Assembly: GCA_041678665.1 (NCBI GenBank) | Contig: JBAYNU010000003.1 | Coordinates: 12,008 to 76,007 of the forward strand | DNA length: 64,000 nucleotides | From: Candidatus Magasanikiibacteriota bacterium | GTDB taxonomy: Bacteria > Patescibacteriota > Patescibacteriia > Magasanikbacterales > GWA2-37-8 | Direction of reading: 5' to 3' | Shown: in pieces, positions 1 to 64,000 of the stretch | Layout: every line of letters begins with the position of its first letter | How positions within the stretch are numbered: the stretch's first letter is position 1 | Made by a program: the position numbers and the translations under genes | The notes under the pieces: model-generated | What the model saw: the letters and a program-made list of their open reading frames with translations, nothing else | Databases searched by the model: none | Told to the model about the DNA's origin: nothing

Positions 1-45
1 TTTATTGAGCTATATTTTTATAATTTTTTAAATTATTTAATTACT

Positions 46-1116
46 ATGGAAATTAGTAGTTTGGCTTTTCAAAACTTACCGGAATACGATCATCATAAAT
101 TAGTAGTCAAGGTGGAAGATGAATCGGTGGGCTTGAAAGGTTTTATAGCCATCCACTGTTTTAATGGTGCCTTCCCGGCATTAGGAGCTACGCGTTTGTG
201 GAACTATCATTTTGAGGAGGAGGCGTTACGCGATGCTCTGCGTTTGTCAAAATTGATGACGTACAAATCGGTATTGGCTGGTTTGCCTTATACTGGAGCC
301 AAAGCCGCCCTTATCCTTAATCCAAAATCACAAATTAATCGCGAGGCAATGTTTCGTTCTTATGCTAAAAAAGTTAATGAGTTGAAGGGGCAATTCGTTA
401 CTGGCACAGATGTGGGGGTGAGCAATAAAGATTTAGATATAATGTGCACAGAAAGCAGTTTTATGATTGGCGAGGGAGTAGACTCCGGTTATTTTACCGC
501 CATCGCGGTACTTGACGGTATTAAACGCGCGCTTAAAGATCGTTTTGGCACCGACGATGTTTCGCGCCGCACTTTTGCTATTCAAGGTTTGGGAAAAACC
601 GGATATCCTTTATTAAAATTCTTGGTAAAAGCCGGCGCAGAAAAAATTTATGTAACCGATATCAACCCGCGCAAGGCATGGTATGCCAAAATTCGTTTTC
701 CGCATATTAAATTGATAAATCCAGTGGAAATACATTGTCAGGCGGTGGATGTTTTTTGTCCTTGCGCCATGAGTCATTCTATTAACGAAGACAGCGTTTC
801 ACAGTTGCAATGTAAAATCGTAGCCGGGTCGGCTAATAATCAATTGGATAGCAAGGAGACCGGGGAATTATTATTTAAAAAAGGTATTTTATATGCGCCC
901 GATTTTGTGATTAATGCCGGTGGAATAATTAGTGTGGTTGACCAGTATGAAAACAAAACACACAGTGAAGAGAGGATTTTGGAAAAATTAAAGAAAGTGG
1001 GAGAAAATTTATCCAAGATTTTTGAGACTAGTCGCCAAGAGAATAAAGCGCCCAATTTCGTCGCTACAGAAATTGCGGATAAAATTATTACTAATTATGC
1101 CAAAGCCAATAATTGA
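46..1116 (+). CDS. Glu/Leu/Phe/Val amino-acid dehydrogenase family protein
   Basis: 356 aa; N-terminal substrate domain with G-A-K-A-A motif and C-terminal Rossmann G-L-G-K-T-G NAD-binding motif typical of Leu/Val/Phe dehydrogenases. Confidence 0.65.
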   Translation: MEISSLAFQNLPEYDHHKLVVKVEDESVGLKGFIAIHCFNGAFPALGATRLWNYHFEEEALRDALRLSKLMTYKSVLAGLPYTGAKAALILNPKSQINREAMFRSYAKKVNELKGQFVTGTDVGVSNKDLDIMCTESSFMIGEGVDSGYFTAIAVLDGIKRALKDRFGTDDVSRRTFAIQGLGKTGYPLLKFLVKAGAEKIYVTDINPRKAWYAKIRFPHIKLINPVEIHCQAVDVFCPCAMSHSINEDSVSQLQCKIVAGSANNQLDSKETGELLFKKGILYAPDFVINAGGIISVVDQYENKTHSEERILEKLKKVGENLSKIFETSRQENKAPNFVATEIADKIITNYAKANN

Positions 1117-2629
1117 TTGGCAAAAAATATCGGCAAAGAAATTTATTAAATTACTCGGCATCAAGCCGGAAAGTTTTTGGGTTAAGCGTGGCGAGGCGAT
1201 GACACTTCAGTTGTTTAATCAAATGGCGACACGCGTGCCCGCTTATCGAAATTTTTTGAGAAAAAGCGGTATTAAACCCCAAAGAATAAAATCAATTAGT
1301 AATTTCAAAAAAATACCAACCATTAGCAAAGATAGTTATCTCAAGAAATATGATTTAGGCAATTTGTGTTGGGACGGCGAATTTTCCTCGCGTCATTGGG
1401 ATGTTTCTTCTACCTCTGGCTCTACCGGCGTGCCTTATTATTTTCCCAGATCCGACAGGCAAAATGCTCAATATGCTTTTACCGCTGAATTATATTTGCG
1501 CAATAATTTTTTCATACACAAAAAGACGACCCTGTATGTTAATTGTTTTGCTTTGGGTGTGTGGATTGGGGGATTGTTTACTTACGAAGCGCTTAAGCTT
1601 TTGACACGTCACGGCGTATATGGTTTAACAGTTATTAATCCAGGGTTAAACAAAATAGAAATTTTGAAAGCCATCTCTCGATTAGGCGGCGATTTTGACC
1701 AGGTGATTATTGGCGGGTATCCTCCTTTTGTTAAAGATGTAATTGATGACGGTTCAACCCATGGCGTTGATTGGAAAAAATATAATATAAAATTTATTTT
1801 CTCTGCCGAAGGATTCAGTGAAAAATTTAGAGATTATATTTTTGCTTGTTCCGAAGCAAAAAATATTTATTTGGACTCACTCAATCATTATGGCACGGTT
1901 GATCAAGGGACTTTAGCTCACGAAACCCCACTTAGCGTGATGATTAGGAGGCTGGCGTTGAAAGACGCTAAATTATATTCGGCAATTTTTGGCGCAAACG
2001 ATAGCCAGCTTCCCACTTTGGCCCAATATCATCCGGAATTGTTTTATTTTGAAGAAATCAATGGGAGTTTATTATGTTCGGCTTATAGTGGGTTGCCTTT
2101 GGTGCGGTATGATTTAAAAGATTATGGTGGTGTAGTAGGTTTTGAAGAGATGAAAAATATTTTTTTTGAGCACGGTTATGATTTGTGGCGTGAGGCCAAA
2201 AAAGCAAAAATAAATAAAACTGTCTGGCAGATTCCGTTTGTGTATGTGCGCGCGCGTAAGGATTTGAGCGTAAGTTTATCCGGGGCTAATATTTATCCAG
2301 AAACGATTAAAAATGTTTTGATTTATCCAGAGTTTAGTAAAACGTTGACAGGAAAATTTACTTTGTTAGTAAAGCATGACAAAAATCAAAATCCTTTTTT
2401 AGAGCTTAATATAGAATTAAAGAAAAATGTTTCCATGCCCAGTTTGAATTTTAAAAAAAGGTTAGTAGCCACAGTCGTCGCCCAGCTCTTAAAAGAAAAT
2501 TCGGAATATAAGATTATACACGATACTCACAAACGAAAACGCGGGGCTTATCCTGTTGTAGTTTTTCATTATTACGAAAGTGATCCATATTTTAGGAGTG
2601 GCGGAAAACAAAAATGGGTAATTAAATAA
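1100..2629 (+). CDS. adenylate-forming enzyme, phenylacetate-CoA ligase (PaaK)/F390-synthetase-like
   Basis: S-S-T-S-G-S-T-G-V-P-Y AMP-binding P-loop-like motif; N-terminal region resembles PaaK family; start chosen at ATG 1100 overlapping upstream stop (alternative 1199); ORF-track start 1022 would overlap the previous gene by 95 nt. Confidence 0.5.
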   Translation, partial: PKPIIDWQKISAKKFIKLLGIKPESFWVKRGEAMTLQLFNQMATRVPAYRNFLRKSGIKPQRIKSISNFKKIPTISKDSYLKKYDLGNLCWDGEFSSRHWDVSSTSGSTGVPYYFPRSDRQNAQYAFTAELYLRNNFFIHKKTTLYVNCFALGVWIGGLFTYEALKLLTRHGVYGLTVINPGLNKIEILKAISRLGGDFDQVIIGGYPPFVKDVIDDGSTHGVDWKKYNIKFIFSAEGFSEKFRDYIFACSEAKNIYLDSLNHYGTVDQGTLAHETPLSVMIRRLALKDAKLYSAIFGANDSQLPTLAQYHPELFYFEEINGSLLCSAYSGLPLVRYDLKDYGGVVGFEEMKNIFFEHGYDLWREAKKAKINKTVWQIPFVYVRARKDLSVSLSGANIYPETIKNVLIYPEFSKTLTGKFTLLVKHDKNQNPFLELNIELKKNVSMPSLNFKKRLVATVVAQLLKENSEYKIIHDTHKRKRGAYPVVVFHYYESDPYFRSGGKQKWVIK

Positions 2630-2634
2630 ATTTT

Positions 2635-3729
2635 ATGGTTAAAGATAATTTTGACAGACATACTTGGCAACCGGTGAAAGTAAGCGTAAAGGGGTGTGCG
2701 TTAGAAGATTTTATTAAGAAATATCCCGGCATACAAATAGTTGATCAATTGGAGGCTCAGTTGGAAGAGTTGTTTTTATTACGTCACCCTCAATATCGCT
2801 TTAATAGAGAATACCAAAAAGATTGGCTGGATTATTTAAAAAAGAATTATAATATTGAGGATTTGTCATTGGAAGGGGAATGGTTTTATTTTCCTTGGTC
2901 TAATCGCCTTGTTCATTATTTGGGAGAGTCGTTTCACAATGAATTGCGCACTGGAAGAAATCGCAATTTAATTACGGCGGAAGAACAAGAAAAATATTAT
3001 CGTTCCAGTATTGGTATTTTAGGGATGAGCGTGGGTAGCCACGTAGCTTTGACTATCGCCATGACGGGTGGCGCTAAATTTTTGAAATTAGCCGATCCAG
3101 ACACTATATCGGGCTCAAATTTAAATCGTATTCGTAGCGGTTTTGATATGATCGGATTGGGCAAGGTAGTAGCCGTAGCCAGGCAAATAGCGGAAATTAA
3201 TCCTTATGTCAAGGTGTCTGTTTACGAAAAAGGATTAACCGAGGAAAATATTGACGATTTTTTGCGGGGTGAAAAAGAACTTGATTTAGTGGTGGAAGAA
3301 ATGGATAATCCTTATTTAAAATTATTAGTCAGAGAAAAAGCTCGTTTCCAAGGTTTGCCGGTTATTATGGCTGCCGATAATGGGGATGGAGTGGTGGTGG
3401 ATGTGGAACGATTCGATTTTGATAAAAATTATCCCATTCTTCATGGTATTTTAGGGAATAAGGGTGCTACCGAATTAAAACAAGTTGAGCACCGTGATTT
3501 GCCTGGGATTATAGCTAAAATGGCGGGGGCAGAATTTGCGGCGCCAAGGATGATGGAATCAGTTTCCGCCGTAGGCAAGAGTTTGTATTCTTGGCCTCAG
3601 CTAGGGACGGCTGCCACTTTATGTGGTTCTGTTTTGACTAATTTGGGTCGGCGGATATTATTAGGAGATAGTTTTTCCAGCGGACGTTATGTAGTGGGTG
3701 AAAAAGAAATGTTTAAAAAAGTTATATAA
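2635..3729 (+). CDS. ThiF/MoeB/E1-like adenylyltransferase family protein
   Basis: Rossmann G-x-G-x-x-G (GILGMSVGSHVA) followed by D-x-D-x-I-S-G-S-N-L-N-R motif diagnostic of ThiF/E1-like enzymes; about 110-aa N-terminal extension. Confidence 0.65.
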   Translation: MVKDNFDRHTWQPVKVSVKGCALEDFIKKYPGIQIVDQLEAQLEELFLLRHPQYRFNREYQKDWLDYLKKNYNIEDLSLEGEWFYFPWSNRLVHYLGESFHNELRTGRNRNLITAEEQEKYYRSSIGILGMSVGSHVALTIAMTGGAKFLKLADPDTISGSNLNRIRSGFDMIGLGKVVAVARQIAEINPYVKVSVYEKGLTEENIDDFLRGEKELDLVVEEMDNPYLKLLVREKARFQGLPVIMAADNGDGVVVDVERFDFDKNYPILHGILGNKGATELKQVEHRDLPGIIAKMAGAEFAAPRMMESVSAVGKSLYSWPQLGTAATLCGSVLTNLGRRILLGDSFSSGRYVVGEKEMFKKVI

Positions 3730-3732
3730 GAT

Positions 3733-4779
3733 ATGAAAAAAAATTACGAAGCTTGGTTAGTGGATGAAAAAGATTATCCTCGGCAAGGTGGACTTAGACA
3801 GAAGTTGGAGTTTATTTTAAGATATGCTATTTTAGCGCCGTCAGCTCATAATACCCAGCCTTGGTGTTTTAAAATTATTGATAATAAAATTTTAGTTTAT
3901 ATCAATCAAAATCGAGCGTTAGGCGTATCGGATATTGTTAGGCGTCAGACCTATGAAAGCATAGGAGCTTGTTTGACTAATTTGCAATGCGCCTTGTGTC
4001 ATTTTGGTTTTAAAAATAATTTAGACTATCACATAGATTCTGCTGTTGATGATAATAATCATAGGCAATTGGTAGCCACAATATTTATCGGTGATGAGTG
4101 TGAGAGTAGTTGCGAAATTAAACGTTTTTTTACTTTTATACAAAAACGGCACAGTGCTAAGTTGGCTTATTTACCTGATAAATTATCGGATGAGAATATG
4201 GGGATAATGCAGACATTAGTGGCTGACAAAAGTGGAATTAATTTACATTTTTTTAGCGGTGCCGATGTAATAAAAAATTTTTCTCAGATTGTGGCATTGG
4301 GAACGATTGAAGCGTTCAATAATAAAGAATTTTGTAGAGAGTTAAGCGAGTGGGTGCGCCCTAGTTGGACTAAACGGGGAGACGGCATGCCGGCTAGTAC
4401 GGTTGGAATCCCTTTTATTTTATCTGGTTTGGTGCCATTCGTCATCGCGCATTTTAATACCGGAAAAATGCAAGCGCGTGATGTTGCCGTATTAGTTAAG
4501 AATACTCCCACGGTTGGTATTATAAGTGTTGACCATGAAACGCCTTTGGCGTGGATTCAGGTCGGAGAAGGTTATCAGTTGTTGTCATTGTTTTTAACCA
4601 GTATCGGTTTTGACAATGCTCCTATGGGGGCGCCGATTGAATCTGACGCCGCCAAGTACGAACTAAAGATATCCGCAGGGATAACCGGTTATCCGGCAAT
4701 ATTTTTTAGGATAGGCGTACAAAAAAAAGTAGTAGATTTAGCCCCGCGTTTGTCAGTGCAGTCTTGTATTACTGTTTAA
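3733..4779 (+). CDS. nitroreductase-fold protein (SagB/ThcOx-like dehydrogenase candidate)
   Basis: S-A-H-N-T-Q-P-W motif typical of nitroreductase superfamily; 348 aa, about twice single-domain nitroreductase size. Confidence 0.55.
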   Translation: MKKNYEAWLVDEKDYPRQGGLRQKLEFILRYAILAPSAHNTQPWCFKIIDNKILVYINQNRALGVSDIVRRQTYESIGACLTNLQCALCHFGFKNNLDYHIDSAVDDNNHRQLVATIFIGDECESSCEIKRFFTFIQKRHSAKLAYLPDKLSDENMGIMQTLVADKSGINLHFFSGADVIKNFSQIVALGTIEAFNNKEFCRELSEWVRPSWTKRGDGMPASTVGIPFILSGLVPFVIAHFNTGKMQARDVAVLVKNTPTVGIISVDHETPLAWIQVGEGYQLLSLFLTSIGFDNAPMGAPIESDAAKYELKISAGITGYPAIFFRIGVQKKVVDLAPRLSVQSCITV

Positions 4780-4783
4780 TTTT

Positions 4784-6436
4784 ATGCTTTATTCTTTGAA
4801 CTTTGATTTATTATCAGTGGGGGTAGCGGTAGCGGCCATTGGAATTTTTGGTTTTGTAGTTTTTTTCAATAATCGTGAAAGCTCAACTACTAGAGCATTT
4901 TTGTTTTTGTCATTAATTACCATATTTTGGGGTATAATAAATTATACGGCCTGCAATTCTTCTTTAATAATAACAGCATTATGGCTAATGAGATTAGTGA
5001 TGTTTTTTGCTGTTTGGCAAGCTTTTGCTTTATTTTTATTTTTTTATATTTTCCCTAATAATCATTATACTTTGTCAAAATTACCAGTTTACATATCCAC
5101 GGCCGTCACCATTTTAGTTTCGTTTTTAACTTTGACTCCTTATGTTTTTACCGGAGTAGACCATTTTATTCCAATGACCCCCCCGGTAGGTATAGTAGGA
5201 CCGGCCATGCCATTTTTTGGGATTATGGCAATAGGATTAGTAATTGCTGGGTTGGTAGTATTTTTTGCCAGAACTATTAAATCTGATAAAAAATCACGGC
5301 GTCCTTTTATTATAATTTGGACGGGTGCTTTAATGACCTTTTCTCTTATTATTATTTTTAATTTTATTTTTCCATCGGTTTTTAACGATTCAAGTCGAGT
5401 ACCATTGGGCGCGGTTTTTACTTTTCCTTTTATATTGTTTACTGCTTATGCCATTATAAAACATCGTTTATTAAATATCAGAATTATCGGTACTGAAGTT
5501 CTTACTTTTGCCCTTTCCTTAACAATTTTGTTGGAAGTATTATTGACCGACAGTTGGCCTTTAATTGTTTTTCGTTTTAGTTTGTTTATATTAGTAGTAA
5601 TATTTGGAGTATCTTTAATTAGAAGCGCCATCAAAGAAGTACGTCAGCGTGAGGAATTACAAAAGCTTACCGAAGAGCTTCAATCCGCCAATCTACGCCT
5701 TAAAGAGCTTGATCAACAAAAGACTGACTTTTTATCCATTGCCAGCCATCAATTGCGTACACCCCTTACTATTTTTAAAGGTTTTATTGAGCTTTTACAA
5801 GATGGTGCTTATGGTAAAATTACTAAAGAAACAAATAAAGTGTTAAAAGATTTTGATACTAACAATGAGCATTTAATAAAATTAGTAGATGAATTTTTGA
5901 ATGTATCACGTATTGAACAGGGGCGTACCAAATGGGAGTATGCCAATGTTGACATAGGTACGCTCATCGGGGAAGTGGTGCATGAGCTGCAGGTTAAAGC
6001 TAAAGGAAAAAATATGGAGGTAGTTTGGCACGGTCTCAGCAAGCCTTTGTCTGCCACAGTGGATAGAGAAAAGATTTACCAGGTGGTATACAATTTTGTC
6101 GACAATGCTATTAAGTATTGTGATCGTGGGAAAATAAATGTTAATTTAGCAGAAGAGAATGGCGGTTTGTCGGTTCGGGTAAAAGATCAGGGGGTTGGGT
6201 TTGGTAAGATTGATCAAGCGAATTTTTTTCAGAAATTTTATCGCGGGGATAATGTCAAGAAATCGAATGTTACCGGCACCGGTTTGGGTATTTATATGTG
6301 CAGTAAATTCATTGAAGGGCACAATGGCAAGGTTTGGGCTCTCTCTCCAGGACTTGGTAAAGGCAGTGAGTTTGGTTTTTGGATACCATTTGATGGTCAG
6401 CCTAAAGCATCAACGGGAACAGTAGTAACTGAGTAG
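4784..6436 (+). CDS. membrane sensor histidine kinase
   Basis: About 7 N-terminal TM helices, coiled coil, HisKA H-box (S-I-A-S-H-Q-L-R-T-P-L) and HATPase_c G-boxes (G-T-G-L-G-I). Confidence 0.75.
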   Translation: MLYSLNFDLLSVGVAVAAIGIFGFVVFFNNRESSTTRAFLFLSLITIFWGIINYTACNSSLIITALWLMRLVMFFAVWQAFALFLFFYIFPNNHYTLSKLPVYISTAVTILVSFLTLTPYVFTGVDHFIPMTPPVGIVGPAMPFFGIMAIGLVIAGLVVFFARTIKSDKKSRRPFIIIWTGALMTFSLIIIFNFIFPSVFNDSSRVPLGAVFTFPFILFTAYAIIKHRLLNIRIIGTEVLTFALSLTILLEVLLTDSWPLIVFRFSLFILVVIFGVSLIRSAIKEVRQREELQKLTEELQSANLRLKELDQQKTDFLSIASHQLRTPLTIFKGFIELLQDGAYGKITKETNKVLKDFDTNNEHLIKLVDEFLNVSRIEQGRTKWEYANVDIGTLIGEVVHELQVKAKGKNMEVVWHGLSKPLSATVDREKIYQVVYNFVDNAIKYCDRGKINVNLAEENGGLSVRVKDQGVGFGKIDQANFFQKFYRGDNVKKSNVTGTGLGIYMCSKFIEGHNGKVWALSPGLGKGSEFGFWIPFDGQPKASTGTVVTE

Positions 6437-6501
6437 CTTTTCGAATTTTTATATTTGTGATATAATATTTGTATATTTAATTTTATTCATTCATTTCAAT
6501 T

Positions 6502-6972
6502 ATGATGTTTCAAAAACCAAATTCCAAACAATTAGCTGATGTTGAAATATTGGCACCCATACAGTCGGTGGTTGCGTCCGAAGATAATGTAGAAACAATT
6601 GTGGGCCCATCGGTGAATGTGGAGGGTGATTTTGCATCAGAAGGTAATATTATCGTAAAAGGTTCAGTAGCCGGAAGCGTGCATACTAGTCGACACCTGG
6701 CGGTTGAGTTCGGTGCAAAAATTATGGCTAATGTTCGAGCTGGAAGCGCACAAGTGGCGGGTGAAGTGCGCGGCAACATGAAAGTTAAAGAGTCGCTGGA
6801 GCTATTATCCACTGCTCGGGTTACCGGTGATATTGAGGCTAAGACACTAGTGATTGAAGCAGGAGCTTTACTTTTTGGTAAAGTGATGATGCCGGGATTG
6901 GAAGAATCTAAACCAAAATCAACGCGTGGTGGTTTTGGTAAAAAGTCAGAAGAGATAGCCGCTGTTGTTTAA
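6502..6972 (+). CDS. bactofilin family cytoskeletal protein
   Basis: Repetitive beta-helix G-x-V-x-G-x-V/I pattern (DUF583-like) across about 110 aa. Confidence 0.65.
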   Translation: MMFQKPNSKQLADVEILAPIQSVVASEDNVETIVGPSVNVEGDFASEGNIIVKGSVAGSVHTSRHLAVEFGAKIMANVRAGSAQVAGEVRGNMKVKESLELLSTARVTGDIEAKTLVIEAGALLFGKVMMPGLEESKPKSTRGGFGKKSEEIAAVV

Positions 6973-6984
6973 GATTTAGAATTT

Positions 6985-7025
6985 GTCCCGACGTTAAGTC
7001 GGGATCCCGATTTGAACATCGGGAG
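6985..7025. repeat. GC-rich nested-hairpin intergenic repeat (copy A)
   Basis: GTCCCGAC-gttaa-GTCGGGATC plus CCCGAT-ttgaa-CATCGGG hairpins; same family as copies at 10196, 10469, 11851, 13214, 15503, 17731, 42505. Confidence 0.6.
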
Positions 7026-7042
7026 TTATTGGAAATTCCGGT

Positions 7043-7807
7043 ATGTATGTTTATATTTACGACAACTTTCTTCGTAATAAAAAGTTTGAGTCAGCCATTA
7101 AAGCCATAGAAGTGAGGTTGACTGATTATGGTATTGCCGGCAAGATTTTACGTCTCAATAATTATACCGATGCTAAGCCAGTAATTGATGACGAAATTAA
7201 GCGTGGAGCTAAAACTATCGTAATAGTTGGCAATGATGAAACTTTTGGACATGTCTTATCGCGTGCTGCCACCTGCGAGTGTGTTTTTGGTTTTTTACCT
7301 ATAGGTCCAAATAATACCATTGCCAATGTTTTGGGAATTTCAGTGGGGGTTGAAGCCTGTGATGTTTTATCGCGTCGGCGCAAAGAGAAATTGGATGTTG
7401 GTTGGATGAATAATCGTTATTTTATTTCTCAATTACATGTATTGCCGGCCAAAGTGGAAGTAATTTACGATGAACGTTTTAAAGCTTATGCCAATGATAA
7501 GATGGAGGTAGTGGTATGTAATTTGCAGCCGTTTTATTGGAAAAAAGACAGTAAAAGTAGGGAGCAATATGTTGTTCATCCTCAAGATAGAAAGTTGGAA
7601 GCGTTTTTGAGGCCATTGACAAAGAAGGGGTGGTTCGGGTATAAATATGAGGAACCAAGTATTTTCCCTTTTGAAGAGATGGAAATAAGTAGCAGAGAAC
7701 CATTTACTGTAGAAGCCGATGGTAAGATTTCTAAAGAAATAAAAGTAAAAATTAAGCTAGCTCACGGAAAAATAGAGATGATTGTTGGCCGTAACCGAAA
7801 ATTTTGA
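7043..7807 (+). CDS. diacylglycerol/lipid kinase catalytic-domain (DAGK_cat) family protein
   Basis: I-V-I-V-G-N-D-E-T and P-I-G-P-N-N-T motifs resembling GGDGT / PxGTxNDFAR of DAGK_cat/YegS-like kinases. Confidence 0.5.
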   Translation: MYVYIYDNFLRNKKFESAIKAIEVRLTDYGIAGKILRLNNYTDAKPVIDDEIKRGAKTIVIVGNDETFGHVLSRAATCECVFGFLPIGPNNTIANVLGISVGVEACDVLSRRRKEKLDVGWMNNRYFISQLHVLPAKVEVIYDERFKAYANDKMEVVVCNLQPFYWKKDSKSREQYVVHPQDRKLEAFLRPLTKKGWFGYKYEEPSIFPFEEMEISSREPFTVEADGKISKEIKVKIKLAHGKIEMIVGRNRKF

Positions 7808-7852
7808 ATTAAAAGTCAATGAATTATAAGGTCAAGTAAATAAAATGCAGTT

Positions 7853-7936
7853 GCCCAGGTGGCGAAATTGGTAGACGCACTACCTTGAGGTGGTAACGCT
7901 CGTAAGGGCATGGAGGTTCGAGTCCTCTCCTGGGCA
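7853..7936 (+). tRNA. tRNA-Leu (anticodon GAG), type II
   Basis: Hand-folded cloverleaf: acceptor GCCCAGG/CCTGGGC, anticodon loop TTGAGGT, long variable arm, T-loop TTCGAGT; no encoded CCA. Confidence 0.75.
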
Positions 7937-7966
7937 CAAATAGGTATTCTTTTAAATGTCGCTATG

Positions 7967-8206
7967 CAATACTTTATTGGCATTATTGCAATTTTAATTG
8001 GCGTATCGCTTATCATAAAGACAGAATGGTACGTAGCTAATTTTGGCGCGAGCGCTTGGGCTGAAGATAAATTTGGCACCACCGGCGGTACGCGCATTAT
8101 GTATAAATTAATCGGTTTGGTTTTTATTTTTGTTGGATTTTTAGCCGTTACCAATATGTGGACCAGTTTTCTTATGGCCACTGTCGGTAAAATTTTTATT
8201 AGGTAA
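7967..8206 (+). CDS. small membrane protein
   Basis: ORF-track start 7910 overlaps the tRNA; internal ATG at 7967 gives a 79-aa two-TM protein. Confidence 0.3.
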   Translation, partial: QYFIGIIAILIGVSLIIKTEWYVANFGASAWAEDKFGTTGGTRIMYKLIGLVFIFVGFLAVTNMWTSFLMATVGKIFIR

Positions 8207-8241
8207 TATCAGTAATTTTGTTTGTTGATAAATAAAAGTTT

Positions 8242-8790
8242 ATGACTAATGCGGGTGTTGCTTTAATTGATCCGCGTGCGGTATTTGAAAAAATTAATCT
8301 TAGCAAAGGCATGCGGGTGGCCGATCTTGGCTGTGGTCGCACCGGTCATTTTGTTTTTTCTGCTTCGCGCATTGTTGGCGACACTGGTGTAGTTTATGCG
8401 GTTGACGTTATAAAAGATATTTTAGAAAGTTTAAAAAGTCGAGTGCGTTCCGAAGGGTTCGATAATGTCCAGCCGATTTGGTCTGATATCGAAATACTTG
8501 ACAAAACCCCAATTCCTAGCAGTAGTTTGGATATTTGTTTTTTTGTTAATGTAATGTTTTTGCTTGGAGATAAGGTTTCAGCGCTCAAAGAATCAACTCG
8601 TATGCTCAAGCCGGGCGGGCTAATCACTGTTATTGATTGGGCAAAAAAACTTGGTCCTCTTGGTCCTGGCCCGGAGTTAATGACTACGCCGGAAGACATT
8701 ATTAATTTGGCTAAAAAATTAGGTTTGACGTTGTTGAATAATTTTTCTTTAGGAGGTTATCATTATTGTTTAATTTTTAAAAAGTGTTGA
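8242..8790 (+). CDS. class I SAM-dependent methyltransferase
   Basis: Motif I V-A-D-L-G-C-G-R-T-G and L-K-P-G-G motif. Confidence 0.65.
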   Translation: MTNAGVALIDPRAVFEKINLSKGMRVADLGCGRTGHFVFSASRIVGDTGVVYAVDVIKDILESLKSRVRSEGFDNVQPIWSDIEILDKTPIPSSSLDICFFVNVMFLLGDKVSALKESTRMLKPGGLITVIDWAKKLGPLGPGPELMTTPEDIINLAKKLGLTLLNNFSLGGYHYCLIFKKC

Positions 8791-8791
8791 T

Positions 8792-9190
8792 ATGAGTATA
8801 TTTAACCTGTTAAAATTGGATTATTGGTTTAGTCAGCCCTATATCGCCTATGGCACTACCAAATGGCTTTGGGTGATAATTTTTTTAGTATTGATTCTAA
8901 CCGGATTAATTTTTCGGATATTACAAAATATAGGCAAAGATAACGCTTACAAAGAAATTTTTCGTCGTGGTTCTAATCTAGGATTAACGATTGGACTTTT
9001 AGGAATCGTTTGGCTATTTTTTCGTCAAGAGAGAGTGCCGTTTTTAGCTTGGAGATTTTGGCTTTTATTTTTGATTATTGGCGGAATTTTTTGGAAGGTT
9101 AAGCTATTGTTTTATTATTTTAAACGTTTGCCGGCGATAAGAGCAGAAAAACAACAGCGTGAGCTGAAAAATAAGTATTTACCGAAGTAA
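8792..9190 (+). CDS. membrane protein, unknown function
   Basis: 132 aa with 3-4 predicted TM helices; start 2 nt after upstream stop. Confidence 0.4.
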   Translation: MSIFNLLKLDYWFSQPYIAYGTTKWLWVIIFLVLILTGLIFRILQNIGKDNAYKEIFRRGSNLGLTIGLLGIVWLFFRQERVPFLAWRFWLLFLIIGGIFWKVKLLFYYFKRLPAIRAEKQQRELKNKYLPK

Positions 9191-9192
9191 TC

Positions 9193-9549
9193 ATGACTAG
9201 GAGGCTAAAAGATATCGGTGATTGGGGTGAGCAGCAGGCTTGTGAATTTTTGTCGCGTCAAGGATTTAAAGTAATTGAAAGAAATTTTTTCACTACTACT
9301 GGTGAGATAGATATTGTCGCCCAAAAAGGTGGCGATTTGTTTTTTATTGAAGTTAAAACTCGTTTGGATCGGGAGTTGGCTAATGATAGCGCGGTAACCA
9401 AATTTAAAAAACATAAATTTGAAAAGGCGGTAAGGGCGTATTGTTACAAACGTCACATCCTGGAAGTCGGCCTAATTATGGCCGGGTTGATTATTTTTGT
9501 GGATAAAATCAACAAGAAAGTAAATTTTCGGTTGGCGGTGTGGGCTTGA
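9193..9549 (+). CDS. YraN/UPF0102 family endonuclease-like protein
   Basis: G-E-x-x-A-x-x-F-L-x-x-x-G-F-x-I-x-x-R-N ... G-E-I-D-I-V-A ... E-V-K-T-R pattern characteristic of YraN. Confidence 0.65.
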   Translation: MTRRLKDIGDWGEQQACEFLSRQGFKVIERNFFTTTGEIDIVAQKGGDLFFIEVKTRLDRELANDSAVTKFKKHKFEKAVRAYCYKRHILEVGLIMAGLIIFVDKINKKVNFRLAVWA

Positions 9550-9574
9550 CTTCGATGTTATTTAATGGTATAAT
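9546..9574 (+). promoter_or_regulatory. sigma70-like promoter upstream of ndk
   Basis: TTGACT - 17 nt - TATAAT. Confidence 0.5.
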
Positions 9575-9603
9575 TTGGTCAAATAAATTTTAATTATAAA
9601 AAT

Positions 9604-10182
9604 ATGCAAAATTTTAAAAAAGAACGCACTTATACCATGATCAAGCCTGATGGTGTAAAAAAAGGTTTGATTGGCGAAATTATTCGTCGTTTTGAACAGC
9701 GCGATCTTAAAATTGTGGCTTTGGAGATGTTTCAGCCCACCCATGATGAGATTGATAATCATTATCCCAAGGATGAAGCATGGATTCGCCGTGTCGGTCA
9801 GAAAACTTTGACCACTTATGCCAAATATGGGGTTGATGCCAAAAAAGAATTGGGCACTGAAGATGATTTGGAAATTGGTAAAATGGTGCGTATATGGTTG
9901 ATAGATTATATGACTTCCGCACCGCTTGTAAAAATGGTGGTGGAAGGCGTGCATGCGGTGGATATGGTTCGAAAGATTTGCGGTGCTACCTTGCCTTACT
10001 TGGCTGATATGGGCACGATTCGCGGTGATTATAGCGCTGATTCGCCGGCTGTAGCCAACGGTGAAAAACGGGCAGTCATGAATTTAATTCACGCTAGCGA
10101 AACTGCTGCCGAAGCCGAACACGAAATTAAACATTGGTTTGGTAAAAAAACTATTTACGATTATAGCCGCTTCACCGATTAG
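9604..10182 (+). CDS. ndk: nucleoside diphosphate kinase (long form)
   Basis: E-R-T-Y-T-M-I-K-P-D-G-V and N-L-I-H-A-S-E motifs; 192 aa with insertions. Confidence 0.7.
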   Translation: MQNFKKERTYTMIKPDGVKKGLIGEIIRRFEQRDLKIVALEMFQPTHDEIDNHYPKDEAWIRRVGQKTLTTYAKYGVDAKKELGTEDDLEIGKMVRIWLIDYMTSAPLVKMVVEGVHAVDMVRKICGATLPYLADMGTIRGDYSADSPAVANGEKRAVMNLIHASETAAEAEHEIKHWFGKKTIYDYSRFTD

Positions 10183-10195
10183 ATTATCATCTTGA

Positions 10196-10262
10196 GCCAT
10201 GCCTACCGGCAGGCAGGCGAAGCCCCGCCTCGGTGGGGTGGAGTCGAAGGATCTGTCATTTA
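10196..10262. repeat. GC-rich hairpin repeat (copy B)
   Basis: Contains CCCCGCC-tcggt-GGGGTGG and GGAGTCGAAGGATCTGTCAT, shared with copies at 11851 and 13214. Confidence 0.55.
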
Positions 10263-10468
10263 CAAATTTAAAAACACGCCTTAATTGGTGTGTTTTAGTT
10301 TTGTCCGCGGGCGGTCTATTTGTCCCTGGAATATAAGTGGTAAACCGCATGTTTAACCCACGGGTTAAACAGATATAGGTAAACCGATAATTCTAGTTGT
10401 AGAACAGTTTGCACCGCCCGCAGCAAAACTTAATTATATTATACCACTTCGGAGGAAAAAGTTATCCA

Positions 10469-10504
10469 CAGGGCTTCGTCCGCCGACTGGCGGACTACGC
10501 CCTG
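10469..10504. repeat. GC-rich nested hairpin (copy C)
   Basis: CAGGGC-ttc-GTCCGCC-gact-GGCGGAC-tac-GCCCTG nested perfect stems. Confidence 0.55.
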
Positions 10505-10515
10505 TAAACATTGAG

Positions 10516-10878
10516 TTATAAATTACTTGCTAGCCAGTTAATAATATCCGTATCACCAGTGTAGCACTTGGTGCCATCCCAAAGGAATGGTACACCCACA
10601 GTCGCCGTTGGTAATCCACAAATATTGGCCTTGTTAATCATTTCGGCGGCATTGGCTTGATTATACCAGATTTCTTTTTTAGTGATTTGGATTTTAGTAT
10701 CTAAATTATTATTTTTGATAAATTCTTCCACTTTAATACAATGAGGACACTGTTGACCGTAATAAAGAATCGTTCCAGAGGTAGGGGCGGATGTTTTGTT
10801 GAACATAAATAAAGTGCCAACTATTACGATAGTAACAAAAGCGATAAGAATGATGAGATTTAGAGATTTTTTGGTCAT
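10516..10878 (-). CDS. membrane-anchored thioredoxin-fold protein
   Basis: N-terminal TM helix and C-P-H-C redox motif. Confidence 0.55.
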   Translation of the reverse strand: MTKKSLNLIILIAFVTIVIVGTLFMFNKTSAPTSGTILYYGQQCPHCIKVEEFIKNNNLDTKIQITKKEIWYNQANAAEMINKANICGLPTATVGVPFLWDGTKCYTGDTDIINWLASNL

Positions 10879-10990
10879 ATTTTATTGTCATCCCGAATTT
10901 GATTTGGGATCTTGTCTATATTATAGCATAGTTGGTTGTGTTGAGTAAAATAAAATCACCCACCAATGGTGAGTGATTTAAGAAATTATT

Positions 10991-11167
10991 TAAGCGGATT
11001 TTTTGGCATTGGTGCGGCGACAAGTGGAACAAGCGCGAAGGCGTTTGCCATTTATAGTCAAAAATTGTAAGTTGGGTTTTTGGCGTCGCGGAGTTTTGAT
11101 ATTAGAGTGAGAAACGCGGTTGGCGCGAATTGCTTTTTTACCGCAGATAGTACAAGTTCTAGACATA
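10991..11167 (-). CDS. rpmB: 50S ribosomal protein L28
   Basis: Manual translation of minus strand gives MSRTCTICGKKAIRANRVSHSNIKTPRRQKPNLQFLTINGKRLRACSTCRRTNAKKSA, the canonical L28 pattern; 58 aa, below the ORF-track cutoff. Confidence 0.8.
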
Positions 11168-11235
11168 TTTTATGATTGTAAAATTGTTAGTAAAGTAGTA
11201 TAATAATACCATCATTCTTTATTTTTGTCAATACT

Positions 11236-11841
11236 ATGTCTTTTATTAATTTGGTATTTTACTTTCTAGTAATCGTCCCCTCGGCTATTATTCACGAATA
11301 TGCCCATGGTTGGATGGCCGAGCGTTTGGGTGATAAAACCGCGCGTTATGCCGGTCGTCTTACCCTTAACCCGATTAAGCATATTGATCTGTGGGGTACG
11401 ATTTTGATGCCGATTGTTTTGTCGCTTTTAACTCAAGGCTCATTTATGTTTGCCTATGCCAAACCAGTGCCGTATAACCCATATAATTTAAAAAATCAGA
11501 AATGGGGACCGGCTTTGGTGGGTTTAGCGGGACCTTTGGCCAATTTTATGTTGGCTTTGGCATTTTCTATCGTAATTAGAATAATTCCAACCGCGCCCAT
11601 TTCGGAATTTTTGGGCATTATCGTTTACGCTAATTTGCTTTTGATGATTTTTAATTTAGTACCATTGCCACCTTTGGATGGCTCCAAGATATTGCTCGCG
11701 GCCTTGCCCGATGCTACTGCCTATAAAGTCCAACATTTTTTTGATCGTTGGGGATTTTTTATCTTATTACTTTTTGTTTTTTATTTATTCGATTTTATCG
11801 CGCCGATTATTACTGGGTTGTTTAGGGTGCTGGTCGGATAG
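11236..11841 (+). CDS. site-2 protease (peptidase M50) family protein
   Basis: H-E-Y-A-H-G HExxH zinc motif in TM helix, multiple TM segments, L-D-G motif. Confidence 0.65.
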   Translation: MSFINLVFYFLVIVPSAIIHEYAHGWMAERLGDKTARYAGRLTLNPIKHIDLWGTILMPIVLSLLTQGSFMFAYAKPVPYNPYNLKNQKWGPALVGLAGPLANFMLALAFSIVIRIIPTAPISEFLGIIVYANLLLMIFNLVPLPPLDGSKILLAALPDATAYKVQHFFDRWGFFILLLFVFYLFDFIAPIITGLFRVLVG

Positions 11842-11850
11842 TGTCTCACT

Positions 11851-11984
11851 GTCATCCTGAGCTTGCCCCGCCATGGCGGGGCGGAGTCGAAGGATCTCTT
11901 GCGCTTGTCATCCCCGCGAAAGCGGGGATCTGCCCTAATAAGTCGGGGATTCCCTCCGCCAGCTGGCGGATCGTGGGAATGACA
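11851..11984. repeat. composite GC-rich hairpin repeat cluster (copy D, 3 units)
   Basis: GTCATCCTGAGC...GGAGTCGAAGGATC; TGTCATCCCCGCGAAAGCGGGGATC; CCGCCAGCTGGCGG...GGGAATGACA. Confidence 0.6.
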
Positions 11985-12024
11985 TCGAGTGGTTACTCGT
12001 TTCGTTCAGAATGACAAACAAATT

Positions 12025-13224
12025 ATGCTCACTGTTCTATCCGTCTCCGAATTTATCTCTCAAATCAACGACATTATCGCCGGTGAATTTGTAGTGGAAG
12101 GTGAAATATCCGGCTATAAAGTATCCCAAGGCAAATGGGTATTTTTTGATCTCAAAGATGATCGTTCGGTTTTGAATTGTTTTGCAGTGTTGTATCAAAT
12201 CGGACAACCTTTGGAAGATGGCATGAAAGTACGAGTGGTGGGGTATCCGAAAATTTACGACAAATCAGGCCGATTTAGTTTGACGGTGCAGAAAGTAGAA
12301 ATGGTAGGCGAGGGGTCGCTCAAAAAAGCATATTTGCTCTTAAAGAAAAAATTAGAAGAAGAGGGGTTGTTCGCGTCCGCGCGCAAAAGAAATTTGCCGG
12401 AATTACCGGCGTGCATCGGAGTGATTGCTTCGCGCGATAGCGCCGCGTTTGGGGATTTTAAACGCATTATTAATAATCGTTGGAGCGGGCTCACGATTGA
12501 ATTATTTAATGTGGCGGTGCAGGGCGAACAAGCGGTGGGCGAAATTATCGCGGCGTTTGATTATTTTAATAACACCGCAGATAAGCCCGAAGTTTTGGTG
12601 CTCACGCGCGGTGGTGGGTCGCTGGAAGATTTGGGGGCGTTTAACAATGAACAAGTGGTGCGCGCGGTGTATGGCAGTAAAATTCCAGTAGTGTGCGGAG
12701 TGGGGCACGAGCGCGACGAATCACTTTGCGATTTTGCTGCTGATGTGCGCGCCTCCACCCCCAGCAATGCCGCCGAGATTGTGGCGCCGGACAAAAAAGA
12801 TTTTATCAATCAGTTGGAATTTTCTATGGATAATGCTTTGGGTAATTTAGAACACACTTTGACAAAAATGCGTCACGGTATTGATCAAGGATTTTTCGCT
12901 ATCATCAGTCGTTTAGAAGCGCCTTTGAATGGCTGCCGCAGATTGATTGATTCGTTTGTTGGATTAGTTGGTGATTTGGGAGCGAAGATTGAGAGACAAA
13001 GAGAATTTGTTTTGGGCGCGGAAAGATTATTTAACAATATCAACCCCAAGCGTGTTTTACAGCGTGGTTATAGCATTACGCGCGATAAATTAGGCCGAAT
13101 TATTCGTTCGGCCACCCAAGTGGACGCGGGCGACAAAATCATGGTAGAATTGAGCGAAGGAAGTGTGGGGGCGGAGGTGGTTGGTAACAAACCCAAACCC
13201 GCCCAAACACGATTGTCATTCTGA
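12025..13224 (+). CDS. xseA: exodeoxyribonuclease VII large subunit
   Basis: N-terminal OB-fold region (S-V-S-E-F-I-S-Q-I-N...G-E-I-S) and catalytic core; XseB is encoded 1.2 kb downstream; start moved to ATG 12025 to clear the repeat. Confidence 0.8.
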   Translation: MLTVLSVSEFISQINDIIAGEFVVEGEISGYKVSQGKWVFFDLKDDRSVLNCFAVLYQIGQPLEDGMKVRVVGYPKIYDKSGRFSLTVQKVEMVGEGSLKKAYLLLKKKLEEEGLFASARKRNLPELPACIGVIASRDSAAFGDFKRIINNRWSGLTIELFNVAVQGEQAVGEIIAAFDYFNNTADKPEVLVLTRGGGSLEDLGAFNNEQVVRAVYGSKIPVVCGVGHERDESLCDFAADVRASTPSNAAEIVAPDKKDFINQLEFSMDNALGNLEHTLTKMRHGIDQGFFAIISRLEAPLNGCRRLIDSFVGLVGDLGAKIERQREFVLGAERLFNNINPKRVLQRGYSITRDKLGRIIRSATQVDAGDKIMVELSEGSVGAEVVGNKPKPAQTRLSF

Positions 13225-13258
13225 GCGACCCGCCCATGGCGGGGAGTCGAAGAATCCC
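13214..13258. repeat. GC-rich hairpin repeat (copy E) overlapping xseA stop
   Basis: TGTCATTCTGAGCGACCCGCCCATGGCGGGGAGTCGAAGAATCCC. Confidence 0.55.
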
Positions 13259-13306
13259 TTTCGCCACCATTGTTAAATTGCTAAACTGTTAAATTGTTAT
13301 ATTGCT

Positions 13307-13807
13307 ATGAAAATTTTAGTTATATCCGACAGCCATGATAATGTGGCCAATTTGGAAAAAGTTTTAAAGTGGGCGAATAAAAATAATATTGAGGCGTTGA
13401 TTCACGCCGGAGATTTGAGCGCGCCCGGAGTTTTAAAAAATACTTTGGCGCCAGGATTTACCAAAGATATTTATATTATCAACGGCAATGTTTCTGATCC
13501 GGAATTATTGGCCAAAATTAGTTTGGATTTTTCTAATGTTAAATATCTTGGCGGTGAGGGCGAAGCCGAAATCGATGGGAGGAAGATTTATATTACTCAT
13601 TTTCCGCCACGCGCCCAAGCCATTGCCGGTGCCAGTGTGTATGATTTGGTGGTATTCGGGCATACGCACAAATCAGAAACAAGCCAATCCGGAAGTACTA
13701 AGCTGATCAATCCGGGGTCGGTGGGCGGTCTTTACAATCCTGCCACCTTCGCCACTTACGATACCCAAAATGGAGAAGTAAAGATTTTTGAAGTAAACAA
13801 AATATAA
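13307..13807 (+). CDS. metallophosphoesterase (YfcE/MJ0936-like)
   Basis: I-S-D-S-H-D, H-A-G-D-L, G-N-x-S-D, G-H-T-H motifs. Confidence 0.7.
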   Translation: MKILVISDSHDNVANLEKVLKWANKNNIEALIHAGDLSAPGVLKNTLAPGFTKDIYIINGNVSDPELLAKISLDFSNVKYLGGEGEAEIDGRKIYITHFPPRAQAIAGASVYDLVVFGHTHKSETSQSGSTKLINPGSVGGLYNPATFATYDTQNGEVKIFEVNKI

Positions 13808-13808
13808 T

Positions 13809-14417
13809 ATGTCGAAAAAAATCGCTATTGATGTAGTATTATTACTTCCACCAAAAGTTTCGAATTTATCTATCAAGGTAAATAATAAAGCGCTTAAAAA
13901 TGGCTGTAAAGGTGTTTTGTTAAACAAGAAGGATAATTTACCCCACATATCGTTATTTATGGGGGTAATAAATCAAAAAGATATCAATTTAATTGGTGAA
14001 AAAATTAAGATAACAGTTAAAAATTTTAGTCCAATTGTAACTGCCATTACAAAATTAAATTCAGCACCACATGCAGATGGGTTGCGAATGTATGATTTTT
14101 CTTTAAAAAATAATAAGCAATTTCAGTTGCTTCACGAAACTGTGGTTAAAGGGCTTAAAAAGTTTGTCTGTGGCAAGGCAATTTCCGGCATGTTTTATAA
14201 AGACAAAGGGGAGATATTAACAGGCGGCTGGAACTGGGTAAATAATTTTATTAAAAATGCGAGTTTTAAAAATTTTTATCCCCATATTACTTTGCGCACT
14301 TCTTGCGCTTCTTACAATAAATTTCCTGTAAGATTTACAGCTAGTAGATTAGTCATCTGCCATTTAGGTGATCATTGTACTTGCCGTAAAATTTTATGGG
14401 AAACAGAATTAAAATAA
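13809..14417 (+). CDS. 2H phosphoesterase superfamily (LigT-like) candidate
   Basis: Two H-x-S/T-x motifs (P-H-I-S-L and P-H-I-T-L) about 110 aa apart. Confidence 0.4.
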   Translation: MSKKIAIDVVLLLPPKVSNLSIKVNNKALKNGCKGVLLNKKDNLPHISLFMGVINQKDINLIGEKIKITVKNFSPIVTAITKLNSAPHADGLRMYDFSLKNNKQFQLLHETVVKGLKKFVCGKAISGMFYKDKGEILTGGWNWVNNFIKNASFKNFYPHITLRTSCASYNKFPVRFTASRLVICHLGDHCTCRKILWETELK

Positions 14418-14418
14418 T

Positions 14419-14613
14419 ATGACCAAAGACAAGTACAACTTTTCGCAATCGTACAAAAAACTCCAAACCATTGTAGAATGGTTTGAGAAAGAGGATGTGG
14501 ATTTGGAAGAAGGGATTAAAAAATTCGAGGAGGGGATTGGGCTGGTAAAAGAGATGAAGGATTATTTGGGCAAGATGGAAAATAAAATTAAAGAGTTAAA
14601 AAAAGAAGTATGA
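14419..14613 (+). CDS. xseB: exodeoxyribonuclease VII small subunit
   Basis: 64-aa helical protein with F-E-x-x-L-x-x-L-E-x-I-V pattern; operonic near xseA. Confidence 0.7.
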   Translation: MTKDKYNFSQSYKKLQTIVEWFEKEDVDLEEGIKKFEEGIGLVKEMKDYLGKMENKIKELKKEV

Positions 14614-15152
14614 CGGTGTCGATTACCTATTTCGTCCACGGCACTACCACAGACAATGAAAAAGGTTTGGCTACTGGTTGGAATCAAGGTGAATTATCCG
14701 AAACCGGCAAACAACAAGCCGTAAAACTTGGAGAGTTGACGAGCGGGGAGAATTTTGACGTAGTATTTTGTTCTGATTTAAAACGTGCGGTTGATTCAGC
14801 TAATTTGGCATTTGGAAAAAAATATAAAATTATTACCGACAAACGTTTGCGCGAATGTAATTATGGCGAGCGGTCGGGGCTATCTAGCATAAAACCTGAT
14901 GAAATGAAAGCACATGTTGACCAGCCTTTTCCTGGCGGCGAGAGTTATCGTGATGTGGAAAAACGCGTGGTCGAGTTTGTAGAATTTTTAAAAAATAATT
15001 TTTCCGGCAAACATGTGGCGACTGTTGCTCACCAAGGTCCGCAATTGGCCTTGGAAGTGATATGTAATCACTTATCTTGGACAGATGCCATTACCAGCGA
15101 CTGGAGGCGTGTAGGCAAGTGGCAGCCGGGTTGGAAGTATATTATTAATTAA
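14610..15152 (+). CDS. histidine phosphatase superfamily (PGM-like) protein, atypical
   Basis: V-H-G-T-T N-terminal motif (R of RHG missing) and downstream V-A-H-Q-G. Confidence 0.45.
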   Translation: MTVSITYFVHGTTTDNEKGLATGWNQGELSETGKQQAVKLGELTSGENFDVVFCSDLKRAVDSANLAFGKKYKIITDKRLRECNYGERSGLSSIKPDEMKAHVDQPFPGGESYRDVEKRVVEFVEFLKNNFSGKHVATVAHQGPQLALEVICNHLSWTDAITSDWRRVGKWQPGWKYIIN

Positions 15153-15159
15153 AAAATAT

Positions 15160-15501
15160 ATGAAATTATTATTACGTTGGTTAATTTCGGCCGGTACTCT
15201 CATGATGCTGGCGTATTATATGCCCGGCATATCTGTGCATAGTTTTTATAGCGCGCTTATCGCCGCATTGGTTTTGGGTTTAATAAATGCTTTGGTACGC
15301 CCGGTCGCTTTATTATTATCTTTGCCGGTAAACATTCTTACGCTGGGTTTGTTTACATTTGTGATCAACGGTTTAATGTTTTGGTTGGCATCGAGTATTG
15401 TCAAAGGATTTTATGTGGATGGTTTTTGGACGGCTTTTTGGGGAGCTCTCGTAATGTGGATTGTTGGCTGGGTAGTGAGTGCGATGCTTAAAAAATCGTA
15501 A
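15160..15501 (+). CDS. DUF360/YvlD-like 4-TM membrane protein (holin-like family)
   Basis: 113 aa, four hydrophobic helices, pattern resembles YvlD/phage-holin-4 superfamily. Confidence 0.5.
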   Translation: MKLLLRWLISAGTLMMLAYYMPGISVHSFYSALIAALVLGLINALVRPVALLLSLPVNILTLGLFTFVINGLMFWLASSIVKGFYVDGFWTAFWGALVMWIVGWVVSAMLKKS

Positions 15502-15502
15502 T

Positions 15503-15568
15503 GTCATTCCCGCGAAAGCGGGAATCCGCGACTTAAAGGGGCAGATCCCCGCTTTCGCGGGGATGACA
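15503..15568. repeat. GC-rich palindromic repeat (copy F)
   Basis: TGTCATTCCCGCGAAAGCGGGAATC ... GATCCCCGCTTTCGCGGGGATGACA, near-perfect large palindrome with internal hairpins. Confidence 0.6.
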
Positions 15569-15740
15569 AATAAATATGCGTAACTATTCAAGTAACCGAG
15601 CGCAGAAAGGCAAGACGGCGTATCGCACGCCGAGTTTGTATAAGGCGAACAAAGCCATCAAAGCGGCTGATACCAAGGCGCGGATCGCGACGGTAACCAA
15701 TACCATTGATAATTTTTACCTAAGATTTAAAAAGTGATTT

Positions 15741-16427
15741 ATGCCCAGCAATTACAAAATTCTTTCCGTCGGCGGATCAATAATTATTCCCAAAACCGGT
15801 TTTGATATTGAGTTTTTAAAAAAGTTTCGCGAGCTAATTTTGGCTCGAGTGAAAAAAGGCGACAAATTTATTTTAATAATCGGCGGGGGAGCGACTTGTC
15901 GCAATTATCAAGCGGCAGCCAAGGCGGTGGCTGGGCTAAACAATGAAGAATTGGATTGGCTCGGTATCCAGACCACTTGGTTTAATGGGGGGTTTGTAAA
16001 AAGTTTGTTTGGTAAATTAGCGCATAGCGAAGTGATAAAAAATCCCACTAAAAAAATAAAGACCAGTAAGCCGATTATTATTGCCGGCGGTTGGAAGCCG
16101 GGGTGCAGTACCGACAATGATGCTGTGCTTTTGGCCAAGGCCTACAGAGCCAAAACTGTGGCCAATTTGTCCAATATAGATTTTGTATATGACAAAGACC
16201 CAAATAAATTTTACGACGCGAAGAAAATAGAAAAAATTTCGTGGGTTGAATTTAGAAAGATAGTGGGGGATAAGTGGGTAGCTGGCGCCAATGTTCCGTT
16301 TGATCCTAAGGCCGCGAAGCTCGCGCAGAAATTAAAATTAAAAGTAGTTTTTGTCAAAGGTACGGATTTGGGTGAGGTGAAAAAAATGTTGAATGACGAG
16401 GCGTGTCGTGGAACGGTGATTGGGTGA
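15741..16427 (+). CDS. pyrH: UMP kinase, archaeal type
   Basis: I-L-S-V-G-G-S, I-I-G-G-G, G-I-Q-T-T and T-D-N-D motifs of amino-acid-kinase-fold UMPK. Confidence 0.75.
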   Translation: MPSNYKILSVGGSIIIPKTGFDIEFLKKFRELILARVKKGDKFILIIGGGATCRNYQAAAKAVAGLNNEELDWLGIQTTWFNGGFVKSLFGKLAHSEVIKNPTKKIKTSKPIIIAGGWKPGCSTDNDAVLLAKAYRAKTVANLSNIDFVYDKDPNKFYDAKKIEKISWVEFRKIVGDKWVAGANVPFDPKAAKLAQKLKLKVVFVKGTDLGEVKKMLNDEACRGTVIG

Positions 16428-16550
16428 TTTTGTTTTACTTTTGTAACCAAAAGTAACAAAAGTTTTGAGAGGCCTCAAAACTCGCTCGGCCTGCAGAGCC
16501 GGCCGAGCTCAAACATTTCGGCCTCCCAAACCCACCAAGGAATAAAATAT

Positions 16551-16588
16551 AAAAAAAAGCCGGGCGACTGGTGTTGTCGCCCGGGAAA
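16551..16588 (-). terminator. Rho-independent terminator for 16594-16905 gene
   Basis: CCCGGGCGAC-aacacc-AGTCGCCCGG followed by T8 on minus strand. Confidence 0.6.
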
Positions 16589-16593
16589 GAGCC

Positions 16594-16905
16594 TTAGAAT
16601 TTCGGTGGCAGTCCGCACATAGTGCGGAAGAGTCCGGTGATCACCGCGAACGGCGACTGACTCTGCGCGATATACTCACCCCACTTCTTCCCGAACTTCC
16701 TGGAGAAGTTCCAAGCAAATATCGGACGCCACGCATACTTGCCGAGGCATGCGTCCTCGGCGGAAGTAATTCGACGCCATCGCTCGACGTCTTTCCATCC
16801 TGCCAGGTCTTCGAAGCTCGGCATAGGGCAGAAAATGACGGCGAAAACGGTGATAAGAAGCATCACCAGACGCTGACCGATGATATTTTGAAGCAGCTTT
16901 TTCAT
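16594..16905 (-). CDS. hypothetical small membrane/secreted protein, GC-rich
   Basis: 103 aa, N-terminal TM; locally much higher GC than surroundings. Confidence 0.4.
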   Translation of the reverse strand: MKKLLQNIIGQRLVMLLITVFAVIFCPMPSFEDLAGWKDVERWRRITSAEDACLGKYAWRPIFAWNFSRKFGKKWGEYIAQSQSPFAVITGLFRTMCGLPPKF

Positions 16906-17056
16906 GGCCGCCTCCTTTCTATTCTATGAAAGTTGTTTAAAGAACGTAGTAGAACAAAATATTATACTCCCAAAATAAGAGGTTGTCAAGTATTTTGTTG
17001 TTTTTAATGCTTATTTTAGCCAAAATTAAGGTGGATAACTTTTTTAATTTAGGGTA

Positions 17057-17085
17057 TTGACATTTCTCGGCTAATAATGTATATT
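17057..17085 (+). promoter_or_regulatory. sigma70-like promoter of rplJ-rplL operon
   Basis: TTGACA - 17 nt - TATATT, followed by about 110-nt leader (candidate L10 autoregulatory leader). Confidence 0.5.
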
Positions 17086-17197
17086 AATCACATCCATAGA
17101 CAGCAGGTGCCAATTGGCTTAATTTCCTGCCGAGGTACAAAGCAATCGCATCGGTCGATTTGTGCTTATTGGTCTGTGGTAATACACAGATTTTTTT

Positions 17198-17722
17198 ATG
17201 CCAAAAAATAGACAACAAAAAGAAACTACAGTAAAAACTTTGTTAGATGGGCTCAAAGCGGGTAAATCCGCCGTGTTTGCTAATTTTCAAGGTCTCACTG
17301 TTTCACAGACCGAAGAGCTGCGTAAGAGCTGTCGCCAAGAAGGCGTAAGCGTGCTCGCCGCCAAAAAAACTTTGGTCCACCGAGTATTTGAAGAATTGGG
17401 TATCAAAGATGTTGACCCTCAGGCGTTTACTGGAGGCATTGCGACTTTTATTGGCACTGCCGATGAGGTTGCTCCGGCCAAGCTGGTAAACACTTTTGGT
17501 AAGACCCACGAAGTGGTTCAGATTTTTGGCGGACTTTTGGAAGGTAAGTATATTACCGCCGCGTCCGTAAAAAGTTTGGCCGCTTTACCAAACAAGCAAC
17601 AGTTGCTTGGTCAGTTGGTTGGCACACTCAACGCTCCGGTATCCGGATTCGTCAATGTGCTCGCCGGCAATTTACGCGGGTTGGTTGGTGTACTTAATAA
17701 TATCGCGAAAGCGAAAGTTTAA
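17198..17722 (+). CDS. rplJ: 50S ribosomal protein L10
   Basis: 174 aa with conserved L10 N-terminus; immediately upstream of L7/L12. Confidence 0.85.
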   Translation: MPKNRQQKETTVKTLLDGLKAGKSAVFANFQGLTVSQTEELRKSCRQEGVSVLAAKKTLVHRVFEELGIKDVDPQAFTGGIATFIGTADEVAPAKLVNTFGKTHEVVQIFGGLLEGKYITAASVKSLAALPNKQQLLGQLVGTLNAPVSGFVNVLAGNLRGLVGVLNNIAKAKV

Positions 17723-17730
17723 TTAACAAC

Positions 17731-17788
17731 TGTCATTCCGGACTTGATCCGGAATCTGCACAAGATCCCGACTTTCGTCGGGATGACA
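17731..17788. repeat. GC-rich nested hairpin repeat (copy G) between rplJ and rplL
   Basis: TGTCATTCCGGA-cttga-TCCGGAATC ... GATCCCGAC-tttc-GTCGGGATGACA. Confidence 0.6.
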
Positions 17789-17802
17789 ATTAAAATAATT
17801 TT

Positions 17803-18207
17803 ATGTCCGATGAACAAAAAGTAGTAGAGGTGCCGGAAAAATTCAAGGCCCTCGTGGAACAAGTAGAAAAAATGTCTGTTCTTGACCTTTCCGAACTTGT
17901 GAAAGTTCTTGAAGACAAATTTGGTGTGTCTGCTGCCGCTCCGGCCATGATGATGGCCGCTGCTCCGGCTGCCGCTGGTGCTGCCGCCGAAGAGAAGACT
18001 GAGTTCAATGTGGAACTCACTGATGCCGGCGCGAGCAAGATTAATGTGATCAAAGCCGTGAAAGAAATTACCGGTTTGGGATTAGCCGATGCCAAAGCTT
18101 TGGTTGATGGCGCCCCGAAGGTTATTAAAGAAGCCGTGAAGAAAGATGAAGCCGAAGCTATGAAGAAGAAAATTGAAGAGGCTGGTGGTAAAGCCACATT
18201 GAAATAA
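17803..18207 (+). CDS. rplL: 50S ribosomal protein L7/L12
   Basis: Ala-rich hinge, C-terminal [18 protein letters not shown]. Confidence 0.9.
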
Positions 18208-18220
18208 TATTTCATTCAAA

Positions 18221-18250
18221 AAACGGGGTTAAGCATGCCCCGTTTTTTGT
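18221..18250 (+). terminator. Rho-independent terminator after rplL
   Basis: ACGGGG-ttaagcatg-CCCCGT followed by TTTTTTGTT. Confidence 0.8.
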
Positions 18251-18286
18251 TGTCAAAAAGGCGGTAGGGGAGTAAAATACTGGGGT

Positions 18287-18706
18287 ATGCTTTGGCATTT
18301 TATTAAGGTATATTTTTCTACCGGGTTTGTCATGGTTCTAATTGATGTTATTTGGTTGGGTTTTTTTGTTGATAAGTATTATCATCCCAAACTAGAAAAG
18401 GTGGCACGGCAAAATACTGGCAAGTCATTTAGTCCGGTTTGGTACGCTTCGGTCTTGATTTATGTAGTTTTAACTCTCGGAATAGTATTGTTGGTTTTGC
18501 CTCGGGCGTATGGATTATCGGTTTTTGATACTTTTACTATTGGCGCGTTTTATGGTTTAATTGTTTATGGAATATATAACTTGACTAATTATTCCATATT
18601 AAAAGGCATATCTCTAAATTTAGTATTAATTGACATTATTTGGGGTTCAGTACTTTGTGGTGTCGTATCTATGGCTGCAACTTGGTTTAATAATTTTTTT
18701 GTTTAA
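18287..18706 (+). CDS. membrane protein, unknown function
   Basis: 139 aa, 4 TM helices. Confidence 0.4.
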   Translation: MLWHFIKVYFSTGFVMVLIDVIWLGFFVDKYYHPKLEKVARQNTGKSFSPVWYASVLIYVVLTLGIVLLVLPRAYGLSVFDTFTIGAFYGLIVYGIYNLTNYSILKGISLNLVLIDIIWGSVLCGVVSMAATWFNNFFV

Positions 18707-18716
18707 CTTATTTTGT

Positions 18717-19145
18717 ATGACAGATAACAAATTTGAATTGGCCAAGCTTGAATACGAGTTAGTACAAAAACAAGTCGACAAATATGATGATATTTCTTCC
18801 AAAATTAAAACATGGTCAATAACATTGTGGATTGGTATTTTAGGATGGTCATTTCAATCCAAGCGTCACGAGCTATTGTTGCTGGGTATAGTGGCGATTG
18901 TGATTTTTTGGATTTTAGATACGGTAAACAAAAATTTCCGGCAAGATTATCGTGCCAGACGTGAGGACGTTGCCGCTGCCTTACGACAGTTTTCGGAAAG
19001 TAGTAGTTGGCCTAGTAGTTTTTCTACTCCGCAAAATTATACGCACAGATTTAGAGGAATCTTTAAACAGTTATTTATTTTACATTTAACATTGGTCTAT
19101 TTACCTTTGGCATTATTAACTTTGTGGGCTTATTTTAGTTATTAA
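18717..19145 (+). CDS. membrane protein, unknown function
   Basis: Start at ATG 18717 (MTDNKFELAKLEY); 2 TM helices. Confidence 0.35.
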   Translation: MTDNKFELAKLEYELVQKQVDKYDDISSKIKTWSITLWIGILGWSFQSKRHELLLLGIVAIVIFWILDTVNKNFRQDYRARREDVAAALRQFSESSSWPSSFSTPQNYTHRFRGIFKQLFILHLTLVYLPLALLTLWAYFSY

Positions 19146-19199
19146 TTATATTGGTGCGCGTTCATACCTTTGTTTTTGGATTAGTGGGAAATATTATCT

Positions 19200-19988
19200 A
19201 TGTTGCAGGTTTTAAATTTAGTCAAAAAATTTGGTGATTTTATTGCTGTTGACGACATTTCCTTTAACGTTGCCAAGGGAACGATTTTTGCATTTCTTGG
19301 CCCTAATGGCGCAGGTAAATCTACAACTATCAAAATGCTTACCACACTTTTGCATCCGACTAGCGGTCATATGACCATCGCTGGGTTTGACCCCGTGAAA
19401 GACCCGGGCAAAGCGCGGCAGAATTTTGGCATTGTTTTTCAGGACCCAAGTGTGGACGACGAGCTTACTGCCTACGAAAACATGGAATTTCACGGTGTGC
19501 TTTATGGGGTAAAAAAAGAATTGCGTCGCGCGCGTATTGAAGAATTACTTAAAGTGGTTGAGTTATGGGATAGGCGCGACGATTTGGTAAAACATTTTTC
19601 GGGTGGGATGAAACGCCGGCTGGAAATCGCTCGTGGACTTTTGCATCACCCAAAAGTTTTATTTTTAGATGAGCCAACCATTGGTCTTGATCCGCAAACC
19701 CGTAATCATATTTGGGAACATGTTAAAGAGATTAATGAAAAAGAAGGTGTGACAGTATTTTTTACCACTCATTACATGGAGGAAGCCGATCGGGTGGCGC
19801 GCCAAGTGGCGGTAATTGATCACGGAAAAATTATTGCCACTGGTACGCCGGCTGAATTAAAGACCCAAACTCAATCTGCTAATTTAGAAGATGCCTTTAT
19901 TAAGTTAACTGGCAATGCCTTGCGTGCCGAACAAGGGAACGTTTTGGATAATATGCGCATGAATCGTCGTGCCTGGACGCGAAAATAA
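19200..19988 (+). CDS. ABC transporter ATP-binding protein
   Basis: Walker A G-P-N-G-A-G-K-S-T, signature F-S-G-G-M-K-R-R, Walker B L-F-L-D-E-P. Confidence 0.85.
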   Translation: MLQVLNLVKKFGDFIAVDDISFNVAKGTIFAFLGPNGAGKSTTIKMLTTLLHPTSGHMTIAGFDPVKDPGKARQNFGIVFQDPSVDDELTAYENMEFHGVLYGVKKELRRARIEELLKVVELWDRRDDLVKHFSGGMKRRLEIARGLLHHPKVLFLDEPTIGLDPQTRNHIWEHVKEINEKEGVTVFFTTHYMEEADRVARQVAVIDHGKIIATGTPAELKTQTQSANLEDAFIKLTGNALRAEQGNVLDNMRMNRRAWTRK

Positions 19989-19994
19989 ATTTTT

Positions 19995-20741
19995 ATGCGA
20001 GCAATATATATACTCTGGCTAAGACAATTAAAACGATATTTTAGATCCAAGTCGCGTATTATTGGTTCTTTGGGCCAGCCGCTTTTATTTTTAGTCGCTT
20101 TGGGCTTTGGATTTGGTCCGATTTATCAAAAAGCTGGAGCCGGTGACTATATGAGTTTTCTTGCCCCCGGTGTGATCGCCATGAGTGTACTTTTTTCCGC
20201 CACATTTTTTGGTATTGAATTGATTTGGGATAGGCAGTTTGGATTTTTAAAAGAAACTTTGGTAGCGCCAGTATCGCGCCTTAGCATTATGATTGGGCGA
20301 ACACTGGGTGGCGCGACTGTATCGGTTTTACAGGGTATTATTGTTTTAGGCCTAACACTTTTAGTTGGTTTTCGTCCGCACAATCTTATTGAATTGCCAG
20401 TTATGCTTTTGTTTTTAATTTTTATCGCTTTAATATTTACCGCTTTGGGTACGGCGATCGCTTCGTTTTTGGAAGATATGCATGGGTTTCAATTAATCAT
20501 GAATTTTCTTATCATGCCCACCTTCTTTTTGTCGGGGGCTTTGTTTCCGCTTAATGCCGCTCCCCGCGCGCTTTCGATTATTGCCCAGTTTAATCCGCTT
20601 ACTTATGGTGTTGATGGCTTACGTTTGAGTCTTACTGGTATTGGACAGTTTACCATGTCTCATGATATTGTAATTTTAACAGGAGTAACTTTGGTGATTT
20701 TTGCTATAGGCAGTTACTTATTTAATAAAATTCAAGCATAG
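19995..20741 (+). CDS. ABC-2 type transporter permease
   Basis: 248 aa, 6 TM helices, immediately downstream of the ATPase. Confidence 0.7.
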   Translation: MRAIYILWLRQLKRYFRSKSRIIGSLGQPLLFLVALGFGFGPIYQKAGAGDYMSFLAPGVIAMSVLFSATFFGIELIWDRQFGFLKETLVAPVSRLSIMIGRTLGGATVSVLQGIIVLGLTLLVGFRPHNLIELPVMLLFLIFIALIFTALGTAIASFLEDMHGFQLIMNFLIMPTFFLSGALFPLNAAPRALSIIAQFNPLTYGVDGLRLSLTGIGQFTMSHDIVILTGVTLVIFAIGSYLFNKIQA

Positions 20742-20762
20742 ACAAGTATTAATCCAAAAAAT

Positions 20763-21770
20763 ATGTTGAATAAGATTGGTTGGGGAATATTATTGATAGC
20801 GGTTTTAGTTTTGGTGGGTGTGGCTTTTTTTCAAAAATATACCATCGTGCCTCGTTTAGTGGCGCCAAAAGAAGAGGCTTTGATTGATACGGTCCAAACA
20901 GTGGTTTCTTCTACCAGCCCGATAGCTACCCCTGTCGCCGTTCAGTTGATCTCTTTGGATATTGGCGAAGAAACTGCGTCTTATACTATCAAAGTATTTT
21001 ATCCGGCCATGATTGGAGGAGAAGAAAAGATTAGAAACAGTTTTAACGCGGAGATTAAAACTTTGGCGGAAGGAATGGTAGTTAATTTTAAAGAAGCTTC
21101 TCTAGACGCCGTTTCATCTACCGACAGCAAAAATTTTCTAACCGGAGCATATGATGTCAAAGAACAGAATGATAATTTTATCAGTATATTTTTAAGCGGC
21201 GAACAATACGTTGCTGGCGCGGCTCATCCCAGCCATTCTGTGGCTGTGTTTAATTTTAATTTAAAGACTGGCCAGATTATCAAACTTAAAGATTTATTTG
21301 TTGCTGACGCTAAATATTTGGAAGTTTTGTCCAATTATTGCAAAAAAGAATTATTGGTGCGTAATGGCGAAGAGGAATTTACTAATCGAGAAAACATTCA
21401 GTCAGGTACTCTAGCCAAAGAAGATTTGTATGATGTGTTCAGTATTACTTTGAGCGGGCTTGTAGTTATTTTTCCAGAGTATCAAGTGGCGCCTTATGTG
21501 GCCGGAGCACAGATGGTGACAGTGCCGTGGTCTGATCTAAAAGAAATTATTGACGTGAACGGTCCAGTGGCGATCTATTTACCGGCAGAGAAGGTGAGCA
21601 CCGCTACCAGCGCCTCTTCACCCCAGCTTATTGGTGGACAAAAAGATGAGCATGGTTGTTTAGTTGGCGCGGGTTATTCTTGGTGCCCTTCTACCAACAA
21701 GTGTCAGCGTATGTGGGAAGAGTATTGTGTCGAATACAAAGATATTTTTCGTAGTTCTACAAAAAAATAA
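20763..21770 (+). CDS. membrane-anchored secreted protein, unknown function
   Basis: N-terminal TM anchor, C-terminal Cys-rich tail (C-L-V-G-A-G-Y-S-W-C-P-S-T-N-K-C). Confidence 0.4.
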   Translation: MLNKIGWGILLIAVLVLVGVAFFQKYTIVPRLVAPKEEALIDTVQTVVSSTSPIATPVAVQLISLDIGEETASYTIKVFYPAMIGGEEKIRNSFNAEIKTLAEGMVVNFKEASLDAVSSTDSKNFLTGAYDVKEQNDNFISIFLSGEQYVAGAAHPSHSVAVFNFNLKTGQIIKLKDLFVADAKYLEVLSNYCKKELLVRNGEEEFTNRENIQSGTLAKEDLYDVFSITLSGLVVIFPEYQVAPYVAGAQMVTVPWSDLKEIIDVNGPVAIYLPAEKVSTATSASSPQLIGGQKDEHGCLVGAGYSWCPSTNKCQRMWEEYCVEYKDIFRSSTKK

Positions 21771-21774
21771 TTAT

Positions 21775-21921
21775 ATGGCAGAGAAAAAATATTGGCGGTG
21801 TTTAGTTTGCGGCGATTTGCATTATGGCGTAGAGGCACCTGAGAAATGTCCGACTTGCGGGCAACCTCGCACCCAAGCTGAAGAAATTACCAAGGAACAA
21901 TTTATGACGATTTTAGGATAA
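21775..21921 (+). CDS. rubredoxin-like zinc-ribbon protein
   Basis: C-L-V-C-G ... C-P-T-C-G, 48 aa; start at ATG 21775. Confidence 0.45.
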   Translation: MAEKKYWRCLVCGDLHYGVEAPEKCPTCGQPRTQAEEITKEQFMTILG

Positions 21922-21939
21922 TTTTTATTTTAAAATAAT

Positions 21940-22433
21940 ATGGCCATACCCATGATTTTGGTGGATGATAATGATCAAGAGATTGGTCAAAAATTAAAAA
22001 GGGATCGGGTTGTTTCCGATATTTATCGAGTGTCGGCTTTGTGGATTAAAAATTCGCGGGGCGAAAGTCTTTTGGCGCGACGTGGGTTTAACAAAAGAAC
22101 TGACCCAGGAGTTTGGGGGCCCGCAGTGGCTGGGACAGTGGAAATAGGCGAGACTTACGATGTAATATTGTCAAAGAGGCGCAAGAAGAATTGGGGCTCA
22201 AAAATATTTCTCCGGTTCGCATGGAAAAATACCGCGTTGCTTTGTCGCACGACAATCATTTTACCCAATGGTATGCCATGGTCATGGATCAACCGGCAGA
22301 AGATTTTAAAATAAAAAGAGACGAAGTGGAAGAAGTAAGATGGTTTGGTAAAGCGGATTTACAAGATGCGGTTAATAAAACTCCGCAGGAATTTTTACCT
22401 AATATTAAAAAGTGGGTAGAGATATTCGCATAA
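21940..22433 (+). pseudogene. NUDIX hydrolase, apparent +1/-1 frameshift
   Basis: NUDIX box split across two overlapping ORFs: G-T-V-E-I-G-E-T-Y-D in frame A (21940-22314) and I-V-K-E-A-Q-E-E-L-G-L in frame B (22113-22433); junction near 22150-22170. Confidence 0.5.
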
Positions 22434-22455
22434 TAATATTATTTACAAATAAAAT

Positions 22456-22490
22456 AAAACACCGTCATAAAGACAGTGTTTTATTTTTGT
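22456..22490. terminator. bidirectional hairpin terminator
   Basis: AAAACAC-cgtcataaagacag-TGTTTT followed by ATTTTTGT. Confidence 0.5.
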
Positions 22491-22562
22491 GGGTCGGCCG
22501 GGGCTCGAACCCGGGACCGTCTCCTTAAAAGGGAGCTGCTCTACCAGCTGAGCTACCAACCC
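22490..22562 (-). tRNA. tRNA-Lys (anticodon UUU)
   Basis: Reverse complement folds: acceptor GGGTTGG/CCGACCC, D-loop AGCTGGTA, anticodon loop CTTTTAA, T-loop TTCGAGC. Confidence 0.75.
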
Positions 22563-22672
22563 ATCATTATTTATGATGGACTTTTAGTGCCGATATGATA
22601 TACTAAAAATACTTCAAAGTCAAGAGCTATTTTGTTAATATCCTAATGTTTTTAATTATAACATAAAACTTT

Positions 22673-23245
22673 ATGCTTTCCAAGACCTATATTAGCAAGA
22701 TTAAAAAGGAGTATTTAGATTACGCCGAAAAACGGCGTGAGGTGATCAAAATGTCAGGTGACGCTTTGCATTGTGCCAAACGGGTAATTTTTACTGTTCA
22801 TCGCCACGATTATGAAGGTGCCAAAGTTAAGATGGATGAAACCGAGGAGTTATTAAAAGATATTAACAAAAAATTTGCCAATCATAAAGAATTATTTGAT
22901 GAAGGCGCTTATCGAGCGGCCTTGGAAGAATATGTGGAGGCCAAATTATTTTTTGAATTTGTCGCGACCATGAAAATGAGTGAAATTAAAACTGTGCCGA
23001 TCGACAGTGATGTATTTTTGGCCGGGTTATGCGATGTGCCGGGAGAGTTGTATCGGTTCGCAGTCAACAGCGCCACCAACCGCAAGTTTGATGCCGTAAC
23101 TGATTGCAAAAATGCGGCCGAAGAAATTATTGGCGAACTCATGGAATTTGATTTGACTTCATATTTGCGCAATAAATTTGATCAAGCCAAAGGAGCTTTG
23201 CACAAGTTGGAACAAATTCAATATGAAGTGTCTTTAAGAAAATAA
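22673..23245 (+). CDS. hypothetical helical protein
   Basis: 190 aa; no confident motif recognised. Confidence 0.35.
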   Translation: MLSKTYISKIKKEYLDYAEKRREVIKMSGDALHCAKRVIFTVHRHDYEGAKVKMDETEELLKDINKKFANHKELFDEGAYRAALEEYVEAKLFFEFVATMKMSEIKTVPIDSDVFLAGLCDVPGELYRFAVNSATNRKFDAVTDCKNAAEEIIGELMEFDLTSYLRNKFDQAKGALHKLEQIQYEVSLRK

Positions 23246-23251
23246 TTTTTT

Positions 23252-24466
23252 GTGTTGAAAAAATTATATCATTATCTGTTGTCGTTGTGGGCTTATCTTT
23301 ACTACGGCCGTCCCAGCCGTCAGTTGATTGTTGTTGGTGTAACTGGCACTAAAGGCAAAAGCACCACTTGCCGGTTTATTGCCAGTGTTTTGGAAGCCGG
23401 TGGTTTTAAAGTCGGCCTGCTTTCTACGGTAGAATTTCAAGTTGCAGAAAAGCGTTGGCTCAACAAGCGTAAAATGACCATGCTTGGTAGGGGTGAAATT
23501 CACAAAATGTTACGTGATATGGTTCGGGCGGGATGTCAATATGCAGTGGTGGAAACTTCGTCCGAAGGAATACTGCAATACCGTCATAAATTTTTAAATT
23601 ACGACATTGCTGTGTTTACTAATCTCGGCACCGAGCACAGTGAGCGTCATGGTGGATTTGAAAATTTAAAACAAGACAAGGGTAAATTATTTGCTGCGCT
23701 TTCGAAAAATCGTAAGAATATTAATGGGCAAGAAATTAAGAAAGTGATAGTGGTAAATGGTGACGACATCAATGCGCAGTATTATTTAAATTTTCCCGCC
23801 ACTGAAAAAGTCATTTTTCATCAATCTGATTATGATCCGAAGTTTAAAATTAACATTGTTGGAGATTTTAATATCCCTAACGTTTTGGCCGCGATTGCAG
23901 TGGGTCGTTCGCAAAATATTTCCGAAGAAAAAATTAAGCAGGGGATAGGGGATGTAAAATTGATAGAAGGTCGGATGGAATTTATTGATGAAGGGCAACT
24001 TTTTAAAGTAGTTGTAGATTATGCGCATGAGCCGATGAGTTTGTCGGCTTTGTTTGACTCGCTTAATAATTTAAAAGCCCCCAGTTCCAAATTAATAGCC
24101 ATTATTGGGTCCGATGGTGGCGGGCGTGACAAGGGTAAACGCGCTAAAATGGGTGAGATTGCCGGCAAACTATGTGATATTGTAATTATTACGGATGTTA
24201 ATTGTTTTGACGAGGACCCCAAACAAATTGCGGAGATGTTAGCGGTGGGCGCGCGTCAAGCTGGTAAACAAGAGGGAAAAAATTTGTTTATCGAGGTGGA
24301 TAGGCGCCAAGCTATCGCTATGGCTATAAGGCTTGCCGAATCTAATGATGTTGTGGCTATCACCGCCAAAGGGACCGAGCCGTGTATGGTTGTGGCCGGT
24401 GATAAAAAATTATCATGGGACGATCGCGAGGTGGCGCGTGCAGCCATTAAAACATTAAAATATTAA
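23252..24466 (+). CDS. Mur ligase family protein (MurE/MurT-like)
   Basis: G-V-T-G-T-K-G-K-S-T-T ATP-binding P-loop of Mur ligases, central and C-terminal Mur ligase domains. Confidence 0.65.
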   Translation: MLKKLYHYLLSLWAYLYYGRPSRQLIVVGVTGTKGKSTTCRFIASVLEAGGFKVGLLSTVEFQVAEKRWLNKRKMTMLGRGEIHKMLRDMVRAGCQYAVVETSSEGILQYRHKFLNYDIAVFTNLGTEHSERHGGFENLKQDKGKLFAALSKNRKNINGQEIKKVIVVNGDDINAQYYLNFPATEKVIFHQSDYDPKFKINIVGDFNIPNVLAAIAVGRSQNISEEKIKQGIGDVKLIEGRMEFIDEGQLFKVVVDYAHEPMSLSALFDSLNNLKAPSSKLIAIIGSDGGGRDKGKRAKMGEIAGKLCDIVIITDVNCFDEDPKQIAEMLAVGARQAGKQEGKNLFIEVDRRQAIAMAIRLAESNDVVAITAKGTEPCMVVAGDKKLSWDDREVARAAIKTLKY

Positions 24467-24477
24467 AACAACCGGCG

Positions 24478-25110
24478 GTGTCTATGTCATTGGCTTCCAA
24501 AATTCATTTGCGCTCGGAAGAAAGAATGGTTATTGTAATACGGCGGCACGGCCTCGTTTATGGCTGGAAGTATTTGTTGGGGTTAGGAATGTTGTTTGCT
24601 AGCGCTTTTTTTGCTTCTTGGCTGTTGGCGCAGAATTGGTGGGGGCAGATGTTATTAGTAGTCGGTTTGGTTGTCGGTTTATTAGTTATTTTTTTAGTTT
24701 GGTTTTTTAATTACACCAATGTCTTGGTGGTTACAGACGAACGGGTGGTGGATATTGTTCGACCGGGCTTATTTGAGGAATATCTTACTACTATTGGTTT
24801 TTTTGATATTAAAGATATTTTCGTTTCACGTCGGGGGGTATTGTCCACTTTATTTGGTTGTGGTCGAGTAACCATTGCTACCAAAAGCGGTGAGCTGATG
24901 ATTGAAACCGATATAATTGCTCGTCCGCAATCGGTAGTTAATACTATTTTAGAAACGCGGGATGACTATCGGCAAAAAAGAAGAGTAGGTACTAATGAAG
25001 CTATTTATAAAAATTTTATTAAAATTATTCCCGAATTATCCGAAGAGGAATTGTGCGAGGTAAAAGATTTAGTGGATGTTCGTTTGTCCGGTTTTGGCGG
25101 GAGTCATTAA
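24478..25110 (+). CDS. membrane protein with bacterial PH (bPH_2/YdbT-like) domain
   Basis: 2 TM helices then D-E-R-V-V-D ... R-R-G-V-L-S pattern of bPH_2. Confidence 0.5.
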   Translation: MSMSLASKIHLRSEERMVIVIRRHGLVYGWKYLLGLGMLFASAFFASWLLAQNWWGQMLLVVGLVVGLLVIFLVWFFNYTNVLVVTDERVVDIVRPGLFEEYLTTIGFFDIKDIFVSRRGVLSTLFGCGRVTIATKSGELMIETDIIARPQSVVNTILETRDDYRQKRRVGTNEAIYKNFIKIIPELSEEELCEVKDLVDVRLSGFGGSH

Positions 25111-25158
25111 TTGTGGTATAATATTAGCTGGTGTTTTTAAACCAACAATTAAAGAAGT

Positions 25159-25560
25159 ATGTCTGCGCGCGCTGAAACCAATTGGAAAAAGTTTTTTAAA
25201 TCCCGCTGGTTCTTTTTAGTTATGGCGGTAATGTTGTTTGTAATAAGCTTTGCTTATATCCGCGCTTATTATCGCGATTATCAGATTCAGCAAGAAATCA
25301 ATCGTTTACAAGAAGAAGTTAAAAGATTGGAAGCCAAAAAGATAGAAACCGGCGAAGTGCTTAAATATGTCAAATCTTCCGATTTTATAGAAGAAAAGGC
25401 GCGTATCGAATTGAATTTGGTTAAACCGGGGGAACAGGTTGCTGTTATTGATGGGGGTAAGATATCAACAAATACCACTGGACAGGAGAATAAAAAAATG
25501 ATAAAATTTGATCAATTATCCAACCCAATTAAATGGTGGATATTCTTTACTCAAAAATAG
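25159..25560 (+). CDS. FtsB/DivIC-like septum formation initiator
   Basis: Single TM, coiled coil, conserved E-E-x-A-R-x-E-L-N-L-V-K-P-G-E. Confidence 0.6.
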   Translation: MSARAETNWKKFFKSRWFFLVMAVMLFVISFAYIRAYYRDYQIQQEINRLQEEVKRLEAKKIETGEVLKYVKSSDFIEEKARIELNLVKPGEQVAVIDGGKISTNTTGQENKKMIKFDQLSNPIKWWIFFTQK

Positions 25561-25584
25561 TAGTTTTATTTTTATTTATTTATT

Positions 25585-26610
25585 ATGGATAGCCAAAATT
25601 CAGACGAGCAAAAAGTGGGGAAATCATCAAAAAATTTAAGATTATTTTTGTTTGGTTTGGGAGGAATATTACTCACGGCGATAGTAATAATAGTGGGAAT
25701 TTCTTTGTATCGAGTTTATCATTTAGCGGCCACCGACGGTTTTACGGTAGGAGTTGCCAGAGTTTTGCGTTTACCGGCATTCAAGATAAATGGCCGGGGA
25801 GTTGCGTATTCCGAATTTGTGGAAGATTTAAAAGCAATTCATGTAATGCGTGATTTTGAAAAGCAATCCGGCGGAGAAGGGGCGACCCTTACCGAAGAGC
25901 AGATGACTGATCAAGTTTTGTGGCGATTAGCAAATAATGTTTTGATAAATGAAGCGGCTTTGCAAAATAACATAACTGCTGAAGAAAAAGATGTGGAAGA
26001 AATTAAAAGCCAAGTATTGCAACAGTTTGAGACTACAGCTGCCGCCGAAAAAGAGTTACAAGCGCGTTATGGTTGGACCATGGATGTCTATGAGCGTAAG
26101 GTAATTAAACCATATATATTACAAAATAAATTATCCGAGCAGTTTGAGACTAACGAAACGATGCGCATAGATATTCGCAATCAAGCGCAGGCAGTTTTGG
26201 ATGCTATTAAAAATGGCGCTGATTTTGTCACCCAAGCTAAAATTTACGGCAGTGATAGCACCAAAGATTCCGGTGGTGATTTAGGTTGGTTTGGCAGAGG
26301 AGAAATGGTGCCGCAATTTGAAGAAGCGGTGTTTGCTTTAAAGAAAGGGGAGCTGGATCCGGAATTAGTAGAGACTTCGTATGGTTACCATATTATAAAG
26401 TTAGATGATACGAAAACAGAACAAGTTAAAGATGAACAAGGCAAAACCATCGAAGAACAAAAAGTGCGAGCGTCCCATATTTTGTTTAGATTTCCGGATT
26501 TAACACAATATCTTGACAAGGCGGTAACCAAAGCAGAGCTTCACCTTTATTTAAATATTCATAATCCGTTTGTTGAATTCAAAAAACAGCTGGAGACTTC
26601 CACTAATTAA
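25585..26610 (+). CDS. parvulin-type peptidyl-prolyl isomerase (PrsA/SurA-like)
   Basis: TM anchor, chaperone-like region, PpiC domain with G-G-D-L-G-W-F and Y-G-Y-H-I-I-K-L. Confidence 0.7.
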   Translation: MDSQNSDEQKVGKSSKNLRLFLFGLGGILLTAIVIIVGISLYRVYHLAATDGFTVGVARVLRLPAFKINGRGVAYSEFVEDLKAIHVMRDFEKQSGGEGATLTEEQMTDQVLWRLANNVLINEAALQNNITAEEKDVEEIKSQVLQQFETTAAAEKELQARYGWTMDVYERKVIKPYILQNKLSEQFETNETMRIDIRNQAQAVLDAIKNGADFVTQAKIYGSDSTKDSGGDLGWFGRGEMVPQFEEAVFALKKGELDPELVETSYGYHIIKLDDTKTEQVKDEQGKTIEEQKVRASHILFRFPDLTQYLDKAVTKAELHLYLNIHNPFVEFKKQLETSTN

Positions 26611-26619
26611 TAAAAATAA

Positions 26620-26648
26620 ACGGGGCCTCGAGTAATCGAGGCCCTTTT
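26620..26648 (+). terminator. Rho-independent terminator
   Basis: GGGGCCTCGA-gtaa-TCGAGGCCC followed by TTTT. Confidence 0.7.
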
Positions 26649-26650
26649 AC

Positions 26651-26725
26651 GCGGGTGTCGTATAATGGCTATTATGTGGCCTTCCCAAGGCTAAGACGAG
26701 GGTTCGATTCCCTTCACCCGCTCCA
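26651..26725 (+). tRNA. tRNA-Gly (anticodon CCC) with encoded CCA
   Basis: Acceptor GCGGGTG/CACCCGC, anticodon loop TTCCCAA, T-loop TTCGATT, 3' TCCA. Confidence 0.75.
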
Positions 26726-28336
26726 AGATGAAAAAACGGTCTGAAAATGACTGTTTTTTCTTTGTAATAAAGCAAAATTCACTGGTTCTGACGCGATAGA
26801 TTTAATTTCTTTGTTTTCGGTAGCTTCTTTAATTGTTAAGAACGGTTTCTTTATTTCAATGTCTAATCGATTATTTTTTAGAATAAAGTGTTGCCCCAAA
26901 GCGCGTAGCAAAATAGTCTTTTGTTCAAAATCAGCTTTCTCAAACCAGTATTTTGCATAGGTAGCAAAATTAAAAGTGCGTTCGGCCAACTCCATCCATT
27001 CATCCATTCTTTCCTCCAAATTCTTTATTACGCCCTCCAAACGAGCCCTCTCTTTCATTAAGGTGTCTTTTTGAGATATAAATAGGTCGTTAGAAATCAG
27101 TTTGCGATCCATATTTTCGGGAGAAATATATAATCTCATTAAATTGTCCAGACTGCCGACACAGGATTTATAATTCTTTTGTTGGTTTTCCAATAATACA
27201 TCACGGTCGTTTTGTTCAAGCTCGTGCTGTTCTCTTAATACCGAAACGCCCCAATGCAAGAATTCTGGCGGAATGGTTATCTTATCAATAAATGAACTCA
27301 CCTGTTCACATAAATCTTCGTGGCGAATACATTTTTGATTACAACTAACGCCTTTTTTATTTTTTGTGCAATGATGATAAATATAATGCCTTACTTTATC
27401 ATTTGTTTTGTTTTTCTTGAACTTTTCCTCGGATGTTATCATTCCGCCACATTCCCCGCATATTATAAGGCCGTTAAAAGGCAACCGTTTAATCTTAGGA
27501 CGGGATTTCCCGTCCCGCCCTAAGATTTTTTGAACCCGATCAAATTCCTCTTGGGTAATCATCGGATCGTGTCGACCTTGGTATACTTCGCCGTTAAATT
27601 CAAATAATCCAAAGTAAAATGGGTTATTAAAAATTTTACAGCCCGTGCTCATACTAATTTTCATTGGCCCCTTACCTTTACGCTGAATGCTTCTAAGCCC
27701 CCATTCATCATTTGCTATCTTTATTACCTGAGGGACTGAATAGTTGCCTGTTAGCAAATAATCCCACATTTTGCGGACTATATGAAAACGATCTGGGTCA
27801 CGAAAAATTTTCTTTTCACCTTTATCCCCGTATTTATCGTTGAGATATCCGAGCGGAGCGGTGTGCGGTCGCCAACCTTTTACAGCCTTAGCCACCATCC
27901 CTCTTTTAACATCTTTACTCAGGTCAATAATATATTGATTGGCCACACCGAACTCAACACCCATAATTAACACATTGTCCGCTGATAAATACTCACGGCC
28001 GACCGTCATAATGGATTTTATGACTCCGCGTTGTAACAACCATTGGATTAAGCCGCCGTCAATCGGGTTGCGTGATAACCTGTTTAGTTTCCAACAGATT
28101 ATTCCGTCAGCTTTGCCCGATTGGATAATATTCATCATTTCATTGAATTCTGGACGCCCGGGCTTTTTAGCCGATTTCGATTCCTCAAAGATTTTTACAA
28201 CATTGAGGCCCTTCTCATTAACCAGCTTCTTTAATTCATTTCGCTGGTCTTTGATTGATTGAATTTGTCTGTCTTCCGAGTCTGTTGACTTGCGACAGTA
28301 GATAATATATCTATTTTTATTTTCTTCTTTATTCAT
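26714..28336 (-). CDS. large serine recombinase (integrase)
   Basis: N-terminal resolvase catalytic motif Y-C-R-K-S-T-D-S-E-D-R-Q, recombinase domain, Cys-rich zinc ribbon (C-G-E-C-G ... H-H-C ... C); last 3 codons overlap tRNA-Gly 3' end. Confidence 0.8.
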   Translation of the reverse strand: MNKEENKNRYIIYCRKSTDSEDRQIQSIKDQRNELKKLVNEKGLNVVKIFEESKSAKKPGRPEFNEMMNIIQSGKADGIICWKLNRLSRNPIDGGLIQWLLQRGVIKSIMTVGREYLSADNVLIMGVEFGVANQYIIDLSKDVKRGMVAKAVKGWRPHTAPLGYLNDKYGDKGEKKIFRDPDRFHIVRKMWDYLLTGNYSVPQVIKIANDEWGLRSIQRKGKGPMKISMSTGCKIFNNPFYFGLFEFNGEVYQGRHDPMITQEEFDRVQKILGRDGKSRPKIKRLPFNGLIICGECGGMITSEEKFKKNKTNDKVRHYIYHHCTKNKKGVSCNQKCIRHEDLCEQVSSFIDKITIPPEFLHWGVSVLREQHELEQNDRDVLLENQQKNYKSCVGSLDNLMRLYISPENMDRKLISNDLFISQKDTLMKERARLEGVIKNLEERMDEWMELAERTFNFATYAKYWFEKADFEQKTILLRALGQHFILKNNRLDIEIKKPFLTIKEATENKEIKSIASEPVNFALLQRKNSHFQTVFSSWSG

Positions 28337-28456
28337 ATTGGTTTATTTTAGATTAATTACAATAATTTTGTTTGACCATTGGGAGGTCATTTGCCCTATT
28401 TTTAGCCCCTTTTATTATATCGTGTTTAACCGTAATCGTAAGCGGCTAAAAAATGG

Positions 28457-28639
28457 CTACGTGTTGGCAACTTGTTGTAGTAATTCATAGTCTTTTTTAA
28501 GCATTGATTTATAGGATATGCGCAAAGCACTAACCAAGGCCTCGCCAAGTTCGATGGCCCTTTCCTCGCCGACATTCAAACCAAATTTGGTTTGAAATAT
28601 TCTGCGGAATTCCTGAATTTTGTCAGAACTTATGCGCAT
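28457..28639 (-). CDS. hypothetical small helical protein (possible regulator/RDF)
   Basis: 60 aa between integrase and replicase; function not supported by motif. Confidence 0.3.
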   Translation of the reverse strand: MRISSDKIQEFRRIFQTKFGLNVGEERAIELGEALVSALRISYKSMLKKDYELLQQVANT

Positions 28640-28677
28640 ACGGTTAATTAATTTCGACCTTTATTTTATATTTTGCT

Positions 28678-30936
28678 TTAATAATTAATTATTTCGTCAT
28701 CGCTAAGAATGCCGACATTTTTGTTTTCGACCTTTATATCCCCAAAATCAACTGGGGAAATTCTTTCAATAATAATTTTTCTCTCCTTGTCTTTTTTGGC
28801 GTAAAATTTCAGACCGGCCTTTTCAAGATTAACAGAAATTATTTTCATCATCCGCAATAGCCGGCTCGGTGTTTGTGGCCATTGCCAATTTTTTTCAATT
28901 TTTATATTCAAATCTAATGCGACAGATTCCATTTCGGACAATAATTCTGACGGCGTATTTTCGATATAATTTGTCCGACCGTCGTTAAACATTTTCAACA
29001 ACACCAATGCGAGCGGACTTTCTTTTATGACCTCATCGTTTTGTTGTTGGAGTTTTTCGGAGTAGGCATCCAAAAATTTTTGTTTTCCGATATTTAATGC
29101 TTCGGCAATGGCGCAACCCCACTCCGCCCAGTCGGCCATCCGCGGTTTTTCTGCAAGCCTTATTTGAGGTTTGATATTAATCGCTTTCACGAGAGTATCA
29201 AAACACGCCCCGAGTATTTTGGGTTTTATGGCATTAAATTGGACTGATAACTCGGATTCTGTTTTTCTTTCCGTTTCAGAGATTCTCTCTAATTCAATAA
29301 GGAGTGAGCGGTCAAGAAGGTCGGGTTTATTTGCCACTACATTGATACCGTTAACGCCGAGGGGAATTTGAATATTATAAATAAAGTCGTCGTCATCCGA
29401 ATATAGAACGCGTTTACTGAATCCTTCTCCTGTGCACGCACGGCAAAATGCGTCACTTAGGTCATTTGACATTTTCGACAAATTATCAAACAGGCAAAGC
29501 CAGTGGTGGGAAGCTATTTGTGTAAATTCGCGGATATTCTCAATCGGGGGCAAGGTTTTGATTGCGGAAGGATCAACCAAACTTTTCATTATTCTGAACA
29601 CCGTGCTTTTGGATGACCCTTGAAGTCCTGATAAAACAATCACAGGATGAGGGAAGCCGCAAATATAGCAGGATAGAAGATAAACCAAAAAAACAATTTG
29701 ATCGTTTTCCTTTTTTAGATTAATGAATTTCAGCAATTCCTCTATATTGCCACCGCGTTCTGGGGCAACTTGCTTTTGTTGATGTCTAAATCGTTTAAAA
29801 AGTATTGGTGGATTCGATACGATTTCCCAACCGGTAGCACTAATTTTTACCGCTTGCTCACCGAGATCAAACCATAAATTATCCTCACAGTGCGCAATGC
29901 GGACATTAAGAAAAATAGGCATTTCTTTTTGGGCTTCCATTCGTAAATGGGCACAGACATTTTCAATCGTATCCTTACCTATCGTTTTGTTGTTGTTCAA
30001 ATAATACTGGCTGAATATCCAATCCTTAAATTCCCTTGAATCAATGGCAATAACTTTTGTGCCGTCGCCGTTAACCGCCGCCCAAGTCGAATTTTTATCA
30101 TCCACAAACACTTTTAACTTTGTTGTTGCCAAGAAATCAATTAATTCAACGGCCTTGCTTTGTCTGCTCTCATCACCGCCTAATTTATCAACGCCGAGTG
30201 GCTGCGGTGATGTTCTCTCTCGTTCGCAAATACTTTCAAAGACAGATCGGAGTTCGTCGTCAGCCAGCGGGGGAGTATTTTTTTGGTTCAATTTTTGTAA
30301 TCTGAACCAGACATCATTCTCCCAAAGCTGTGGAGGAAATCGTTTTAATAATTTTCCAACTATGGAGGCGGCTTGGGTATTTCTTTGGCCTTCTTTCACC
30401 CCATTATTTAATAGGCCACCAAATTCTTTATCTATTTTTCCTTCCGAATCATTACCTTGTAGACTCAAAAGTATCTCTTTGGGCAACTCGGCAATAGGAG
30501 TGGTATCTGGTGAATTTATCCATTCGTATGTTTTTGTAGAATCGATAATTGACGGCGGTGCTACTACACATCTGCCTTCTGCGCGAATATCAATATTCCG
30601 CCATTTCCTGACATCGTTTTTTATTTTTATATTAGGATTTCTGAAATAATAATGACGCCCGTTGTTTCCGGTTTTTGCCGAAACGGTCAACGGTAAATTA
30701 TCTATTCTACCGTTATCGTCGATGTCAATTACGAGTAAATCAGAAATTTGGCCGGTGATAATTATAATATTGGCTTTATTGGAATCAAACCATTGGTGCA
30801 GCTCAATATCTGTCGGTAATTTTGTTTGATACTCTTTCCACGATTTTAACAACGGCTTTTTTTCTCTATCATCACCGGGAACGACAGAAAAACCCATTGC
30901 TACATATTCTTTTGCCACTTCATATTTTGTTTTCAT
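28678..30936 (-). CDS. replication protein: primase-polymerase (prim-pol) N-terminal domain fused to P-loop SF3/D5-like helicase
   Basis: N-terminal bifunctional prim-pol-like region (V-V-P-G-D-D ... I-D-I-D motif) and Walker A G-L-Q-G-S-S-K-S-T at about aa 435. Confidence 0.65.
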   Translation of the reverse strand: MKTKYEVAKEYVAMGFSVVPGDDREKKPLLKSWKEYQTKLPTDIELHQWFDSNKANIIIITGQISDLLVIDIDDNGRIDNLPLTVSAKTGNNGRHYYFRNPNIKIKNDVRKWRNIDIRAEGRCVVAPPSIIDSTKTYEWINSPDTTPIAELPKEILLSLQGNDSEGKIDKEFGGLLNNGVKEGQRNTQAASIVGKLLKRFPPQLWENDVWFRLQKLNQKNTPPLADDELRSVFESICERERTSPQPLGVDKLGGDESRQSKAVELIDFLATTKLKVFVDDKNSTWAAVNGDGTKVIAIDSREFKDWIFSQYYLNNNKTIGKDTIENVCAHLRMEAQKEMPIFLNVRIAHCEDNLWFDLGEQAVKISATGWEIVSNPPILFKRFRHQQKQVAPERGGNIEELLKFINLKKENDQIVFLVYLLSCYICGFPHPVIVLSGLQGSSKSTVFRIMKSLVDPSAIKTLPPIENIREFTQIASHHWLCLFDNLSKMSNDLSDAFCRACTGEGFSKRVLYSDDDDFIYNIQIPLGVNGINVVANKPDLLDRSLLIELERISETERKTESELSVQFNAIKPKILGACFDTLVKAINIKPQIRLAEKPRMADWAEWGCAIAEALNIGKQKFLDAYSEKLQQQNDEVIKESPLALVLLKMFNDGRTNYIENTPSELLSEMESVALDLNIKIEKNWQWPQTPSRLLRMMKIISVNLEKAGLKFYAKKDKERKIIIERISPVDFGDIKVENKNVGILSDDEIINY

Positions 30937-30955
30937 ATTATTTTTTGATTATTTT

Positions 30956-31198
30956 TTATTGGTAGATAAGATTTTTTAATTCTTTGAGTGCGTAGTAAAA
31001 ATTTGTTGGCTCAACACAGACTTGGCGATTGCGGTATTTTTCGATTAAGTCGTTTAGTTTGGCGTCCGCTTCCGTGTAGAATATTGCCCGACCGCCGACC
31101 TTGCGACTAATGTTGATTGACCGTCCCTGTGTATATAGGTAGGCCATTAGGGGTAAGTCAGTTGTCTCAAAGTTTTTGTTTTGTTTCTCAGTATTCAT
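30956..31198 (-). CDS. small hypothetical protein (DUF5659-like pattern)
   Basis: 80 aa; family assignment tentative. Confidence 0.3.
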   Translation of the reverse strand: MNTEKQNKNFETTDLPLMAYLYTQGRSINISRKVGGRAIFYTEADAKLNDLIEKYRNRQVCVEPTNFYYALKELKNLIYQ

Positions 31199-31282
31199 AT
31201 TTGTTAATTTTTATTTTATTTAAGTCTGTAATTAGTGTAATAAAAATTAGACCAACTTATAATTAATCGCGGCTATCTCTTA

Positions 31283-31318
31283 AAAATTAAAAAAACGGCT
31301 TTGTTTAGCCGTTTCTTT
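31283..31318 (-). terminator. hairpin terminator downstream of 31345-32016 gene
   Basis: AAACGGCT-aaacaa-AGCCGTTT followed by T-run on minus strand. Confidence 0.5.
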
Positions 31319-31344
31319 ATGAAGTTACTAACATTGGCCAAAGG

Positions 31345-32016
31345 TTAACCAGAGGTTTCGGTTATATATTCAACATTATAATGTTTATTTATTCTAAAAC
31401 CGCTTGTTCTGCTCTCAACAATAAAATCCTCGGTGTTATCTACTTTTTCTCTAAAATTTTTATTAATTTTCTTAATAGCATTTGATGTAATAATATCTTT
31501 ATTTTTTTCGCTTTTTTGTTTTTGTGTTTTTTTACCGTCCAATTCGTTATATTCTTTGATTTTTTCAATAATGTCTCTAATTCGTAGGGGTTTTGAAGAA
31601 AGAACCAGCGAGCGAACTAGTTGGAATCTATCGCCGCTTACATTATAAATTTTTGTTTCATCGTCTTTTTTATATATACCATTAATATTCGACAATACGA
31701 CGTCGATTATGTCTGGGCTTACTGAGATAAATTGTTTTTTATTATCACCAGTTTCAGTTGACGAATAATAATTTTGAAAATTTTTTCCTTTACCCACCAA
31801 GACATATCTATTCCAATTACTGGGGGCAAAATCGATGACATTAATAATTTTTCTATTATGTAAACTCCGTAAAATTTTGAAGTATAATTTCAGACTAAAT
31901 CCGTCAGGGCAAACATTGTTGGCGTCTAAAATAATTGAATCTTTCCGCTCGGATTCAATGTTTAGTTTTATGTGTTTGATTATATTGTTTTCAACCAAAT
32001 CAATGTCTGTATTCAT
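31345..32016 (-). CDS. hypothetical protein
   Basis: 223 aa, Lys-rich, no motif recognised. Confidence 0.4.
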   Translation of the reverse strand: MNTDIDLVENNIIKHIKLNIESERKDSIILDANNVCPDGFSLKLYFKILRSLHNRKIINVIDFAPSNWNRYVLVGKGKNFQNYYSSTETGDNKKQFISVSPDIIDVVLSNINGIYKKDDETKIYNVSGDRFQLVRSLVLSSKPLRIRDIIEKIKEYNELDGKKTQKQKSEKNKDIITSNAIKKINKNFREKVDNTEDFIVESRTSGFRINKHYNVEYITETSG

Positions 32017-32061
32017 ATTAGTTTCATTTTATATGTATTTTAAGCCATTATCGGCCCGAGG

Positions 32062-32736
32062 TCAACCCTTTGTATCCCCGTATGTGGGGTAATACTTTTC
32101 ACCGTTTTCCATAGTGACCCCGCCGTCCGCGTTTATCATCTCCTGCATTGCTTCGTGTATTTTGTTAAATTGGTCAGGAAATCTTTTCGCAAGTTCCCCC
32201 AAATTGTTTGGATTATCCGGATTGGTCGCGTCTTCATAAGCCCTCAATTGGTCTCCCTGTCCGCCAGCCATTATCTCCTCAATTTTAATAGTGGTTTTGC
32301 TTTTGCTAAGATTCCAACCCTGAATGTCGGCAAAATTTGTTTGCATTCTCTGAAATTTTTCCAAGGCAATCATTTTTTCAAACGGACGCCAATTTTTTGC
32401 CTTATTTTTCTCCGCGATGTGCATAGCCGCTTGCTCAATTACATCTTCCATTTGAGCAATATATACTTCACGCAATCTTTCAAAGTGGTCGCGGCGTTCC
32501 CACTTGTTTGATACCCGATTTTGCCGATAATATTCGGCGATGTCCCTTTCCAATGTTCTGAGGGTAATTTGTCCCCAATGTTTTGCGGAATTTAACCTGT
32601 TAATCTCGGCCAAAATAGATCGCATAGACAGGCCCGCGACTTTAAGGGAAATTTCCATTTCCCTGCGTTCTTCCAGCAAATTCATTGGCACGGGGTTTCT
32701 ACCCGCGTTGGTGGGGGGTAGCGACATTTCCGACAT
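32062..32736 (-). CDS. hypothetical protein
   Basis: 224 aa helical protein; no motif recognised. Confidence 0.4.
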   Translation of the reverse strand: MSEMSLPPTNAGRNPVPMNLLEERREMEISLKVAGLSMRSILAEINRLNSAKHWGQITLRTLERDIAEYYRQNRVSNKWERRDHFERLREVYIAQMEDVIEQAAMHIAEKNKAKNWRPFEKMIALEKFQRMQTNFADIQGWNLSKSKTTIKIEEIMAGGQGDQLRAYEDATNPDNPNNLGELAKRFPDQFNKIHEAMQEMINADGGVTMENGEKYYPTYGDTKG

Positions 32737-32759
32737 AAAATTACTTTATAAAATACATT

Positions 32760-33731
32760 TTAGGTATTGGCTAAAATTTCTTTTTTAATATGTTCGGCCA
32801 GTGCCCTCATAAAAGGCGGCATTACCGCGTTGCCGATTCTGGCCCATTGCTCTTTGTGGGTGCCGAGAAACTGAAAGTCGTCGGGAAAACCGGCCAACCG
32901 TTTCAACTCCTGAATGGTCAAATATCTGTTTTCAACCCAATGAAAAAGGCAAGCGGTTTTTGTAATGGTCGGGCACGGTTTATGCCTTGCTATTCGTTGG
33001 CAATTAAAATATTTACCGTTGTTATACTTTGCGCCGGTTTCACCCTCTCTACATTTCAACAAAACTTTTTTAATGGTAGTTATTCCGGGTATCTCTCTCG
33101 GTTCGGTAATAATTAAATTTTGTAGCGCCTCTTGAACGGTGATTATTTTGCCAGTCGGTTGAGGAAATGAGGGGATAACATTAAAATCTTTTCTGACGCC
33201 AATCCAAATTAACCTGCGGCGCGATTGTGGCACGCCGTAATTGGCGGTGTTCATCAATTGGCATTTAACATTATAATTCAGGGATTTTAGCCCGGTCATT
33301 ATCTCAATAAATCGTCCGCGCATTTTACCCTTAACCATTCCCGAAACATTTTCCATTAAAAAAACTTTGGGCTGTAATCCGTCAACCAATCGCACAAATT
33401 CCTTGAATAAATTATTGCGCGGATCGTTAACCTGTCTTTTGCCGGCAGTAGAAAAACCCTGACAAGGTGGTGAGCCGTCAAAAACATCTAATTCGCCGCG
33501 TTTGATTTGGCAGAATGACAATATCTCGTCGGTGCTAACGGCGGCAATATTCTTTTGCCATACGGGCACATCGGGAAAATTGCTTTTGAATGTTTGAACC
33601 GAGTTAGATTCCCATTCAATCGCCAGTAATTCCTTAAATTCGGCCATTCGGTATCCCAATGAGCTGCCGCCGCACCCGCTGAATGTAGAAATTACCGTCG
33701 GTGCCGTCGTTGTTGTCGGTAATGTGTTCAT
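32760..33731 (-). CDS. DNA (cytosine-5)-methyltransferase
   Basis: Motif I F-S-G-C-G-G, motif IV G-S-P-P-C-Q-G-F-S, motif VI E-N-V; start taken at internal ATG 33731 abutting upstream stop (ORF-track start 33788 would overlap 56 nt). Confidence 0.8.
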   Translation of the reverse strand: MNTLPTTTTAPTVISTFSGCGGSSLGYRMAEFKELLAIEWESNSVQTFKSNFPDVPVWQKNIAAVSTDEILSFCQIKRGELDVFDGSPPCQGFSTAGKRQVNDPRNNLFKEFVRLVDGLQPKVFLMENVSGMVKGKMRGRFIEIMTGLKSLNYNVKCQLMNTANYGVPQSRRRLIWIGVRKDFNVIPSFPQPTGKIITVQEALQNLIITEPREIPGITTIKKVLLKCREGETGAKYNNGKYFNCQRIARHKPCPTITKTACLFHWVENRYLTIQELKRLAGFPDDFQFLGTHKEQWARIGNAVMPPFMRALAEHIKKEILANT

Positions 33732-33732
33732 A

Positions 33733-34395
33733 TTAATTGAACTTGTAGCCGCACTTCGGGCAAGTGTGCTCGGTCTCAATATTTTCACTAAATTCTGGCT
33801 GCTCTAACTGCGACGGATTGGGAATATAGTCATCGGTTAAGACGGTATCGACGACACCGACATTATTTTTTTGTAATGAGCACCTGTCCAAGATATTGGC
33901 CGTTAATAATTGGCGCAAGTTATTGCCATTCTGAATAAAGTCGGTCAAAAATTCCTTGTTAAAACCCGTGCCCTCTAATTTTGCAAGTTCGCTTTCCTTT
34001 TCGGCCAATTCTCTCAATATTAGGCCCAATTTGTCAATTTCCCAGCCGCCGCTGATGTTATTTGCCGCTAAATTAGCCAATTTTTCGCGTTCTGGGGGCC
34101 ATTCTACCTCACGGTATGCAAATCTATTGCCTTTGGCCTCAATGTAGCCACCGGCGAGAGATTTGGAGTCCGTGGCTTGTTCAAATAGGTCCGTTATGAC
34201 GACTTCTGCGTCCGGGGCTATTTCAAGCAACCATTTGACCCTTTGATGGCCGCCGATCAAGTTGCCGGTGGCGCGGTTGAAAATTATGCCGCTTAAATCG
34301 CCCAGATCCGCTAAACTGGTTTTAAGCAAAGAAAAACTGGAATCTGAAATTTGGCGGGGATTCCAATCGGCGAGGTGTAAATCTTTTACTTTCAT
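33733..34395 (-). CDS. ParB-like nuclease (ParBc/sulfiredoxin-fold) domain protein with C-terminal zinc ribbon
   Basis: N-terminal D-L-H-L-A-D-W-N-P-R-Q-I-S ... G-G-H-Q-R ParB N-domain pattern; C-terminal C-P-K-C-G. Confidence 0.55.
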   Translation of the reverse strand: MKVKDLHLADWNPRQISDSSFSLLKTSLADLGDLSGIIFNRATGNLIGGHQRVKWLLEIAPDAEVVITDLFEQATDSKSLAGGYIEAKGNRFAYREVEWPPEREKLANLAANNISGGWEIDKLGLILRELAEKESELAKLEGTGFNKEFLTDFIQNGNNLRQLLTANILDRCSLQKNNVGVVDTVLTDDYIPNPSQLEQPEFSENIETEHTCPKCGYKFN

Positions 34396-34419
34396 AGAAT
34401 TGATAAATTAATAATAAAT

Positions 34420-34896
34420 TTAGTAGTTAGTTAGACACAAATTACCTACCGAAATTTTGTTTTCAAATAATGACCATTCGATCTCGCCCCAATCCTTAAT
34501 TGGTTTATTTAGATCAAGAATAACGACGGCCAATCTTTCTAAATTTTCATCCCAATTAACATATTTGGTTGGAAAGATTGATTTGCCAACGACAGTCGTC
34601 CCTTTCCAATATGTAAAATTTGTTTCAGAATTAGTATTTTCATAGAGGCGATTGCGGGGTATGTTAATTTGTAAATCGCCACCCTCCAACCCGATCCTTT
34701 GTCTGGTCATTTGGTTTGCGTAAGTATTACCGGTTTTTGTGTTTATAATTATGTGGTCATAATCTACAAAATCCGGCAAAACTTTTGTGTAATAAGACCT
34801 TATTTTGTCTCTAACGCGTTTGAGTTGGATATTAACACGGCCAAATTCATTGGCAATTTGTTTATATTCCCGTCTTGTTTGTGCTTCGTTAGGCAT
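34420..34896 (-). CDS. hypothetical protein
   Basis: 158 aa, no motif recognised. Confidence 0.35.
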   Translation of the reverse strand: MPNEAQTRREYKQIANEFGRVNIQLKRVRDKIRSYYTKVLPDFVDYDHIIINTKTGNTYANQMTRQRIGLEGGDLQINIPRNRLYENTNSETNFTYWKGTTVVGKSIFPTKYVNWDENLERLAVVILDLNKPIKDWGEIEWSLFENKISVGNLCLTNY

Positions 34897-35099
34897 ATTG
34901 TGATTAAATACTTAATAAAAAAAGGGTTCGGGCAAAATGTGTAGCCCGCCAAAATGATAATATTCATTTTGGATTGGACTTTACACATCTCGCCTGAACC
35001 CTTTGGGATCAAGCGTGTGTTGTTTGTTTCAACACACGAGAGTGTTTAGTTGTGATTGTATTATAATCTATGGGGCGGGTGAGTGTCAATATGTCGAAA

Positions 35100-36002
35100 T
35101 TAATTATAAGAATTAATGATACCGTCATCGGCACCATAAAAACACATCGGTGTATAACCAGACCAACACCATTGCCACGATCTCCCAGTTCCGTAGTTAG
35201 AAGGATTAGCCGAGCTCGGATTTCCTCGCTCCGATTTTAACATATCCAAACTCATACCAATCCAAATTTCATTATTTGCCAAGCGGTCGCAGGTTGAATG
35301 TCCCCACTCTGGGTGTTTGTTGCATATACGCCCCGCCCTTGAATTATCCCATTCGGCATCCTCTCTACCGATTTTTGCTGATTCTATGTCATCTTTCTGT
35401 TTCTGATTGGTATATTCTTTGTTTGTCATTAACGCGTCGCTCTCTATCCAAGCCACTATTTTCGTGTTGTCTCTATTGGTAGTTTTTATAAGCGATTTGT
35501 TATTGACTGTATCTTCCTCATACACATCCGCTTTAACTCCCGAATCAACAAAATATTCATCGGCATATTCTTTATTTTCGTAATTAGCTAAATCAAATTC
35601 AGAATAAGTATTATCCGGTCCTATCGGATTAATGAATTTATTATTAATGATACTATAAATCACCATTTCTTTTATAGGTTGTTTGCCATTGATGTATTCG
35701 GTAGTAAATTTTATTTTAGAAGCTATATCCGCCTGTCTTTTCGCAATGGATTGCTTTTGAGATTGCTCTTGTTGCGATTGTAGAAATGTAGTTGATATTA
35801 TGCCGATAAACATCATCGTGATCGTTAGCCAAACTAATATGCCAAGTGGTGATTTAAGAGAAAACCACATTTTAAAAGGATTGCTTTTTTCTTTTATTTT
35901 ATTCACCACTGGTTTGGGTGGAATCTGACTTTTACAATGCTTGCAAATAATAGCGTCTGATAAGACTTCTTCGGCGCAGAATGGGCATTTTATGTTTGAC
36001 AT
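35100..36002 (-). CDS. zinc-ribbon/TM-anchored hypothetical protein
   Basis: N-terminal C-P-F-C ... C-K-H-C zinc ribbon, one TM helix, Trp/Cys-rich C-terminal domain. Confidence 0.4.
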   Translation of the reverse strand: MSNIKCPFCAEEVLSDAIICKHCKSQIPPKPVVNKIKEKSNPFKMWFSLKSPLGILVWLTITMMFIGIISTTFLQSQQEQSQKQSIAKRQADIASKIKFTTEYINGKQPIKEMVIYSIINNKFINPIGPDNTYSEFDLANYENKEYADEYFVDSGVKADVYEEDTVNNKSLIKTTNRDNTKIVAWIESDALMTNKEYTNQKQKDDIESAKIGREDAEWDNSRAGRICNKHPEWGHSTCDRLANNEIWIGMSLDMLKSERGNPSSANPSNYGTGRSWQWCWSGYTPMCFYGADDGIINSYN

Positions 36003-36300
36003 AAAAATAAATTAAAAATAAAAATGGACACCCAAGACCTGCGAACTACAAAGGTGTCCCGAGAGACGCCGTTTGTGTTTGGTCTGGGTGCCCATTCCAA
36101 TACACAAACGACAAAGCGGTTAAGCTTTTTGCTTCTCTCGGTAATAATATCTTGTAGTTCGCAGGGTTATTATAGGCCAAACGGGGTAAAAAGTAAATAG
36201 GGGTAAATATAAAATGAATTTTATATTGTTAAAAATGCTAATTATAGGCAAAAATTCAATATTTTTAAATAGGATTGTCAATGTTGTTAACAGTCGGCAG

Positions 36301-36329
36301 TTGACATAGTTTGGGTTATCGGCTATACT
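36301..36329 (+). promoter_or_regulatory. consensus sigma70 promoter with overlapping short inverted repeat
   Basis: TTGACA - 17 nt - TATACT; TGTCA ... GTTAAC ... TGACA arrangement 36276-36306. Confidence 0.55.
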
Positions 36330-36371
36330 GATATAAATAGTTTCATTATTTATATCAAATTCACATAACTT

Positions 36372-36599
36372 ATGTCAGAAATAAAAGAAGAAAACAGATC
36401 AGCTCGCTTTAAGCGAGTTGCGGAACGCAGAACAAAAGCGGTTTTGCGGTCTATTCGAATTTTGGGTAATTGTTCAAATAAAAGCGCCTATCAATACTCG
36501 GACGAAGAAATAGCCAAAATTTTTAAGGCTATTGAAGATCAAATACGTTTAACCAAGGCTCGATTTCAAAAATCGAAAAATATTAAATTTACCCTATAA
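36372..36599 (+). CDS. hypothetical small protein (operon gene 1)
   Basis: 75 aa, basic/helical. Confidence 0.4.
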   Translation: MSEIKEENRSARFKRVAERRTKAVLRSIRILGNCSNKSAYQYSDEEIAKIFKAIEDQIRLTKARFQKSKNIKFTL

Positions 36600-36602
36600 T
36601 TT

Positions 36603-37220
36603 ATGACAAATAATTTAGCAGGCCTGTCGCGAGCAGAAAAAATTATACTTGTGATGTATAAGATGAGTGAGGGGACAAAAAAAAATTTGAAATACGAGGA
36701 CATTGTGGTCGGTGCATTTAAGATGTTTGCCGAAAATTTTCATTTGAGAGGATACTCTGAATATCCCGATTCTGGGGACTTAGTTCATAAACCACTGTAT
36801 GATTTTAGAAAAAAAGGATTAATAGAAGCTAATAATAAAGTTTTTTCCTTAACCGATCGCGGAATATCCTTTGCAGAACAAGTTGAAATACAAGCAAGCG
36901 GGAAACAAGTTGGTTACAGCGGAAGGTTGTCCAGATTCACGGAAAAGGAAGTGGCGCGTATTGAGACGACGGAAGGATTCCAACTTTTCGTTGATGGCAA
37001 AACAGATAAAATTACGGACACCGATTTTTTTAACTACATTGGGGTAACTCCGCGCACATCAAAAAATGATTTCCTCGGGCGTTTTGATACGGTATGTAGT
37101 GCCGTTGAAGAATTAAATAATCAAAAAAATTTACCATTTATTCGCGAAAAAATTGATCCCTACCATAAATTTATGCTTGAAAAATTTCAAAGTATAATAT
37201 CACATTATCAAACTAAATAA
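36603..37220 (+). CDS. hypothetical protein (operon gene 2), possible N-terminal winged helix
   Basis: 205 aa; 3-nt gap from gene 1. Confidence 0.4.
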   Translation: MTNNLAGLSRAEKIILVMYKMSEGTKKNLKYEDIVVGAFKMFAENFHLRGYSEYPDSGDLVHKPLYDFRKKGLIEANNKVFSLTDRGISFAEQVEIQASGKQVGYSGRLSRFTEKEVARIETTEGFQLFVDGKTDKITDTDFFNYIGVTPRTSKNDFLGRFDTVCSAVEELNNQKNLPFIREKIDPYHKFMLEKFQSIISHYQTK

Positions 37221-37232
37221 CTTCCCTTTACT

Positions 37233-39335
37233 ATGAAAATGAATATGAAACAAAAAAATATTACCATTATTGAAGAACCAAACGTGATAGATGACCATTT
37301 ATTAGATATTATCGGCAACGAATTTAAGTTCGACCACGAAAAAGGAATTGCAGAGTGGATAAAAAATTCAAAAGACGCATATACAAGGTCCGACTTGCCG
37401 GATTCAGAACAAAACATAATATTACGCTTTGTAGACGGAAAACAAGACGACGCTGCTTTTGAATGTATTGATTTTGTTGGTATGAGTGATACGGATATTG
37501 ATAAAGCATTTAAGAGATGGGGTGACCCGGAAGCTGCAAAACGTGGTTTGAAAAAGAGAGTATATGGCGGTCACGGAAATGGCGGAAAATTTTATATGCG
37601 CCAGATGTTTGAGAAATCTCATTTTGTAACCTATAAAGACGGCAAGATCAACATTTTTGGTTTTAATGAAAACCGTAAATACGGTTTCGCTGACGGTTTT
37701 AAGAATAAGAAAGCCAACCCCAAAGAAGCATTTTCTATTGCTAATATCGAAGACTTAAATTTTCCCAAGGGAGTCAAAGAACAGATTGTGGAAGGTAAGA
37801 TTGGTTTTACCGTGGTTAGAGGAATCGGTCCGTCAAAAATGAAAAATAATATTAAATTTGATAAGTTGGTTGAAAAATTAAAAAATCATCCGCAGGCGCG
37901 TCGCATATTAATTCGAATTAGTGTATGGGCCAGCCACAATAATTTTTCTGACGCTACACTTCTTAAACCCGACGACATTAAACCGCTTCCAAATTTTGAA
38001 AAGCCGTATTTTGTTGAAATACCGTCGGTTATTGAGATAATTGAAAGCGGAGAGAAAAATTCGGTAGAAATGGCAAATGCAAAATATCAAGTTGGAAATT
38101 TGGTGTTAAAAACTTCCGAAGAGGCATTCGGTAAGGGCAGCCGGGTAGCCGATCTGAACAGGGTTGATATAATAGGTGAGGTAGGAGTTATAGCTTCATA
38201 TCAATTTTTTGAATTGGGGGTGACCGCATTCCCGCAAGCTTCATTTATTTATGGTGAATGTGAGTGTCCGATATTGGAAGATTCTGAAATGGACGCCGTA
38301 AAGAACGATCGCTCAAAACTTGTAGAAAATAATGTGCGTGCGGTTGCTCTCTTGGGTTGGTTGAGGGAGCAAGTTGATAAATACGCAAACTCAATTGCCG
38401 CATTGGAGAAAAAAGAACAAGAGGTTCAACGAAGACAAATATCGGCTGCTTATAATGATTTTTTGAATAAATGGAAAGATAGGTTTATGTCCAAATTTAT
38501 GGGAGATTTATTCAAAAGCGGCGGTGGTGCTGGCGGCGGAAATAACGATGAGGGAGGGGTTAAGAGAAAAATATTAGAATTACCCAAGGATGGTTTTGCT
38601 TTTAGTTATCCCTATGCTGAAATACAAAATAGCCTTGAAGAGAGGATCACGTTAAAAGCGTCCGTCCCTAATCCAATTCCGCTCGGAAGTATTATAAAAA
38701 TAGAGGCGTCTTCAAATAATATCATCGTTAGTGAACAAAAAATTACAATAAAAGCGGAAAATATAAAAACAACGCCGTCCGGAGACACGGTTGCAGTTAT
38801 AAACTTTATTGTTATTGGTAAAAAAGTTGGAGAAGAGGCGCAACTTATCGCTACCGTCGGTAAATTAAGCACCGAAATGACCGTTAAAACCATTGAAGCT
38901 ACGGGGAAAGATAAAGGTAAGAACCCTAAAACTCCGCAAGTTTTGCTCTCGGGAATACACCCGGATCCATTAATGATAAATCCCGGGGAACAATCGGTTA
39001 TATTGTCCGAACGTGATCCGTTAGTTTACCAACGGTATCAGGATGTGCAAGAAGGGATTTATTGGATCAATACGCAAAGTCCTTTGGCCAAGGCGATACT
39101 TGATAGATATACTGATAATTCAATAAGATGGCGGGATTATCTTTTTCAAAGATATGTTGACATTTTTGTCAAACAAATGCTGCACGAATTGCAAAAAAGA
39201 GATTCGGAAAATTTTCGAGCAGATAGGGTCGACAGCGAACTGGATGAATTAACAAGAAAAGTCCATTTTGCGGCCATTAACGACCTCAACCAATTTTTCT
39301 TTGAGGAAGACTTTACGCCGGTCGAAAAATTATGA
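37233..39335 (+). CDS. GHKL-type (histidine kinase/HSP90/MORC-like) ATPase domain protein
   Basis: N-box E-W-I-K-N-S-K-D-A, G1 I-D-F-V-G-M-S, G2 G-G-H-G-N-G-G-K within first 130 aa; 700 aa total; remainder unassigned. Confidence 0.55.
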   Translation: MKMNMKQKNITIIEEPNVIDDHLLDIIGNEFKFDHEKGIAEWIKNSKDAYTRSDLPDSEQNIILRFVDGKQDDAAFECIDFVGMSDTDIDKAFKRWGDPEAAKRGLKKRVYGGHGNGGKFYMRQMFEKSHFVTYKDGKINIFGFNENRKYGFADGFKNKKANPKEAFSIANIEDLNFPKGVKEQIVEGKIGFTVVRGIGPSKMKNNIKFDKLVEKLKNHPQARRILIRISVWASHNNFSDATLLKPDDIKPLPNFEKPYFVEIPSVIEIIESGEKNSVEMANAKYQVGNLVLKTSEEAFGKGSRVADLNRVDIIGEVGVIASYQFFELGVTAFPQASFIYGECECPILEDSEMDAVKNDRSKLVENNVRAVALLGWLREQVDKYANSIAALEKKEQEVQRRQISAAYNDFLNKWKDRFMSKFMGDLFKSGGGAGGGNNDEGGVKRKILELPKDGFAFSYPYAEIQNSLEERITLKASVPNPIPLGSIIKIEASSNNIIVSEQKITIKAENIKTTPSGDTVAVINFIVIGKKVGEEAQLIATVGKLSTEMTVKTIEATGKDKGKNPKTPQVLLSGIHPDPLMINPGEQSVILSERDPLVYQRYQDVQEGIYWINTQSPLAKAILDRYTDNSIRWRDYLFQRYVDIFVKQMLHELQKRDSENFRADRVDSELDELTRKVHFAAINDLNQFFFEEDFTPVEKL

Positions 39336-40423
39336 ATTTTGAAGGAAACATAATAAACATCGTCTGTGAAAATTACGGGGTTAACAAAGAGGCCGTTTTT
39401 GCACAGGACAGGCAACAAAACATTGCGGAAGTCAGGATGGTTCTTGCCTATTGTTTAAGGTTGGTTGAAAATTTATCTTTTCCGGCAATAGGAAAAATTA
39501 TCGGTAATAGGGATCACACCACGATGATGCACTCTTGTAGTAGGATTGCCAAAAAAATTGAACAAGACAAAAAATTTGCCGTCAGAATCAAATTAATTAT
39601 CGATAAGATTTTGGCTAATAGATATAATGAGGTAGCCAAACCAAAAGTTAATCCGATAGAAATTAATATTGGTGAAGATGAAGAAGAGTCAGAACCAGAA
39701 CCAGATTTGAATTATTATGTGGTGCCTTATGAAAATGAAAAGTTAGAATTATCAGATAGAGAAAGGGGTATTTTAATACGATATCGAAACGGCGAAACTC
39801 TGAGAAAAATAGGTCAAACGGAAAAAGTCACGACACAGCGTATTAGCCAAATAATCATCAAAGCGGTTACCAAGGAAGTTAAAGCAAAAATAAGGGAGGG
39901 ATTTGATATTGATATTGAAGAATCTATAAAAGGCGAAAAAATTGCTCATAATTTTAATTTATCTAAAAAAATATCTGACGAAGATGTTAGAAAACTTACC
40001 CCGGAATTTATATTAAGAGTTGGCAGCGGCACCCAAATAAAAGCCTTGGCAAAAGAAGTCGGACTGTCGGTATCAAAATTTAATAAATTCTTCCCCGAAG
40101 TGTTAGAAGAAGCCGATAATAAAAAAAGACGAGAAAAACAACGATGGACAAAATATTATATTAGTTGTAGGGGGTGCGGAACCACCAAAATACCACACGT
40201 AAAAAAAGGGTATTGTGAGCAATGCCTTGGTGTTTTTCGCGGGAAGAGAAGAGATTCGGTATTGAAGAATAAAAATAAATGCGAAGTATGTAGTATTGAA
40301 CGCGGGAAAGCGATACAAAAGTATAAGAAAGATTTCTATATTACTAAGGACGGACGGGTATTGTGTCGCAATTGTTTTTTACAATTAACCGGCGATAAGC
40401 TTGCGTCAAGCAGGTGGAAATAA
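39332..40423 (+). CDS. DnaA C-terminal (domain IV)-like DNA-binding protein with sigma-70 region-4-like HTH and C-terminal zinc ribbons
   Basis: N-terminal matches DnaA domain IV (L-x-x-x-S-F-P-A-I-G-K-I-I-G-N-R-D-H-T-T-M-M-H-S-C-S-R-I); E-T-L-R-K-I-G-Q-T-E-K-V-T-T-Q-R-I-S-Q-I HTH; C-R-G-C-G ... C-E-Q-C ... C-E-V-C ... C-R-N-C; start overlaps upstream stop (ATGA). Confidence 0.55.
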   Translation: MNFEGNIINIVCENYGVNKEAVFAQDRQQNIAEVRMVLAYCLRLVENLSFPAIGKIIGNRDHTTMMHSCSRIAKKIEQDKKFAVRIKLIIDKILANRYNEVAKPKVNPIEINIGEDEEESEPEPDLNYYVVPYENEKLELSDRERGILIRYRNGETLRKIGQTEKVTTQRISQIIIKAVTKEVKAKIREGFDIDIEESIKGEKIAHNFNLSKKISDEDVRKLTPEFILRVGSGTQIKALAKEVGLSVSKFNKFFPEVLEEADNKKRREKQRWTKYYISCRGCGTTKIPHVKKGYCEQCLGVFRGKRRDSVLKNKNKCEVCSIERGKAIQKYKKDFYITKDGRVLCRNCFLQLTGDKLASSRWK

Positions 40424-40434
40424 ATCGAAATAAA

Positions 40435-41394
40435 TTAATGATTTGCCCCTGTTTCAAGTATTTTACGCACTTTCTTAGCGACTGCCGCAGCCACATTTAC
40501 GGTTACGGCATTACCCAATTGCTGATACGCTCTGGTTATAGAAACAGGCCACTTGTATTTTTCAGGAAACCCTTGTAACCGCGCACATTCCTTAACCGTC
40601 ATTCTTCTAATCCCAAATTTATTTTTCTTAACCGGCCTGTCTTTTATTAAGTTCCTTTCACGGCCCATATTCCCCGCTACCAATGTATTAGAGATGCCAC
40701 CAACATCCAAGATTTGACATCCAAATCCGCTGCCTTTTTTCTCGTGCCGTTTTTTGTGTTTAAGTAAACCCTTGTAGTATTTTTGTGACAGATAATAGAA
40801 TTCATCAATGTCTTTTTCTAAGATGTCAGAAAGAGCAACCGGTTTACAATGGGGTTTAGGGAATTCAAAATCTATACTGTGATCCAAAAAACCAACTATA
40901 TATAGCCGTTCTCTGTGCTGCGGAACGCCAAAGTTTTTCGAATCTAATACGGCTTCTTTTACGCGATACCCGGCCCACTCCAAGTTTTGTTTTAGTCGTT
41001 CATATACCTTGCCCTTGTCATAAAGGCGAAGGTGTTTAACATTTTCTAAAACAAAAGCCCGCGGTTGTTTTGCGGCCAAAATTCGGATGATATGAAAAAA
41101 CGCTTTGGCGCGATCATCGTTAAGCCCTTTTCGTTTCCCTATCATTGAAAATGGCTGGCAGGGAAAGCCGCCCAATAAAATATCAAAATCTGGTATAATA
41201 TCGGTATTGATATTCTTTATGTCATTTTGATCAATGTCACCAAAATTAGCCCTGTATGTCTTACAAGCGTTCGGATCCAAGTCGTTTGAGTAAACAACCT
41301 GAAATCCAGCCTTTTCAAATCCCATCCTCATACCCCCGATTCCGGCGAATAGATCAATGACTTTGAATTTGTTTTTTTTGTTATTTTTCCCCAT
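40435..41394 (-). CDS. DNA (cytosine-5)-methyltransferase
   Basis: Motif I F-A-G-I-G-G, motif IV G-F-P-C-Q-P-F-S, motif VI E-N-V-K-H-L. Confidence 0.8.
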   Translation of the reverse strand: MGKNNKKNKFKVIDLFAGIGGMRMGFEKAGFQVVYSNDLDPNACKTYRANFGDIDQNDIKNINTDIIPDFDILLGGFPCQPFSMIGKRKGLNDDRAKAFFHIIRILAAKQPRAFVLENVKHLRLYDKGKVYERLKQNLEWAGYRVKEAVLDSKNFGVPQHRERLYIVGFLDHSIDFEFPKPHCKPVALSDILEKDIDEFYYLSQKYYKGLLKHKKRHEKKGSGFGCQILDVGGISNTLVAGNMGRERNLIKDRPVKKNKFGIRRMTVKECARLQGFPEKYKWPVSITRAYQQLGNAVTVNVAAAVAKKVRKILETGANH

Positions 41395-41442
41395 AAAACC
41401 TGTTGAACAGTTTGATTATATCATAGATTGTAATTTTAGTAT

Positions 41443-42066
41443 ATGCGTAAATTTGGCCTTCACGATAACCTAACGGATAAAGAAAAGCGGCTTATTAGGA
41501 CGCTGAGACGGCAAGTATTGTCTTGGGCTAAGTCCCAAGATGTATTTTATTATTGGCGAAAAAAGCCGACCGCATACTCAATATTAATGGCCGAGTTGCT
41601 ATTACAAAGGACAAGGGCTCAACAAGCGGAAAAGCAGTTTATTATTTATATGAAAAAATATCCAACCTTTTCAAAATTACAAAAGGCAAAGAAAAGTGGT
41701 TTGTCTAAAATATTTCGACCGTTAGGTTTAGAAAAACGAGTAAATACAGTCACTACCCTCGTTAAAGTGATAAATAAAAATTATAACGGCGATATACCCA
41801 AAAAATATGAAGACTTGATGAAACTACCCGGAGTCGGTGATTATATAGCAAATGCCGTAATGATTTTTGCTCTTAATCGCCCCGGGTGGTTGGTAGATGT
41901 AAATATTATAAAGGTGTTTTCGGATTTGTTCGGGTTGAATATTAGCCGTGAGGAGGGTAAAAAATCAAAATTTATTAAAGAATGTTCTAAATATTTTACA
42001 TCGCTCGGCAATCCGCGTAAATCAAATTGGAATTTATTGGATTATGCGATGAAGAATGGGGGATAA
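41443..42066 (+). CDS. HhH-GPD family DNA glycosylase (EndoIII/MutY/Mig-like, short form)
   Basis: L-P-G-V-G-D-Y-I-A-N-A-V helix-hairpin-helix followed by V-D-V-N-I-I-K-V catalytic-Asp region; no C-terminal 4-Cys cluster. Confidence 0.6.
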   Translation: MRKFGLHDNLTDKEKRLIRTLRRQVLSWAKSQDVFYYWRKKPTAYSILMAELLLQRTRAQQAEKQFIIYMKKYPTFSKLQKAKKSGLSKIFRPLGLEKRVNTVTTLVKVINKNYNGDIPKKYEDLMKLPGVGDYIANAVMIFALNRPGWLVDVNIIKVFSDLFGLNISREEGKKSKFIKECSKYFTSLGNPRKSNWNLLDYAMKNGG

Positions 42067-42206
42067 TATTCGTTGGGGTTCTAACCGGTTTTTTCCAACA
42101 GGCCAAATAACCAAATAACAACATAAAAGGCCCGAAATTGATTTTCAGGCCTTTTACCCAAATAACCCCTGCGGGGTCAAACAAATATTATTAACTAAAC
42201 GGTAAA

Positions 42207-42235
42207 TTGACTTTCGGTCAGTTTCGGAATATAGT
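42207..42235 (+). promoter_or_regulatory. sigma70-like promoter upstream of tRNA-Thr
   Basis: TTGACT - 17 nt - TATAGT. Confidence 0.4.
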
Positions 42236-42366
42236 AAACCAAGCCGTTATACTGCTCGATTTCGGTTCTAACGCGCTTCACAAAGCAGCTCATTGTAAGA
42301 GACCCAATTTTGATGAGGATTTTACTAAATTTAGGTTATTTGTTTCTGCCGTAGATTTTAACTAAT

Positions 42367-42439
42367 GCCATCTTAGCTCAGTTGGTAGAGCGGCACATTC
42401 GTAACGTGCAGGTCTCGGGTTCGATCCCCGAAGATGGCT
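42367..42439 (+). tRNA. tRNA-Thr (anticodon CGU)
   Basis: Acceptor GCCATCT/AGATGGC, D-loop AGTTGGTA, anticodon loop TTCGTAA, T-loop TTCGATC. Confidence 0.7.
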
Positions 42440-42504
42440 CAAAGAAATATCGAGGGTAGTAAGCAGGAAAGGGTGGAAACAATTGTTTTCACTTACTGAG
42501 GAAA

Positions 42505-42575
42505 GCTCACGAAAACCCGAAGGTTTTCGTGAGGACCCCGACTTTACGTCGGGACGAGTGAGATCCCCGAAGAAG
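42505..42575. repeat. GC-rich hairpin repeat (copy H)
   Basis: CTCACGAAAACC-cgaa-GGTTTTCGTGAG and CCCGAC-tttac-GTCGGG hairpins. Confidence 0.55.
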
Positions 42576-42746
42576 GTTCAATTTGTTCATCCACAGGAGT
42601 TCTGTTGTTAAGGGTATTTTTATGTTATAATAGAATTGTAAATCTGATACCCTAACGAATCTCGACTATATTCGTATAAATTCGTGTTATAAATTTCCTA
42701 CCTATCGTCTGCCTGTTCAGTAGGCGGGGTAGGCAGGCGTGGTCCT

Positions 42747-43427
42747 ATGATTAAATTACAAAATATTACCAAAATTTATTCGACCGGCACTATTGCTTTA
42801 CGCAATCTTAACCTTCATGTGAAGCCGGGAGAGTTTATTTCTATCATCGGACAAAGCGGTAGCGGTAAAACCACTCTGGTTAAATTAATGATTGCCGAAG
42901 AACGGCCTAATAAAGGGCAGATCGAAATTGGAGAATGGGACATAACCAAGATTGGTTCCAATGAAGTTCCTTTTTTGCGGCGGCAAATCGGAGTAATATT
43001 TCAAGATTATAAACTTTTACCCAGAAAGACAGTAATGGAAAATGTGTCATTTGCTTTGGAGGTGGCCGGCGAGTCATCTGCTCATATCCAAAAAGTTGTT
43101 CCTCAAGTTTTGGAGATAGTCGGTTTACACAAAAAATCATCTCATTATCCCATGCAATTATCCGGTGGCGAACAACAGCGCGTCGCTATTGCTCGTTCTT
43201 TGGTACATCGGCCAAAAATTATTGTAGCAGATGAGCCTACTGGAAATTTGGACGCTATTAATACCGAAGAAATTATTGAAATTTTAAAAAAGATTAATGA
43301 GGTTGGCACTACAATTCTACTTTTTACCCATAACCGCGAAATTGTTAATCGTTTGCGTCGTCGAGTAATTACTTTGCACAATGGCGAATTAATTATGGAT
43401 CAAGCGGAAGGGAAGTATGTTTTGTAG
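42747..43427 (+). CDS. ftsE: cell division ATP-binding protein FtsE
   Basis: Walker A G-Q-S-G-S-G-K-T-T, signature L-S-G-G-E-Q-Q-R, 226 aa, followed by ftsX. Confidence 0.8.
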   Translation: MIKLQNITKIYSTGTIALRNLNLHVKPGEFISIIGQSGSGKTTLVKLMIAEERPNKGQIEIGEWDITKIGSNEVPFLRRQIGVIFQDYKLLPRKTVMENVSFALEVAGESSAHIQKVVPQVLEIVGLHKKSSHYPMQLSGGEQQRVAIARSLVHRPKIIVADEPTGNLDAINTEEIIEILKKINEVGTTILLFTHNREIVNRLRRRVITLHNGELIMDQAEGKYVL

Positions 43428-43481
43428 CTAATAGCTTTTAGGTTTCTAACAGCTATTAGCTAACAGCTATAAGCTAATACT

Positions 43482-44390
43482 ATGTTATCACTTTGGCGTA
43501 TTATAAAATTTGCTTTTCAAGACATGATTCGCAATATCGGTCTATCTTTTATGACCGTTTTTATTTTGGTGCTCATGTTGTTATCGGTGAATGTACTTTT
43601 GGTAGTAGATACTTTGACCAAAGAGGCGGTGCGCATGGTAAAAGATCAAGTTAATGTTAGTTTGTATTTTGCGCCCGATGCCGGCGATAAAGATATTGCC
43701 GCGATTAGCCAGTACATTAATGAATTTCCCGAAGTAGTGACAGTTGCGCTTTTAAGCCGAGACGAAGTATTATCTTCGTTTAAAGAGCGCCATCAAAATA
43801 ATTCAGAAGTTGAACAGGCATTAGATGAGTTAGGCAACAATCCCTTTGGCCCTACGATGATTATAAAAACTAAAGAGCCGGGTGACTATAAAAAAATATT
43901 TACTGCTTTGGATGTCCCGGAGTATGCCAGTTTAATTGAAGCCAAGAGCTTTGATGGCAACGAAGATGCTATTAATCGCATTCAGAACATCACCAATCGT
44001 ATTGAGCGGGTTGGTTTTGGTTTATCGGTGTTATTTGCCATTATTGCTTTTCTTATTATTTTTAATACGGTTCGCGTGGCTATTAATACTCAGCGTATCG
44101 AAATTGGCATTAAGCGCTTGGTTGGTGCCAGCAATTGGTTCATTCGCGGACCTTATTTGGTAGAGTCACTAGTATTTACCATTATTTCCGTAGGGGTTAC
44201 TATTATTTTGGTATACATTGGGTTGCGCTGGCTCGATCCTTATTTAGCCGTGGTTTTTCCTGCCAGCTTCTCCTTGACAAATTTTTATAATTCGCATATT
44301 CTGTATGTGTTTGGTACTCAGATTCTGTCGGTTTTGCTTTTAACCATTTTATCTAGTGTTTTGGCAATGAGAAGACAGCTTAAGGTCTGA
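43482..44390 (+). CDS. ftsX: cell division permease-like protein FtsX
   Basis: 302 aa, 1 N-terminal TM + periplasmic domain + 3 C-terminal TM, downstream of ftsE. Confidence 0.75.
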   Translation: MLSLWRIIKFAFQDMIRNIGLSFMTVFILVLMLLSVNVLLVVDTLTKEAVRMVKDQVNVSLYFAPDAGDKDIAAISQYINEFPEVVTVALLSRDEVLSSFKERHQNNSEVEQALDELGNNPFGPTMIIKTKEPGDYKKIFTALDVPEYASLIEAKSFDGNEDAINRIQNITNRIERVGFGLSVLFAIIAFLIIFNTVRVAINTQRIEIGIKRLVGASNWFIRGPYLVESLVFTIISVGVTIILVYIGLRWLDPYLAVVFPASFSLTNFYNSHILYVFGTQILSVLLLTILSSVLAMRRQLKV

Positions 44391-44407
44391 TTAAAAATTT
44401 ACTATTC

Positions 44408-44438
44408 AAAAACGGTCGGCTAGGCCAGCCGTTTTTTA
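44408..44438 (+). terminator. terminator after ftsX
   Basis: CGGCTAGGCCAGCCG hairpin followed by TTTTTT. Confidence 0.55.
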
Positions 44439-44441
44439 GAC

Positions 44442-44512
44442 TCCGGGGTCGTCCAACGGCAAGACAGTGGCCTTTGAAGCCATTTATCCTGGTTCGAATC
44501 CAGGCCCCGGAA
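44442..44512 (+). tRNA. tRNA-Gln (anticodon UUG)
   Basis: Acceptor TCCGGGG/CCCCGGA, anticodon loop CTTTGAA, T-loop TTCGAAT; aligns with canonical bacterial tRNA-Gln architecture. Confidence 0.7.
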
Positions 44513-44526
44513 CAGCTAAAATAAAA

Positions 44527-44556
44527 GAAGCGGGCCCATTTGGGTCCGCTTTTGTT
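44527..44556. terminator. bidirectional hairpin terminator
   Basis: GCGGGCCCA-tt-TGGGTCCGC followed by TTTTGTTT. Confidence 0.55.
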
Positions 44557-44577
44557 TATGTTTGGTCCTGCGCCTTT

Positions 44578-44790
44578 CTATGCGGCTACGGAACGTTGAG
44601 GAACCAACTTTGCGTATAAATAAGGTCTTTCTTCGTAAACCAACTGAAGAAGACTTCGTTTAACGCTTTTTGACCAGATATCCAACCCGACCATTTTTCG
44701 AACGGTGGAATCGGAGAATCTTTTGTCGGTGATAGTCTTTTTTGCCCGGACTAATTTTGATCCAGGATACGAATTTTCAACGTGAATCAT
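44578..44790 (-). CDS. hypothetical small basic protein
   Basis: 70 aa, no motif recognised. Confidence 0.3.
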   Translation of the reverse strand: MIHVENSYPGSKLVRAKKTITDKRFSDSTVRKMVGLDIWSKSVKRSLLQLVYEERPYLYAKLVPQRSVAA

Positions 44791-44886
44791 CTTAAAATCC
44801 TTTCAGTCAAAGTTTATGATATGAAGTGAGCCATTATGGCTCTGATTTGGTAAAAGAGCTTATCAATATAGCACATTTTACCAAAT

Positions 44887-44915
44887 TTGTCAAGGGGTGT
44901 AAAATAGTGTAAAAT
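44887..44915 (+). promoter_or_regulatory. sigma70-like promoter upstream of FkbM-family gene
   Basis: TTGTCA - 17 nt - TAAAAT, 8 nt before ATG. Confidence 0.45.
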
Positions 44916-44922
44916 ATACCCT

Positions 44923-45657
44923 ATGGAAAACATTATTTTGAAATTTGAAAAGTCTGAATTTAAATTATCTCTGCGCGGCGAGGCTGATACCAGTGTAATG
45001 CGGGAGATTTTTAAATTACGTGAATATCGTAGAGCGGAAGAGGTAATCAAACAAGCCCAAGATCCGATTTTGGATGTTGGCGCTCATGCTGGCTTTTTTA
45101 GTTTATATTGTCGGGCGCTTAATCCTGTCGTTAAAATTTTAGGATTAGAGCCGGAAAAAAATAATTTAGAGTTTTTTGCTAAGCATTTAAAAAATAATAA
45201 AATTAAAGATGTAGCTATAATTGCCGGGGCTTTGGCTGGTAAAACAGGGGAGAGGGTATTAAAGATTTCTAGTGACAGCCACAATCACCGGCTAAATGAT
45301 AATCGGTTGCCGGAGGTATTTTTGTCAAAAGCCGGCTATCGGGATGAAACCGAAGTGAAAGTGAGAGTGTTTTCATTGTTCGATTTGTGTCGTTTACATA
45401 AAATTAAAAAATTGTCTTTAATTAAAATGGATATTGAAGGTGGAGAATTTGAAGTGTTTGAAAGTTTGATGTCAGAAGATTATTTGCTTTTTCAAAGTAT
45501 AATTTTAGAGTACCACAATAATATCGATCATTATCAAATAATAGAAAATAAATTGCGTGTTAATGGTTTTGGAGTGCAGGTATTTCCTTCCAAATTTGAT
45601 AAAACTATGGGGTTTATTTTTGCTTCTAATAAAAGAGGGGCAAGTATTAGCACTTAA
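44923..45657 (+). CDS. FkbM-family SAM-dependent methyltransferase
   Basis: I-L-D-V-G-A-H-A-G-F-F-S motif and overall Methyltransf_21-like pattern. Confidence 0.6.
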   Translation: MENIILKFEKSEFKLSLRGEADTSVMREIFKLREYRRAEEVIKQAQDPILDVGAHAGFFSLYCRALNPVVKILGLEPEKNNLEFFAKHLKNNKIKDVAIIAGALAGKTGERVLKISSDSHNHRLNDNRLPEVFLSKAGYRDETEVKVRVFSLFDLCRLHKIKKLSLIKMDIEGGEFEVFESLMSEDYLLFQSIILEYHNNIDHYQIIENKLRVNGFGVQVFPSKFDKTMGFIFASNKRGASIST

Positions 45658-45678
45658 ATAATTGCAGCTATTTTTTAT

Positions 45679-47001
45679 ATGAATAAAAAAGCCTGGGTAG
45701 TAACGGTGGATATGGGTTACGGCCATCAGCGCGCCGCTTTTCCTTTGCGCCACCTTTCGCCTTCGGGCAAGGTAATTGTTGCCAATAATTACGCTGGTAT
45801 TCCCGAGCATGATCGGCGGATTTGGGAATCTTCGCGTAAGTTTTACGAATTTGTTTCTCGCTTTACCAATATTCCGTTAATTGGTCGGTATATTTTTAAT
45901 ACTTACGATAAATTACAAAAAATTCCGGAATTTTATCCGCGTCGCGATATTTCTAATTCCAATTTACAAGTGCGGCAAATGTATCGTCTGATAAAAAATG
46001 GCTGGGGTAAAAATTTGATTGAATATTTAAACAGCGAAGATATTCCTCTTATTACTACTTTTTTTACGGTAGCTTTTTTTGCCGAGGAACATAAATTCAA
46101 AAATGATATTTATTGTGTGCTTTGTGATGCTGATGTTTCGCGCGCTTGGGTAGGGCTTTATCCACATCATAGTCGTATTAAATATTTGGCTCCTTGCCGG
46201 CGGGTGGTGGAGCGTCTCAAACTCTATGGGGTCAAGCCGGAAAATATTTTTCTTACTGGTTTTCCTTTGCCCGAAGAAAATTTGGGATCGAATTTAGAAA
46301 TTTTAAAAAATGATTTAGCCGAGCGGATTATCAATTTGGATCCGGAGCATCGTTATCGTCATAAATATGGTGAAACTGTTAAACATTTTTTGGAGAGTAT
46401 TAAAATTAATGATCATCACCATCATCCTCTCACTCTTACTTTTGCAGTCGGGGGAGCCGGCGCTCAGCGTAATTTAGCTTCCAATATTTTGTATAGTTTG
46501 CGGAAAAAATTATTAAAACAGGAAATCAATCTCAATTTGATTGCCGGCGTGCGCAACGATGTCTATATTTATTTTAAGGATCAAATTGCGCGTTTAAAAC
46601 TAGGAAAAGTTTTTGGTGAAAATTTAAATATTCTTTTTTCGGTAGATAAAGAGGATTATTTTTCCAAACTAAATTTTTGTTTGCGCACTACTGATATGTT
46701 TTGGACTAAACCCAGTGAGCTGGTGTTTTATAGCGCTTTAGGGCTTCCTATCGTAATGGCGCCATCGGTGGGGTCGCAGGAAGACTATAATCGGCTATGG
46801 CTCAAGACTATAGGGGCGGGAATTTCGCAAAATAACCCCCGTTATACGCATGAATGGCTGTTTGATTGGATTAACTCCGGTTGGCTCGCCGAAGCCGCTA
46901 TGGCAGGCTTTTTGGATGGTAGGCAATGGGGGGTGCATAATATTGAAGAAGTGGTTTTTTGTGGCGTCAAAGAACCAGCCAAAAATCACCAACTGTTGTA
47001 A
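45679..47001 (+). CDS. putative GT-B glycosyltransferase (MGDG-synthase/MurG-like)
   Basis: N-terminal D-M-G-Y-G-H-Q-R-A-A G-x-G-H motif; 440 aa. Confidence 0.4.
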   Translation: MNKKAWVVTVDMGYGHQRAAFPLRHLSPSGKVIVANNYAGIPEHDRRIWESSRKFYEFVSRFTNIPLIGRYIFNTYDKLQKIPEFYPRRDISNSNLQVRQMYRLIKNGWGKNLIEYLNSEDIPLITTFFTVAFFAEEHKFKNDIYCVLCDADVSRAWVGLYPHHSRIKYLAPCRRVVERLKLYGVKPENIFLTGFPLPEENLGSNLEILKNDLAERIINLDPEHRYRHKYGETVKHFLESIKINDHHHHPLTLTFAVGGAGAQRNLASNILYSLRKKLLKQEINLNLIAGVRNDVYIYFKDQIARLKLGKVFGENLNILFSVDKEDYFSKLNFCLRTTDMFWTKPSELVFYSALGLPIVMAPSVGSQEDYNRLWLKTIGAGISQNNPRYTHEWLFDWINSGWLAEAAMAGFLDGRQWGVHNIEEVVFCGVKEPAKNHQLL

Positions 47002-47016
47002 GAATTATGAACAAAT

Positions 47017-47048
47017 TAAAATCACCACCTTATAGGTGGTGATTTTAA
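47017..47048 (+). terminator. perfect hairpin terminator
   Basis: AAAATCACCACC-ttat-AGGTGGTGATTTT. Confidence 0.6.
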
Positions 47049-47049
47049 T

Positions 47050-47162
47050 TTGTTCACTACTTTTGAAAAAATACGAACCGATTTTACCGAAAATTAATTG
47101 GGCGGGCGGAAGGAAGGGGTGTGGGGAGGGAATTCCGCCCGCCCACCGTGGCCCTGTTCGGA
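47050..47162 (+). repeat. 113-bp inverted repeat, left copy (IR-L)
   Basis: Identical to reverse complement of 50777-50889; contains internal 12-bp-stem hairpin GGGCGGGCGGAA ... TTCCGCCCGCCC. Confidence 0.85.
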
Positions 47163-47196
47163 CTGACGATTTCAAGTTTTTCACGAGATACCGTAG

Positions 47197-47898
47197 TTAT
47201 TTTTTTCCTGTATTTTTGAAACTTTTGAAAAAGTCACGAAATTTGATAATTTTTGGTGCCATGTCGTGGTTAATAGAAAAAATGGCATGTGTAAATATAT
47301 TTGTAAGCTCAGCACGGTTAGATATCTCATTCTTCCAATCTTCACACCATTCTTTAAATTCTTTTTTGCTTTTTTTGATCGGCCTATTCTGCGGTCTTAA
47401 ATAGTGATCAAAATTAATATTATAATATAATTTATGTGTCAGAGTATTTCTTTCCTCAATAATTTTTTTGAGGTTCTTATTTGTCTCGAATTTTTTTATC
47501 GTGGATAACAACTTCGCTTGTTTAATAAAAGGATGATTAATAACATTTTTGATGTTTATATCATTTCCATTATAATTCAGTGGTAATATTTCATTCAAAA
47601 ATAACAACATCTTTTCTCTAAAACAATAAGCACGAAAACAGTAGTTCTCATAATGATAAACAAAATTAACGAGAGCATCGAATACATCTGGTGGGTGAGG
47701 GACAAAGCCGTTGCGCGTGTGTATTGATTTAATATTGAAAATACAAATTTGCGCACCGTGTTGCACTTGTTTATTAGTATAAACCAGCGTGTTCATCATC
47801 CTAATCATTTCTTTTAAACACTCCTTTGCCTTTGTATTTCTCGGAAAGTATTTTTTTGGAATATCTTGAATATGTATACAGTTGCTTTTTTTGGCCAT
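47197..47898 (-). CDS. hypothetical protein with HEPN-like R-x4-H motif
   Basis: 233 aa; E-R-N-T-L-T-H matches Rx4-6H; last gene of the cassette operon. Confidence 0.35.
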   Translation of the reverse strand: MAKKSNCIHIQDIPKKYFPRNTKAKECLKEMIRMMNTLVYTNKQVQHGAQICIFNIKSIHTRNGFVPHPPDVFDALVNFVYHYENYCFRAYCFREKMLLFLNEILPLNYNGNDINIKNVINHPFIKQAKLLSTIKKFETNKNLKKIIEERNTLTHKLYYNINFDHYLRPQNRPIKKSKKEFKEWCEDWKNEISNRAELTNIFTHAIFSINHDMAPKIIKFRDFFKSFKNTGKK

Positions 47899-47907
47899 AT
47901 ATTCAAT

Positions 47908-48672
47908 CTATTTGATTATAAACTTACCAGCTTTCACAAGTTTTATGCTATTATAATCGTTTACATCTTCAAATTTAAACTCCCAAATTGAATAGATATT
48001 TTCTTTGTCATCTTTATCAAAAAATAACGTGACGACCCTCTTTTTTGTATGTATTTGCCATTGTCTAAATGGATAGTATAGCTGGCGAATAATTACATTA
48101 TTTGCACTAAAATTTTTTGCTTCGATTAAAACTATTTGATCTTTGCCTTCGTAACCAGCATCAACTTCGGTCTGCACACTGGACACTTTAATTAACTGCT
48201 TGCCAACATAAAATTCGAAATCCGGTGTGTACTTCCGCCCTCGAATAGTAAGTACTAAACTTGGATCATCCATAAATGTTCGTATCAAACTTGCTGCATA
48301 GGCGTAATCCAAGTGTTGCATTTCAGAATTACCAATAAAAGATGAGTCAAGATGAAAGTTCAACTTACTATCGTAGATAGTAACACCAGTTTTAATTTTT
48401 GGTATACTAACATATCCCTCACCTTTAATAATGTCGTAATAGCCATTTTTTGTTGGTAATAAAAATAAACCGTTGTCTCTAAAAATTTTAGGACGATCTT
48501 CTCTGGTGTCTTGTTTACATAGAATACGCACCTCCTTTTCTGCTGTCTCCTTAAATCTTTGACAAGATTTTTTAATTTGGCCGGCCGATAACGGAAATGG
48601 CCCCTTATTAAAATTGTGCTTGATAATATCGTAGTCCTTAAATATTTTTTCCCAAGAACGAGAGTTTGCCAT
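47908..48672 (-). CDS. putative type II restriction endonuclease (PD-(D/E)xK-like)
   Basis: T-P-D-F-E-F ... I-E-A-K motif; downstream of beta-class MTase in same operon; start at internal ATG with AAGGA-like RBS (ORF-track start 48702 overlaps MTase by 26 nt). Confidence 0.45.
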   Translation of the reverse strand: MANSRSWEKIFKDYDIIKHNFNKGPFPLSAGQIKKSCQRFKETAEKEVRILCKQDTREDRPKIFRDNGLFLLPTKNGYYDIIKGEGYVSIPKIKTGVTIYDSKLNFHLDSSFIGNSEMQHLDYAYAASLIRTFMDDPSLVLTIRGRKYTPDFEFYVGKQLIKVSSVQTEVDAGYEGKDQIVLIEAKNFSANNVIIRQLYYPFRQWQIHTKKRVVTLFFDKDDKENIYSIWEFKFEDVNDYNSIKLVKAGKFIIK

Positions 48673-48676
48673 ATTT

Positions 48677-49468
48677 TTATAGTAATCCTTTTTTAATGTC
48701 ATTATAACGTTTGATAGATAAATCCAAATATTTTTTTTCTAAATCAATGCCGACAAACTTTCGGCCATTCAGTACGGCCGCCAATCCGGTAGTTGATGAG
48801 CCAGTAAAAGGATCTAATACAATATCTCCTTTATCAGTACTGGCCATAATAATACGTACAAGCAAATCAATTGGTTTTTGTGTAGGATGTTTGCCGTGAA
48901 TTTTTTCTTCTTTTTTGGGAGGATAAATAGCCCAAACGCTGCGCATTTGTAAATTTGGCTTTTTAATAAAATCCTCCGGCCAACTGCCGTTTTTCATGTC
49001 GTGATAATTGAACTTATGTTTTGCTTTTTTATCTTTGCGGGCCCAAATAAGCGTTTCATGGCTGGCGGTGAAAAATCGGCAACTTAAATTTGGCGAAGCA
49101 TTTGGTTTAAACCACGCAATATCGTTCAAAATGTGAAATTTTTCTGCTTGTAAAGCGAATCCACATTGGTAAATTGAGTGATAGGTTCCGCTGACCCAAA
49201 TAGTGCCGCTGGGTTTTAAAACTCGTTGGCACGCCCTGATCCAAGATAGTTGGAATTCAAAATCTTTTTTCAGACCATTACTCACATCCCATTCGCCTTT
49301 ATTTACACTTACCATTTTTCCGGCGTGTAGTGTAAAACCGCCGTTCGACAACAAATAAGGTGGATCGGCAAAGATCATGTCCACATAATTTTCCGGCAAC
49401 TTCGCTAAATAATCTATGCAGTTAGCGTGATATAATTTAAAATTTTGTCCAGAAAAATATGGCTTCAT
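48677..49468 (-). CDS. beta-class amino DNA methyltransferase (N6-adenine or N4-cytosine)
   Basis: N-terminal motif IV F-A-D-P-P-Y, C-terminal motif I V-L-D-P-F-T-G-S-S-T-T-G (IV before I = beta class). Confidence 0.8.
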   Translation of the reverse strand: MKPYFSGQNFKLYHANCIDYLAKLPENYVDMIFADPPYLLSNGGFTLHAGKMVSVNKGEWDVSNGLKKDFEFQLSWIRACQRVLKPSGTIWVSGTYHSIYQCGFALQAEKFHILNDIAWFKPNASPNLSCRFFTASHETLIWARKDKKAKHKFNYHDMKNGSWPEDFIKKPNLQMRSVWAIYPPKKEEKIHGKHPTQKPIDLLVRIIMASTDKGDIVLDPFTGSSTTGLAAVLNGRKFVGIDLEKKYLDLSIKRYNDIKKGLL

Positions 49469-49471
49469 AAC

Positions 49472-50392
49472 TTATTTAAAAAGTTTTTCGTGTATCTGCT
49501 TTACTAAAAATATGGCATAATCGATATCGTTTGCCGTTGTTATCGTGGTCATGCAATTGCGACCGTAACCGCGTTCTTCCCATGGCGTATCGACAACCTT
49601 GTTTTCAGGGTCTTTTAAGTCCTTTTTTTCGACGCGCACTAAACACAGATCCAATTTAGATTTGTATATATTAATCGCACATAGATTGTTTGTTCCGATT
49701 TTAAAAGCGACATAATTGCGATTAATTTTTATAATTATGCGACTATCTATACTCATGATTCTTTCCTTGATGTCATCGTAGATATTCGCGGAATTGTGCC
49801 AATCACTTTTGATCAAATCATCAATGGTGTATTTTTTAATTTCTTTACCAACATTTTCGATAGTTTTATTTTTAGAAACTGTTTTTATTGATTCACTTGT
49901 ATCGGGCGACTTCAATTGATTGAAAAGCACCAAATCATTGCTAAATTTTTTCACCTCCCACAATTCAATTGGCAAATCTTTAAAATTTATTGCATTCTGT
50001 TGGTAAGTAGTAAAAGAATTTGCTAAAAATAAGACCCTTGATTGTGACCAGTCAACATCCTCTCTTTTTAAACTCTTCCCTGTCTTTTCATTATATTCTA
50101 ATATAAAATCTGCTTTATTGTTTAACATCAAGGATAGGTAGGCATATCCCTGATCGATTACACTGAAACTCCTATCGCGTTTGAATTCTATTATTACGAA
50201 TGAATTGTTTTCTTCGTCAAAAGCCAATGTATCAATGCGGAAGTTATGTAAACTAAATTCAGAGCTAATAAATTTTACATCAAATACCAGCTCCAAATTG
50301 ATTTCGGTCAAATTTTGTATATCTTTTTCTAAATCTATTTGTAATTCTTTTACGGTTACTAATTTTTGATTTTCAATTTTAAAAATTGACAT
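49472..50392 (-). CDS. hypothetical protein with N-terminal PD-(D/E)xK nuclease-like motif
   Basis: D-T-L-A-F-D ... I-I-E-F-K-R-D pattern; 306 aa; 4 nt after the C-protein gene. Confidence 0.35.
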   Translation of the reverse strand: MSIFKIENQKLVTVKELQIDLEKDIQNLTEINLELVFDVKFISSEFSLHNFRIDTLAFDEENNSFVIIEFKRDRSFSVIDQGYAYLSLMLNNKADFILEYNEKTGKSLKREDVDWSQSRVLFLANSFTTYQQNAINFKDLPIELWEVKKFSNDLVLFNQLKSPDTSESIKTVSKNKTIENVGKEIKKYTIDDLIKSDWHNSANIYDDIKERIMSIDSRIIIKINRNYVAFKIGTNNLCAINIYKSKLDLCLVRVEKKDLKDPENKVVDTPWEERGYGRNCMTTITTANDIDYAIFLVKQIHEKLFK

Positions 50393-50396
50393 AAAA

Positions 50397-50621
50397 TTAT
50401 TTTATCAATTCATCAATACTTATTTCCAATCCCGCGGCGATTTTAACCACGGTTTGTATTGATGGCTTGGTAATGACATTTGATTCAATCTTTGTCAGTG
50501 TGGCATAGGGGATATCACATTTGCGAGCCAATTTATCCTGTGTTAATCCTTGTTTTAATCGCAATTTTTGGATTTTGTCCCCAATGGTCTCGCCTTGCTT
50601 TTTACTTTTTCCACTATCCAT
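50397..50621 (-). CDS. XRE-family HTH controller (C-protein-like) of the R-M operon
   Basis: 75 aa from ATG 50621 (MDSGKSKK...), Q-x-x-L-A-R-K-C-D-I-P-Y-A-T-L-T-K-I-E HTH; upstream ORF-track extension is translated IR. Confidence 0.6.
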   Translation of the reverse strand: MDSGKSKKQGETIGDKIQKLRLKQGLTQDKLARKCDIPYATLTKIESNVITKPSIQTVVKIAAGLEISIDELIK

Positions 50622-50726
50622 AGTATAATAGTATAGTTCGGAAAGTATATGTCGGTTCCCAACTGTGTATATTTTACCACGGTTCGCCAAACCAATCAAT
50701 ATCGAAAAGAAAAGTTTGCTTTTGGC

Positions 50727-50961
50727 CAAAACAAAGTTCGAGCCGACATTTTTACGGGTTCTTTGGCGGTTTTTTATCCGAACAGGGCCACGGTGGGCGG
50801 GCGGAATTCCCTCCCCACACCCCTTCCTTCCGCCCGCCCAATTAATTTTCGGTAAAATCGGTTCGTATTTTTTCAAAAGTAGTGAACAACGTTGGACAGG
50901 TCGGGTTTTCGGCCAAAATTCGCCAGCCCCTTTTCGCTAAAAATTCGATTTTTTTACCTTG
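50727..50961 (-). repeat. inverted duplicate of LSR 3' end/att region, split by IR-R
   Basis: 50727-50753 = revcomp of 52349-52375; 50884-50961 = revcomp of 52376-52453 (1 mismatch); 130 bp (24 bp + IR-R) lie between the two parts. Confidence 0.8.
50777..50889 (-). repeat. 113-bp inverted repeat, right copy (IR-R)
   Basis: Reverse complement identical to 47050-47162. Confidence 0.85.
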
Positions 50962-51013
50962 TCGTGGACACACGACGCCAAAAGCAAACTTTTCTTTTTT
51001 AATCGTTTATCGT

Positions 51014-52462
51014 ATGGCCAAATATATTCTCTACGCTCGCAAATCCACCGATGAGGAAGAAAGACAAGTATTGTCCATTGAAGCCCAACTGGCCGAGTTG
51101 CGCGAATTCGCCCAAAAGGAAAAACTTGAAATCGTCGCCTCGCTGTGCGAGGCAAAAACCGCCAAAGAACCCGGCCGAACCGTGTTCGGCGAAATGTTAT
51201 CCCGGATTTCCGCCGGTGAAGCCGATGGTATTTTGGCTTGGCATCCCGACCGCCTTGCTCGCAATCCAATAGACGGCGGGCAAGTGGTATATATGGTGGA
51301 CACGGGTAAAATAAATTCCCTCAAATTTCCGACTTTTTGGTTCGAAAACACTCCGCAGGGTAAATTTATGCTTAACATTGCTTTTGGCCAAAGTAAATAT
51401 TTCATAGATAACTTAAGCGAGAATATTAAACGAGGGCTAAGGCAAAAACTGCGCAGGGGTGAATGGCCCAGTTATGCTCCCGTTGGATATTTAAATGATC
51501 CCATCAGTAGAAATATTATCGTGGATAAAACCAAAAGCAATTATGTTAAGCAATTATTTGAAATGTACGCGACCGGAGAATACACTCTTTTGCAACTAAA
51601 AGAATATTTTGAAAAAGCGGGATTGGTAAGTCAAACAGGAAAAGTGTTGAGAGTTAGTAATATCCAGTATATTCTCCAGCGTTCAATTTACTGCGGAGTG
51701 TTTAAATATGGCGGCGAAATGTACGAAGGCAAACACGAGCCAATAATCACCAAGAAACTTTTTGACGATGTGCAAGCAGTTATGCGGAACAAAGGGCGAC
51801 CACACAATAAGAAAAATCATGAATATATCTTTGCCAGCAATCTGTTCAATTGTTCCTGTGGCTGTTGCATAACTGCTGAACGACAAAAGGGCCATGTGTA
51901 TTACCGCTGTACCAAAAAGAAAGGGCCCTGCGATGAAAAATATATCCGCGAGGAACTGTTGACCACGGAATTGCAGGCCCTTTTGCAAAAAGTTTCTTTG
52001 TCCGATGATTGGGCCGAAAAAATGCTCGAAATGTTGGATAATGAGAAACAAACCAAGGCCCAATCATCGTCTGCCCTTGTTCAATCGTTAGAGAGCCAAT
52101 TAGAGGCCGTAAAACAGAAGCTGGATAAACTGCTCGACGCCCATTTGGAGGGTACGATAGACAAAGCCATCTACCTCAAAAAGAAAGAGCAGTTTATCTC
52201 GCTGAAAGTCACCCTTGAAGAGCAAATTAAAGAAATTTTGAACAAGGGCACCAATTGGCTCGAACCGATGAGGGAATTTATTTTATCCAGTTGTAGAGCC
52301 AAAAAAATCGCCTTCAAAGGCGATCTGGCGGAAATCCGTACATTTCTCAAAAATGTCGGCTCGAACTTTGTTTTGAAAGGCAAAAAAATCGAATTTTTAG
52401 CGAAAAGGGGCTGGCGAATTTTGGCCGAAAACCCGACCTGTCCAACGTTGTTCCGAGACTAG
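51014..52462 (+). CDS. large serine recombinase (integrase/invertase candidate)
   Basis: Y-A-R-K-S-T-D-E-E-E-R-Q catalytic motif, recombinase domain, zinc ribbon C-S-C-G-C-C ... C-T-K-K-K-G-P-C; start at ATG 51014; last 4 codons overlap tRNA-Gln(CUG). Confidence 0.8.
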   Translation: MAKYILYARKSTDEEERQVLSIEAQLAELREFAQKEKLEIVASLCEAKTAKEPGRTVFGEMLSRISAGEADGILAWHPDRLARNPIDGGQVVYMVDTGKINSLKFPTFWFENTPQGKFMLNIAFGQSKYFIDNLSENIKRGLRQKLRRGEWPSYAPVGYLNDPISRNIIVDKTKSNYVKQLFEMYATGEYTLLQLKEYFEKAGLVSQTGKVLRVSNIQYILQRSIYCGVFKYGGEMYEGKHEPIITKKLFDDVQAVMRNKGRPHNKKNHEYIFASNLFNCSCGCCITAERQKGHVYYRCTKKKGPCDEKYIREELLTTELQALLQKVSLSDDWAEKMLEMLDNEKQTKAQSSSALVQSLESQLEAVKQKLDKLLDAHLEGTIDKAIYLKKKEQFISLKVTLEEQIKEILNKGTNWLEPMREFILSSCRAKKIAFKGDLAEIRTFLKNVGSNFVLKGKKIEFLAKRGWRILAENPTCPTLFRD

Positions 52463-52521
52463 GATTCGAACCTAGATAACGAGATTCAGAGTCTCGTGTC
52501 CTACCATTAGACGATCTCGGA
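52451..52521 (-). tRNA. tRNA-Gln (anticodon CUG)
   Basis: Reverse complement: acceptor TCCGAGA/TCTCGGA, anticodon stem CGAGA/TCTCG with loop CTCTGAA, T-loop TTCGAAT. Confidence 0.7.
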
Positions 52522-52524
52522 GTT

Positions 52525-53352
52525 CTAATCTTTTATTCTCGTTGTGCTTAGTGGTATGGATTCCAGCCATTCTTTACTTACAATTCGCACCCAATTCCAT
52601 TGCCATTTGTGATTTTTAAAAACTTGTGGATTGTTAATGCCATACCTATTTCCATATTGTAAATAGTAGACACCTTTTTCGCCAGCCAATCTTACTAGTT
52701 TAGGCGCCGTGAACAATACCCGTGCTGGGCCATCCGCTTTGCCGGTTTTGTGATTAAAATCGTGTAAACTGCTGGTGATAATATCATATTTGTAGCGATA
52801 GTCAATACCCGACTTGTGATTGCCCGGGTCATCGACAATAAATTCTTTCTTAATGTCATCAAATCCGGTAATAGGCATAACATGATAATACGAGCCCCCG
52901 CGTCGCCAAGGAATATTGGGATTTTTAAGATCGTAACCATAGTGGAATGAAATTACCGGGCGGTCGGATTTTAATTCATTCAAAATATCTTCTAATGTGG
53001 GATCATTTTTGATATAAGCCGAAAAGGAGGTGTAGTCGTTTATCAGTTTAGCGGTGCGGACGGCATCAGTATCGGCGTTATTGTTCCAAAGTTTTGTTTG
53101 GATACCAAACAATGGCCACATTAATTTTTTGGCTTCGGCGCGGGTGAGACGCGCTTTATGATTACCGGCATAAAATTGTTCTATCATTACAATCGCAGCT
53201 TCTTCGCAGGCGTTGTTCCATGGTTTTATCCAGCTACCATCGGGGATTTCGGAAGTGTAGGGGACTCCTAAATTAACCACTGTGGATGTAGTATTAGCCC
53301 AAGCGATAGCGGGTAAAAGTAAACAAAAGAGAGTGGTGACCAACGTTCTCAT
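52525..53352 (-). CDS. secreted papain-like (C39-like/Peptidase_C39_2) domain protein
   Basis: Signal peptide; P-W-N-N-A-C-E-E-A-A-I-V-M putative catalytic Cys region. Confidence 0.45.
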   Translation of the reverse strand: MRTLVTTLFCLLLPAIAWANTTSTVVNLGVPYTSEIPDGSWIKPWNNACEEAAIVMIEQFYAGNHKARLTRAEAKKLMWPLFGIQTKLWNNNADTDAVRTAKLINDYTSFSAYIKNDPTLEDILNELKSDRPVISFHYGYDLKNPNIPWRRGGSYYHVMPITGFDDIKKEFIVDDPGNHKSGIDYRYKYDIITSSLHDFNHKTGKADGPARVLFTAPKLVRLAGEKGVYYLQYGNRYGINNPQVFKNHKWQWNWVRIVSKEWLESIPLSTTRIKD

Positions 53353-53354
53353 AT

Positions 53355-54959
53355 TTAATTACTTACTACTTTGCCGCCAAAATCGGCCGCCACATTATTT
53401 ATTGTTTGGTTATCAATAGTTTCGGTTTGAGGGGCATCTTCTTTCACGGTGCATGATAGCCAAATTTTCTCTCCACAAAGCTGGGTTAGGCAATCTTCAA
53501 TAGTTTTCTTGTTTTTTTTATCTTCAATTTTTTCTTTATGAAAAGAGTAGGGGACGGAAATGTTTAATAGGCCATTTGCAGTGGAACTAAGCTCACAGAG
53601 TTTAAGTACAAAGGTAAGCGAATGGTTAGAGGCGTCTAATTTTTTTATGACCTCGTCCCATTTAGGTTTTATTTCTTCCAAGGGTATTTTTATTTCATGG
53701 TGCGGGTGGGTGATGGCGGAAAAAGCGGATTTAATGGAAGAGGCAATAGTTTTTTTTTCGGTTAAGCCTTCGTCTGTCATCTTGAGTGGGCGTCCCAAAG
53801 GGGTCTTTTCGGGGAAAGATTCCTTATTGTCGGATTCTTTTACTTTTTCATTATGATAATCCGAACCGTTGTTGCCGGCACCGCCCATCTCCACCGCTAA
53901 GAGTTCCAAAGGCAATTGGGGAATTGGAGCGGATTTTATTTCTTGTTTGCGGACAAGCGCTTTGTCAATGAAGCGAATAATTTTATCAGTCGGTATATTA
54001 TCCGCTAATTTTTTTAGTTTTTTTATTGTTTCTTGATTGTAATCGGTATTGGTTAAATTTTGTCCGCTTTGGGTAATCATGATTGTTCTTAGCGCTTCAA
54101 TTAAATTGTGCGCGAATTGATCCAAATTAGCCCCGTCATTTATAGCTGTGTTTACAATCATAATTGCTTCGGCCGGGCTATTGTTCAAAGTTTTTTCTAT
54201 GTAGTTTATTACCGTAATCGAATCCACGCTCGGCAATACCAATTCAGCATCAGCGGTTTTAATTTCTTTTAAGTTTAGAGATAAAATTTGCCCAAGCAGT
54301 GATTCGGCGTCGCGTAGACAGCCGTCGCTTTTGTTGATTATTCTCTCCAATACCGCTTTTTCAACCTTAATATTTTCTTTTTGGCACACCATCTCTAGCC
54401 GCATCATCATTTGGTCGAAAGGAATTCTTTGAAAAGTAAAACGCTGGCATCGCGAAATGATGGTGGGCAAAATTTTGTGAATTTCGGTGGTGGCCAAAAT
54501 AAAGATCACATGCGCCGGTGGCTCCTCAATTGTTTTTAGAAGCGCATTAAAAGAGCTGGTGGAGAGCATGTGCACTTCGTCGATAATAAAAACTTTAAAT
54601 TTGGATTTGGTCGGTTTAAATTGGGCGTTTTCTACTATATTTTCGCGTACATTATCTACGCCTGTATGCGAGGCTGCGTCAATTTCAATCACGTCAATAT
54701 TGCGACTTTCGGAAATTTCTTTACACGAAGAACATTCGTTGCAGGGTTCAAACTGGTCCATGGTACGATTTTGGCAGTTTATTGCTTTTGCCAAAAGGCG
54801 CGCGATGGTGGTTTTGCCCGTGCCTCTGGGACCGGAGAAAAGATAAGAGTGCGTCACTTTATCGGTGGAGATTTCGTTTTCTAAGGTTTGAATTATATGT
54901 TCTTGTCCGGTAATGTCGGCAAAAACTTGTGGACGATATTTTCTATAGAGTGTCGGCAT
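53355..54959 (-). CDS. dnaX: DNA polymerase III subunit gamma/tau
   Basis: Y-R-K-Y-R-P-Q-V-F-A-D-I-T-G-Q, Walker A G-P-R-G-T-G-K-T-T, zinc module C-x-x-C ... C-x-x-C, D-E-V-H-M-L. Confidence 0.85.
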   Translation of the reverse strand: MPTLYRKYRPQVFADITGQEHIIQTLENEISTDKVTHSYLFSGPRGTGKTTIARLLAKAINCQNRTMDQFEPCNECSSCKEISESRNIDVIEIDAASHTGVDNVRENIVENAQFKPTKSKFKVFIIDEVHMLSTSSFNALLKTIEEPPAHVIFILATTEIHKILPTIISRCQRFTFQRIPFDQMMMRLEMVCQKENIKVEKAVLERIINKSDGCLRDAESLLGQILSLNLKEIKTADAELVLPSVDSITVINYIEKTLNNSPAEAIMIVNTAINDGANLDQFAHNLIEALRTIMITQSGQNLTNTDYNQETIKKLKKLADNIPTDKIIRFIDKALVRKQEIKSAPIPQLPLELLAVEMGGAGNNGSDYHNEKVKESDNKESFPEKTPLGRPLKMTDEGLTEKKTIASSIKSAFSAITHPHHEIKIPLEEIKPKWDEVIKKLDASNHSLTFVLKLCELSSTANGLLNISVPYSFHKEKIEDKKNKKTIEDCLTQLCGEKIWLSCTVKEDAPQTETIDNQTINNVAADFGGKVVSN

Positions 54960-55054
54960 ACATTTTTGTCATTGTAAACCCCTAAAGGGGAGAAATAATT
55001 CCGGTGTATTAGGAATACAGGGTGATTGTTTGGTCACTTTATTTTTTGATAATC

Positions 55055-57610
55055 TTACAAGCTTGCTTCACTTAAGTCTATTTCCGCTGATTTTCCAACG
55101 GTGCCCAATTGCGAGTGTTCCATAATTTCGGCCTCTACTATTTCTTTAGGACGGCCATATTTGAGGCGTGATAATTCTTTGATTGCGGCCGCTAATTCTT
55201 TGTTGCCTTTTTGTGGCGGATAGGTCATCATATCAAATGGTTTGCAAGCAGTATTATTAATTAGAAGTTTAATGTAAGCGGTATATTGTTCCACATTAAC
55301 TAAATCATGAGCGTTAAATACCGGCATAAATTCTTTTTGTAAAATTTCGGCATCTTCGGGGCCAATTCGGAAACTGACAATCGTACCGGCGTTACCAATC
55401 ACAGCGTCACGGACGGTATTTTTACCTTTGTTGTCTATTAATTGCCCCATATATTGATGGGCTATAATTAAATCCAAACGATATTTGCGCGCTTCGGATA
55501 GAATTGTGGCGATAGAGTCGGTGATAAAATTTTGGAACTCATCAATATATAAATAAAAATCATGGCGCTCATCTTCGGGTAGAGACGCCCGTTCCATAGC
55601 GGCCATTTGTAGCTTTGACACGATAATCATGCCAAGCATGTTAGAGTTGATTTCACCTACGAGACCTTTGGCCAAATTTACTAAAAGGATTTTTTTCTTG
55701 TCCATTACTTCACGAAAATTAAAACCGGAACGTGATTGGCCAATAATATTACGCATCATTGAATTTTCCACAAAGCGGCCAACTTTGGAAATTAAATATC
55801 CCAGCATCTCTGATTTATGGAAATCGGATGTTTTGGCCATTTCTTTATCCCAAAAAGCCATTACCACCGGATCTTTAAGTTTCTTTTTCCAACCAGCTAC
55901 GAATGTGTCATCAGTAAACATGCGAGGAATTTCGGCAATGGTACCCGGGTTTTCCAGGTCAGACATAAGAGTCAACATTACGTTGCGCATATTATGTTCG
56001 AACATCGGACCAATCATGGATGGGTCGGTAACCATTTTATAAAACATGGAAATCATTTCTTGGGTGGCAAAATCTTTTTGTTCTTCGGTATGAACTTCCA
56101 ACATGTTTAAGCCCACCGGTCGGTCGGTGTCGGAAGGATTAAAATAAATTACATCATCAGCGCGTTCTTTGGGTACGTGTTGTAAAACATATTCTACAAA
56201 ATCACCGTGTGGATCAACCACACAAAGACCTTCGCCGTTAATTACGTCTTGTACGGCCATATTCTGAATAAATACTGATTTACCCACACCGGATTTACCG
56301 ATTGTATAAAGGTGACGACGGCGATCCGGCTTACTCATTCGTACTATTACTTCTTCTCCGCGGTATATCGAACGACCAAGCATAATACCTTCTTTGGGCA
56401 TGTCTATTGGTGGCGGAGCTTTGCGTGCTCCCAGCCAATTGATGCGAGGTGTTTCAGTGTTGGGGTTTGGCATATGCCAAAAAGAAGCCATCTCTTCGGT
56501 GTTCATTACCATATATTTTCCTTCGTGGAAAGAGCGGAAGATTGACTCGCGAATCAAGTTGGCCGGTCGACTGGGAACCGAAGCGGCGAAAGAGTTGCCA
56601 TAACGGTAAATATTATATTGACCGTAGGCATTGATGATATTTTGTAAGTTCATTACCGCTTTTGCTTTAGTACTGGCGGAACTTATTAGGCGAATGGTTA
56701 ATTCTAGACCGCCGTGGCTTATTTTTTCTTCCATGCTTTTTACCATTTCTTCTTCCATTTGAGTAAGGCGGTAAGCTTCACCAAAGCCACCCTGATTAGA
56801 GGCGTCTTTGTGTTTGGGAAACATAATGCGTTTCCAACGATAGATTCCACGAGTAAGCCAGCCGCGTTGAGCTACATATTCAAATTTTTGTCCTTCACGG
56901 ATGTCACGAATCATCCTTACTCCTTGTCGGCGCCACTTGGGCGATGCCGGACGAATTATATATTGGATGACCGCGCCTTCGTCTTCGGCAACTCTACTTA
57001 ATGGATTAAGCAAAGATAGCAAGGGATCACTTTCCATTTTTTTGTAAGTTTTGAAAGGAAAAGCTGGTCGGAATTGACTGAATAGGTAGGCTCCCACAAT
57101 ATGGCTTTGTGGTTTAAAAATATTATAATCAATTTCTTCGGTAATTTCGGCATGTGGGTACTGGGCGTGTATTTGTTGTCCGATAAAATCTTTAAATTTA
57201 TCAGGAATAGCAACATAAAAACAAATCTTACCATCGCGTACCACAATTTCAAAAGACAAGTGATCGTTGCGTCCTCTAAACCAAGAAATAATTCCGCTTT
57301 CACGTTTTAGCCCGGCTATTGCAGCAAATAAAGTATCAGCTACTGCAATTATTTCGCGGGTAAGATTAATATTGTCTTGGTTCATCATGTTGGGATTTTC
57401 GTTCTTTTTTTCTTTAGGTACCTTAATAAGCAAAATAGTGCGATGAAATGCTTTGCTAGTTCGGGTGCGGGCGCGCAAGAAGCCGCGTATCATAAATAGA
57501 ACAATGATAAAAATTAACATTCCAACGGCGTAAAGAAGTACATCAAACATAACGGGATATTGTGATAACCAGTTGAAGAAAATTTTTAGCAAATTGATTA
57601 AATCAGTCAT
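55055..57610 (-). CDS. membrane-anchored P-loop ATPase of FtsK/HerA/VirB4 superfamily (VirB4/TraC-like candidate)
   Basis: N-terminal TM helix, Walker A G-K-S-G-V-G-K-S at about aa 440, Walker B Y-I-D-E-F-Q-N-F at about aa 690; 851 aa. Confidence 0.45.
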   Translation of the reverse strand: MTDLINLLKIFFNWLSQYPVMFDVLLYAVGMLIFIIVLFMIRGFLRARTRTSKAFHRTILLIKVPKEKKNENPNMMNQDNINLTREIIAVADTLFAAIAGLKRESGIISWFRGRNDHLSFEIVVRDGKICFYVAIPDKFKDFIGQQIHAQYPHAEITEEIDYNIFKPQSHIVGAYLFSQFRPAFPFKTYKKMESDPLLSLLNPLSRVAEDEGAVIQYIIRPASPKWRRQGVRMIRDIREGQKFEYVAQRGWLTRGIYRWKRIMFPKHKDASNQGGFGEAYRLTQMEEEMVKSMEEKISHGGLELTIRLISSASTKAKAVMNLQNIINAYGQYNIYRYGNSFAASVPSRPANLIRESIFRSFHEGKYMVMNTEEMASFWHMPNPNTETPRINWLGARKAPPPIDMPKEGIMLGRSIYRGEEVIVRMSKPDRRRHLYTIGKSGVGKSVFIQNMAVQDVINGEGLCVVDPHGDFVEYVLQHVPKERADDVIYFNPSDTDRPVGLNMLEVHTEEQKDFATQEMISMFYKMVTDPSMIGPMFEHNMRNVMLTLMSDLENPGTIAEIPRMFTDDTFVAGWKKKLKDPVVMAFWDKEMAKTSDFHKSEMLGYLISKVGRFVENSMMRNIIGQSRSGFNFREVMDKKKILLVNLAKGLVGEINSNMLGMIIVSKLQMAAMERASLPEDERHDFYLYIDEFQNFITDSIATILSEARKYRLDLIIAHQYMGQLIDNKGKNTVRDAVIGNAGTIVSFRIGPEDAEILQKEFMPVFNAHDLVNVEQYTAYIKLLINNTACKPFDMMTYPPQKGNKELAAAIKELSRLKYGRPKEIVEAEIMEHSQLGTVGKSAEIDLSEASL

Positions 57611-57616
57611 TTTTAT

Positions 57617-57651
57617 AGTTTACAGTTTATAGTTCGTACTATAAACTGTAA
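57617..57651. repeat. perfect 15-bp-arm palindrome
   Basis: TTTACAGTTTATAGT-tcgt-ACTATAAACTGTAAA immediately upstream of the ATPase start. Confidence 0.6.
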
Positions 57652-57675
57652 ATAATTTTGATAATAAAGCGATAT

Positions 57676-58206
57676 TTATTTTTTGTTTTTTAACATCAAT
57701 ATTTTATCGACTTTTATTTTAGCTTCTTGTTCCAAAAAGAAACGATTGATTCCCGGCAGTAGTTTAAGCCATTCAACAATCAATTGAAAAATCTTTTTTA
57801 CTTTAACATGCGTGGATTGCAGGAGTTCTTGAATTTTGGAAGCAGTTTCTTCGCCTTTAATTTTAAATTCCTGGCGGGCGATGGGCGAGAGGTTTTGGTA
57901 GACATCCAAAAGATCTTCCGACATTATTTTTTCAATTTTAACAGTAATTTCATCACGTACTTTCGGTAACGGAGGCGCGCTTTTACGAAAAATCGGCAAA
58001 CGTAGTTTTGGTTTGTTTTTTTCTGTTGACTGAGAATATTTTTGTTCACCGGCAGAAGTGTCAGTTTCTATGGCTTTTTCTGTTTCCATTGTTTTTGGTG
58101 GCTGTTCAGGGGTAATGGGCGCCGGCGGTATTTGTTCTGCAGTGGGCTTTATTGTTTCAGGGAGAATGGATTTTTCTTCTAAATTATCCTTGTTCATAAT
58201 GGTCAT
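57676..58206 (-). CDS. hypothetical protein, Pro-rich N-terminus
   Basis: 176 aa, no motif recognised. Confidence 0.4.
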   Translation of the reverse strand: MTIMNKDNLEEKSILPETIKPTAEQIPPAPITPEQPPKTMETEKAIETDTSAGEQKYSQSTEKNKPKLRLPIFRKSAPPLPKVRDEITVKIEKIMSEDLLDVYQNLSPIARQEFKIKGEETASKIQELLQSTHVKVKKIFQLIVEWLKLLPGINRFFLEQEAKIKVDKILMLKNKK

Positions 58207-58373
58207 ATTATAGCATAATTAAAATAGCGCCGCAAACAGGTGGAGGCGGTAGTTTGGTGGATAAGTGGAAGTATGGTATAATATGATTAGTTGAAAGTTA
58301 TAAAGTTTATCAAGTCGAAAGTATTGGCGGTTCTCACTTCGACTTTATAACTTTATAATTTTATAACTTCGAT

Positions 58374-59300
58374 ATGAAAACAATTCAAGAAATTCAATCC
58401 AATGGCTTGATGTGGGTTGATGTTAGTAAACAAGGGGTAAAAGAATTAGCCGAAATCCAAAAACGTTTTGGATTTTCCGAACAAGACATTAAAGAAAGTT
58501 TGCCTCCTTATCAGCGACCAAAAATAGTCAAACATTTGGATTATTATTTTATGGTATTACATTTTCCAATTTTTGATCGCGATACCAAACGTTTAAGTTT
58601 TACCGAAGTAGACTTCTTTTTAAGTGGTAGCTGTTTGGTTACGATACACAGCAGTCAATTGCATGTTATTGAAATGTTTTTTACCGAATGCCGTAAAAAT
58701 ATCGAAAAACAGAATGAATATTTTCAGGGTACGGCCGTGCATATTTTGTTTGAGCTTGTTAGTCGGTTGCTGGACTCCATTTTTCCGATTCTTTTGCATG
58801 TTAATGAAGATATTAATTTTGTGGATAAAAAATTATTCTCTCAAACGCCCAGTCGCGCCATGGCCGAAGAGATTTTACGCCTCAAAACTAATGTGGTAAC
58901 TTTTAGGCGTACTATGCAAGGGCACCGCACTGTGCTTGAGCGGTTAATTATGTATAGTGGGCATGATTTAGATGTCGGGTCTTTTCAAAGCTATATAAAT
59001 AACTTACGCGAGTTTACTAATGAAATTTGGCACATGTTAGAAAGCCAAAAAGAAAGTATTAATGCTCTGCATGAGACCAATGAATCGCTGGTAAATTTAC
59101 GTACCAATCAAGTCATGAAAACTCTCACTATTATTTCGGTGGTAACTTTTCCGCTTACTTTGTTTGTGGCCTGGACAGATGTAAAAGCCGGGGGTAATTT
59201 CTTTTCTGTTATACCTGGGGGATTTTGGCTTGTTACGGCGCTGATGATTATTGGCGGGCTTTCCATGGTGTATTCGTTCAAAAAGAAGGATTGGCTATAG
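58374..59300 (+). CDS. CorA-like divalent cation transporter family protein
   Basis: Cytoplasmic N-domain then two C-terminal TM helices in CorA-like arrangement; canonical GMN motif not seen. Confidence 0.5.
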   Translation: MKTIQEIQSNGLMWVDVSKQGVKELAEIQKRFGFSEQDIKESLPPYQRPKIVKHLDYYFMVLHFPIFDRDTKRLSFTEVDFFLSGSCLVTIHSSQLHVIEMFFTECRKNIEKQNEYFQGTAVHILFELVSRLLDSIFPILLHVNEDINFVDKKLFSQTPSRAMAEEILRLKTNVVTFRRTMQGHRTVLERLIMYSGHDLDVGSFQSYINNLREFTNEIWHMLESQKESINALHETNESLVNLRTNQVMKTLTIISVVTFPLTLFVAWTDVKAGGNFFSVIPGGFWLVTALMIIGGLSMVYSFKKKDWL

Positions 59301-59352
59301 AGTTTTGTTTTTAAATAAAAACAGCCTCGTATATTTTGAGGCTGTTTTTTAG

Positions 59353-60729
59353 TTATTTTTTTATAATATTCATTCCATCCTTTGTGTCTTTTACCACATA
59401 TCCTGATTTTTCAAGTTCGTCGCGTAGTTCGTCGGATTTAGTCCAGTTTTTTTCGGCGCGGGCGGCAGCGCGTTCGGTGATTAGTTTTTTTACTTCACTT
59501 GGAATCTCAATATTGGTTTCGTTTTTATTTTTTATTTCCTGTTCTTTGATTTGTAAGCCGAGCACTTCGTCGAATTTGTACAATGTTTCTAAGGAAAAGT
59601 CACCATCCTTTAATCCTTGCCACACCCAACTTAGCGCGCCCGGCACGTCAAGATCGTTATTAATTTTTTCTAAAAATTTATTTTTAAAAAACGAACTCGG
59701 TTTTTTATTATCGGATAATTTTTTTGCTTTTTCGTAAAAATTATTAAGTCCATTTTGTGCCGCTTGAAGCGCTTCCCAAGAAAAAGTCAGTTGTTTGCGG
59801 TAATGAGTTTGTAAAAGTAGATAGCGATAGGCGAGCGGGGAGATGCCTCTGTCTTTGATGGTTTGCAAAGTGATAAAGTTTCTTTCGGATTTAGCCATTT
59901 TAGCATCGCCAGTTAGTAAAAATTCTCCATGTAACCAGTAATTTGCCAAGGGCCTGCCGTTAGCCGCTTCGCTTTGGGCTATTTCATTAGTGTGATGCAC
60001 CGGAATATGATCAATGCCACCGCAGTGAATATCAAAGGGTTGTCCTAAATATTTTTCGGCCATAGCGCTGCATTCAATGTGCCAGCCCGGAAAACCGATT
60101 CCCCATGGGCTTTCCCATTCCATTTGGCGCTTGATTAACGGCGGAGAGAATTTCCACAAAGCAAAATCAGTCGGATTTTTTTTGGCGCCCATGCTGATAC
60201 GCACACCCGCTCTAAGTTCTTGTTTTTTTAAATTGGCCAATTTACCGTAGTCGGTTAGTTTGGAAGTGTCAAAATAAATACCATCCAATGTCTTATAGGT
60301 GAATCCCTTTCTTTCCAATTTTTTTATTAATTTAATTTGTTCTTTAATGTGTTCGGTGGCGCGGCACCAGATATTCGGTTCCGAAATATTAAGCTCGGCA
60401 AGATCTTTGCGAAAAGCGATGGTATAGAAACTGGCAATTTCCCAAGCGCTTTTACCTGCGCGCGCCGCCTCGCGTTCCATTTTATCTTCACCCTCATCGG
60501 CATCACTCGTTAAATGTCCAACATCAGTGATGTTCATTACATGTTTGATTTTGTAACCGTTAAATTTAAAAACTCGCTTTAAAATATCTTCAAATACATA
60601 AGTGCGCAGATTGCCGATGTGCGCATAATTATAAACCGTAGGACCGCAAGTATACAAATTCACTTTGCCTTTTTTGAGCGGTTTGAAATTTTCGATTTTA
60701 TGGGAGAGAGTATTAAAGAGAGTAATCAT
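59353..60729 (-). CDS. cysS: cysteinyl-tRNA synthetase
   Basis: [13 protein letters not shown] (HIGH), K-M-A-K-S (KMSKS), zinc-binding Cys. Confidence 0.9.
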
Positions 60730-60886
60730 AGTTTTTAGTTTTTAGCTGTTAGGTAACGATCGGGCGCTGTCTAAAAGCTATAAGCTACAAGCTATCAGCT
60801 ATTATATCTCATTTCTTTCTACTTATCAACTTATCAACAGGGGCTATGGTGGCAATTGGCAAAATTTGATATAATAGACATTAGCT

Positions 60887-62041
60887 ATGTCGTTATTCTT
60901 TAAGCCAAAAGCCTGTCTCGGGGTAGATTTGGGGGCAGGCGGAATTAAAATGGTAGAATTAATCCAAGAAAAAAAGCGGCCGGTGCTGCGTACTTTTGGT
61001 TACACTTCCGATGTTGATAAAAATGCGGTGCAATTAGACATTTTTTTTAAGGCATTTACTTCCAATAATTTATTAGACAAAAAGAATAATGTCGATTCGG
61101 TTAATTCATCAATGACCGATTTGTATTTTAATGCCGACCAAGTTAAAGAGCGCGCCATTGTTTTGAAGGGTGTATATAAAAAATGCAAGGCGACATCCAA
61201 AGCGGCGGTAGTTAGTTTGCCGGCGTCAGCGGTTTTTCATGCTATTGTAACTATCCCCAAAACCGATAAAGATGAATTTAATTCTGTTTTGAAAGCGGAA
61301 ATTACTAAGTTATTACCTATTCCTCTCTCAGAGATGATGCTTGATTATCAGATTATTTCCAAAGAAAAAGAAAGTAATAGCCAAAAAGTATTGGTTAATG
61401 CGGTGCCGCGTTCTTTGGTGGTATTTTATACGCAAATTTTTACTCGAGCAGGACTTCGCTTGGAGGCGTTAGAGCCAGAGTCCACCGCTTTGGCGCGCGC
61501 TTTGGTTGGTAGAGATACCAGCGTCACTATGATTATTGATATTGGCGCCGAGCGTACTAATTTTTTTATTGTCGATCAAGGCATTCCGATTACTCGTCAC
61601 AGTGTTGAGTCGGGAGGCGGCAAAATCACTTCTACCATAAAAGAAATTTTAGGGGTTGAAGATGGTTTGGCGGAACAAATTAAATATGATTTATTTAAGT
61701 TTTTAGAAACAGATCAAGAAAAAACATTGCCAGCTAAGGATTTACTTAAAATATTATCTTCGGTTGTTGATCCAATTACAAAAGAAGTTCAATATGGTTT
61801 TGATCTATATTTGCATCAGATTGGTAACGAGAATAAACGTCCTGAAAAAATCATTTTAACTGGTGGTGGATCATTCTTGCCGTTTTTGTCGGATTATTTA
61901 TCAGAGCAGTTTAAGATGAAATGTTATGTCGGTGATCCGTGGGCGCGTTTGGTTTATCAAGAAGATCTAAAGCCGGTTTTGTCCGAGATTGGACCAAGAA
62001 TGACGGCGGTAATTGGATTGGCTTTGCGTAATATGGTATGA
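60887..62041 (+). CDS. pilM: type IV pilus assembly protein PilM
   Basis: Actin-like ATPase fold, N-terminal G-V-D-L-G-A-G-G-I-K. Confidence 0.75.
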   Translation: MSLFFKPKACLGVDLGAGGIKMVELIQEKKRPVLRTFGYTSDVDKNAVQLDIFFKAFTSNNLLDKKNNVDSVNSSMTDLYFNADQVKERAIVLKGVYKKCKATSKAAVVSLPASAVFHAIVTIPKTDKDEFNSVLKAEITKLLPIPLSEMMLDYQIISKEKESNSQKVLVNAVPRSLVVFYTQIFTRAGLRLEALEPESTALARALVGRDTSVTMIIDIGAERTNFFIVDQGIPITRHSVESGGGKITSTIKEILGVEDGLAEQIKYDLFKFLETDQEKTLPAKDLLKILSSVVDPITKEVQYGFDLYLHQIGNENKRPEKIILTGGGSFLPFLSDYLSEQFKMKCYVGDPWARLVYQEDLKPVLSEIGPRMTAVIGLALRNMV

Positions 62042-62076
62042 TTATTATATAAATCAGTCCACTAAACTTTATTTGT

Positions 62077-62460
62077 ATGTCGATTAATGAGAAAATGCAT
62101 GTATTATTAGTAGAAGACGACGCTTTTTTGTCTCAAATTTATCAAAAGAAGTTTGAAATGGAGGGGTTCAAAATTAGTATTGCCGATAATGGAGAAAAGG
62201 GGTTGTCTGAGGCAAGAAAGAAAAAACCGAGTATTATTTTATTGGATGTTTTGTTGCCAAAAATGGATGGTTTTGTGGTTTTAGAAAATTTAAAAAATAG
62301 TTTAGAAACAAAAGATATTCCCGTAATTCTTCTTACTAATCTTGGCCAGAAAGAAGATGTGGATAAAGGTTTGGCAGTAGGGGCAGTAGATTATCTCATC
62401 AAAGCGCATTTTAAGCCATCAGAAGTAGTGGATAAAGTAAAAAAAGTTTTGAGTTTATAA
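62077..62460 (+). CDS. response regulator receiver domain protein (CheY-like)
   Basis: L-V-E-D-D, phospho-acceptor L-L-D-V-L-L-P, T-N-L-G, conserved K. Confidence 0.75.
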   Translation: MSINEKMHVLLVEDDAFLSQIYQKKFEMEGFKISIADNGEKGLSEARKKKPSIILLDVLLPKMDGFVVLENLKNSLETKDIPVILLTNLGQKEDVDKGLAVGAVDYLIKAHFKPSEVVDKVKKVLSL

Positions 62461-62509
62461 TATTAGAGTAGTATTTTATGGTAAATAATTTTAGAAGGGG
62501 GGTGAAATT

Positions 62510-62944
62510 ATGAACAAGAAAGGCTTTACTTTAATAGAATTATTGGTGGTGATTGCCATTATTGGTTTGCTATCTACTTTGGCCGTCGTAGCTTTGGGTC
62601 AGGCTCGTTTAAAAGCGCGTGATTCCAAGCGTTTAGCCGACCTTAAGCAACTTCAAACCGCTCTTGAGCTTTACTATACCGATAATAATGCCTACCCAGA
62701 TGGGTCGGGATTAGTTTTGGGCGAAGCAGATACCGCTCAGTGTTTGGACAGCACCGGATTTAAGGACACTTGTGCCGCCGATGCATATATGGGACAAGTA
62801 CCAGAGGATCCAAATACCGCTGCTTATCATTATACTTATACCGCCGCCTCTAGTTCTTATGCTGTAGCGGCGACTCTAGAAGGCGCTACCAGCGGTTTAG
62901 ACGCCGGTAGTATCACCTTATCTCCGGCTGGTATCAGAAATTAA
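62510..62944 (+). CDS. type IV pilin / pseudopilin with prepilin N-terminal methylation motif
   Basis: K-K-G-F-T-L-I-E-L-L-V-V-I-A-I-I-G. Confidence 0.85.
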   Translation: MNKKGFTLIELLVVIAIIGLLSTLAVVALGQARLKARDSKRLADLKQLQTALELYYTDNNAYPDGSGLVLGEADTAQCLDSTGFKDTCAADAYMGQVPEDPNTAAYHYTYTAASSSYAVAATLEGATSGLDAGSITLSPAGIRN

Positions 62945-63051
62945 TAGCAAAATTTTAAATAGTGAAAACCACTTCACTCCGAGAATTCGGGATTGAGGTG
63001 GTTTTGTTTTTATTAATGTTATGGTATAATTCTATTATTAAAATATTCAGC

Positions 63052-63864
63052 ATGTTAAATATCGTTTACCATTTTTATATTGTCTTGGGGTGGGGTTTTT
63101 ATTTGGTTTTGTTTTTTTTAGGTACTATTTTGGGCAGTTTTTTGAATTCATGGATTTGGCGTACCCGAGAAAATATTAAGATTTTTACCACTGGTCGCAG
63201 TGTGTGTTATCATTGCCATCGTCAACTCTTGTGGTATGAAAATATCCCCTTATTTAGTTGTATTTTTTTAAAAAGGCAGTGCCACTGTTGTCATAATTTT
63301 ATCCCATTACGTTATCCTTTGGTTGAATTTTTTGCCGGAGTTTTGTTGGTTTTTGTGGGCTGGCATCATATTGAGGTGTTGGGGAAATTTAATTTTTTAT
63401 GGTGGTGTCGGGATATAATGTTTGTGACTTTTTTAATTATAATTTTTGTTTATGATCTTTTATATCAGGAGATTCTTCCTAGTTTAATATGGTTGGGAGT
63501 AACCTTGGGTTTTTTATTAAATTATTATATTTTAGGATATTCGGTAAATACTATGGTGGCGGGTGCATTTGTGGCTGGTGGATTTTTTGGTCTACAGTAT
63601 TTGATTTCGCGCGGGCGTTGGATCGGCGGCGGTGATGTGCGTCTTGGGGTTTTGATGGGTATTTGGCTGGGATTTTATGGCACGCTTGTGGCCATTTTGT
63701 TTGCTTATTTTAGCGGGGCTCTTATGGCTATTATTTTATTACTTACTAAAAAAGCCAATTCTAAAACAGCCATACCATTTGGTACGTTCTTGGCTTTAGG
63801 AACTTTTGTTGCTATGTATTATGGCGGACAGGTAGTTAATTGGTATATTGGGTTAATAAGATAG
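63052..63864 (+). CDS. pilD: prepilin peptidase (A24 family)
   Basis: N-terminal TM then C-Y-H-C ... C-H-C-C zinc motif and multi-TM peptidase domain; start at ATG 63052 downstream of a TGnTATAAT extended -10 (63022-63030). Confidence 0.7.
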   Translation: MLNIVYHFYIVLGWGFYLVLFFLGTILGSFLNSWIWRTRENIKIFTTGRSVCYHCHRQLLWYENIPLFSCIFLKRQCHCCHNFIPLRYPLVEFFAGVLLVFVGWHHIEVLGKFNFLWWCRDIMFVTFLIIIFVYDLLYQEILPSLIWLGVTLGFLLNYYILGYSVNTMVAGAFVAGGFFGLQYLISRGRWIGGGDVRLGVLMGIWLGFYGTLVAILFAYFSGALMAIILLLTKKANSKTAIPFGTFLALGTFVAMYYGGQVVNWYIGLIR

Positions 63865-63867
63865 TTT

Positions 63868-64000
63868 ATGGAAAAAATAGAATTAAAGAACAGGATAAAA
63901 AAAATGCGAGCGCAAATTGATGATTTGCGTTATCGTTACCATGTTCTTAATGATCCCGAAGTAACTGATACCATGTATGATGGGCTAATGAACGAACTAC
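63868..64000 (+). CDS. ligA: NAD-dependent DNA ligase LigA, N-terminal fragment (continues beyond window)
   Basis: L-R-Y-R-Y-H-V-L-N-D-P-E-V-T-D-T-M-Y-D-G-L Ia-domain pattern. Confidence 0.65.
   Translation, partial: MEKIELKNRIKKMRAQIDDLRYRYHVLNDPEVTDTMYDGLMNEL

Follow-up and report, generated by a model that had tools for sequence, protein, structure and literature searches.

Phage serine integrases such as those of A118/LI, phiC31, Bxb1, TP901-1 and SPbeta share a domain order of resolvase-type catalytic domain, recombinase domain and zinc ribbon with coiled coil, and they act on short att sites with a minimal common core. For the A118-type (LI) integrase, the published rule places the zinc-ribbon motif of attP 5 bp more distant from the centre than that of attB (PMC3783163). 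By the working rule of the field, tyrosine integrases use tRNA genes as targets, and protein-coding genes are what serine integrases interrupt (PMC4383910, PMC5704250); serine integrases have been reported not to use tRNA genes. Among the tyrosine integrases, Mx8 IntP and those of the fusellovirus SSV carry attP within the integrase gene, and when Mx8 integrates into a tRNA gene region, the resulting gene is changed both at its 3' end and in its properties (PMC6070905, PMC4383910). Islander-type islands pair a tyrosine integrase gene beside an intact tRNA with a displaced tRNA fragment, are sporadically distributed and carry defense and DNA-modification cargo. The Ccr proteins of SCCmec are large serine recombinases whose insertion point is the very 3' end of a conserved housekeeping gene (rlmH/orfX), which is not inactivated; that target is protein-coding, and the recombinase genes sit within the element, clear of the att site. 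We found no description of serine integrases targeting tRNA genes in the searchable literature, whose coverage is incomplete, so that absence is not proven.

Here we analyzed a stretch of 64,000 nucleotides (the window) from a Candidatus Magasanikiibacteriota bacterium, in which two recombinase genes, LSR1 and LSR2, each run into the 3' end of a convergent tRNA gene. The tRNA genes were located by ARAGORN and Rfam, which place the start of tRNA-Gln at 52450 or 52451. LSR2 lies within an ORF spanning 50882-52462, with 51014 as its probable start.

26651 to 26725, plus strand: tRNA-Gly(CCC), intact, predicted left arm of the attB used by element E1; its CCA (26723-26725) is encoded only when the site is occupied.
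26714 to 28336, minus strand: LSR1, large serine recombinase of 540 aa in the integrated state, its last 4 codons and stop antisense to tRNA-Gly.
51014 to 52462, plus strand: LSR2, large serine recombinase of 482 aa in the integrated state and 493 aa as predicted from attP, ending R-D-stop antisense to the tRNA.
52450 to 52521, minus strand: tRNA-Gln(CUG), predicted attB arm of element E2.

By domain and motif criteria both proteins are large serine recombinases, and catalysis of attP x attB recombination is predicted for them. In each, a Resolvase domain (PF00239; E 3e-20 for LSR1 and 1.3e-20 for LSR2) is followed by a Recombinase domain (PF07508) and a zinc ribbon (PF13408, Zn_ribbon_recom), the order of the phage enzymes. 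In an alignment of 20 sequences the Y-x-R-x-S nucleophile motif (Y13/R15/S17) is invariant, as are the zinc-ribbon cysteines C293, C296, C323 and C332. The coiled coil was seen at residues 330-411 in an AF2 model of the homologue P0229, not of LSR1, as helices 330-377 and 384-411 after the ribbon strands (mean pLDDT 84.8). The nearest solved structure is the C-terminal domain of an A118-type integrase (E about 1e-7), and phage and plasmid recombinases in the collections reach at most about 25-28% identity, with none closer. LSR1 and LSR2 themselves share 28% identity along their whole length (E 1e-68). A recombination directionality factor was not recognized, and a sigma-70-like promoter was not found for LSR2 or in the region S2 described below.

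The sequence-only reading had proposed that LSR1 overlaps tRNA-Gly and that the same geometry recurs at the second gene, and both overlaps are present. The last codons of LSR1, TCT TGG AGC GGG TGA, are the reverse complement of 26714-26728, giving an overlap of 12 nt (26714-26725); in the resulting S-W-S-G-stop, W pairs with CCA, S-G with the 3' strand of the acceptor and the stop with positions 65-67. LSR2 ends TTG TTC CGA GAC TAG, so that F-R-D-stop is antisense to tRNA-Gln(CUG) over 12-13 nt. The arrangement is not due to chance, because among 80 homologous loci of other genomes at least 59 have a complete convergent tRNA into which the recombinase ORF extends. We consider it probable, at roughly 85%, that both overlaps represent attL, the junction on the tRNA side of an integrated element that a large serine recombinase has moved. 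The first of these elements, E1, was delimited as follows.

26720 to 26723: tRNA-side core GCTC of E1, at about tRNA positions 71-74, with the predicted crossover dinucleotide inside it.
26724 to 26762, plus strand: P' arm of E1, inside the last ~13 codons of LSR1, with a 13/14-bp hairpin at 26728-26762 and a T-run, oriented as a terminator of tRNA-Gly.
26724 to 42291: element E1, 15.6 kb, bounded by the GCTC core repeats.
42264 to 42291, plus strand: far junction (attR) of E1, consisting of the P arm GGTTCTAACGCGCTTCACAAAGCA and the core GCTC; host DNA begins at 42292.
42195 to 42287, minus strand: 30-aa C-terminal extension of LSR1 in the attP state, CFVKRVRTEIEQYNGLVYYIPKLTESQFTV, with its stop codon; the predicted protein has 569 aa.
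Predicted attP junction of E1: CACAAAGCAGCTC joined to CAAGATGAAAAAAC.
Predicted empty site A of E1: TTCACCCGCTC joined to ATTGTAAGAGACC.

Between these junctions E1 encodes LSR1, a 60-aa ORF, a PrimPol/PriCT primase, a DUF5659 protein, a ParB-like protein, two C5 DNA methylases, a 700-aa HATPase-like protein, a DnaA_C-HTH protein and an EndoIII-like protein, and it contains a 130-nt hairpin. In other assemblies E1 stands, identical base for base, beside a different tRNA-Gly gene. One contig (L084) matches window positions 26716-38336 with zero mismatches; its BLAST alignment shows 3 mismatches, all in the tRNA portion (26700-26715), and its copy of E1 adjoins tRNA-Gly(TCC), tRNA-Gly(GCC) and a sigma-70 gene. 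At the far end, one contig (L087) is identical to 30435-42292 and another (L089) matches 38698-42292 with one mismatch, each then diverging into another flank. The junctions read CACCC GCTC CAAGATG and AAGCA GCTC followed by ATTGTAA or ACGGCAC. The comparison with empty sites that had been called for also gave a vacant locus: in a relative (L092), PpiC is followed by an identical tRNA-Gly(CCC) and, 52 nt on, by tRNA-Thr, and the site reads GCTC directly followed by AAG, without CCA. Since the same DNA lies in two different tRNA-Gly genes and the site of a relative is vacant, E1 is mobile, and the recombinase-tRNA overlap is not the fixed, syntenic arrangement that would have counted against the sequence-only reading. 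We considered the spacer after tRNA-Gly in this relative as a scar of the E1 P' arm and rejected it (local alignment score 14 against a shuffle mean of 13.6); FtsE and FtsX look-ups for contigs with the empty site gave no useful result.

The second element, E2, was delimited at both ends as well, as the earlier claim of two independent recombinase elements had it.

47008 to 47056: host 23-bp perfect hairpin, which in the predicted empty site would stand directly after tRNA-Gln as a terminator in common with the convergent DUF6938 gene.
47050 to 52453: element E2, 5.4 kb.
47050 to 47162, plus strand: far junction of E2, core TTGTTC (47050-47055) and a 107-bp P arm, called A.
47197 to 50690, minus strand: cargo of E2, namely a HEPN protein, a type II restriction enzyme (DUF6996/6997), an N4/N6 methylase, a PDC-S18 candidate defense protein (DUF5655) and an XRE-type HTH protein.
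50777 to 50960: S2, a whole attP in inverted orientation, placed between the HTH gene and the start codon of LSR2; the predicted circle junction of E2 has the same sequence.
52448 to 52453: tRNA-side core TTGTTC of E2, reverse complement GAACAA, at about tRNA positions 71-76.
Predicted empty site of E2: GTCTCGGAACAA joined to ATTAAAATCACCACC.

On the sequence evidence, E1 and E2 are very probably mobile islands inserted at the last bases of tRNA genes by serine integrases. Like Islander-type islands they have an integrase gene beside an intact tRNA, a sporadic distribution and defense and DNA-modification cargo; unlike them, they have a serine recombinase and no displaced tRNA fragment. As with SCCmec, a large serine recombinase targets the very 3' end of a gene and does not inactivate it. 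They differ from the elements of phage serine integrases in having the 3' end of a tRNA gene as target in place of a protein-coding gene, and in carrying attP within the recombinase ORF.

The att sites are short. Direct repeats of 4-6 bp, GCTC in E1 and GAACAA in E2, bound the two elements from about tRNA position 71 (acceptor end, discriminator and CCA position), and the corresponding cores in three further elements are GAACA (L094), GAGC (L096) and a 10-bp core (L097). To the left of the core, GTTCGA stands 12 nt away in the tRNA and GTTC(G/T)A 17 nt away in the P arm; in E2 the P arm reads, in tRNA sense, GGTTCGT at 17 nt. The T-loop-like motif is displaced by +5 bp in the P arm relative to the tRNA in 5 of 5 resolved elements, including L097, where the spacings are 16 and 11 nt. 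This exact shift agrees with the attP/attB rule known for serine integrases. Candidate far junctions could also be recognized by the pattern GTTC[GTA][ATG]-N17-core in 16 of 59 loci (13 of them GTTCTAA[C/T]), against 5 matches in an opposite-strand control. The right half-sites (B') are unrelated AT-rich trailers in which a symmetric motif is not visible. In contrast to the sites of phage serine integrases, it is the tRNA T-loop that supplies the conserved motif here, with visible conservation in only one of the attB half-sites.

We propose that the left attB half-site is the conserved T-loop/T-stem (GGTTCGA), recognized by the zinc-ribbon domain, and that the same motif, exactly 5 bp further from the crossover in the far-end arm of attP, is how the enzyme would tell attP from attB. 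The element would insert just past the tRNA body, leaving the tRNA functional and supplying it with a new CCA and trailer, to which E1 and most LSR1-type elements would add a terminator. On excision, the recombinase would acquire a different, partly conserved C-terminal tail.

Up to the junction, the recombinase ORF contains no stop codon, which places attP inside the 3' end of the gene; integration therefore exchanges the last codons, and as these and the stop then come from the tRNA antisense strand, the length of the tail varies with the tRNA. Reconstruction of attP gives 569 instead of 540 aa for LSR1 and 493 instead of 482 aa for LSR2. As in Mx8 and SSV, attP lies in the integrase ORF and integration alters the 3' end of a gene; those systems differ in their tyrosine chemistry and longer segments of identity, while here a serine recombinase exchanges ~2-30 C-terminal residues. 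Proteins with attP-state tails are present in the database (P0002, P0081, P0177, P0180, P0185, P0229), and homologues in attP form without a tRNA were found at L025, L034, L057 and the IMG/VR contig L090.

Do the exchanged residues matter to the protein? There is in our view an even chance that they do not, the overlap being a neutral by-product of where attP lies, at the 3' end of the gene. Three observations suit neutrality. Tails in the integrated state, which are between 1 and about 60 residues long, simply stop where the tRNA antisense strand first offers a stop codon; the VRT of the attP-state tails is constant in the nucleotide sequence itself, as GTT AGA ACY, a mimic of the T-loop; and AF2 models the attP-state tail with low confidence (pLDDT 37-57). 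Against it, the attP-state tails of eight proteins (LSR1-type and P0229 of the LSR2 clade) share (Y)[IV]Y-I-P-x-L-S ~20-25 residues past the junction, and the codon alignment of six of them shows synonymous variation (ATT/ATA, CCA/CCG/CCT, TCN/AGC), which points to selection on the peptide.

A more speculative idea, which we hold to be possible though rather doubtful, is that the location of attP in the recombinase gene acts as a state sensor, the difference in tails biasing the direction of the reaction or expression, without or besides a separate directionality factor. An excised element would make the full-length recombinase with the conserved tail x-V-x-x-V-R-T ... Y-I-Y-I-P-D-L-S, and an integrated one a tail-less protein that finishes in whatever residues the antisense strand of the tRNA happens to encode. 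In some elements, E2 among them, the integrated gene would also face convergent transcription from the tRNA, which the tRNA-strand terminator hairpin of E1 and most LSR1-type elements would limit; E2 has no terminator hairpin at the corresponding position. This integration-dependent C-terminus at least raises a regulatory idea that can be tested.

S2 bears on the same question. In it, A is present in inverted form (113 bp at 100% identity), together with the core and with the final 77 bp of LSR2, likewise inverted (76/77 identical), and the three E2 sites with a common core are exact attL/attP/attR combinations. The architecture is kept in four genomes (E2, L094, L096 and L097), in all of which the LSR2-type gene is convergent with the tRNA; the internal attP copy is 97-100% identical to the end copies within a genome and only about 80% between genomes. 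An assembly artefact was rejected, since the three other genomes were assembled independently. In the E2 clade, the internal inverted attP could let an integrated element regain the full-length form by inversion of a recombinase cassette, or it could give rise to a circle in which two attP sites are equivalent. No evidence for an inverted LSR2 cassette came from close LSR2 homologues in the database, all of which have tRNA-type tails.

The sequence-only reading also held that the element rebuilds the tRNA 3' end. In the classical sense it does not. The cores, near positions 71-76, are too short at 4-6 bp to rebuild the tRNA body, and only CCA and trailer derive from the element, plus the terminator hairpin in E1 and most LSR1-type relatives. 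A classical tRNA-rebuilding island, as formed by tyrosine integrases, would cross over in the T-loop or anticodon loop, its attP bringing the tRNA 3' half and displacing the original as a far direct repeat. Three loci (L006, L035, L054) do have 17-24 nt copies of the tRNA 3' end 7.8-8.5 kb away, a finding outside the predictions of our model. However, a P-arm-type junction precedes these fragments by 100-200 nt, and we assume them to be older scars. Within the window, no copy of the tRNA 3' end was found for either element, even with 6-7 mismatches allowed; the two contexts of E1 agree on the tRNA side only in ACCCGCTCCA, attL and attR of E1 share 4 bp, and in both elements identity is confined to positions 71-76. 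We regard this alternative as very improbable for E1 and E2. Weaker still, and hardly credible, is a fixed, domesticated and non-mobile recombinase gene merely syntenic with the tRNA: long direct repeats are not seen in most family loci and JGI metagenome contigs yielded no attP junction of E1, yet the same 15.6 kb, mismatch-free outside the tRNA portion, occupies two tRNA-Gly genes, the relative's site is empty, cargo varies among close relatives of E2, and attP-form homologues lack the tRNA.

The reading as serine-integrase islands at tRNA 3' ends extends to a large, undescribed family that does the opposite of the working rule, concentrated in uncultivated bacteria with small genomes, whose mobile elements are poorly known. 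Island finders keyed to displaced tRNA fragments or tyrosine integrases will miss elements of the E1/E2 type, and the 4-6 bp cores together with the signature GTTCTAAC-N15-core provide a way to delimit them. The T-loop as zinc-ribbon motif with its +5 bp shift would be a clean natural confirmation of the structural model of attP/attB discrimination. The enzymes may also interest genome engineering as recombinases with ready-made targets in tRNA genes: because the motif they appear to recognize is the near-universal T-loop, they might, if this is true, have natural integration targets among the tRNA genes of nearly every organism.

The tRNAs at the 59 overlapped loci are of ten types (Gly 16, Asn 13, His 8, Trp 7, Gln 5, Ser 5, Asp 2, Ile 1, Glu 1 and Leu 1). 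Among 240 database homologues, the C-terminal peptide is an antisense translation of the tRNA acceptor or T-loop in 180, with a T-loop antisense signature in 87 tails and a tRNA-Gly acceptor antisense end in 93. The family, of roughly 10,000 members, has thousands in Patescibacteria, and other members are named from Nitrospira, Brocadia, Thermodesulfovibrionales and Saganbacteria; IMG/VR contains just one relative. The proposal of a lineage-specific strategy is thus half right: the tRNA 3'-end geometry is heritable within the recombinase family, but it is not the property of one narrow host lineage.

A single short DNA segment of E1 and most LSR1-type elements would act at once as protein tail, att half-site and tRNA terminator. 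We scanned the 59 loci, fetched as LSR1 relatives, for a terminator on the tRNA strand. A permissive scan was positive as often in controls as in targets. With the strict scan, a hairpin and T-run were present within the last ~13 codons in 35 of the 59 loci and in 3 of 590 control segments, and the mean MFE of the region was -16.9 kcal/mol compared to -8.2 kcal/mol in controls (p 1e-24).

The two large serine recombinase genes LSR1 and LSR2 each run, at their 3' end, into the 3' end of a convergent tRNA gene, as the sequence-only reading had described for LSR1 and tRNA-Gly and had seen recur at LSR2 and tRNA-Gln(CUG):

26651-26725, + strand: tRNA-Gly(CCC) (ARAGORN and Rfam)
26714-28336, - strand: LSR1 ORF, 540 aa, with Resolvase, Recombinase and Zn_ribbon_recom domains
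50882-52462, + strand: LSR2 ORF, probable start 51014 (482 aa), with Resolvase, Recombinase and Zn_ribbon_recom domains
52450/1-52521, - strand: tRNA-Gln(CUG) (ARAGORN and Rfam)

Read directly, the last codons of LSR1 (TCT TGG AGC GGG TGA) are the acceptor 3' strand, discriminator and CCA of tRNA-Gly in reverse complement, and the tRNA-Gln acceptor end carries the LSR2 terminal codons TTG TTC CGA GAC TAG. Aligned over their full length, as had been proposed, the two recombinases are 28% identical. An identical database protein, P0121, is listed under Candidatus Magasanikbacteria (Patescibacteria), and the window comes from ENA contig ERZ27247350 k141_946094. The window also contains an 85-nt tRNA with a long variable arm (7853-7937; Rfam tRNA score 49 bits), whose anticodon loop ARAGORN could not assign ('tRNA-???'), and a ribosomal protein L10 leader (17076-17205; Rfam RF00557, 72.5 bits), an ordinary host feature.

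The exact LSR1 protein is also present on contig L084 (ENA ERZ27249449 k141_857685), which matches window 38336-26716 with 0 mismatches and, beyond this, has tRNA-Gly(TCC), tRNA-Gly(GCC) and a sigma-70 gene where the window has tRNA-Gly(CCC) and PpiC. At the other end, the Logan contig L087 shows full identity with the window as far as 42292 and then diverges, and the JGI contig L089 matches 38698-42292 with one mismatch before diverging. Since L084 on the tRNA side and L087 and L089 on the far side leave the window sequence, the same 15.6-kb block, element E1 (26724-42291), occupies two genomic contexts, each backed by independent assemblies. The tRNA-side junction reads CACCC GCTC CAAGATG, and the far-side junctions AAGCA GCTC ATTGTAA (context A) or AAGCA GCTC ACGGCAC (context B); the sole identity between the ends is GCTC, at 26720-26723 and 42288-42291, corresponding to about tRNA positions 71-74 (tRNA numbering is approximate throughout). 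In a related genome (L092), PpiC is followed by an identical tRNA-Gly(CCC) ending in GCTC, directly joined to AAG, with tRNA-Thr(CGT) 52 nt on. By its sequence, this is the empty E1 site with the flanking genes of the window, so the comparison suggested earlier did uncover an empty allele, and the overlap is not a fixed arrangement.

With a PrimPol/PriCT primase, a ParB-like protein, two C5 methylases and other genes, E1 looks like an integrative plasmid-like element. Between divergent genes it contains a 130-nt branched hairpin (36038-36166; MFE -67 kcal/mol, z -8.6 on either strand) that had no match in Rfam and could be the element's replication origin or a non-coding RNA. The stretch 42367-42581, outside the element, has tRNA-Thr(CGT) and, 139 nt downstream of it, an 81%-identical copy of its last 27 nt; L092 has a similar second acceptor-like end past its tRNA-Thr. 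The copy could be a scar left by an earlier integration, or else a structured RNA.

The second element, E2 (47050-52453; 5.4 kb), lies at tRNA-Gln and carries, besides LSR2, a type II restriction-modification pair, a PDC-S18 candidate defence gene, a HEPN protein and an HTH regulator. BLAST and repeat searches revealed a perfect 113-bp inverted repeat (47050-47162 versus 50777-50889) and a 77-bp inverted repeat (50884-50960 versus 52377-52453) that share 6 bp. Around the 6-bp core TTGTTC, E2 has three sites that are exact combinations of four arms, arm A being the far-end P arm:

Far end: host arm / core / arm A
tRNA end: LSR2 3' end / core / tRNA
Internal site S2, inverted: LSR2 3' end / core / arm A, a complete attP

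The predicted empty site reads tRNA-Gln...CTCG GAACAA, directly followed by a 22-23-bp hairpin and the convergent DUF6938 gene, with the hairpin in between making a sensible terminator arrangement. In an independent assembly (sample SRR6484787), Logan contigs end exactly at 26725, 26699 and 52448, which indicates a heterogeneous population with several variants at the junctions, empty sites not being thereby demonstrated.

Database searches returned 2420 homologues of LSR1 (E<=1e-20) and more than 7700 of LSR2 (E<=1e-30). Among the 240 best homologues, 93 terminate in x-S-[GREK], which is tRNA-Gly acceptor sequence read antisense, and 87 have (D/E)(S/L)N(P/Q/R) soon after a W, the antisense of CCA, acceptor stem and T-loop. 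When one genome per species was scanned, the ORF extended over a complete convergent tRNA in 59 of 80 loci, by 10-189 nt; the targets were tRNA-Gly (16), Asn (13), His (8), Trp (7), Gln (5), Ser (5), Asp (2), and Ile, Glu and Leu (1 each). Most of the other 21 had a contig ending at or inside the tRNA, a tRNA 3' fragment only, or an ORF continuing into non-tRNA sequence. The overlap is thus a family trait and not a chance event. In L016, L038, L040, L041, L045 and L053 the T-arm and acceptor stand at the recombinase 3' end with no 5' part, preceded in L040, L041 and L053 by the common sequence GATATAGTCCAC..., suggesting that the insertions went into displaced tRNA fragments or into tRNAs that something else had interrupted.

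In E1, E2 and three relatives of E2, namely L094 (tRNA-Gln), L096 and L097 (both tRNA-Asn), a core of 4-10 bp starts at about tRNA position 71. Without exception, the tRNA has its T-loop motif GTTCGA at a distance of 12 nt from the core, and the far-end arm has GTTC(G/T)A at 17 nt (11 and 16 nt in L097), a shift of exactly 5 bp. In the A118-type (LI) integrase the attB zinc-ribbon motif is 5 bp nearer the centre than in attP (Rutherford et al., PMC3783163). Searching the tRNA-sense strand beyond each recombinase gene for GTTC[GTA][ATG]-N17-core, with the locus's own core, gave candidates in 16 of 59 loci versus 5 control-strand hits; 13 of the 16 have GTTCTAA[C/T], as in E1, at distances of 5.9-10.6 kb from genes for tRNA-Gly, Asn, Trp or His. 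We infer that the zinc-ribbon domain reads the tRNA T-loop and that these candidates are attR junctions. The right-hand half-sites showed nothing comparable to the T-loop motif, which leaves a gap in this reading. In L006, L035 and L054, 17-24 nt of the tRNA 3' part recur 100-200 nt past the candidate far junction, a copy for which a crossover at 71-74 does not account.

On the tRNA strand, the P' arm of E1, the element sequence at the tRNA side, contains a 13/14-bp hairpin that starts about 4-5 nt past CCA and leads into a T-run (26728-26762). Such a hairpin and T-run were found in 35 of 59 family loci versus 3 of 590 control segments from within the same genes, and the 62 nt past the tRNA fold at a mean of -16.9 versus -8.2 kcal/mol in controls (p 1e-24); the conserved C-terminal peptide (e.g. 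K-T-E-A-L-T-S-V) is this hairpin translated in frame. The element would therefore replace the trailer and terminator of the tRNA and leave its body alone, and the earlier idea that it rebuilds the tRNA 3' end did not hold in the classical sense, the ends of E1 sharing only GCTC. E2 has no hairpin at this position, its nearest tRNA-strand terminator-like site being about 125 nt downstream.

Because no stop codon precedes the junction, attP lies inside the recombinase ORF. From the reconstructed attP, LSR1 would have 569 aa with the tail CFVKRVRTEIEQYNGLVYYIPKLTESQFTV (540 aa when integrated), and LSR2 493 aa with the tail TTFEKIRTDFTEN (482 aa when integrated). The form x-[LIV]-V-x-x-[VI]-R-T recurs in the reconstructed tails of the 13 other loci, and attP-form tails occur in database proteins P0002, P0036, P0081, P0108, P0177, P0180/P0183, P0185 and P0229, in the tRNA-less loci L025, L034 and L057, and on the IMG/VR contig L090. 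The V-R-T codons are always GTT AGA ACY, except in L034 (GTT CGC ACC), and V-R-T is the T-loop mimic translated in frame, nothing more. A second motif, (Y)[IV]Y-I-P-x-L-S, 20-25 residues beyond the junction, varies synonymously, including TCN/AGC serine codons, which suggests selection on the peptide and hence that the excised state may make the complete recombinase. The AF2 model of P0229 has the standard LSR fold with coiled coil, its attP-form tail being of low confidence. The LSR2-clade recombinase P0235 (559 aa) has an XRE-type HTH domain joined in frame to its C-terminus and may represent attP-state read-through into an adjacent regulator gene. Known integrase genes spanning attP are those of Mx8 and SSV, both tyrosine integrases (PMC6070905, PMC4383910).

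A layout like S2 is also present in L094, L096 and L097, where an inverted copy of the far-end arm (100-114 bp) leads through the core into one of the terminal 77-79 bp of the recombinase gene, some 55 nt ahead of its start codon; it was absent from all 80 LSR1-type loci. The inverted attP copies, conserved in four independent genomes, are:

Window: 50777-50960
L094: 6341-6526
L096: 9774-9946
L097: 9767-9949

Cargo and even target tRNA vary among these loci. Inverted and end copies are 97-100% identical within a genome versus about 80% between genomes, and so evolve in concert. S2 could provide a circle with two equivalent attP sites, act as an operator for autoregulation or give an mRNA with complementary 5' and 3' parts; no promoter was predicted in the S2 region. 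S2 might also let the recombinase cassette invert and so regain its full-length tail, but the inverted form was seen in none of the four loci, nor among close database homologues. Window 50705-50998 holds more short inverted LSR2 pieces (50727-50753 matches 52349-52375; 50755-50774 matches 51154-51173), with counterparts in L094, L096 and L097, and a 22-nt perfect inverted repeat (50705-50726 / 50977-50998) brackets this intergenic region.

Comparison with known structures, with phage and plasmid recombinases and with the literature places LSR1 and LSR2 among the large serine recombinases: the solved structure closest to them is the C-terminal domain of the A118-type integrase (E about 1e-7), and the nearest phage or plasmid recombinases are about 25-28% identical. 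According to the review of integrative and mobilizable elements, serine recombinases integrate within protein genes (PMC5704250), and the large LSR survey of Durrant et al. does not mention tRNA. Within an incomplete coverage of the literature, tRNA 3'-end targeting, the presumed T-loop recognition and an attP inside the ORF would be new features of E1 and E2, all conclusions on these elements and their recombinases being based on sequence comparison. In one of the nearest phage and plasmid recombinases, a distant relative with 27% identity from an unverified human-faecal 'Bacteriophage sp.' scaffold (L098, MT836653.1, 7586-9156), the recombinase ORF also runs antisense into a tRNA, tRNA-Glu(TTC), in another reading frame, so that tRNA 3'-end targeting may reach beyond the LSR1/LSR2 family.

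What the first reader, a model, noticed from the sequence alone, without database searches (positions are those of the whole stretch)
26714..42100. Island 1 has phage-satellite/PICI-like organisation (int - small ORF - prim-pol/helicase - accessory defence-like genes) in a CPR-type genome
Gene order follows the canonical satellite layout: integrase next to a tRNA, a 60-aa candidate regulator/RDF, a 752-aa prim-pol + SF3/D5 helicase replicase, then a block of accessory genes. The accessory block holds two C5-MTases, a ParB-like nuclease, a GHKL ATPase operon and an HhH-GPD glycosylase. No capsid, terminase or tail genes are evident. All structural-looking candidates are unannotated hypothetical proteins. 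Self-replicating integrative elements of this kind are poorly described in Patescibacteria.
Basis: inference. Interest (0 to 1): 0.65.

Follow-up and report, generated by a model that had tools for sequence, protein, structure and literature searches.

The report
Serine-recombinase replicative island at tRNA-Gly
This is a real 15.6-kb mobile element in a Magasanikbacteria (CPR) genome that cuts itself in at the very end of a glycine tRNA gene, carries its own DNA replicase and restriction-modification-type cargo, and has just jumped between two different host genomes; whether it rides in a helper phage's particles (a true "satellite") is not shown.

Summary
The "integrase" is a large serine recombinase (LSR). 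Only the Prim-Pol/PriCT-1 half of the replicase is confirmed. The true limits are 26726-42292, not 26714-42100.

Mobility is demonstrated. The same element, with 0 mismatches, lies in a second genome of about 47-48% GC (the window host is about 39%). There it sits at tRNA-Gly(UCC) instead of tRNA-Gly(CCC). Both junctions fit a single 2-nt crossover, the CA of the tRNA's encoded CCA end. In three relatives of the host, tRNA-Gly and tRNA-Thr lie 15-138 nt apart, so the site is empty there.

The Rep-LSR core defines a family found in about 80 mostly Patescibacteria species genomes. In 27 of 44 Rep-LSR loci the LSR gene runs antisense into a tRNA gene.

The cargo is:
- an orphan C5-methyltransferase plus a ParB-like gene;
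- a conserved CPR cassette of 75 aa, 205 aa, a 700-aa GHKL/HgiDII-like protein, a DnaA-HTH protein, a C5-methyltransferase and an HhH-GPD glycosylase.

No capsid, large terminase, tail or conjugation genes were found. A small terminase (TerS) is recognisable in only four relatives. The positional analogue here, the 224-aa protein, has a TerS-like fold only at non-significant scores. The PICI/PLE-like layout is therefore supported, but satellite status is unproven (about 0.3).

The parts
26651..26725 (+). tRNA-Gly(CCC), the integration target (B arm of attL). The crossover dinucleotide is CA at 26724-26725, the end of the encoded CCA. The tRNA stays intact after insertion.
   Evidence: ARAGORN and Rfam. 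The first mismatch between the window and the second context is at 26715. The junction logic is set out in the full report.
26726..42292 (.). The mobile element proper, 15,567 nt, 37.9% GC.
   Evidence: 0 mismatches to L001 over 40936-26716 and to L005 over 31443-42292, with divergence immediately outside. GC.
26730..26760 (+). Hairpin followed by a T-run in the P' arm. It is placed directly behind the tRNA by integration and is a possible replacement terminator for the tRNA gene.
   Evidence: Terminator-like site, 12 pairs. The function is inferred.
26714..28336 (-). Large serine recombinase, 540 aa. Its last four codons (W S G stop) lie in the antisense of the tRNA. In the excised form a TGA made at the junction would end it at 537 aa.
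   Evidence: Pfam; PHROG 95 integrase 5.8e-70; NCBIfam XisF/Ccr-like matches below cut-off; translation.
28457..28639 (-). 60-aa protein between the replicase and the recombinase. It is a candidate accessory factor or RDF; function unknown.
   Evidence: No family match. Weak homologues in 7 related loci.
28678..30936 (-). Replicase: Prim-Pol + PriCT-1 + C-terminal P-loop NTPase domain.
   Evidence: The N-terminus resembles pRN1 ORF904 (1rni, profile E 2.8e-10). 58 homologues.
30956..31198 (-). DUF5659 small protein, a conserved partner directly upstream of Rep.
   Evidence: Pfam 1e-10. Found in the same position in 23 related loci.
31345..32016 (-). 223-aa protein of unknown function, 29% GC. 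No homologue in any related locus.
32062..32736 (-). 224-aa backbone protein: an N-terminal three-helix HTH-like bundle plus a long helical hairpin. It is a candidate DNA-binding or small-terminase-like protein.
   Evidence: 119 representative homologues; none has a Pfam hit. AF2 pLDDT 83.8. The best named Foldseek neighbours are small terminases at non-significant E. hhalign against Terminase_2 relatives is negative. Same position in L196 and next to Rep in L037.
32760..33731 (-). C5 cytosine DNA methyltransferase 1, with no adjacent nuclease gene recognised.
   Evidence: PF00145 2.9e-62. The gene start is as called in public contigs.
33733..34395 (-). ParB-N-like protein with a C-terminal zinc ribbon.
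   Evidence: PHROG 620 3.2e-21. PADLOC MTase_II matches the N-terminal part, 4.4e-13.
34420..34896 (-). 158-aa protein of unknown function, first gene of the leftward backbone operon.
   Evidence: No matches. A 12/12 consensus promoter lies at 35089-35060. A 156-aa ORF occupies the same position in L196.
35100..36002 (-). 300-aa protein with an N-terminal zinc ribbon, one predicted membrane-spanning segment and a C-terminal region predicted to lie outside the cell.
   Evidence: PHROG hits to the zinc-ribbon part only. Sequence read.
36003..36371 (.). Divergent promoter region between the leftward (backbone) and rightward (cassette) genes.
   Evidence: Promoter-like sites on the plus strand at 36301-36329 (11/12) and on the minus strand at 36269-36241 and 36197-36169. 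These are consensus matches only.
36372..40423 (+). Four-gene operon: 75 aa, 205 aa, a 700-aa GHKL-like/HgiDII-like protein, and a 363-aa protein with a DnaA C-terminal HTH, sigma-70 region 4 and zinc ribbons.
   Evidence: The same cassette occurs in L111-L115.
40435..41394 (-). C5 cytosine DNA methyltransferase 2, convergent with the operon. It is part of the conserved cassette.
   Evidence: PF00145 2.9e-90. Same arrangement in L111-L115.
41443..42066 (+). HhH-GPD glycosylase-type protein, the likely T:G mismatch repair partner of the C5-methyltransferase.
   Evidence: HHH 3.9e-08 and HhH-GPD 8e-06. PADLOC REase_II 'nicking endonuclease' 9.1e-24. Also present in L111.
42250..42292 (.). P arm of attR, ending in the CA core at 42291-42292. 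The host B' arm starts at 42293, 74 nt before tRNA-Thr(CGT) at 42367-42440.

Best explanation
Window 26726-42292 is an active integrative, self-replicating mobile element of Patescibacteria.

Shown:
- It has exact ends.
- The identical element occupies two different tRNA-Gly genes in two genomes of different base composition.
- Both pairs of junctions are explained by one 2-nt crossover, the CA of the tRNA's CCA end. This is the signature of a serine recombinase, which needs no long repeat. The tRNA stays intact.
- The host site is empty in relatives.

Inferred:
- The large serine recombinase excises the element as a circle and re-inserts it.
- The Prim-Pol/PriCT-1/P-loop protein, with its DUF5659 partner, replicates the circle.
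- The backbone operon (158 aa, ParB-like, C5-methyltransferase, 224 aa, 223 aa) protects and handles the element's DNA.
- The rightward cassette is a restriction-modification-type defence cargo: 75 aa, 205 aa, the 700-aa GHKL/HgiDII-like protein and the DnaA-HTH protein, plus the convergent C5-methyltransferase and the HhH-GPD mismatch glycosylase.

The element has no virion genes and no conjugation genes, so it must leave the cell by a borrowed route. Packaging by a helper phage (a PICI/PLE-type satellite) is one candidate. Natural transformation or vesicles is the other. Neither is shown.
For: Identity and ends:
- L001 (ENA ERZ27249449 k141_857685) matches window 40936-26716 with 0 mismatches and differs from 26715 onward.
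- L005 (Logan SRR6484324_73941) matches 31443-42292 with 0 mismatches and differs from 42293.
- The left neighbour is tRNA-Gly(CCC) in the window and tRNA-Gly(UCC) in L001.
- Flank GC is 0.47-0.48 in the second context and 0.38-0.40 in the window.
- Each context is seen in two independent assemblies.

Empty site:
- Relatives keep the order rotamase, tRNA-Gly(CCC), tRNA-Thr(CGT), FtsE, FtsX.
- The Gly-Thr gap is 15, 110 and 138 nt in L121, L119 and L117, against 15,641 nt here.

Enzymes:
- LSR domains and the catalytic serine motif.
- Prim-Pol and PriCT-1.

Family:
- Rep homologues occur in 80 species genomes, mostly Patescibacteria.
- 44 of 98 loci have an LSR just downstream of Rep. In 27 of these a tRNA gene overlaps the LSR 3' end in antisense.
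- DUF5659 lies upstream of Rep in 23 loci, and cargo is variable.
- L196 has the same backbone order.

No structural or conjugation genes.

Cargo cassette:
- It is conserved in other LSR elements.
- 9 of 32 members of the 700-aa family touch the BbrUII/HgiDII restriction-enzyme model.
Against: - No excised circle (attP junction) was found. The P' arm has 0 matches in the JGI metagenome and IMG/VR collections. Excision is therefore inferred from the two insertions.
- Replication is inferred from domains only. No origin or iterons were seen.
- The C-terminal domain of Rep is not shown to be a helicase.
- The restriction role of the 700-aa protein rests on matches far below the family cut-off (best 4.4e-05; 14.9 bits against 550 for the window protein).
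- Both contexts come from metagenome assemblies, so a chimeric join cannot be excluded absolutely. Two assemblers agree for each context.
Confidence: 0.85

Rival explanations
1. It is a true phage satellite of PICI/PLE type. A helper phage of the Magasanikbacteria host induces excision. The element replicates with its own Prim-Pol replicase, and its DNA is packaged into helper capsids. The 224-aa HTH-plus-hairpin protein would act as a small-terminase-like packaging specificity factor.
For: - Size is 15.6 kb, with integrase, replicase and cargo modules and no structural genes.
- The element is 100% identical in two hosts that differ by 8-9 GC points. This needs an efficient cell-to-cell route, and no conjugation genes are present.
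- Four distinct relatives carry a Terminase_2 small-terminase gene without a large terminase. It sits two or three genes upstream of Rep: L009 (53 bits, 7.5e-14), L013, L029 and L082.
- L013 also has an HTH_3 gene facing divergent small ORFs, like a lysogeny switch.
- The best named structural neighbours of the 224-aa model are small terminases: G20c 6ejq_F and 4xvn_C, and a BFVD TerS.
- PLEs show that LSR-based satellites exist (PMC6002521).
Against: - The Foldseek matches are not significant (E 0.13-0.97, TM 0.2-0.4). hhalign of the 224-aa family against the Terminase_2 relatives gives probability 1%.
- No member of the 224-aa family has a Pfam hit, and none was found in IMG/VR.
- Ten position-analogous proteins from relatives have no PHROG terminase hit.
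- No repressor, AlpA, capsid-size or cos/pac feature was identified here.
- No helper phage is known, and the element was not found in viral contigs.
Confidence: 0.3
2. It is an integrated plasmid-like or tycheposon-like replicative island. It spreads without virions, by natural transformation (CPR bacteria commonly carry competence and pilus genes; this rests on my own knowledge) or by vesicles. The LSR captures the incoming circle at tRNA-Gly.
For: - The core is only Rep plus a recombinase plus small proteins across about 90 loci. 19 loci use a tyrosine integrase instead, and cargo is highly variable.
- The C-terminal half of Rep is shared with Streptomyces, cyanobacterial and Methanothrix plasmids.
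- The N-terminus resembles the pRN1 plasmid replicase.
- Most relatives lack any recognisable packaging gene.
- Tycheposons show the same logic of tRNA target, replication module and cargo (10.1101/2020.12.28.424599).
Against: - No free circular or plasmid contig of the element was recovered.
- No partition or copy-control genes were found apart from a ParB-N-like protein.
- Small-terminase genes in four relatives are hard to explain for a pure plasmid.
Confidence: 0.45
3. It is a defective prophage, or a small novel virus whose capsid proteins are among the unannotated ORFs (223, 158, 300 and 205 aa).
For: - About 1,280 aa of coding capacity has no assigned function.
- The 300-aa protein is membrane-anchored.
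- The helicase half of Rep occurs in bona fide phage contigs that carry TerL.
Against: - No PHROG or Pfam structural hit for any ORF.
- The unassigned ORFs are too few and too short for a tailed-phage morphogenesis module.
- The family's conserved core contains no candidate capsid family.
- The two copies are identical and intact, so this is not a decaying remnant.
Confidence: 0.05
4. It is not mobile: an ordinary variable genomic island or an assembly artefact.
For: The Gly-Thr interval is a plasticity hot spot that holds unrelated surface-protein genes in L118 and L120.
Against: The same 15.6 kb with 0 mismatches lies at another tRNA-Gly in a genome of different GC, with base-exact ends and a consistent 2-nt crossover. 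Each context appears in two independent assemblies.
Confidence: 0.02

Closest known systems
[quoted passage not shown]
   Same: - Island of about 15-18 kb.
- Integrated by a large serine recombinase.
- Has its own replication initiator.
- No virion genes.
- Anti-phage role.
   Different: - PLEs insert in Vibrio cholerae repeats, not tRNA genes.
- PLE RepA is unrelated to this Prim-Pol replicase.
- PLE excision depends on the helper ICP1 protein PexA. No helper is known here.
- No sequence relationship was tested beyond the shared LSR superfamily.
PICIs / SaPIs
   Same: - Size class.
- Integrase at one end.
- Primase-type replicase.
- Accessory and defence cargo.
- Absence of structural and lysis genes.
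- A small terminase without a large terminase in four relatives of this element.
   Different: - PICIs use tyrosine integrases.
- PICIs have a master repressor with divergent transcription (Stl/Str or AlpA).
- PICIs have a defined packaging-interference module.
- None of these three features was found here, and the recombinase is the last gene of the replicase operon.
Tycheposons of Prochlorococcus (10.1101/2020.12.28.424599)
   Same: - tRNA-gene targets.
- Replication genes (primase/helicase).
- Modular cargo or PICI-like variants.
- Host with a small streamlined genome lacking classical transfer systems.
- A minority carry a large serine recombinase.
   Different: - 910 of 937 tycheposons and cryptic elements use tyrosine recombinases and leave partial-tRNA direct repeats. 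Here the crossover is 2 nt at the CCA end and no repeat is left.
- The phylum and the replicase family differ.
SCCmec / SCC elements (PMC7581432)
   Same: - Large serine recombinases insert the element at the extreme 3' end of a conserved housekeeping gene without inactivating it.
- The element encodes a primase/polymerase-helicase pair.
- No transfer genes.
   Different: - The target is rlmH, not a tRNA.
- Two Ccr recombinases are usual.
- The cargo is antibiotic resistance.
- The NCBIfam Ccr models are matched only far below their cut-offs.
pRN1-family plasmids and their integrative or satellite relatives in Sulfolobus (ORF904 replicase)
   Same: The N-terminal Prim-Pol + PriCT-1 module resembles ORF904 (1rni and 3m1m, profile E about 1e-10). 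It is followed by an NTPase domain.
   Different: - Those are archaeal plasmids.
- The similarity covers only about 100 residues.
- Their integration, where present, uses tyrosine recombinases.

Membership tests
Large serine recombinase (serine integrase) elements | Recombinase with an N-terminal resolvase catalytic domain holding the serine nucleophile, plus a recombinase domain and a zinc-ribbon/coiled-coil domain. | tested here: met
   PF00239 3e-20, PF07508 2.8e-08 and PF13408 1.6e-07. Motif YCRKST at residues 13-18.
Large serine recombinase (serine integrase) elements | attL and attR share only a 2-nt crossover core, with no long direct repeats. | tested here: met
   The two host contexts fix the ends. 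Only CA (26724-25 and 42291-92) satisfies both junctions. No long direct repeat flanks the element.
Large serine recombinase (serine integrase) elements | Recombination between attP and attB is catalysed by the encoded enzyme. | not testable with these tools
   Needs an in vitro or in vivo recombination assay.
PICI (phage-inducible chromosomal island) | Island of about 10-20 kb with an integrase, site-specifically inserted. | tested here: met
   15,567 nt, with exact att ends at tRNA-Gly. The integrase is of the serine type, not the tyrosine type.
PICI (phage-inducible chromosomal island) | Own replication module (primase/replicase plus ori). | tested here: inconclusive
   The replicase is present. 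No iterons or ori were recognised.
PICI (phage-inducible chromosomal island) | Master repressor or AlpA-type regulator with divergent control region. | tested here: not met
   No HTH_3, cI, Stl or AlpA match in any ORF. A divergent promoter region exists at 36003-36371, but it separates backbone from cargo. HTH_3 genes do occur in 13 relatives.
PICI (phage-inducible chromosomal island) | Packaging or capsid-redirection genes (TerS, Cpm, Ppi or Rpp) or a helper-type cos/pac site. | tested here: inconclusive
   No sequence match was found. The 224-aa model's best neighbours are small terminases, but at E 0.13-0.97. hhalign against family TerS genes is negative. Terminase_2 is present in four relatives.
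PICI (phage-inducible chromosomal island) | Absence of phage structural and lysis genes. | tested here: met
   Pfam, PHROGs and NCBIfam are negative for all ORFs.
PICI (phage-inducible chromosomal island) | Induction, packaging and transfer by a helper phage. | not testable with these tools
   No helper is known. The element is absent from IMG/VR by exact P'-arm search.
Tycheposon-like tRNA-targeting replicative elements | Integration at a tRNA gene, flanked by a full and a partial tRNA copy. | tested here: not met
   The target is a tRNA gene, but no partial tRNA copy lies at the distal end. The crossover is at the CCA end.
Tycheposon-like tRNA-targeting replicative elements | tRNA-specific tyrosine recombinase clade. 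| tested here: not met
   The recombinase is a large serine recombinase.
Ordinary (tailed) prophage | Large terminase, portal, major capsid and tail genes inside the att boundaries. | tested here: not met
   None was found. TerL appears only in distant viral contigs that share the helicase half of Rep.
Integrative conjugative or mobilisable element | Relaxase, coupling protein or type IV secretion genes, or an oriT. | tested here: not met
   No such Pfam or NCBIfam match in any ORF. oriT was not tested.
Type II restriction-modification with C5-methyltransferase and mismatch-repair partner (BbrUII/HgiDII-like) | C5-methyltransferase next to a cognate endonuclease that reaches the family threshold. 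| tested here: inconclusive
   The methyltransferase is clear (2.9e-90). The 700-aa protein and 9 of 32 homologues touch NF050001, best 4.4e-05. The window protein scores 14.9 bits against a cut-off of 550. Gene linkage is conserved in L111-L115.

The most novel reading that the evidence does not exclude
The element represents an undescribed, widespread family of Patescibacteria phage satellites. Their core is DUF5659, a Prim-Pol replicase and a large serine recombinase. The recombinases have specialised on the 3' ends of tRNA genes, with the recombinase reading frame running antisense into the tRNA. The family would shuttle a CPR-specific GHKL/HgiDII-like restriction-modification cassette between species inside helper-phage capsids. 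The 224-aa family would be a new class of small terminase.
Probability: 0.2. Interest if true: 0.8.

Novelty: new variant of a known kind. Interest (0 to 1): 0.6.

Why it matters
Patescibacteria have tiny genomes and few known routes of gene exchange. Here is a base-exact, recently active element that moved between two species. It comes with a family-wide pattern: a replicase plus a serine recombinase locked onto tRNA 3' ends.

It offers three things:
- A concrete vehicle for horizontal transfer of defence genes in CPR.
- A ready-made attP/attB/recombinase set, useful as a possible genetic tool for organisms that have none.
- A testable candidate for the first CPR phage satellite.

The conserved six-gene cassette, with more than 800 homologues of the 700-aa protein and no annotation, is a candidate new restriction-type system.

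Tried and rejected
- **Long direct repeats as att sites.** None flank the element. This is explained by the serine-recombinase mechanism.
- **Excised form.** Exact search for the P' arm in the JGI metagenome contigs and IMG/VR gave 0 hits. The ENA and Logan samples that hold the element cannot be searched by DNA pattern. The recombinase cluster look-up gave only an unrelated 51-aa fragment, P0064, which cost one look-up for nothing.
- **PHROG scan of ten position-analogous proteins from relatives.** No terminase hit.
- **SF3/D5 assignment of the Rep C-terminus.** Only P-loop matches were found.
- **PADLOC.** No known defence system was matched beyond methyltransferase and nicking-endonuclease models.
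- **PDB profile for the 700-aa family.** Nothing meaningful.
- **Insertions at the same Gly-Thr site in L118 and L120.** These are surface-protein genes, not related elements.
- **Contig breaks at the left junction in Logan assemblies** (L002 ends at 26699, L004 at 26725, L003 at 26734). They hint at population heterogeneity but were judged too ambiguous to use as evidence.

Full report
**1. What is in the sequence**

Between tRNA-Gly(CCC) (26651-26725, plus strand) and tRNA-Thr(CGT) (42367-42440, plus strand) lie 16 convincing ORFs.

Leftward genes, in map order from the tRNA:
- A 540-aa large serine recombinase: Resolvase, Recombinase and Zn_ribbon_recom domains, PHROG 95 'integrase' 5.8e-70, motif YCRKST.
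- A 60-aa ORF.
- A 752-aa Prim-Pol + PriCT-1 protein. Its C-terminal half carries a Walker A motif but matches no helicase family.
- A DUF5659 protein.
- Two unknown proteins of 223 and 224 aa.
- A C5-methyltransferase.
- A ParB-N-like protein (PHROG 620, 3.2e-21).
- An unknown 158-aa protein.
- A 300-aa protein with a zinc ribbon and a membrane-spanning segment.

From a divergent promoter-like region (36003-36371) a rightward operon encodes:
- Proteins of 75 and 205 aa.
- A 700-aa protein with a sub-threshold HATPase_c_3 match.
- A 363-aa protein with a DnaA C-terminal HTH and sigma-70 region 4.

This operon is followed by a convergent C5-methyltransferase and an HhH-GPD protein. The HhH-GPD protein also hits PADLOC's 'Type II nicking endonuclease' model at 9e-24.

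Nothing matches capsid, portal, large or small terminase, tail, lysis, relaxase or secretion families. NCBI names the replicase and recombinase as proteins of Candidatus Magasanikbacteria MAGs. Three points need correcting: the type of integrase, the unproven SF3/D5 label, and the right-hand limit.

**2. The element is mobile, and its ends are exact**

An exact-protein look-up found the same replicase on contigs from other samples.

- In ENA ERZ27249449 k141_857685 (L001), the sequence matches the window without a single mismatch from 40936 down to 26716. The first difference is at 26715. Beyond that point L001 has tRNA-Gly(UCC), then tRNA-Gly(GCC), a sigma factor and a MacB-type transporter. 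The window has tRNA-Gly(CCC) and the rotamase.
- On the other side, Logan SRR6484324_73941 (L005) matches the window without mismatch from 31443 to 42292 and diverges at 42293 into unrelated genes (ComM-like, signal peptidase II, DksA-like).
- The flanks of this second context have 47-48% GC. The window's flanks have 38-40% and the element 37.9%. The two hosts are therefore different organisms.
- Each context is seen in two independent assemblies.

The junctions read:
- attL: ..CACCCGCTC-CA-AGATGAAAAAACGG..
- attR: ..CACAAAGCAGCT-CA-TTGTAAGAGACCC.. in the window
- attR: ..CAGCT-CA-CGGCACCACTGCC.. in the second context

I tried every alternative register. Only a crossover at CA reproduces both observed junctions. 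This CA is the last two bases of the tRNA's encoded CCA. A 2-nt core with no flanking repeat is what a serine recombinase produces (established knowledge of this enzyme class).

Consequences of this geometry:
- The tRNA is left intact.
- The element places a hairpin followed by a T-run directly behind the tRNA (26730-26760).
- The recombinase ORF ends four codons into the antisense tRNA: WSG-TGA here and WSG-TAA in L001.
- In the excised circle the ORF would stop at a TGA created at the junction, giving 537 aa. This is read directly from the sequence.

**3. The site is empty in relatives**

Orthologues of the flanking rotamase (46-54% identity) from metagenome contigs keep this gene order: Mur ligase, 210-aa protein, DivIC, rotamase, tRNA-Gly(CCC), tRNA-Thr(CGT), FtsE, FtsX.

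| Locus | Distance from tRNA-Gly to tRNA-Thr |
|---|---|
| L121 | 15 nt |
| L119 | 110 nt |
| L117 | 138 nt |
| L122 | 424 nt |
| L120 | about 3.0 kb |
| L118 | about 6.8 kb |
| Window | 15,641 nt |

Clean excision would leave 74 nt in the window. The insertions in L118 and L120 are unrelated surface-protein genes, so the interval is also a general plasticity spot.

**4. It belongs to a large family**

Full-length replicase homologues (34-43% identity) occur in 80 GTDB species-representative genomes. These are overwhelmingly Patescibacteria: Parcubacteria groups, Saccharibacteria, Peribacteria/Peregrinibacteria and Magasanikbacteria. A few are in Nitrospira, Chloroflexi and other phyla.

My own ORF clustering of these loci shows:
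- 44 of 98 loci have a large serine recombinase immediately downstream of Rep on the same strand.
- In 27 of those, a tRNA gene on the opposite strand overlaps the recombinase 3' end by 12-163 nt. The tRNAs are Gln, Glu, Asn, Lys, Leu, Gly, Ala, Asp, Met, Arg and Thr.
- 19 loci carry a tyrosine integrase instead.
- A DUF5659 protein precedes Rep in 23 loci.
- HTH_3 regulators occur in 13 loci.
- Everything else is variable cargo, for example N6/N4 and HsdM methylases and, in L011, an OLD-TOPRIM plus UvrD pair (Gabija-like by my reading).
- L196 repeats the window's backbone order: 156 aa, 220 aa, C5-methyltransferase, 224-aa homologue, 317 aa, DUF5659, Rep, 67 aa, recombinase.

In IMG/VR only the helicase half of Rep is found, sometimes on contigs with a large terminase, which are real phages.

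I found no description of this family in four literature searches. The library is incomplete, so this is weak evidence of novelty.

**5. The cargo**

The 700-aa protein has more than 800 homologues. The best 120 are 49-74% identical, 642-716 aa long (nearly all 681-716 aa), nearly all from CPR, and all unannotated.

In two other, independent genomic contexts the same cassette recurs: a 73-76-aa protein, a 204-210-aa protein, a 693-704-aa protein, a DnaA-HTH protein, a convergent C5-methyltransferase, and sometimes HhH-GPD. In both contexts a different serine recombinase lies nearby and no Rep is present (L111-L115).

Nine of 32 family members touch NCBIfam's BbrUII/HgiDII restriction-enzyme model in a collinear region around the invariant G-E-C-E-C-P..L-E-D motif. 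The best E is 4.4e-05, far below the family cut-off.

I read the cassette as a restriction-modification-type system with a T:G-mismatch repair partner. This is an inference, not a membership claim. The other C5-methyltransferase, with its ParB-N-like neighbour, resembles the self-protective methylases of phages and plasmids (PHROG 116 and 620).

**6. Is it a satellite?**

In favour:
- The size, the modules and the lack of virion and conjugation genes.
- Recent transfer between species.
- Four relatives carry a Terminase_2 small-terminase gene without a large terminase, a few genes upstream of Rep. L009 scores 53 bits against a cut-off of 26.1. The others are L013, L029 and L082.

The window's positional analogue is the 224-aa protein. 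It founds a family of 119 representatives with no Pfam match. With 85 sequences AlphaFold gives a confident model (pLDDT 83.8): a three-helix N-terminal bundle and a long helical hairpin. The best named Foldseek neighbours in both PDB and BFVD are small terminases. These include G20c 6ejq_F at E 0.43, 4xvn_C at 0.97, a BFVD 'Terminase small subunit' at 0.13, and Sf6 gp1 further down. None is significant. Profile comparison with the family's Terminase_2 proteins is negative.

Against:
- No repressor, helper, packaged form or circle was found.
- The gene order, with the recombinase as the last gene of the replicase operon, is not the PICI order.

I put the satellite reading at about 0.3. A plasmid-like or tycheposon-like island using transformation or vesicles is at about 0.45. 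A cryptic virus is at about 0.05. The statement common to all of these is held at 0.85: an active, serine-recombinase-driven, replicase-bearing integrative element that targets the CCA end of tRNA-Gly.

**7. Comparison and novelty**

It works like PLEs and SCC elements in using a serine recombinase with its own replication proteins and no transfer genes. SCC elements also insert at the 3' end of a housekeeping gene. It works like tycheposons in its tRNA targets and its replication-plus-cargo design in a streamlined genome.

It is not a member of any of these:
- PICI hallmarks (repressor, packaging module, tyrosine integrase) are not met or are inconclusive.
- Tycheposon hallmarks (tyrosine recombinase clade, partial-tRNA repeats) are not met.

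I rate it a new variant of a known kind.

The most interesting points are:
- the base-exact CCA-end crossover used on two tRNA-Gly isoacceptors;
- the family-wide antisense overlap of recombinase gene and tRNA;
- the inter-species identity;
- the unannotated CPR-wide cassette.

Noticed in passing
window 47000-52521: A second island has the same geometry. A serine recombinase (50882-52462, plus strand; 28% identical to the first over 500 aa) has a 3' end that overlaps tRNA-Gln(CTG) (52450-52521, minus strand) by 13 nt. The island carries HEPN_Cthe2314, DUF6996/6997, an N6/N4 methylase, DUF5655 and an HTH gene, but no replicase. A perfect 113-nt inverted repeat (47050-47162 / 50777-50889) brackets the cargo. 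A 77-nt inverted repeat (50884-50960 / 52377-52453, 98.7%) sits at both ends of the recombinase gene. This may be an invertible segment.
   Followed up: partly
window 36372-42066; L111 8142-13753; L113 8150-13083: A conserved six-gene cassette: about 75 aa, about 205 aa, about 700 aa GHKL/HgiDII-like, a DnaA-HTH/sigma-r4 protein, a convergent C5-methyltransferase, with or without HhH-GPD. It is found across many CPR lineages. The 700-aa protein has more than 800 homologues, none annotated. It is a candidate uncharacterised restriction-type system that travels on different recombinase-bearing elements.
   Followed up: partly
L009, L011, L013, L021, L023, L025, L030, L035, L036, L039, L040, L046, L049, L050, L053, L055, L060, L064, L066, L069, L073, L076, L077, L087, L088, L091: In 27 Rep-recombinase loci (two of them duplicates of the same contig) the serine-recombinase ORF runs antisense into a tRNA gene by 12-163 nt, often about 40 nt. 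With overlaps that long, the elements must either carry the tRNA 3' half inside the recombinase gene or change the recombinase C-terminus on integration. The crossover points were not mapped.
   Followed up: no
window 42555-42581: A degenerate copy (81%) of the 3' end of tRNA-Thr(CGT) (42416-42442) lies 139 nt downstream of that tRNA. It may be the scar of an older integration at tRNA-Thr. In relatives L120 and L122 the Thr-FtsE interval holds about 4 kb of extra genes.
   Followed up: partly
L118 2411-9171; L120 7217-10202: In two relatives of the host, the same tRNA-Gly/tRNA-Thr interval holds cell-surface genes instead of a mobile element: an ice-binding-like protein, a sortase, HYR/Ig-like giant proteins and a CAP-domain protein. 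The interval is a general plasticity hot spot.
   Followed up: yes
L011 1-8695: A Saccharibacteria relative of the element carries an OLD-TOPRIM ATPase plus UvrD helicase pair (Gabija-like by my reading), a 1080-aa helicase/MTES_1575 protein, and a Pfam-recognised HATPase_c_3 gene next to a homologue of the window's 75-aa protein.
   Followed up: no
L002, L003, L004 (Logan contigs): Logan contigs stop at or next to the left junction, at window positions 26699, 26734 and 26725. The last is exactly the crossover base. This may reflect mixed occupied and empty sites in the populations, but it is ambiguous.
   Followed up: no
window 7853-7937: ARAGORN reports a tRNA of undetermined identity with an odd anticodon loop. 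Rfam also scores it as a tRNA at 49 bits.
   Followed up: no
L121 9116-9187; L119 1247-1318: In these relatives the orthologous tRNA-Gly(CCC) gene lacks an encoded CCA (it ends ..GCTCAAA). The window and L117 encode CCA. Since the crossover here is the CA of CCA, presence of an encoded CCA may decide whether a genome can be targeted.
   Followed up: no

What the first reader, a model, noticed from the sequence alone, without database searches (positions are those of the whole stretch)
36372..40423. Candidate undescribed module: GHKL-type ATPase (700 aa) translationally coupled to a DnaA-domain-IV / sigma-70-r4 / multi-zinc-ribbon protein, preceded by two small proteins
A four-gene co-directional operon with 3-nt and overlapping (ATGA) junctions. 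Gene 3 has clear N, G1 and G2 boxes of the histidine-kinase/HSP90/MORC ATPase fold but no kinase or topoisomerase context. Gene 4 begins with a near-textbook DnaA C-terminal DNA-binding domain (…S-F-P-A-I-G-K-I-I-G-N-R-D-H-T-T-M-M-H-S…), then a sigma-70 region-4-like HTH and four CxxC pairs. MORC-like GHKL ATPases are known to cluster with R-M/defence genes; coupling to a DnaA-box-binding domain is not a described defence or replication-control architecture as far as I can tell. It could target DnaA boxes to control host or element replication during satellite induction, or act as an anti-phage system; the two flanking C5-MTases would fit the latter.
Basis: partly seen in the sequence, partly recalled or inferred. 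Interest (0 to 1): 0.75.

Follow-up and report, generated by a model that had tools for sequence, protein, structure and literature searches.

The report
Methylase-linked MORC-like ATPase module
The four genes are real and belong to a widespread, unnamed cassette that pairs a MORC-like ATPase and DNA-binding partners with a DNA methylase, most likely a restriction-modification-like defence with no recognisable nuclease.

Summary

Across 92 non-redundant related loci, the conserved unit is g1 (small helical), g2 (winged helix plus helical domain), g3 and a DNA methyltransferase.
- The methylase is usually C5, accompanied by Vsr or, as here, a Mig-type T:G glycosylase.
- A divergent branch uses an N6/N4 methylase instead.
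- g4 is a variable accessory. Only its sigma-4-like HTH is constant. DnaA-IV alternates with RNAP alpha-CTD, HARE-HTH and GyrA-CTD modules.

Of the two flanking C5 methylases, only the downstream one (40435-41394) co-evolves with the module. I found no nuclease or helicase. Nothing matches PADLOC. In Pfam and NCBIfam only the DnaA-IV and sigma-4 domains of g4 pass threshold, and no model names the module.

Best reading: a methylation-gated, restriction-modification-like system in which the MORC-like clamp acts on unmarked DNA. Replication control through DnaA boxes is not supported as the general principle.

Verdict: a new variant of a known kind (paraMORC-type GHKL ATPases in R-M contexts). 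Interest 0.62.

The parts
36301..36329 (+). Promoter-like site TTGACA-17-TATACT upstream of g1
   Evidence: Matches 11 of 12 consensus positions, the best site in 35800-42500. This is a consensus match only.
36329..36357 (.). Perfect palindrome TGATATAAATA-N7-TATTTATATCA between the -10 box and the g1 start; candidate operator
   Evidence: I3. Similar TAAATA...TATTTA palindromes lie 15-33 nt upstream of g1 in L008, L035 and L049. The region is AT-rich, so this could be chance.
36372..36599 (+). g1: 75-aa small helical protein with conserved motif RF..LA..RT..VL...LGNCSN..Y.Y
   Evidence: Homologues sit next to g3 in 59 loci, including the divergent N6/N4 branch and the Ensifer plasmid. No family match.
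36603..37220 (+). g2: N-terminal winged helix (aa 10-98) plus C-terminal helical domain (aa 111-204); obligate partner of g3
37233..38267 (+). g3 aa 1-345: GHKL ATPase plus S5/transducer module, MORC-like
38334..38516 (+). g3 aa 368-428: single long helix followed by a disordered Gly-rich linker
   Evidence: AlphaFold secondary structure and pLDDT.
38595..38897 (+). g3 aa 455-555: Ig/PapD-like beta-sandwich insert, absent from the roughly 600-aa short forms
38928..39335 (+). g3 aa 566-700: conserved C-terminal domain of unknown fold class, with S573, D578, Q600, R601, D604, W611-I-N613, R634 and R640
   Evidence: Conserved in all subfamilies. Its profile has no significant PDB sequence match.
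39347..39547 (+). g4 aa 6-72: DnaA domain IV
   Evidence: Pfam 69.6 bits. Residues R27, P51, D61, H62, T63 and H67 align with E. coli DnaA R399, P423, D433, H434, T435 and H439.
39746..39874 (+). g4 aa 139-181: sigma-70 region-4-like HTH, the only domain constant in all partner proteins
   Evidence: Pfam 26.3 bits. Found in 69 partner ORFs.
40166..40375 (+). g4 aa 279-348: two zinc ribbons (four CxxC pairs)
   Evidence: The module occurs in 41 partner ORFs and is often duplicated.
40435..41394 (-). C5 DNA methyltransferase, convergent with g4; the modification component of the module
   Evidence: Pfam DNA_methylase 303 bits. Resembles M.HhaI over its full length. 76%, 75% and 65% identical to the methylases of L007, L008 and L001, the same ranking as g3.
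41443..42066 (+). HhH-GPD T:G mismatch glycosylase (Mig-type), functional analogue of Vsr
   Evidence: Best PDB hit is 1KEA at E=1.4e-20. The same position is occupied in L001. Vsr accompanies the methylase in 42 other loci.

Best explanation
The locus is a self-contained, horizontally mobile, restriction-modification-like module. It comprises g1-g4, the convergent C5 methylase (40435-41394) and a Mig-type T:G glycosylase (41443-42066).

Shown: the gene set, the folds, and the conserved linkage.

Inferred mechanism:
1. The methylase marks resident DNA.
2. The glycosylase, or Vsr elsewhere, repairs the T:G mismatches that 5mC deamination creates.
3. g2 (winged helix) and g4 (an array of DNA-binding domains: DnaA-IV, a sigma-4-like HTH, zinc ribbons) place the complex on DNA.
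4. g3, a MORC-like GHKL-S5 ATPase, dimerises on ATP binding and clamps or compacts DNA that lacks the mark. This blocks its replication or transcription, or it hands the DNA to a nuclease not yet recognised. Candidates are the conserved g3 C-terminal domain or a host enzyme.
5. g1 is a small accessory or regulatory subunit.

In this window the module rides next to, or as cargo of, a serine-recombinase integrative element.
For: 1. Conserved synteny across CPR, Acidobacteriota, Nitrospirota, Verrucomicrobiota, Planctomycetota, Myxococcota and Actinomycetota.
2. Among 50 loci with full flanks, g2 is present in 47 and a DNA methylase within 4.5 kb in 41.
3. Methylase class displacement: the divergent g1-g3-g2 branch sits next to N6/N4 methylases, including in a cultured Ensifer plasmid.
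4. The methylase phylogeny tracks g3.
5. Vsr is present in 42 loci, and a Mig-type glycosylase here and in L001. Both are classic companions of C5 methylases in R-M systems.
6. One methylase-less locus has an SRA (5mC-reading) protein in the methylase position.
7. g3 is structurally MORC-like with an intact ATP site.
8. Neighbours are typical of defence or mobile islands: Shedu, HEPN, Fic, McrB-like AAA_5 and serine recombinases in 22 loci.
9. The partner evolves faster than the ATPase. Nearest homologues are 45-50% identical for g4, against 72-74% for g3 and 63-68% for g2, as expected of a recognition subunit.
10. Precedent: MORC and paraMORC GHKL ATPases are linked to Dcm and Vsr in predicted R-M systems (PMC2292703).
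Against: - Nine of 50 full-flank loci have no adjacent methylase.
- No homologue has experimental data.
- The family is rare in phage collections. That neither supports nor opposes a defence role.
- Which protein reads the methyl mark is unknown.
Confidence: 0.55

Rival explanations
1. Methylation-coupled repair module. g3 acts as a MutL analogue that, with its DNA-binding partners, recruits or stimulates Vsr or the Mig glycosylase at T:G mismatches made by the linked C5 methylase. On this view the cassette is a methylase plus its own damage-control kit, not a restriction system.
For: g3 shares the GHKL+S5 fold with MutL. Vsr or Mig is present in many loci. E. coli MutL is known to stimulate Vsr (established knowledge, also discussed in PMC2292703).
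Against: The branch linked to N6/N4 methylases keeps g1-g3 but has no Vsr or Mig, and it has no deamination problem to solve. Vsr is absent from about half of the full-flank loci. Some loci have no methylase at all. The MutL C-terminal endonuclease/dimerisation domain is absent.
Confidence: 0.12
2. The first reader's replication or transcription control idea. g4 binds DnaA boxes or promoter elements to regulate replication or gene expression of the host or of the integrated element, with g3 as a remodelling motor.
For: DnaA-IV keeps every DnaA-box contact residue. The larger partners carry two alpha-CTDs whose DNA-binding determinants appear conserved by inspection of alignment A3 (compared from memory with E. 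coli alpha-CTD; no residue-level alignment was run) and a sigma-4.2 helix reading TRERVRQI, nearly identical to sigma-70. The window copy lies beside a Prim-Pol / serine-recombinase element.
Against: DnaA_C is present in only 31 of about 74 partners and in none of the divergent branch. The island has no cluster of DnaA boxes. The element's Prim-Pol, ParB-like and other genes are not shared with any other locus, whereas the methylase is. The cassette also occurs outside such elements.
Confidence: 0.1
3. Guard or decoy sensor. The partner protein displays copies of host domains that phage early proteins attack: sigma region 4, RNAP alpha-CTD, the delta-like HARE-HTH, DnaA-IV and GyrA-CTD. Binding or modification of a decoy by a phage factor triggers the GHKL ATPase.
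For: Every accessory domain comes from the core transcription or replication machinery. The architecture is highly variable and evolves fast.
Against: DNA-contact residues of the DnaA-IV domain are retained. The sigma-4 and alpha-CTD DNA determinants also look retained by inspection of alignment A3. HARE-HTH repeats and zinc ribbons are ordinary DNA binders. This idea does not explain the methylase linkage. The N6/N4 branch works without any such partner.
Confidence: 0.08
4. Addiction or stabilisation module of mobile elements. It would act by post-segregational killing, like some R-M systems, with no primary anti-phage role.
For: Serine recombinases lie within 8 kb in 22 loci. One copy is on a conjugative plasmid and some are in prophage-like contigs.
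Against: This is not mechanistically distinct from the R-M-like model. Many copies sit in long chromosomal contigs with no mobility genes nearby.
Confidence: 0.08

Closest known systems
Prokaryotic MORC / paraMORC1-5 GHKL-S5 ATPases of predicted R-M systems (Iyer, Abhiman & Aravind 2008, PMC2292703)
   Same: An N-terminal GHKL domain with all ATP motifs, followed by an S5/transducer domain and a family-specific C-terminal extension. Linked to Dcm-type methylases and Vsr. Patchy, horizontally transferred distribution.
   Different: - No SF-II helicase and no RE-fold, HNH, TIR or HKD nuclease in the operon.
- The MORC-specific S5 motif is absent in all 86 homologues.
- The window's g3 has no ExxxH motif (paraMORC2), SduA_C/RE domain (paraMORC3), TIR (paraMORC4) or HxH motif (paraMORC5).
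- There is an obligate winged-helix partner (g2) and a small protein (g1).
- The partner is built from sigma-4, alpha-CTD, DnaA-IV and HARE-HTH domains.
- HATPase_c_3 scores below the Pfam threshold.
Eukaryotic MORC2, MORC3 and SMCHD1
   Different: 11-16% sequence identity. No CW, coiled-coil insertion or hinge domains. g3 has its own Ig-like insert and C-terminal domain. The context is bacterial.
Classical C5 R-M cassettes with Vsr or Mig (for example Dcm-Vsr, and M.MthTI with Mig.MthI, PDB 1KEA)
   Same: An M.HhaI-like C5 methylase with a dedicated T:G repair enzyme beside it.
   Different: The 'restriction' side is a four-protein ATPase and DNA-binding set with no recognisable endonuclease.
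BREX and other methylation-based defences without an evident nuclease
   Same: A methylase plus ATPase plus DNA-binding accessory proteins. Self/non-self marking with an unclear effector step. An RNAP alpha-CTD-like domain has been noted in PglW (PMC12839542).
   Different: No homologues of PglZ, BrxC, BrxL or PglX (PADLOC negative). The ATPase class differs (GHKL, not AAA+/Lon), and the methylase is usually C5 rather than N6.
DnaA (domain IV) and sigma-70 (region 4)
   Same: g4 aa 6-72 is a genuine DnaA-IV domain with the box-contact residues. aa 139-181 is a sigma-r4-type HTH.
   Different: g4 has no DnaA AAA+ domain and no sigma regions 2 or 3. The domains are used as modules in a different protein.

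Membership tests
GHKL ATPase superfamily | Bergerat-fold motifs I-IV (ExxxN; DxxG; GxxGxG; T/GT) | tested here: met
   E41/N45, D80/G83, G112-K119 and T193 are conserved in at least 95% of 86 homologues. Structural match to GHKL domains. Pfam HATPase_c_3 is below threshold (17.8 bits against 25; hits in 21 of 44 members).
MORC family sensu stricto | GHKL followed by an S5-fold transducer domain | tested here: met
MORC family sensu stricto | MORC-specific GhXhhpXXRhl motif in the S5 domain (PMC2292703) | tested here: not met
   A regular-expression search found the motif in none of 86 homologues.
paraMORC2-5 | Family signatures: ExxxH in S5 (pM2); C-terminal RE-fold/DUF4263 nuclease (pM3); TIR (pM4); HxH C-terminal domain (pM5). 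Association with SF-II helicases. | tested here: not met
   The window's g3 has no ExxxH or HxH motif. No SduA_C, TIR or nuclease Pfam hit. No helicase family among recurrent neighbours. paraMORC1 could not be tested because no reference sequences were at hand.
Restriction-modification system | A cognate DNA methyltransferase genetically linked to the restriction genes | tested here: met
   Present in 41 of 50 full-flank loci. The methylase co-evolves with g3, and C5 is displaced by N6/N4 in one branch.
Restriction-modification system | An endonuclease | tested here: not met
   No nuclease domain in g1-g4 or in recurrent neighbours other than the repair enzyme Vsr. A novel nuclease in the g3 C-terminal domain cannot be excluded.
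Restriction-modification system | Restriction of unmodified incoming DNA | not testable with these tools
   Needs plaque and transformation assays.
Named anti-phage systems in PADLOC-DB v2 (including Mza, BREX, DISARM, Shedu) | Match of any component to a system HMM | tested here: not met
   No hit for g1, g3 or g4 at E<=1. g2 has only a 13-bit winged-helix hit.
DnaA | C-terminal domain IV with DnaA-box contact residues | tested here: met
   Pfam 69.6 bits. R399, P423, D433, H434, T435 and H439 all align with identical residues.
DnaA | AAA+ domain III and N-terminal domains I and II | tested here: not met
   TIGR00362 matches only model positions 350-437 (74 bits against a cut-off of 344).
Sigma-70 family | Region 2 plus region 4 | tested here: not met
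   Only region 4 is found. The whole-protein sigma models are far below their cut-offs.

The most novel reading that the evidence does not exclude
A nuclease-free, methylation-gated silencing system. The partner protein uses DNA-reading heads borrowed from the host's own sigma-70 (region 4.2), RNAP alpha-CTD and DnaA (domain IV) to home in on the promoters and origins that any invader must carry. The MORC-like ATPase then clamps and compacts DNA that lacks the cassette's methyl mark. This would be a bacterial counterpart, and possibly a forerunner, of eukaryotic MORC- and DNA-methylation-linked transposon silencing. It even has an SRA reader in some loci.
Probability: 0.15. Interest if true: 0.9.

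Novelty: new variant of a known kind. Interest (0 to 1): 0.62.

Why it matters
If it is a defence system, it adds a widespread family that no current annotation or defence-finder library names. The family has 516 clusters at 50% identity and spans CPR to Actinomycetota, with one copy on a plasmid of a cultured Ensifer.

It would also be one of the few candidate immune systems abundant in CPR bacteria, whose defence repertoire is poorly known.

Mechanistically, it pairs a MORC-like clamp with DNA methylation, and with no nuclease or helicase. That makes it a tractable bacterial model for how MORC ATPases read epigenetic state.

The partner protein recycles promoter- and origin-recognition domains. 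This is an unusual targeting logic that can be tested directly.

Tried and rejected
- PADLOC, NCBIfam, PHROGs and Pfam gave no system-level or family-level name.
- A weak NCBIfam hit to BbrUII/HgiDII restriction enzymes (14.9 bits against a cut-off of 550) was judged noise, as was a weak GreA/GreB C-terminal hit (20.4 bits, 8 of 44 members).
- A profile of the g3 C-terminal domain against PDB sequences gave nothing below E=0.75.
- Zinc ribbons as an HNH nuclease: rejected by inspection, because no His/Asn catalytic pattern lies between the CxxC pairs.
- DnaA-box mapping found only three one-mismatch sites in the island and no cluster.
- Dnd-type systems with cytosine methylases (PMC10853773) use ABC ATPases and are unrelated.
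- TCS-like HEF_HK / paraMORC elements: no Pfam hit.
- A conserved structured RNA upstream of g1: the window's 130-nt hairpin has no sequence counterpart in other loci, and the strong folds there are ordinary terminators or coding sequence.
- Att repeats for the tRNA-Gly element were not found.
- The AFDB fold library was unavailable.
- Literature searches for this architecture returned nothing specific. The HARE-HTH paper (PMC3272235) is not held, so prior mention there cannot be excluded.


Full report
**Observation.**
- g1 runs 36372-36599 (75 aa), g2 36603-37220 (205 aa), g3 37233-39335 (700 aa) and g4 39332-40423 (363 aa).
- g1 and g2 are separated by 3 nt, g2 and g3 by 12 nt, and g3 and g4 overlap in ATGA.
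- A near-consensus promoter, TTGACA-17-TATACT, sits at 36301-36329.
- It is followed by a perfect 11-nt-arm palindrome at 36329-36357.
- The source is a Candidatus Magasanikbacteria (CPR) genome. P0001 is 100% identical to g3 and P0121 to g4.

**The proteins.**
- *g4.* It scores Bac_DnaA_C at 69.6 bits (gathering cut-off 31.5) and Sigma70_r4 at 26.3 bits (cut-off 24.1). It has four CxxC pairs. Aligned with the E. coli DnaA domain IV crystal sequence 1J1V, g4 R27, P51, D61, H62, T63 and H67 coincide with R399, P423, D433, H434, T435 and H439. These are the DnaA-box contact residues; their roles are from established knowledge.
- *g1.* It is a small protein with a conserved LGNCSN..Y.Y motif, probably a helical hairpin judging from the sequence pattern; no structure prediction was run.
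- No enzymatic fold other than the ATPase was found in any of the four.

**Comparative genomics.**
- g3 has at least 800 close homologues and 516 clusters at 50% identity.
- A scan of GTDB species representatives returned 186 loci, of which 80 were kept. They come from many CPR lineages and from Acidobacteriota, Nitrospirota, Verrucomicrobiota, Planctomycetota, Myxococcota, Elusimicrobiota and Actinomycetota.
- Profile searches of all ORFs in 96 loci show that g2 is adjacent to g3 in 90 loci, g1 in 59, and a sigma-4-containing partner in 68.
- Among the 50 non-redundant loci with full flanks, 41 carry a DNA methylase within 4.5 kb: 38 C5 and 6 N6/N4, with some loci carrying both.
- The methylase is placed in one of three ways: convergent after g4, as here; co-directional right after g3; or divergent upstream of g1. 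Each arrangement is typical of one clade.
- Vsr is the most recurrent additional neighbour (42 loci). In the window and in L001 its place is taken by an HhH-GPD protein. The best solved relative of that protein is the T:G mismatch glycosylase Mig.MthI (1KEA, E=1.4e-20).
- A divergent branch has g3 of 750-830 aa and the gene order g1-g3-g2. Its g2 homology is confirmed by hhalign at probability 99.7. This branch is followed by N6/N4 methylases instead.
- One member of that branch lies on a conjugative plasmid of cultured Ensifer adhaerens, where all three genes are annotated as hypothetical.
- Linkage to a methylase whatever its chemistry is the strongest argument for a modification-dependent function.

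**The partner protein is modular.** Only the sigma-4-like HTH is constant (69 ORFs).
- DnaA-IV occurs in 31 partners, mostly of Parcubacteria type.
- The four-CxxC module occurs in 41 and is often duplicated.
- Other partners carry two RNAP alpha-CTD domains, HARE-HTH, GyrA C-terminal blades and HhH motifs.
- In Verrucomicrobiota and Acidobacteriota the partner is 800-1000 aa and sits upstream of g2. It consists of two alpha-CTDs, a sigma-4.2 helix reading TLEEVG..F..TRERVRQI, and about five HARE-HTH-like repeats, with no enzymatic domain.
- The partner diverges faster than g3 or g2. Nearest homologues are 45-50% identical for g4, against 72-74% for g3 and 63-68% for g2.

**Context in the window.**
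- tRNA-Gly (26651-26725) is followed by a large serine recombinase, a Prim-Pol, unknown genes, a second C5 methylase and a ParB-like gene. This looks like an integrative element.
- None of those genes except the recombinase recurs near other copies of the module. The upstream methylase is at most 40% identical to any module methylase.
- The downstream methylase is 76%, 75% and 65% identical to those of L007, L008 and L001. That ranking mirrors g3.
- Serine recombinases lie within 8 kb in 22 loci, so the cassette often travels with them.
- DnaA-box-like 9-mers do not cluster in the island.

**Interpretation.** The data fit a restriction-modification-like module best.
- The methylase marks self DNA.
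- Vsr or Mig limits the mutagenic cost of 5mC.
- g2 and g4 bind DNA.
- The MORC-like ATPase acts on unmarked DNA.

The effector step is unknown because no nuclease or helicase is present. It could be clamping and compaction, which would silence the DNA. It could also be a cryptic nuclease in the g3 C-terminal domain, or recruitment of a host enzyme.

Points against this reading are the nine full-flank loci with no adjacent methylase and the lack of any experiment. Neighbours in those loci include an SRA protein, HEPN, Fic and Shedu.

The rival explanations are a MutL-like repair helper, a replication or transcription regulator, a decoy sensor, and an addiction module. Each accounts for fewer of the observations. 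Their evidence is set out in the rival-explanations section of this report.

**Comparison with known systems.** GHKL-S5 ATPases linked to Dcm and Vsr in predicted R-M systems were described in 2008 as MORC and paraMORC1-5 (PMC2292703). One of them, paraMORC3/VcSduA, is now an experimentally shown Shedu-type defence (PMC12137116). This family shares that theme but fails the specific signatures.
- The MORC S5 motif is absent in all 86 homologues.
- The window's g3 has no ExxxH or HxH motif.
- No TIR or DUF4263 domain was found, and there is no helicase partner.
- Nothing matches PADLOC.
- Literature searches found no description of a GHKL/wHTH/sigma-4-alpha-CTD-DnaA-IV/methylase cassette. The library is incomplete, however, and the HARE-HTH paper is not held.

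I therefore class the locus as a new variant of a known kind.

**Verdict.** Interest is 0.62. The most novel reading still open is a methylation-gated, promoter- and origin-homing MORC silencing system without a nuclease. I give it a probability of about 0.15, and it would be of high interest if true.

Noticed in passing
window 36023-36165: A roughly 130-nt nested, near-perfect hairpin lies in the divergent intergenic region between the 300-aa gene and the g1 promoter. MFE is -67 kcal/mol, with z=-8.2 on the + strand and -8.9 on the - strand. It has no Rfam match, no second copy in the window and no sequence homologue in the 96 related loci.
   Followed up: partly
window 36329-36357; L008, L035 and L049 upstream of g1: A perfect palindrome, TGATATAAATA-N7-TATTTATATCA, sits directly after the -10 box. 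Similar TAAATA...TATTTA palindromes lie at a similar distance from g1 in three other lineages. This could be an autoregulatory operator, like the C-box of R-M systems, or AT-rich chance.
   Followed up: partly
window 26651-36002: An integrative element appears to lie beside tRNA-Gly. It carries a large serine recombinase (26714-28336), a Prim-Pol/PriCT protein (28678-30936), a second C5 methylase (32760-33788) overlapping a ParB-like gene (33733-34395), and unknown genes. No att repeat was found.
   Followed up: partly
window 42416-42442 and 42555-42581: The 3' end of tRNA-Thr(cgt) has an 81%-identical partial copy 139 nt downstream. This may be the scar of an earlier integration. In L027 the module is flanked by two tRNA-Thr genes, one of them also cgt.
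   Followed up: no
L031 11478-11936: In a Staskawiczbacteria locus that lacks the methylase, a stand-alone SRA (5mC-binding) domain protein (Pfam 133.6 bits) directly follows the g4 homologue.
   Followed up: partly
L097 (NZ_CP118613.1 59223-62548): A cultured Ensifer adhaerens strain carries the g1-g3-g2 triad on a conjugative plasmid, with an N6/N4 methylase 3.7 kb upstream. All three genes are annotated as hypothetical. This is a ready experimental handle.
   Followed up: yes
L081 7953-9812: A g3 homologue stands alone between a GlmU-like gene (NTP_transferase + hexapeptide repeats) and a GlmS-like gene (GATase + SIS), with no g1, g2, partner or methylase. It may be a decayed or domesticated copy.
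   Followed up: no
window 7853-7937: ARAGORN reports a tRNA with an undetermined two-base anticodon ('tg'). Rfam scores it as a tRNA at 49 bits. It may be an unusual or intron-containing tRNA.
   Followed up: no
window, whole: TTATCCACA with up to one mismatch occurs 33 times against 18.8 expected (no shuffle of 100 reached 33). Perfect copies are at 9498, 10462, 46158, 58820 and 62358. None clusters near the module.
   Followed up: no
window 35100-36002 (-): A 300-aa protein with an N-terminal zinc ribbon matches several PHROG families of unknown function (best E=2e-9). It is transcribed divergently from g1 and is not shared with other loci.
   Followed up: no
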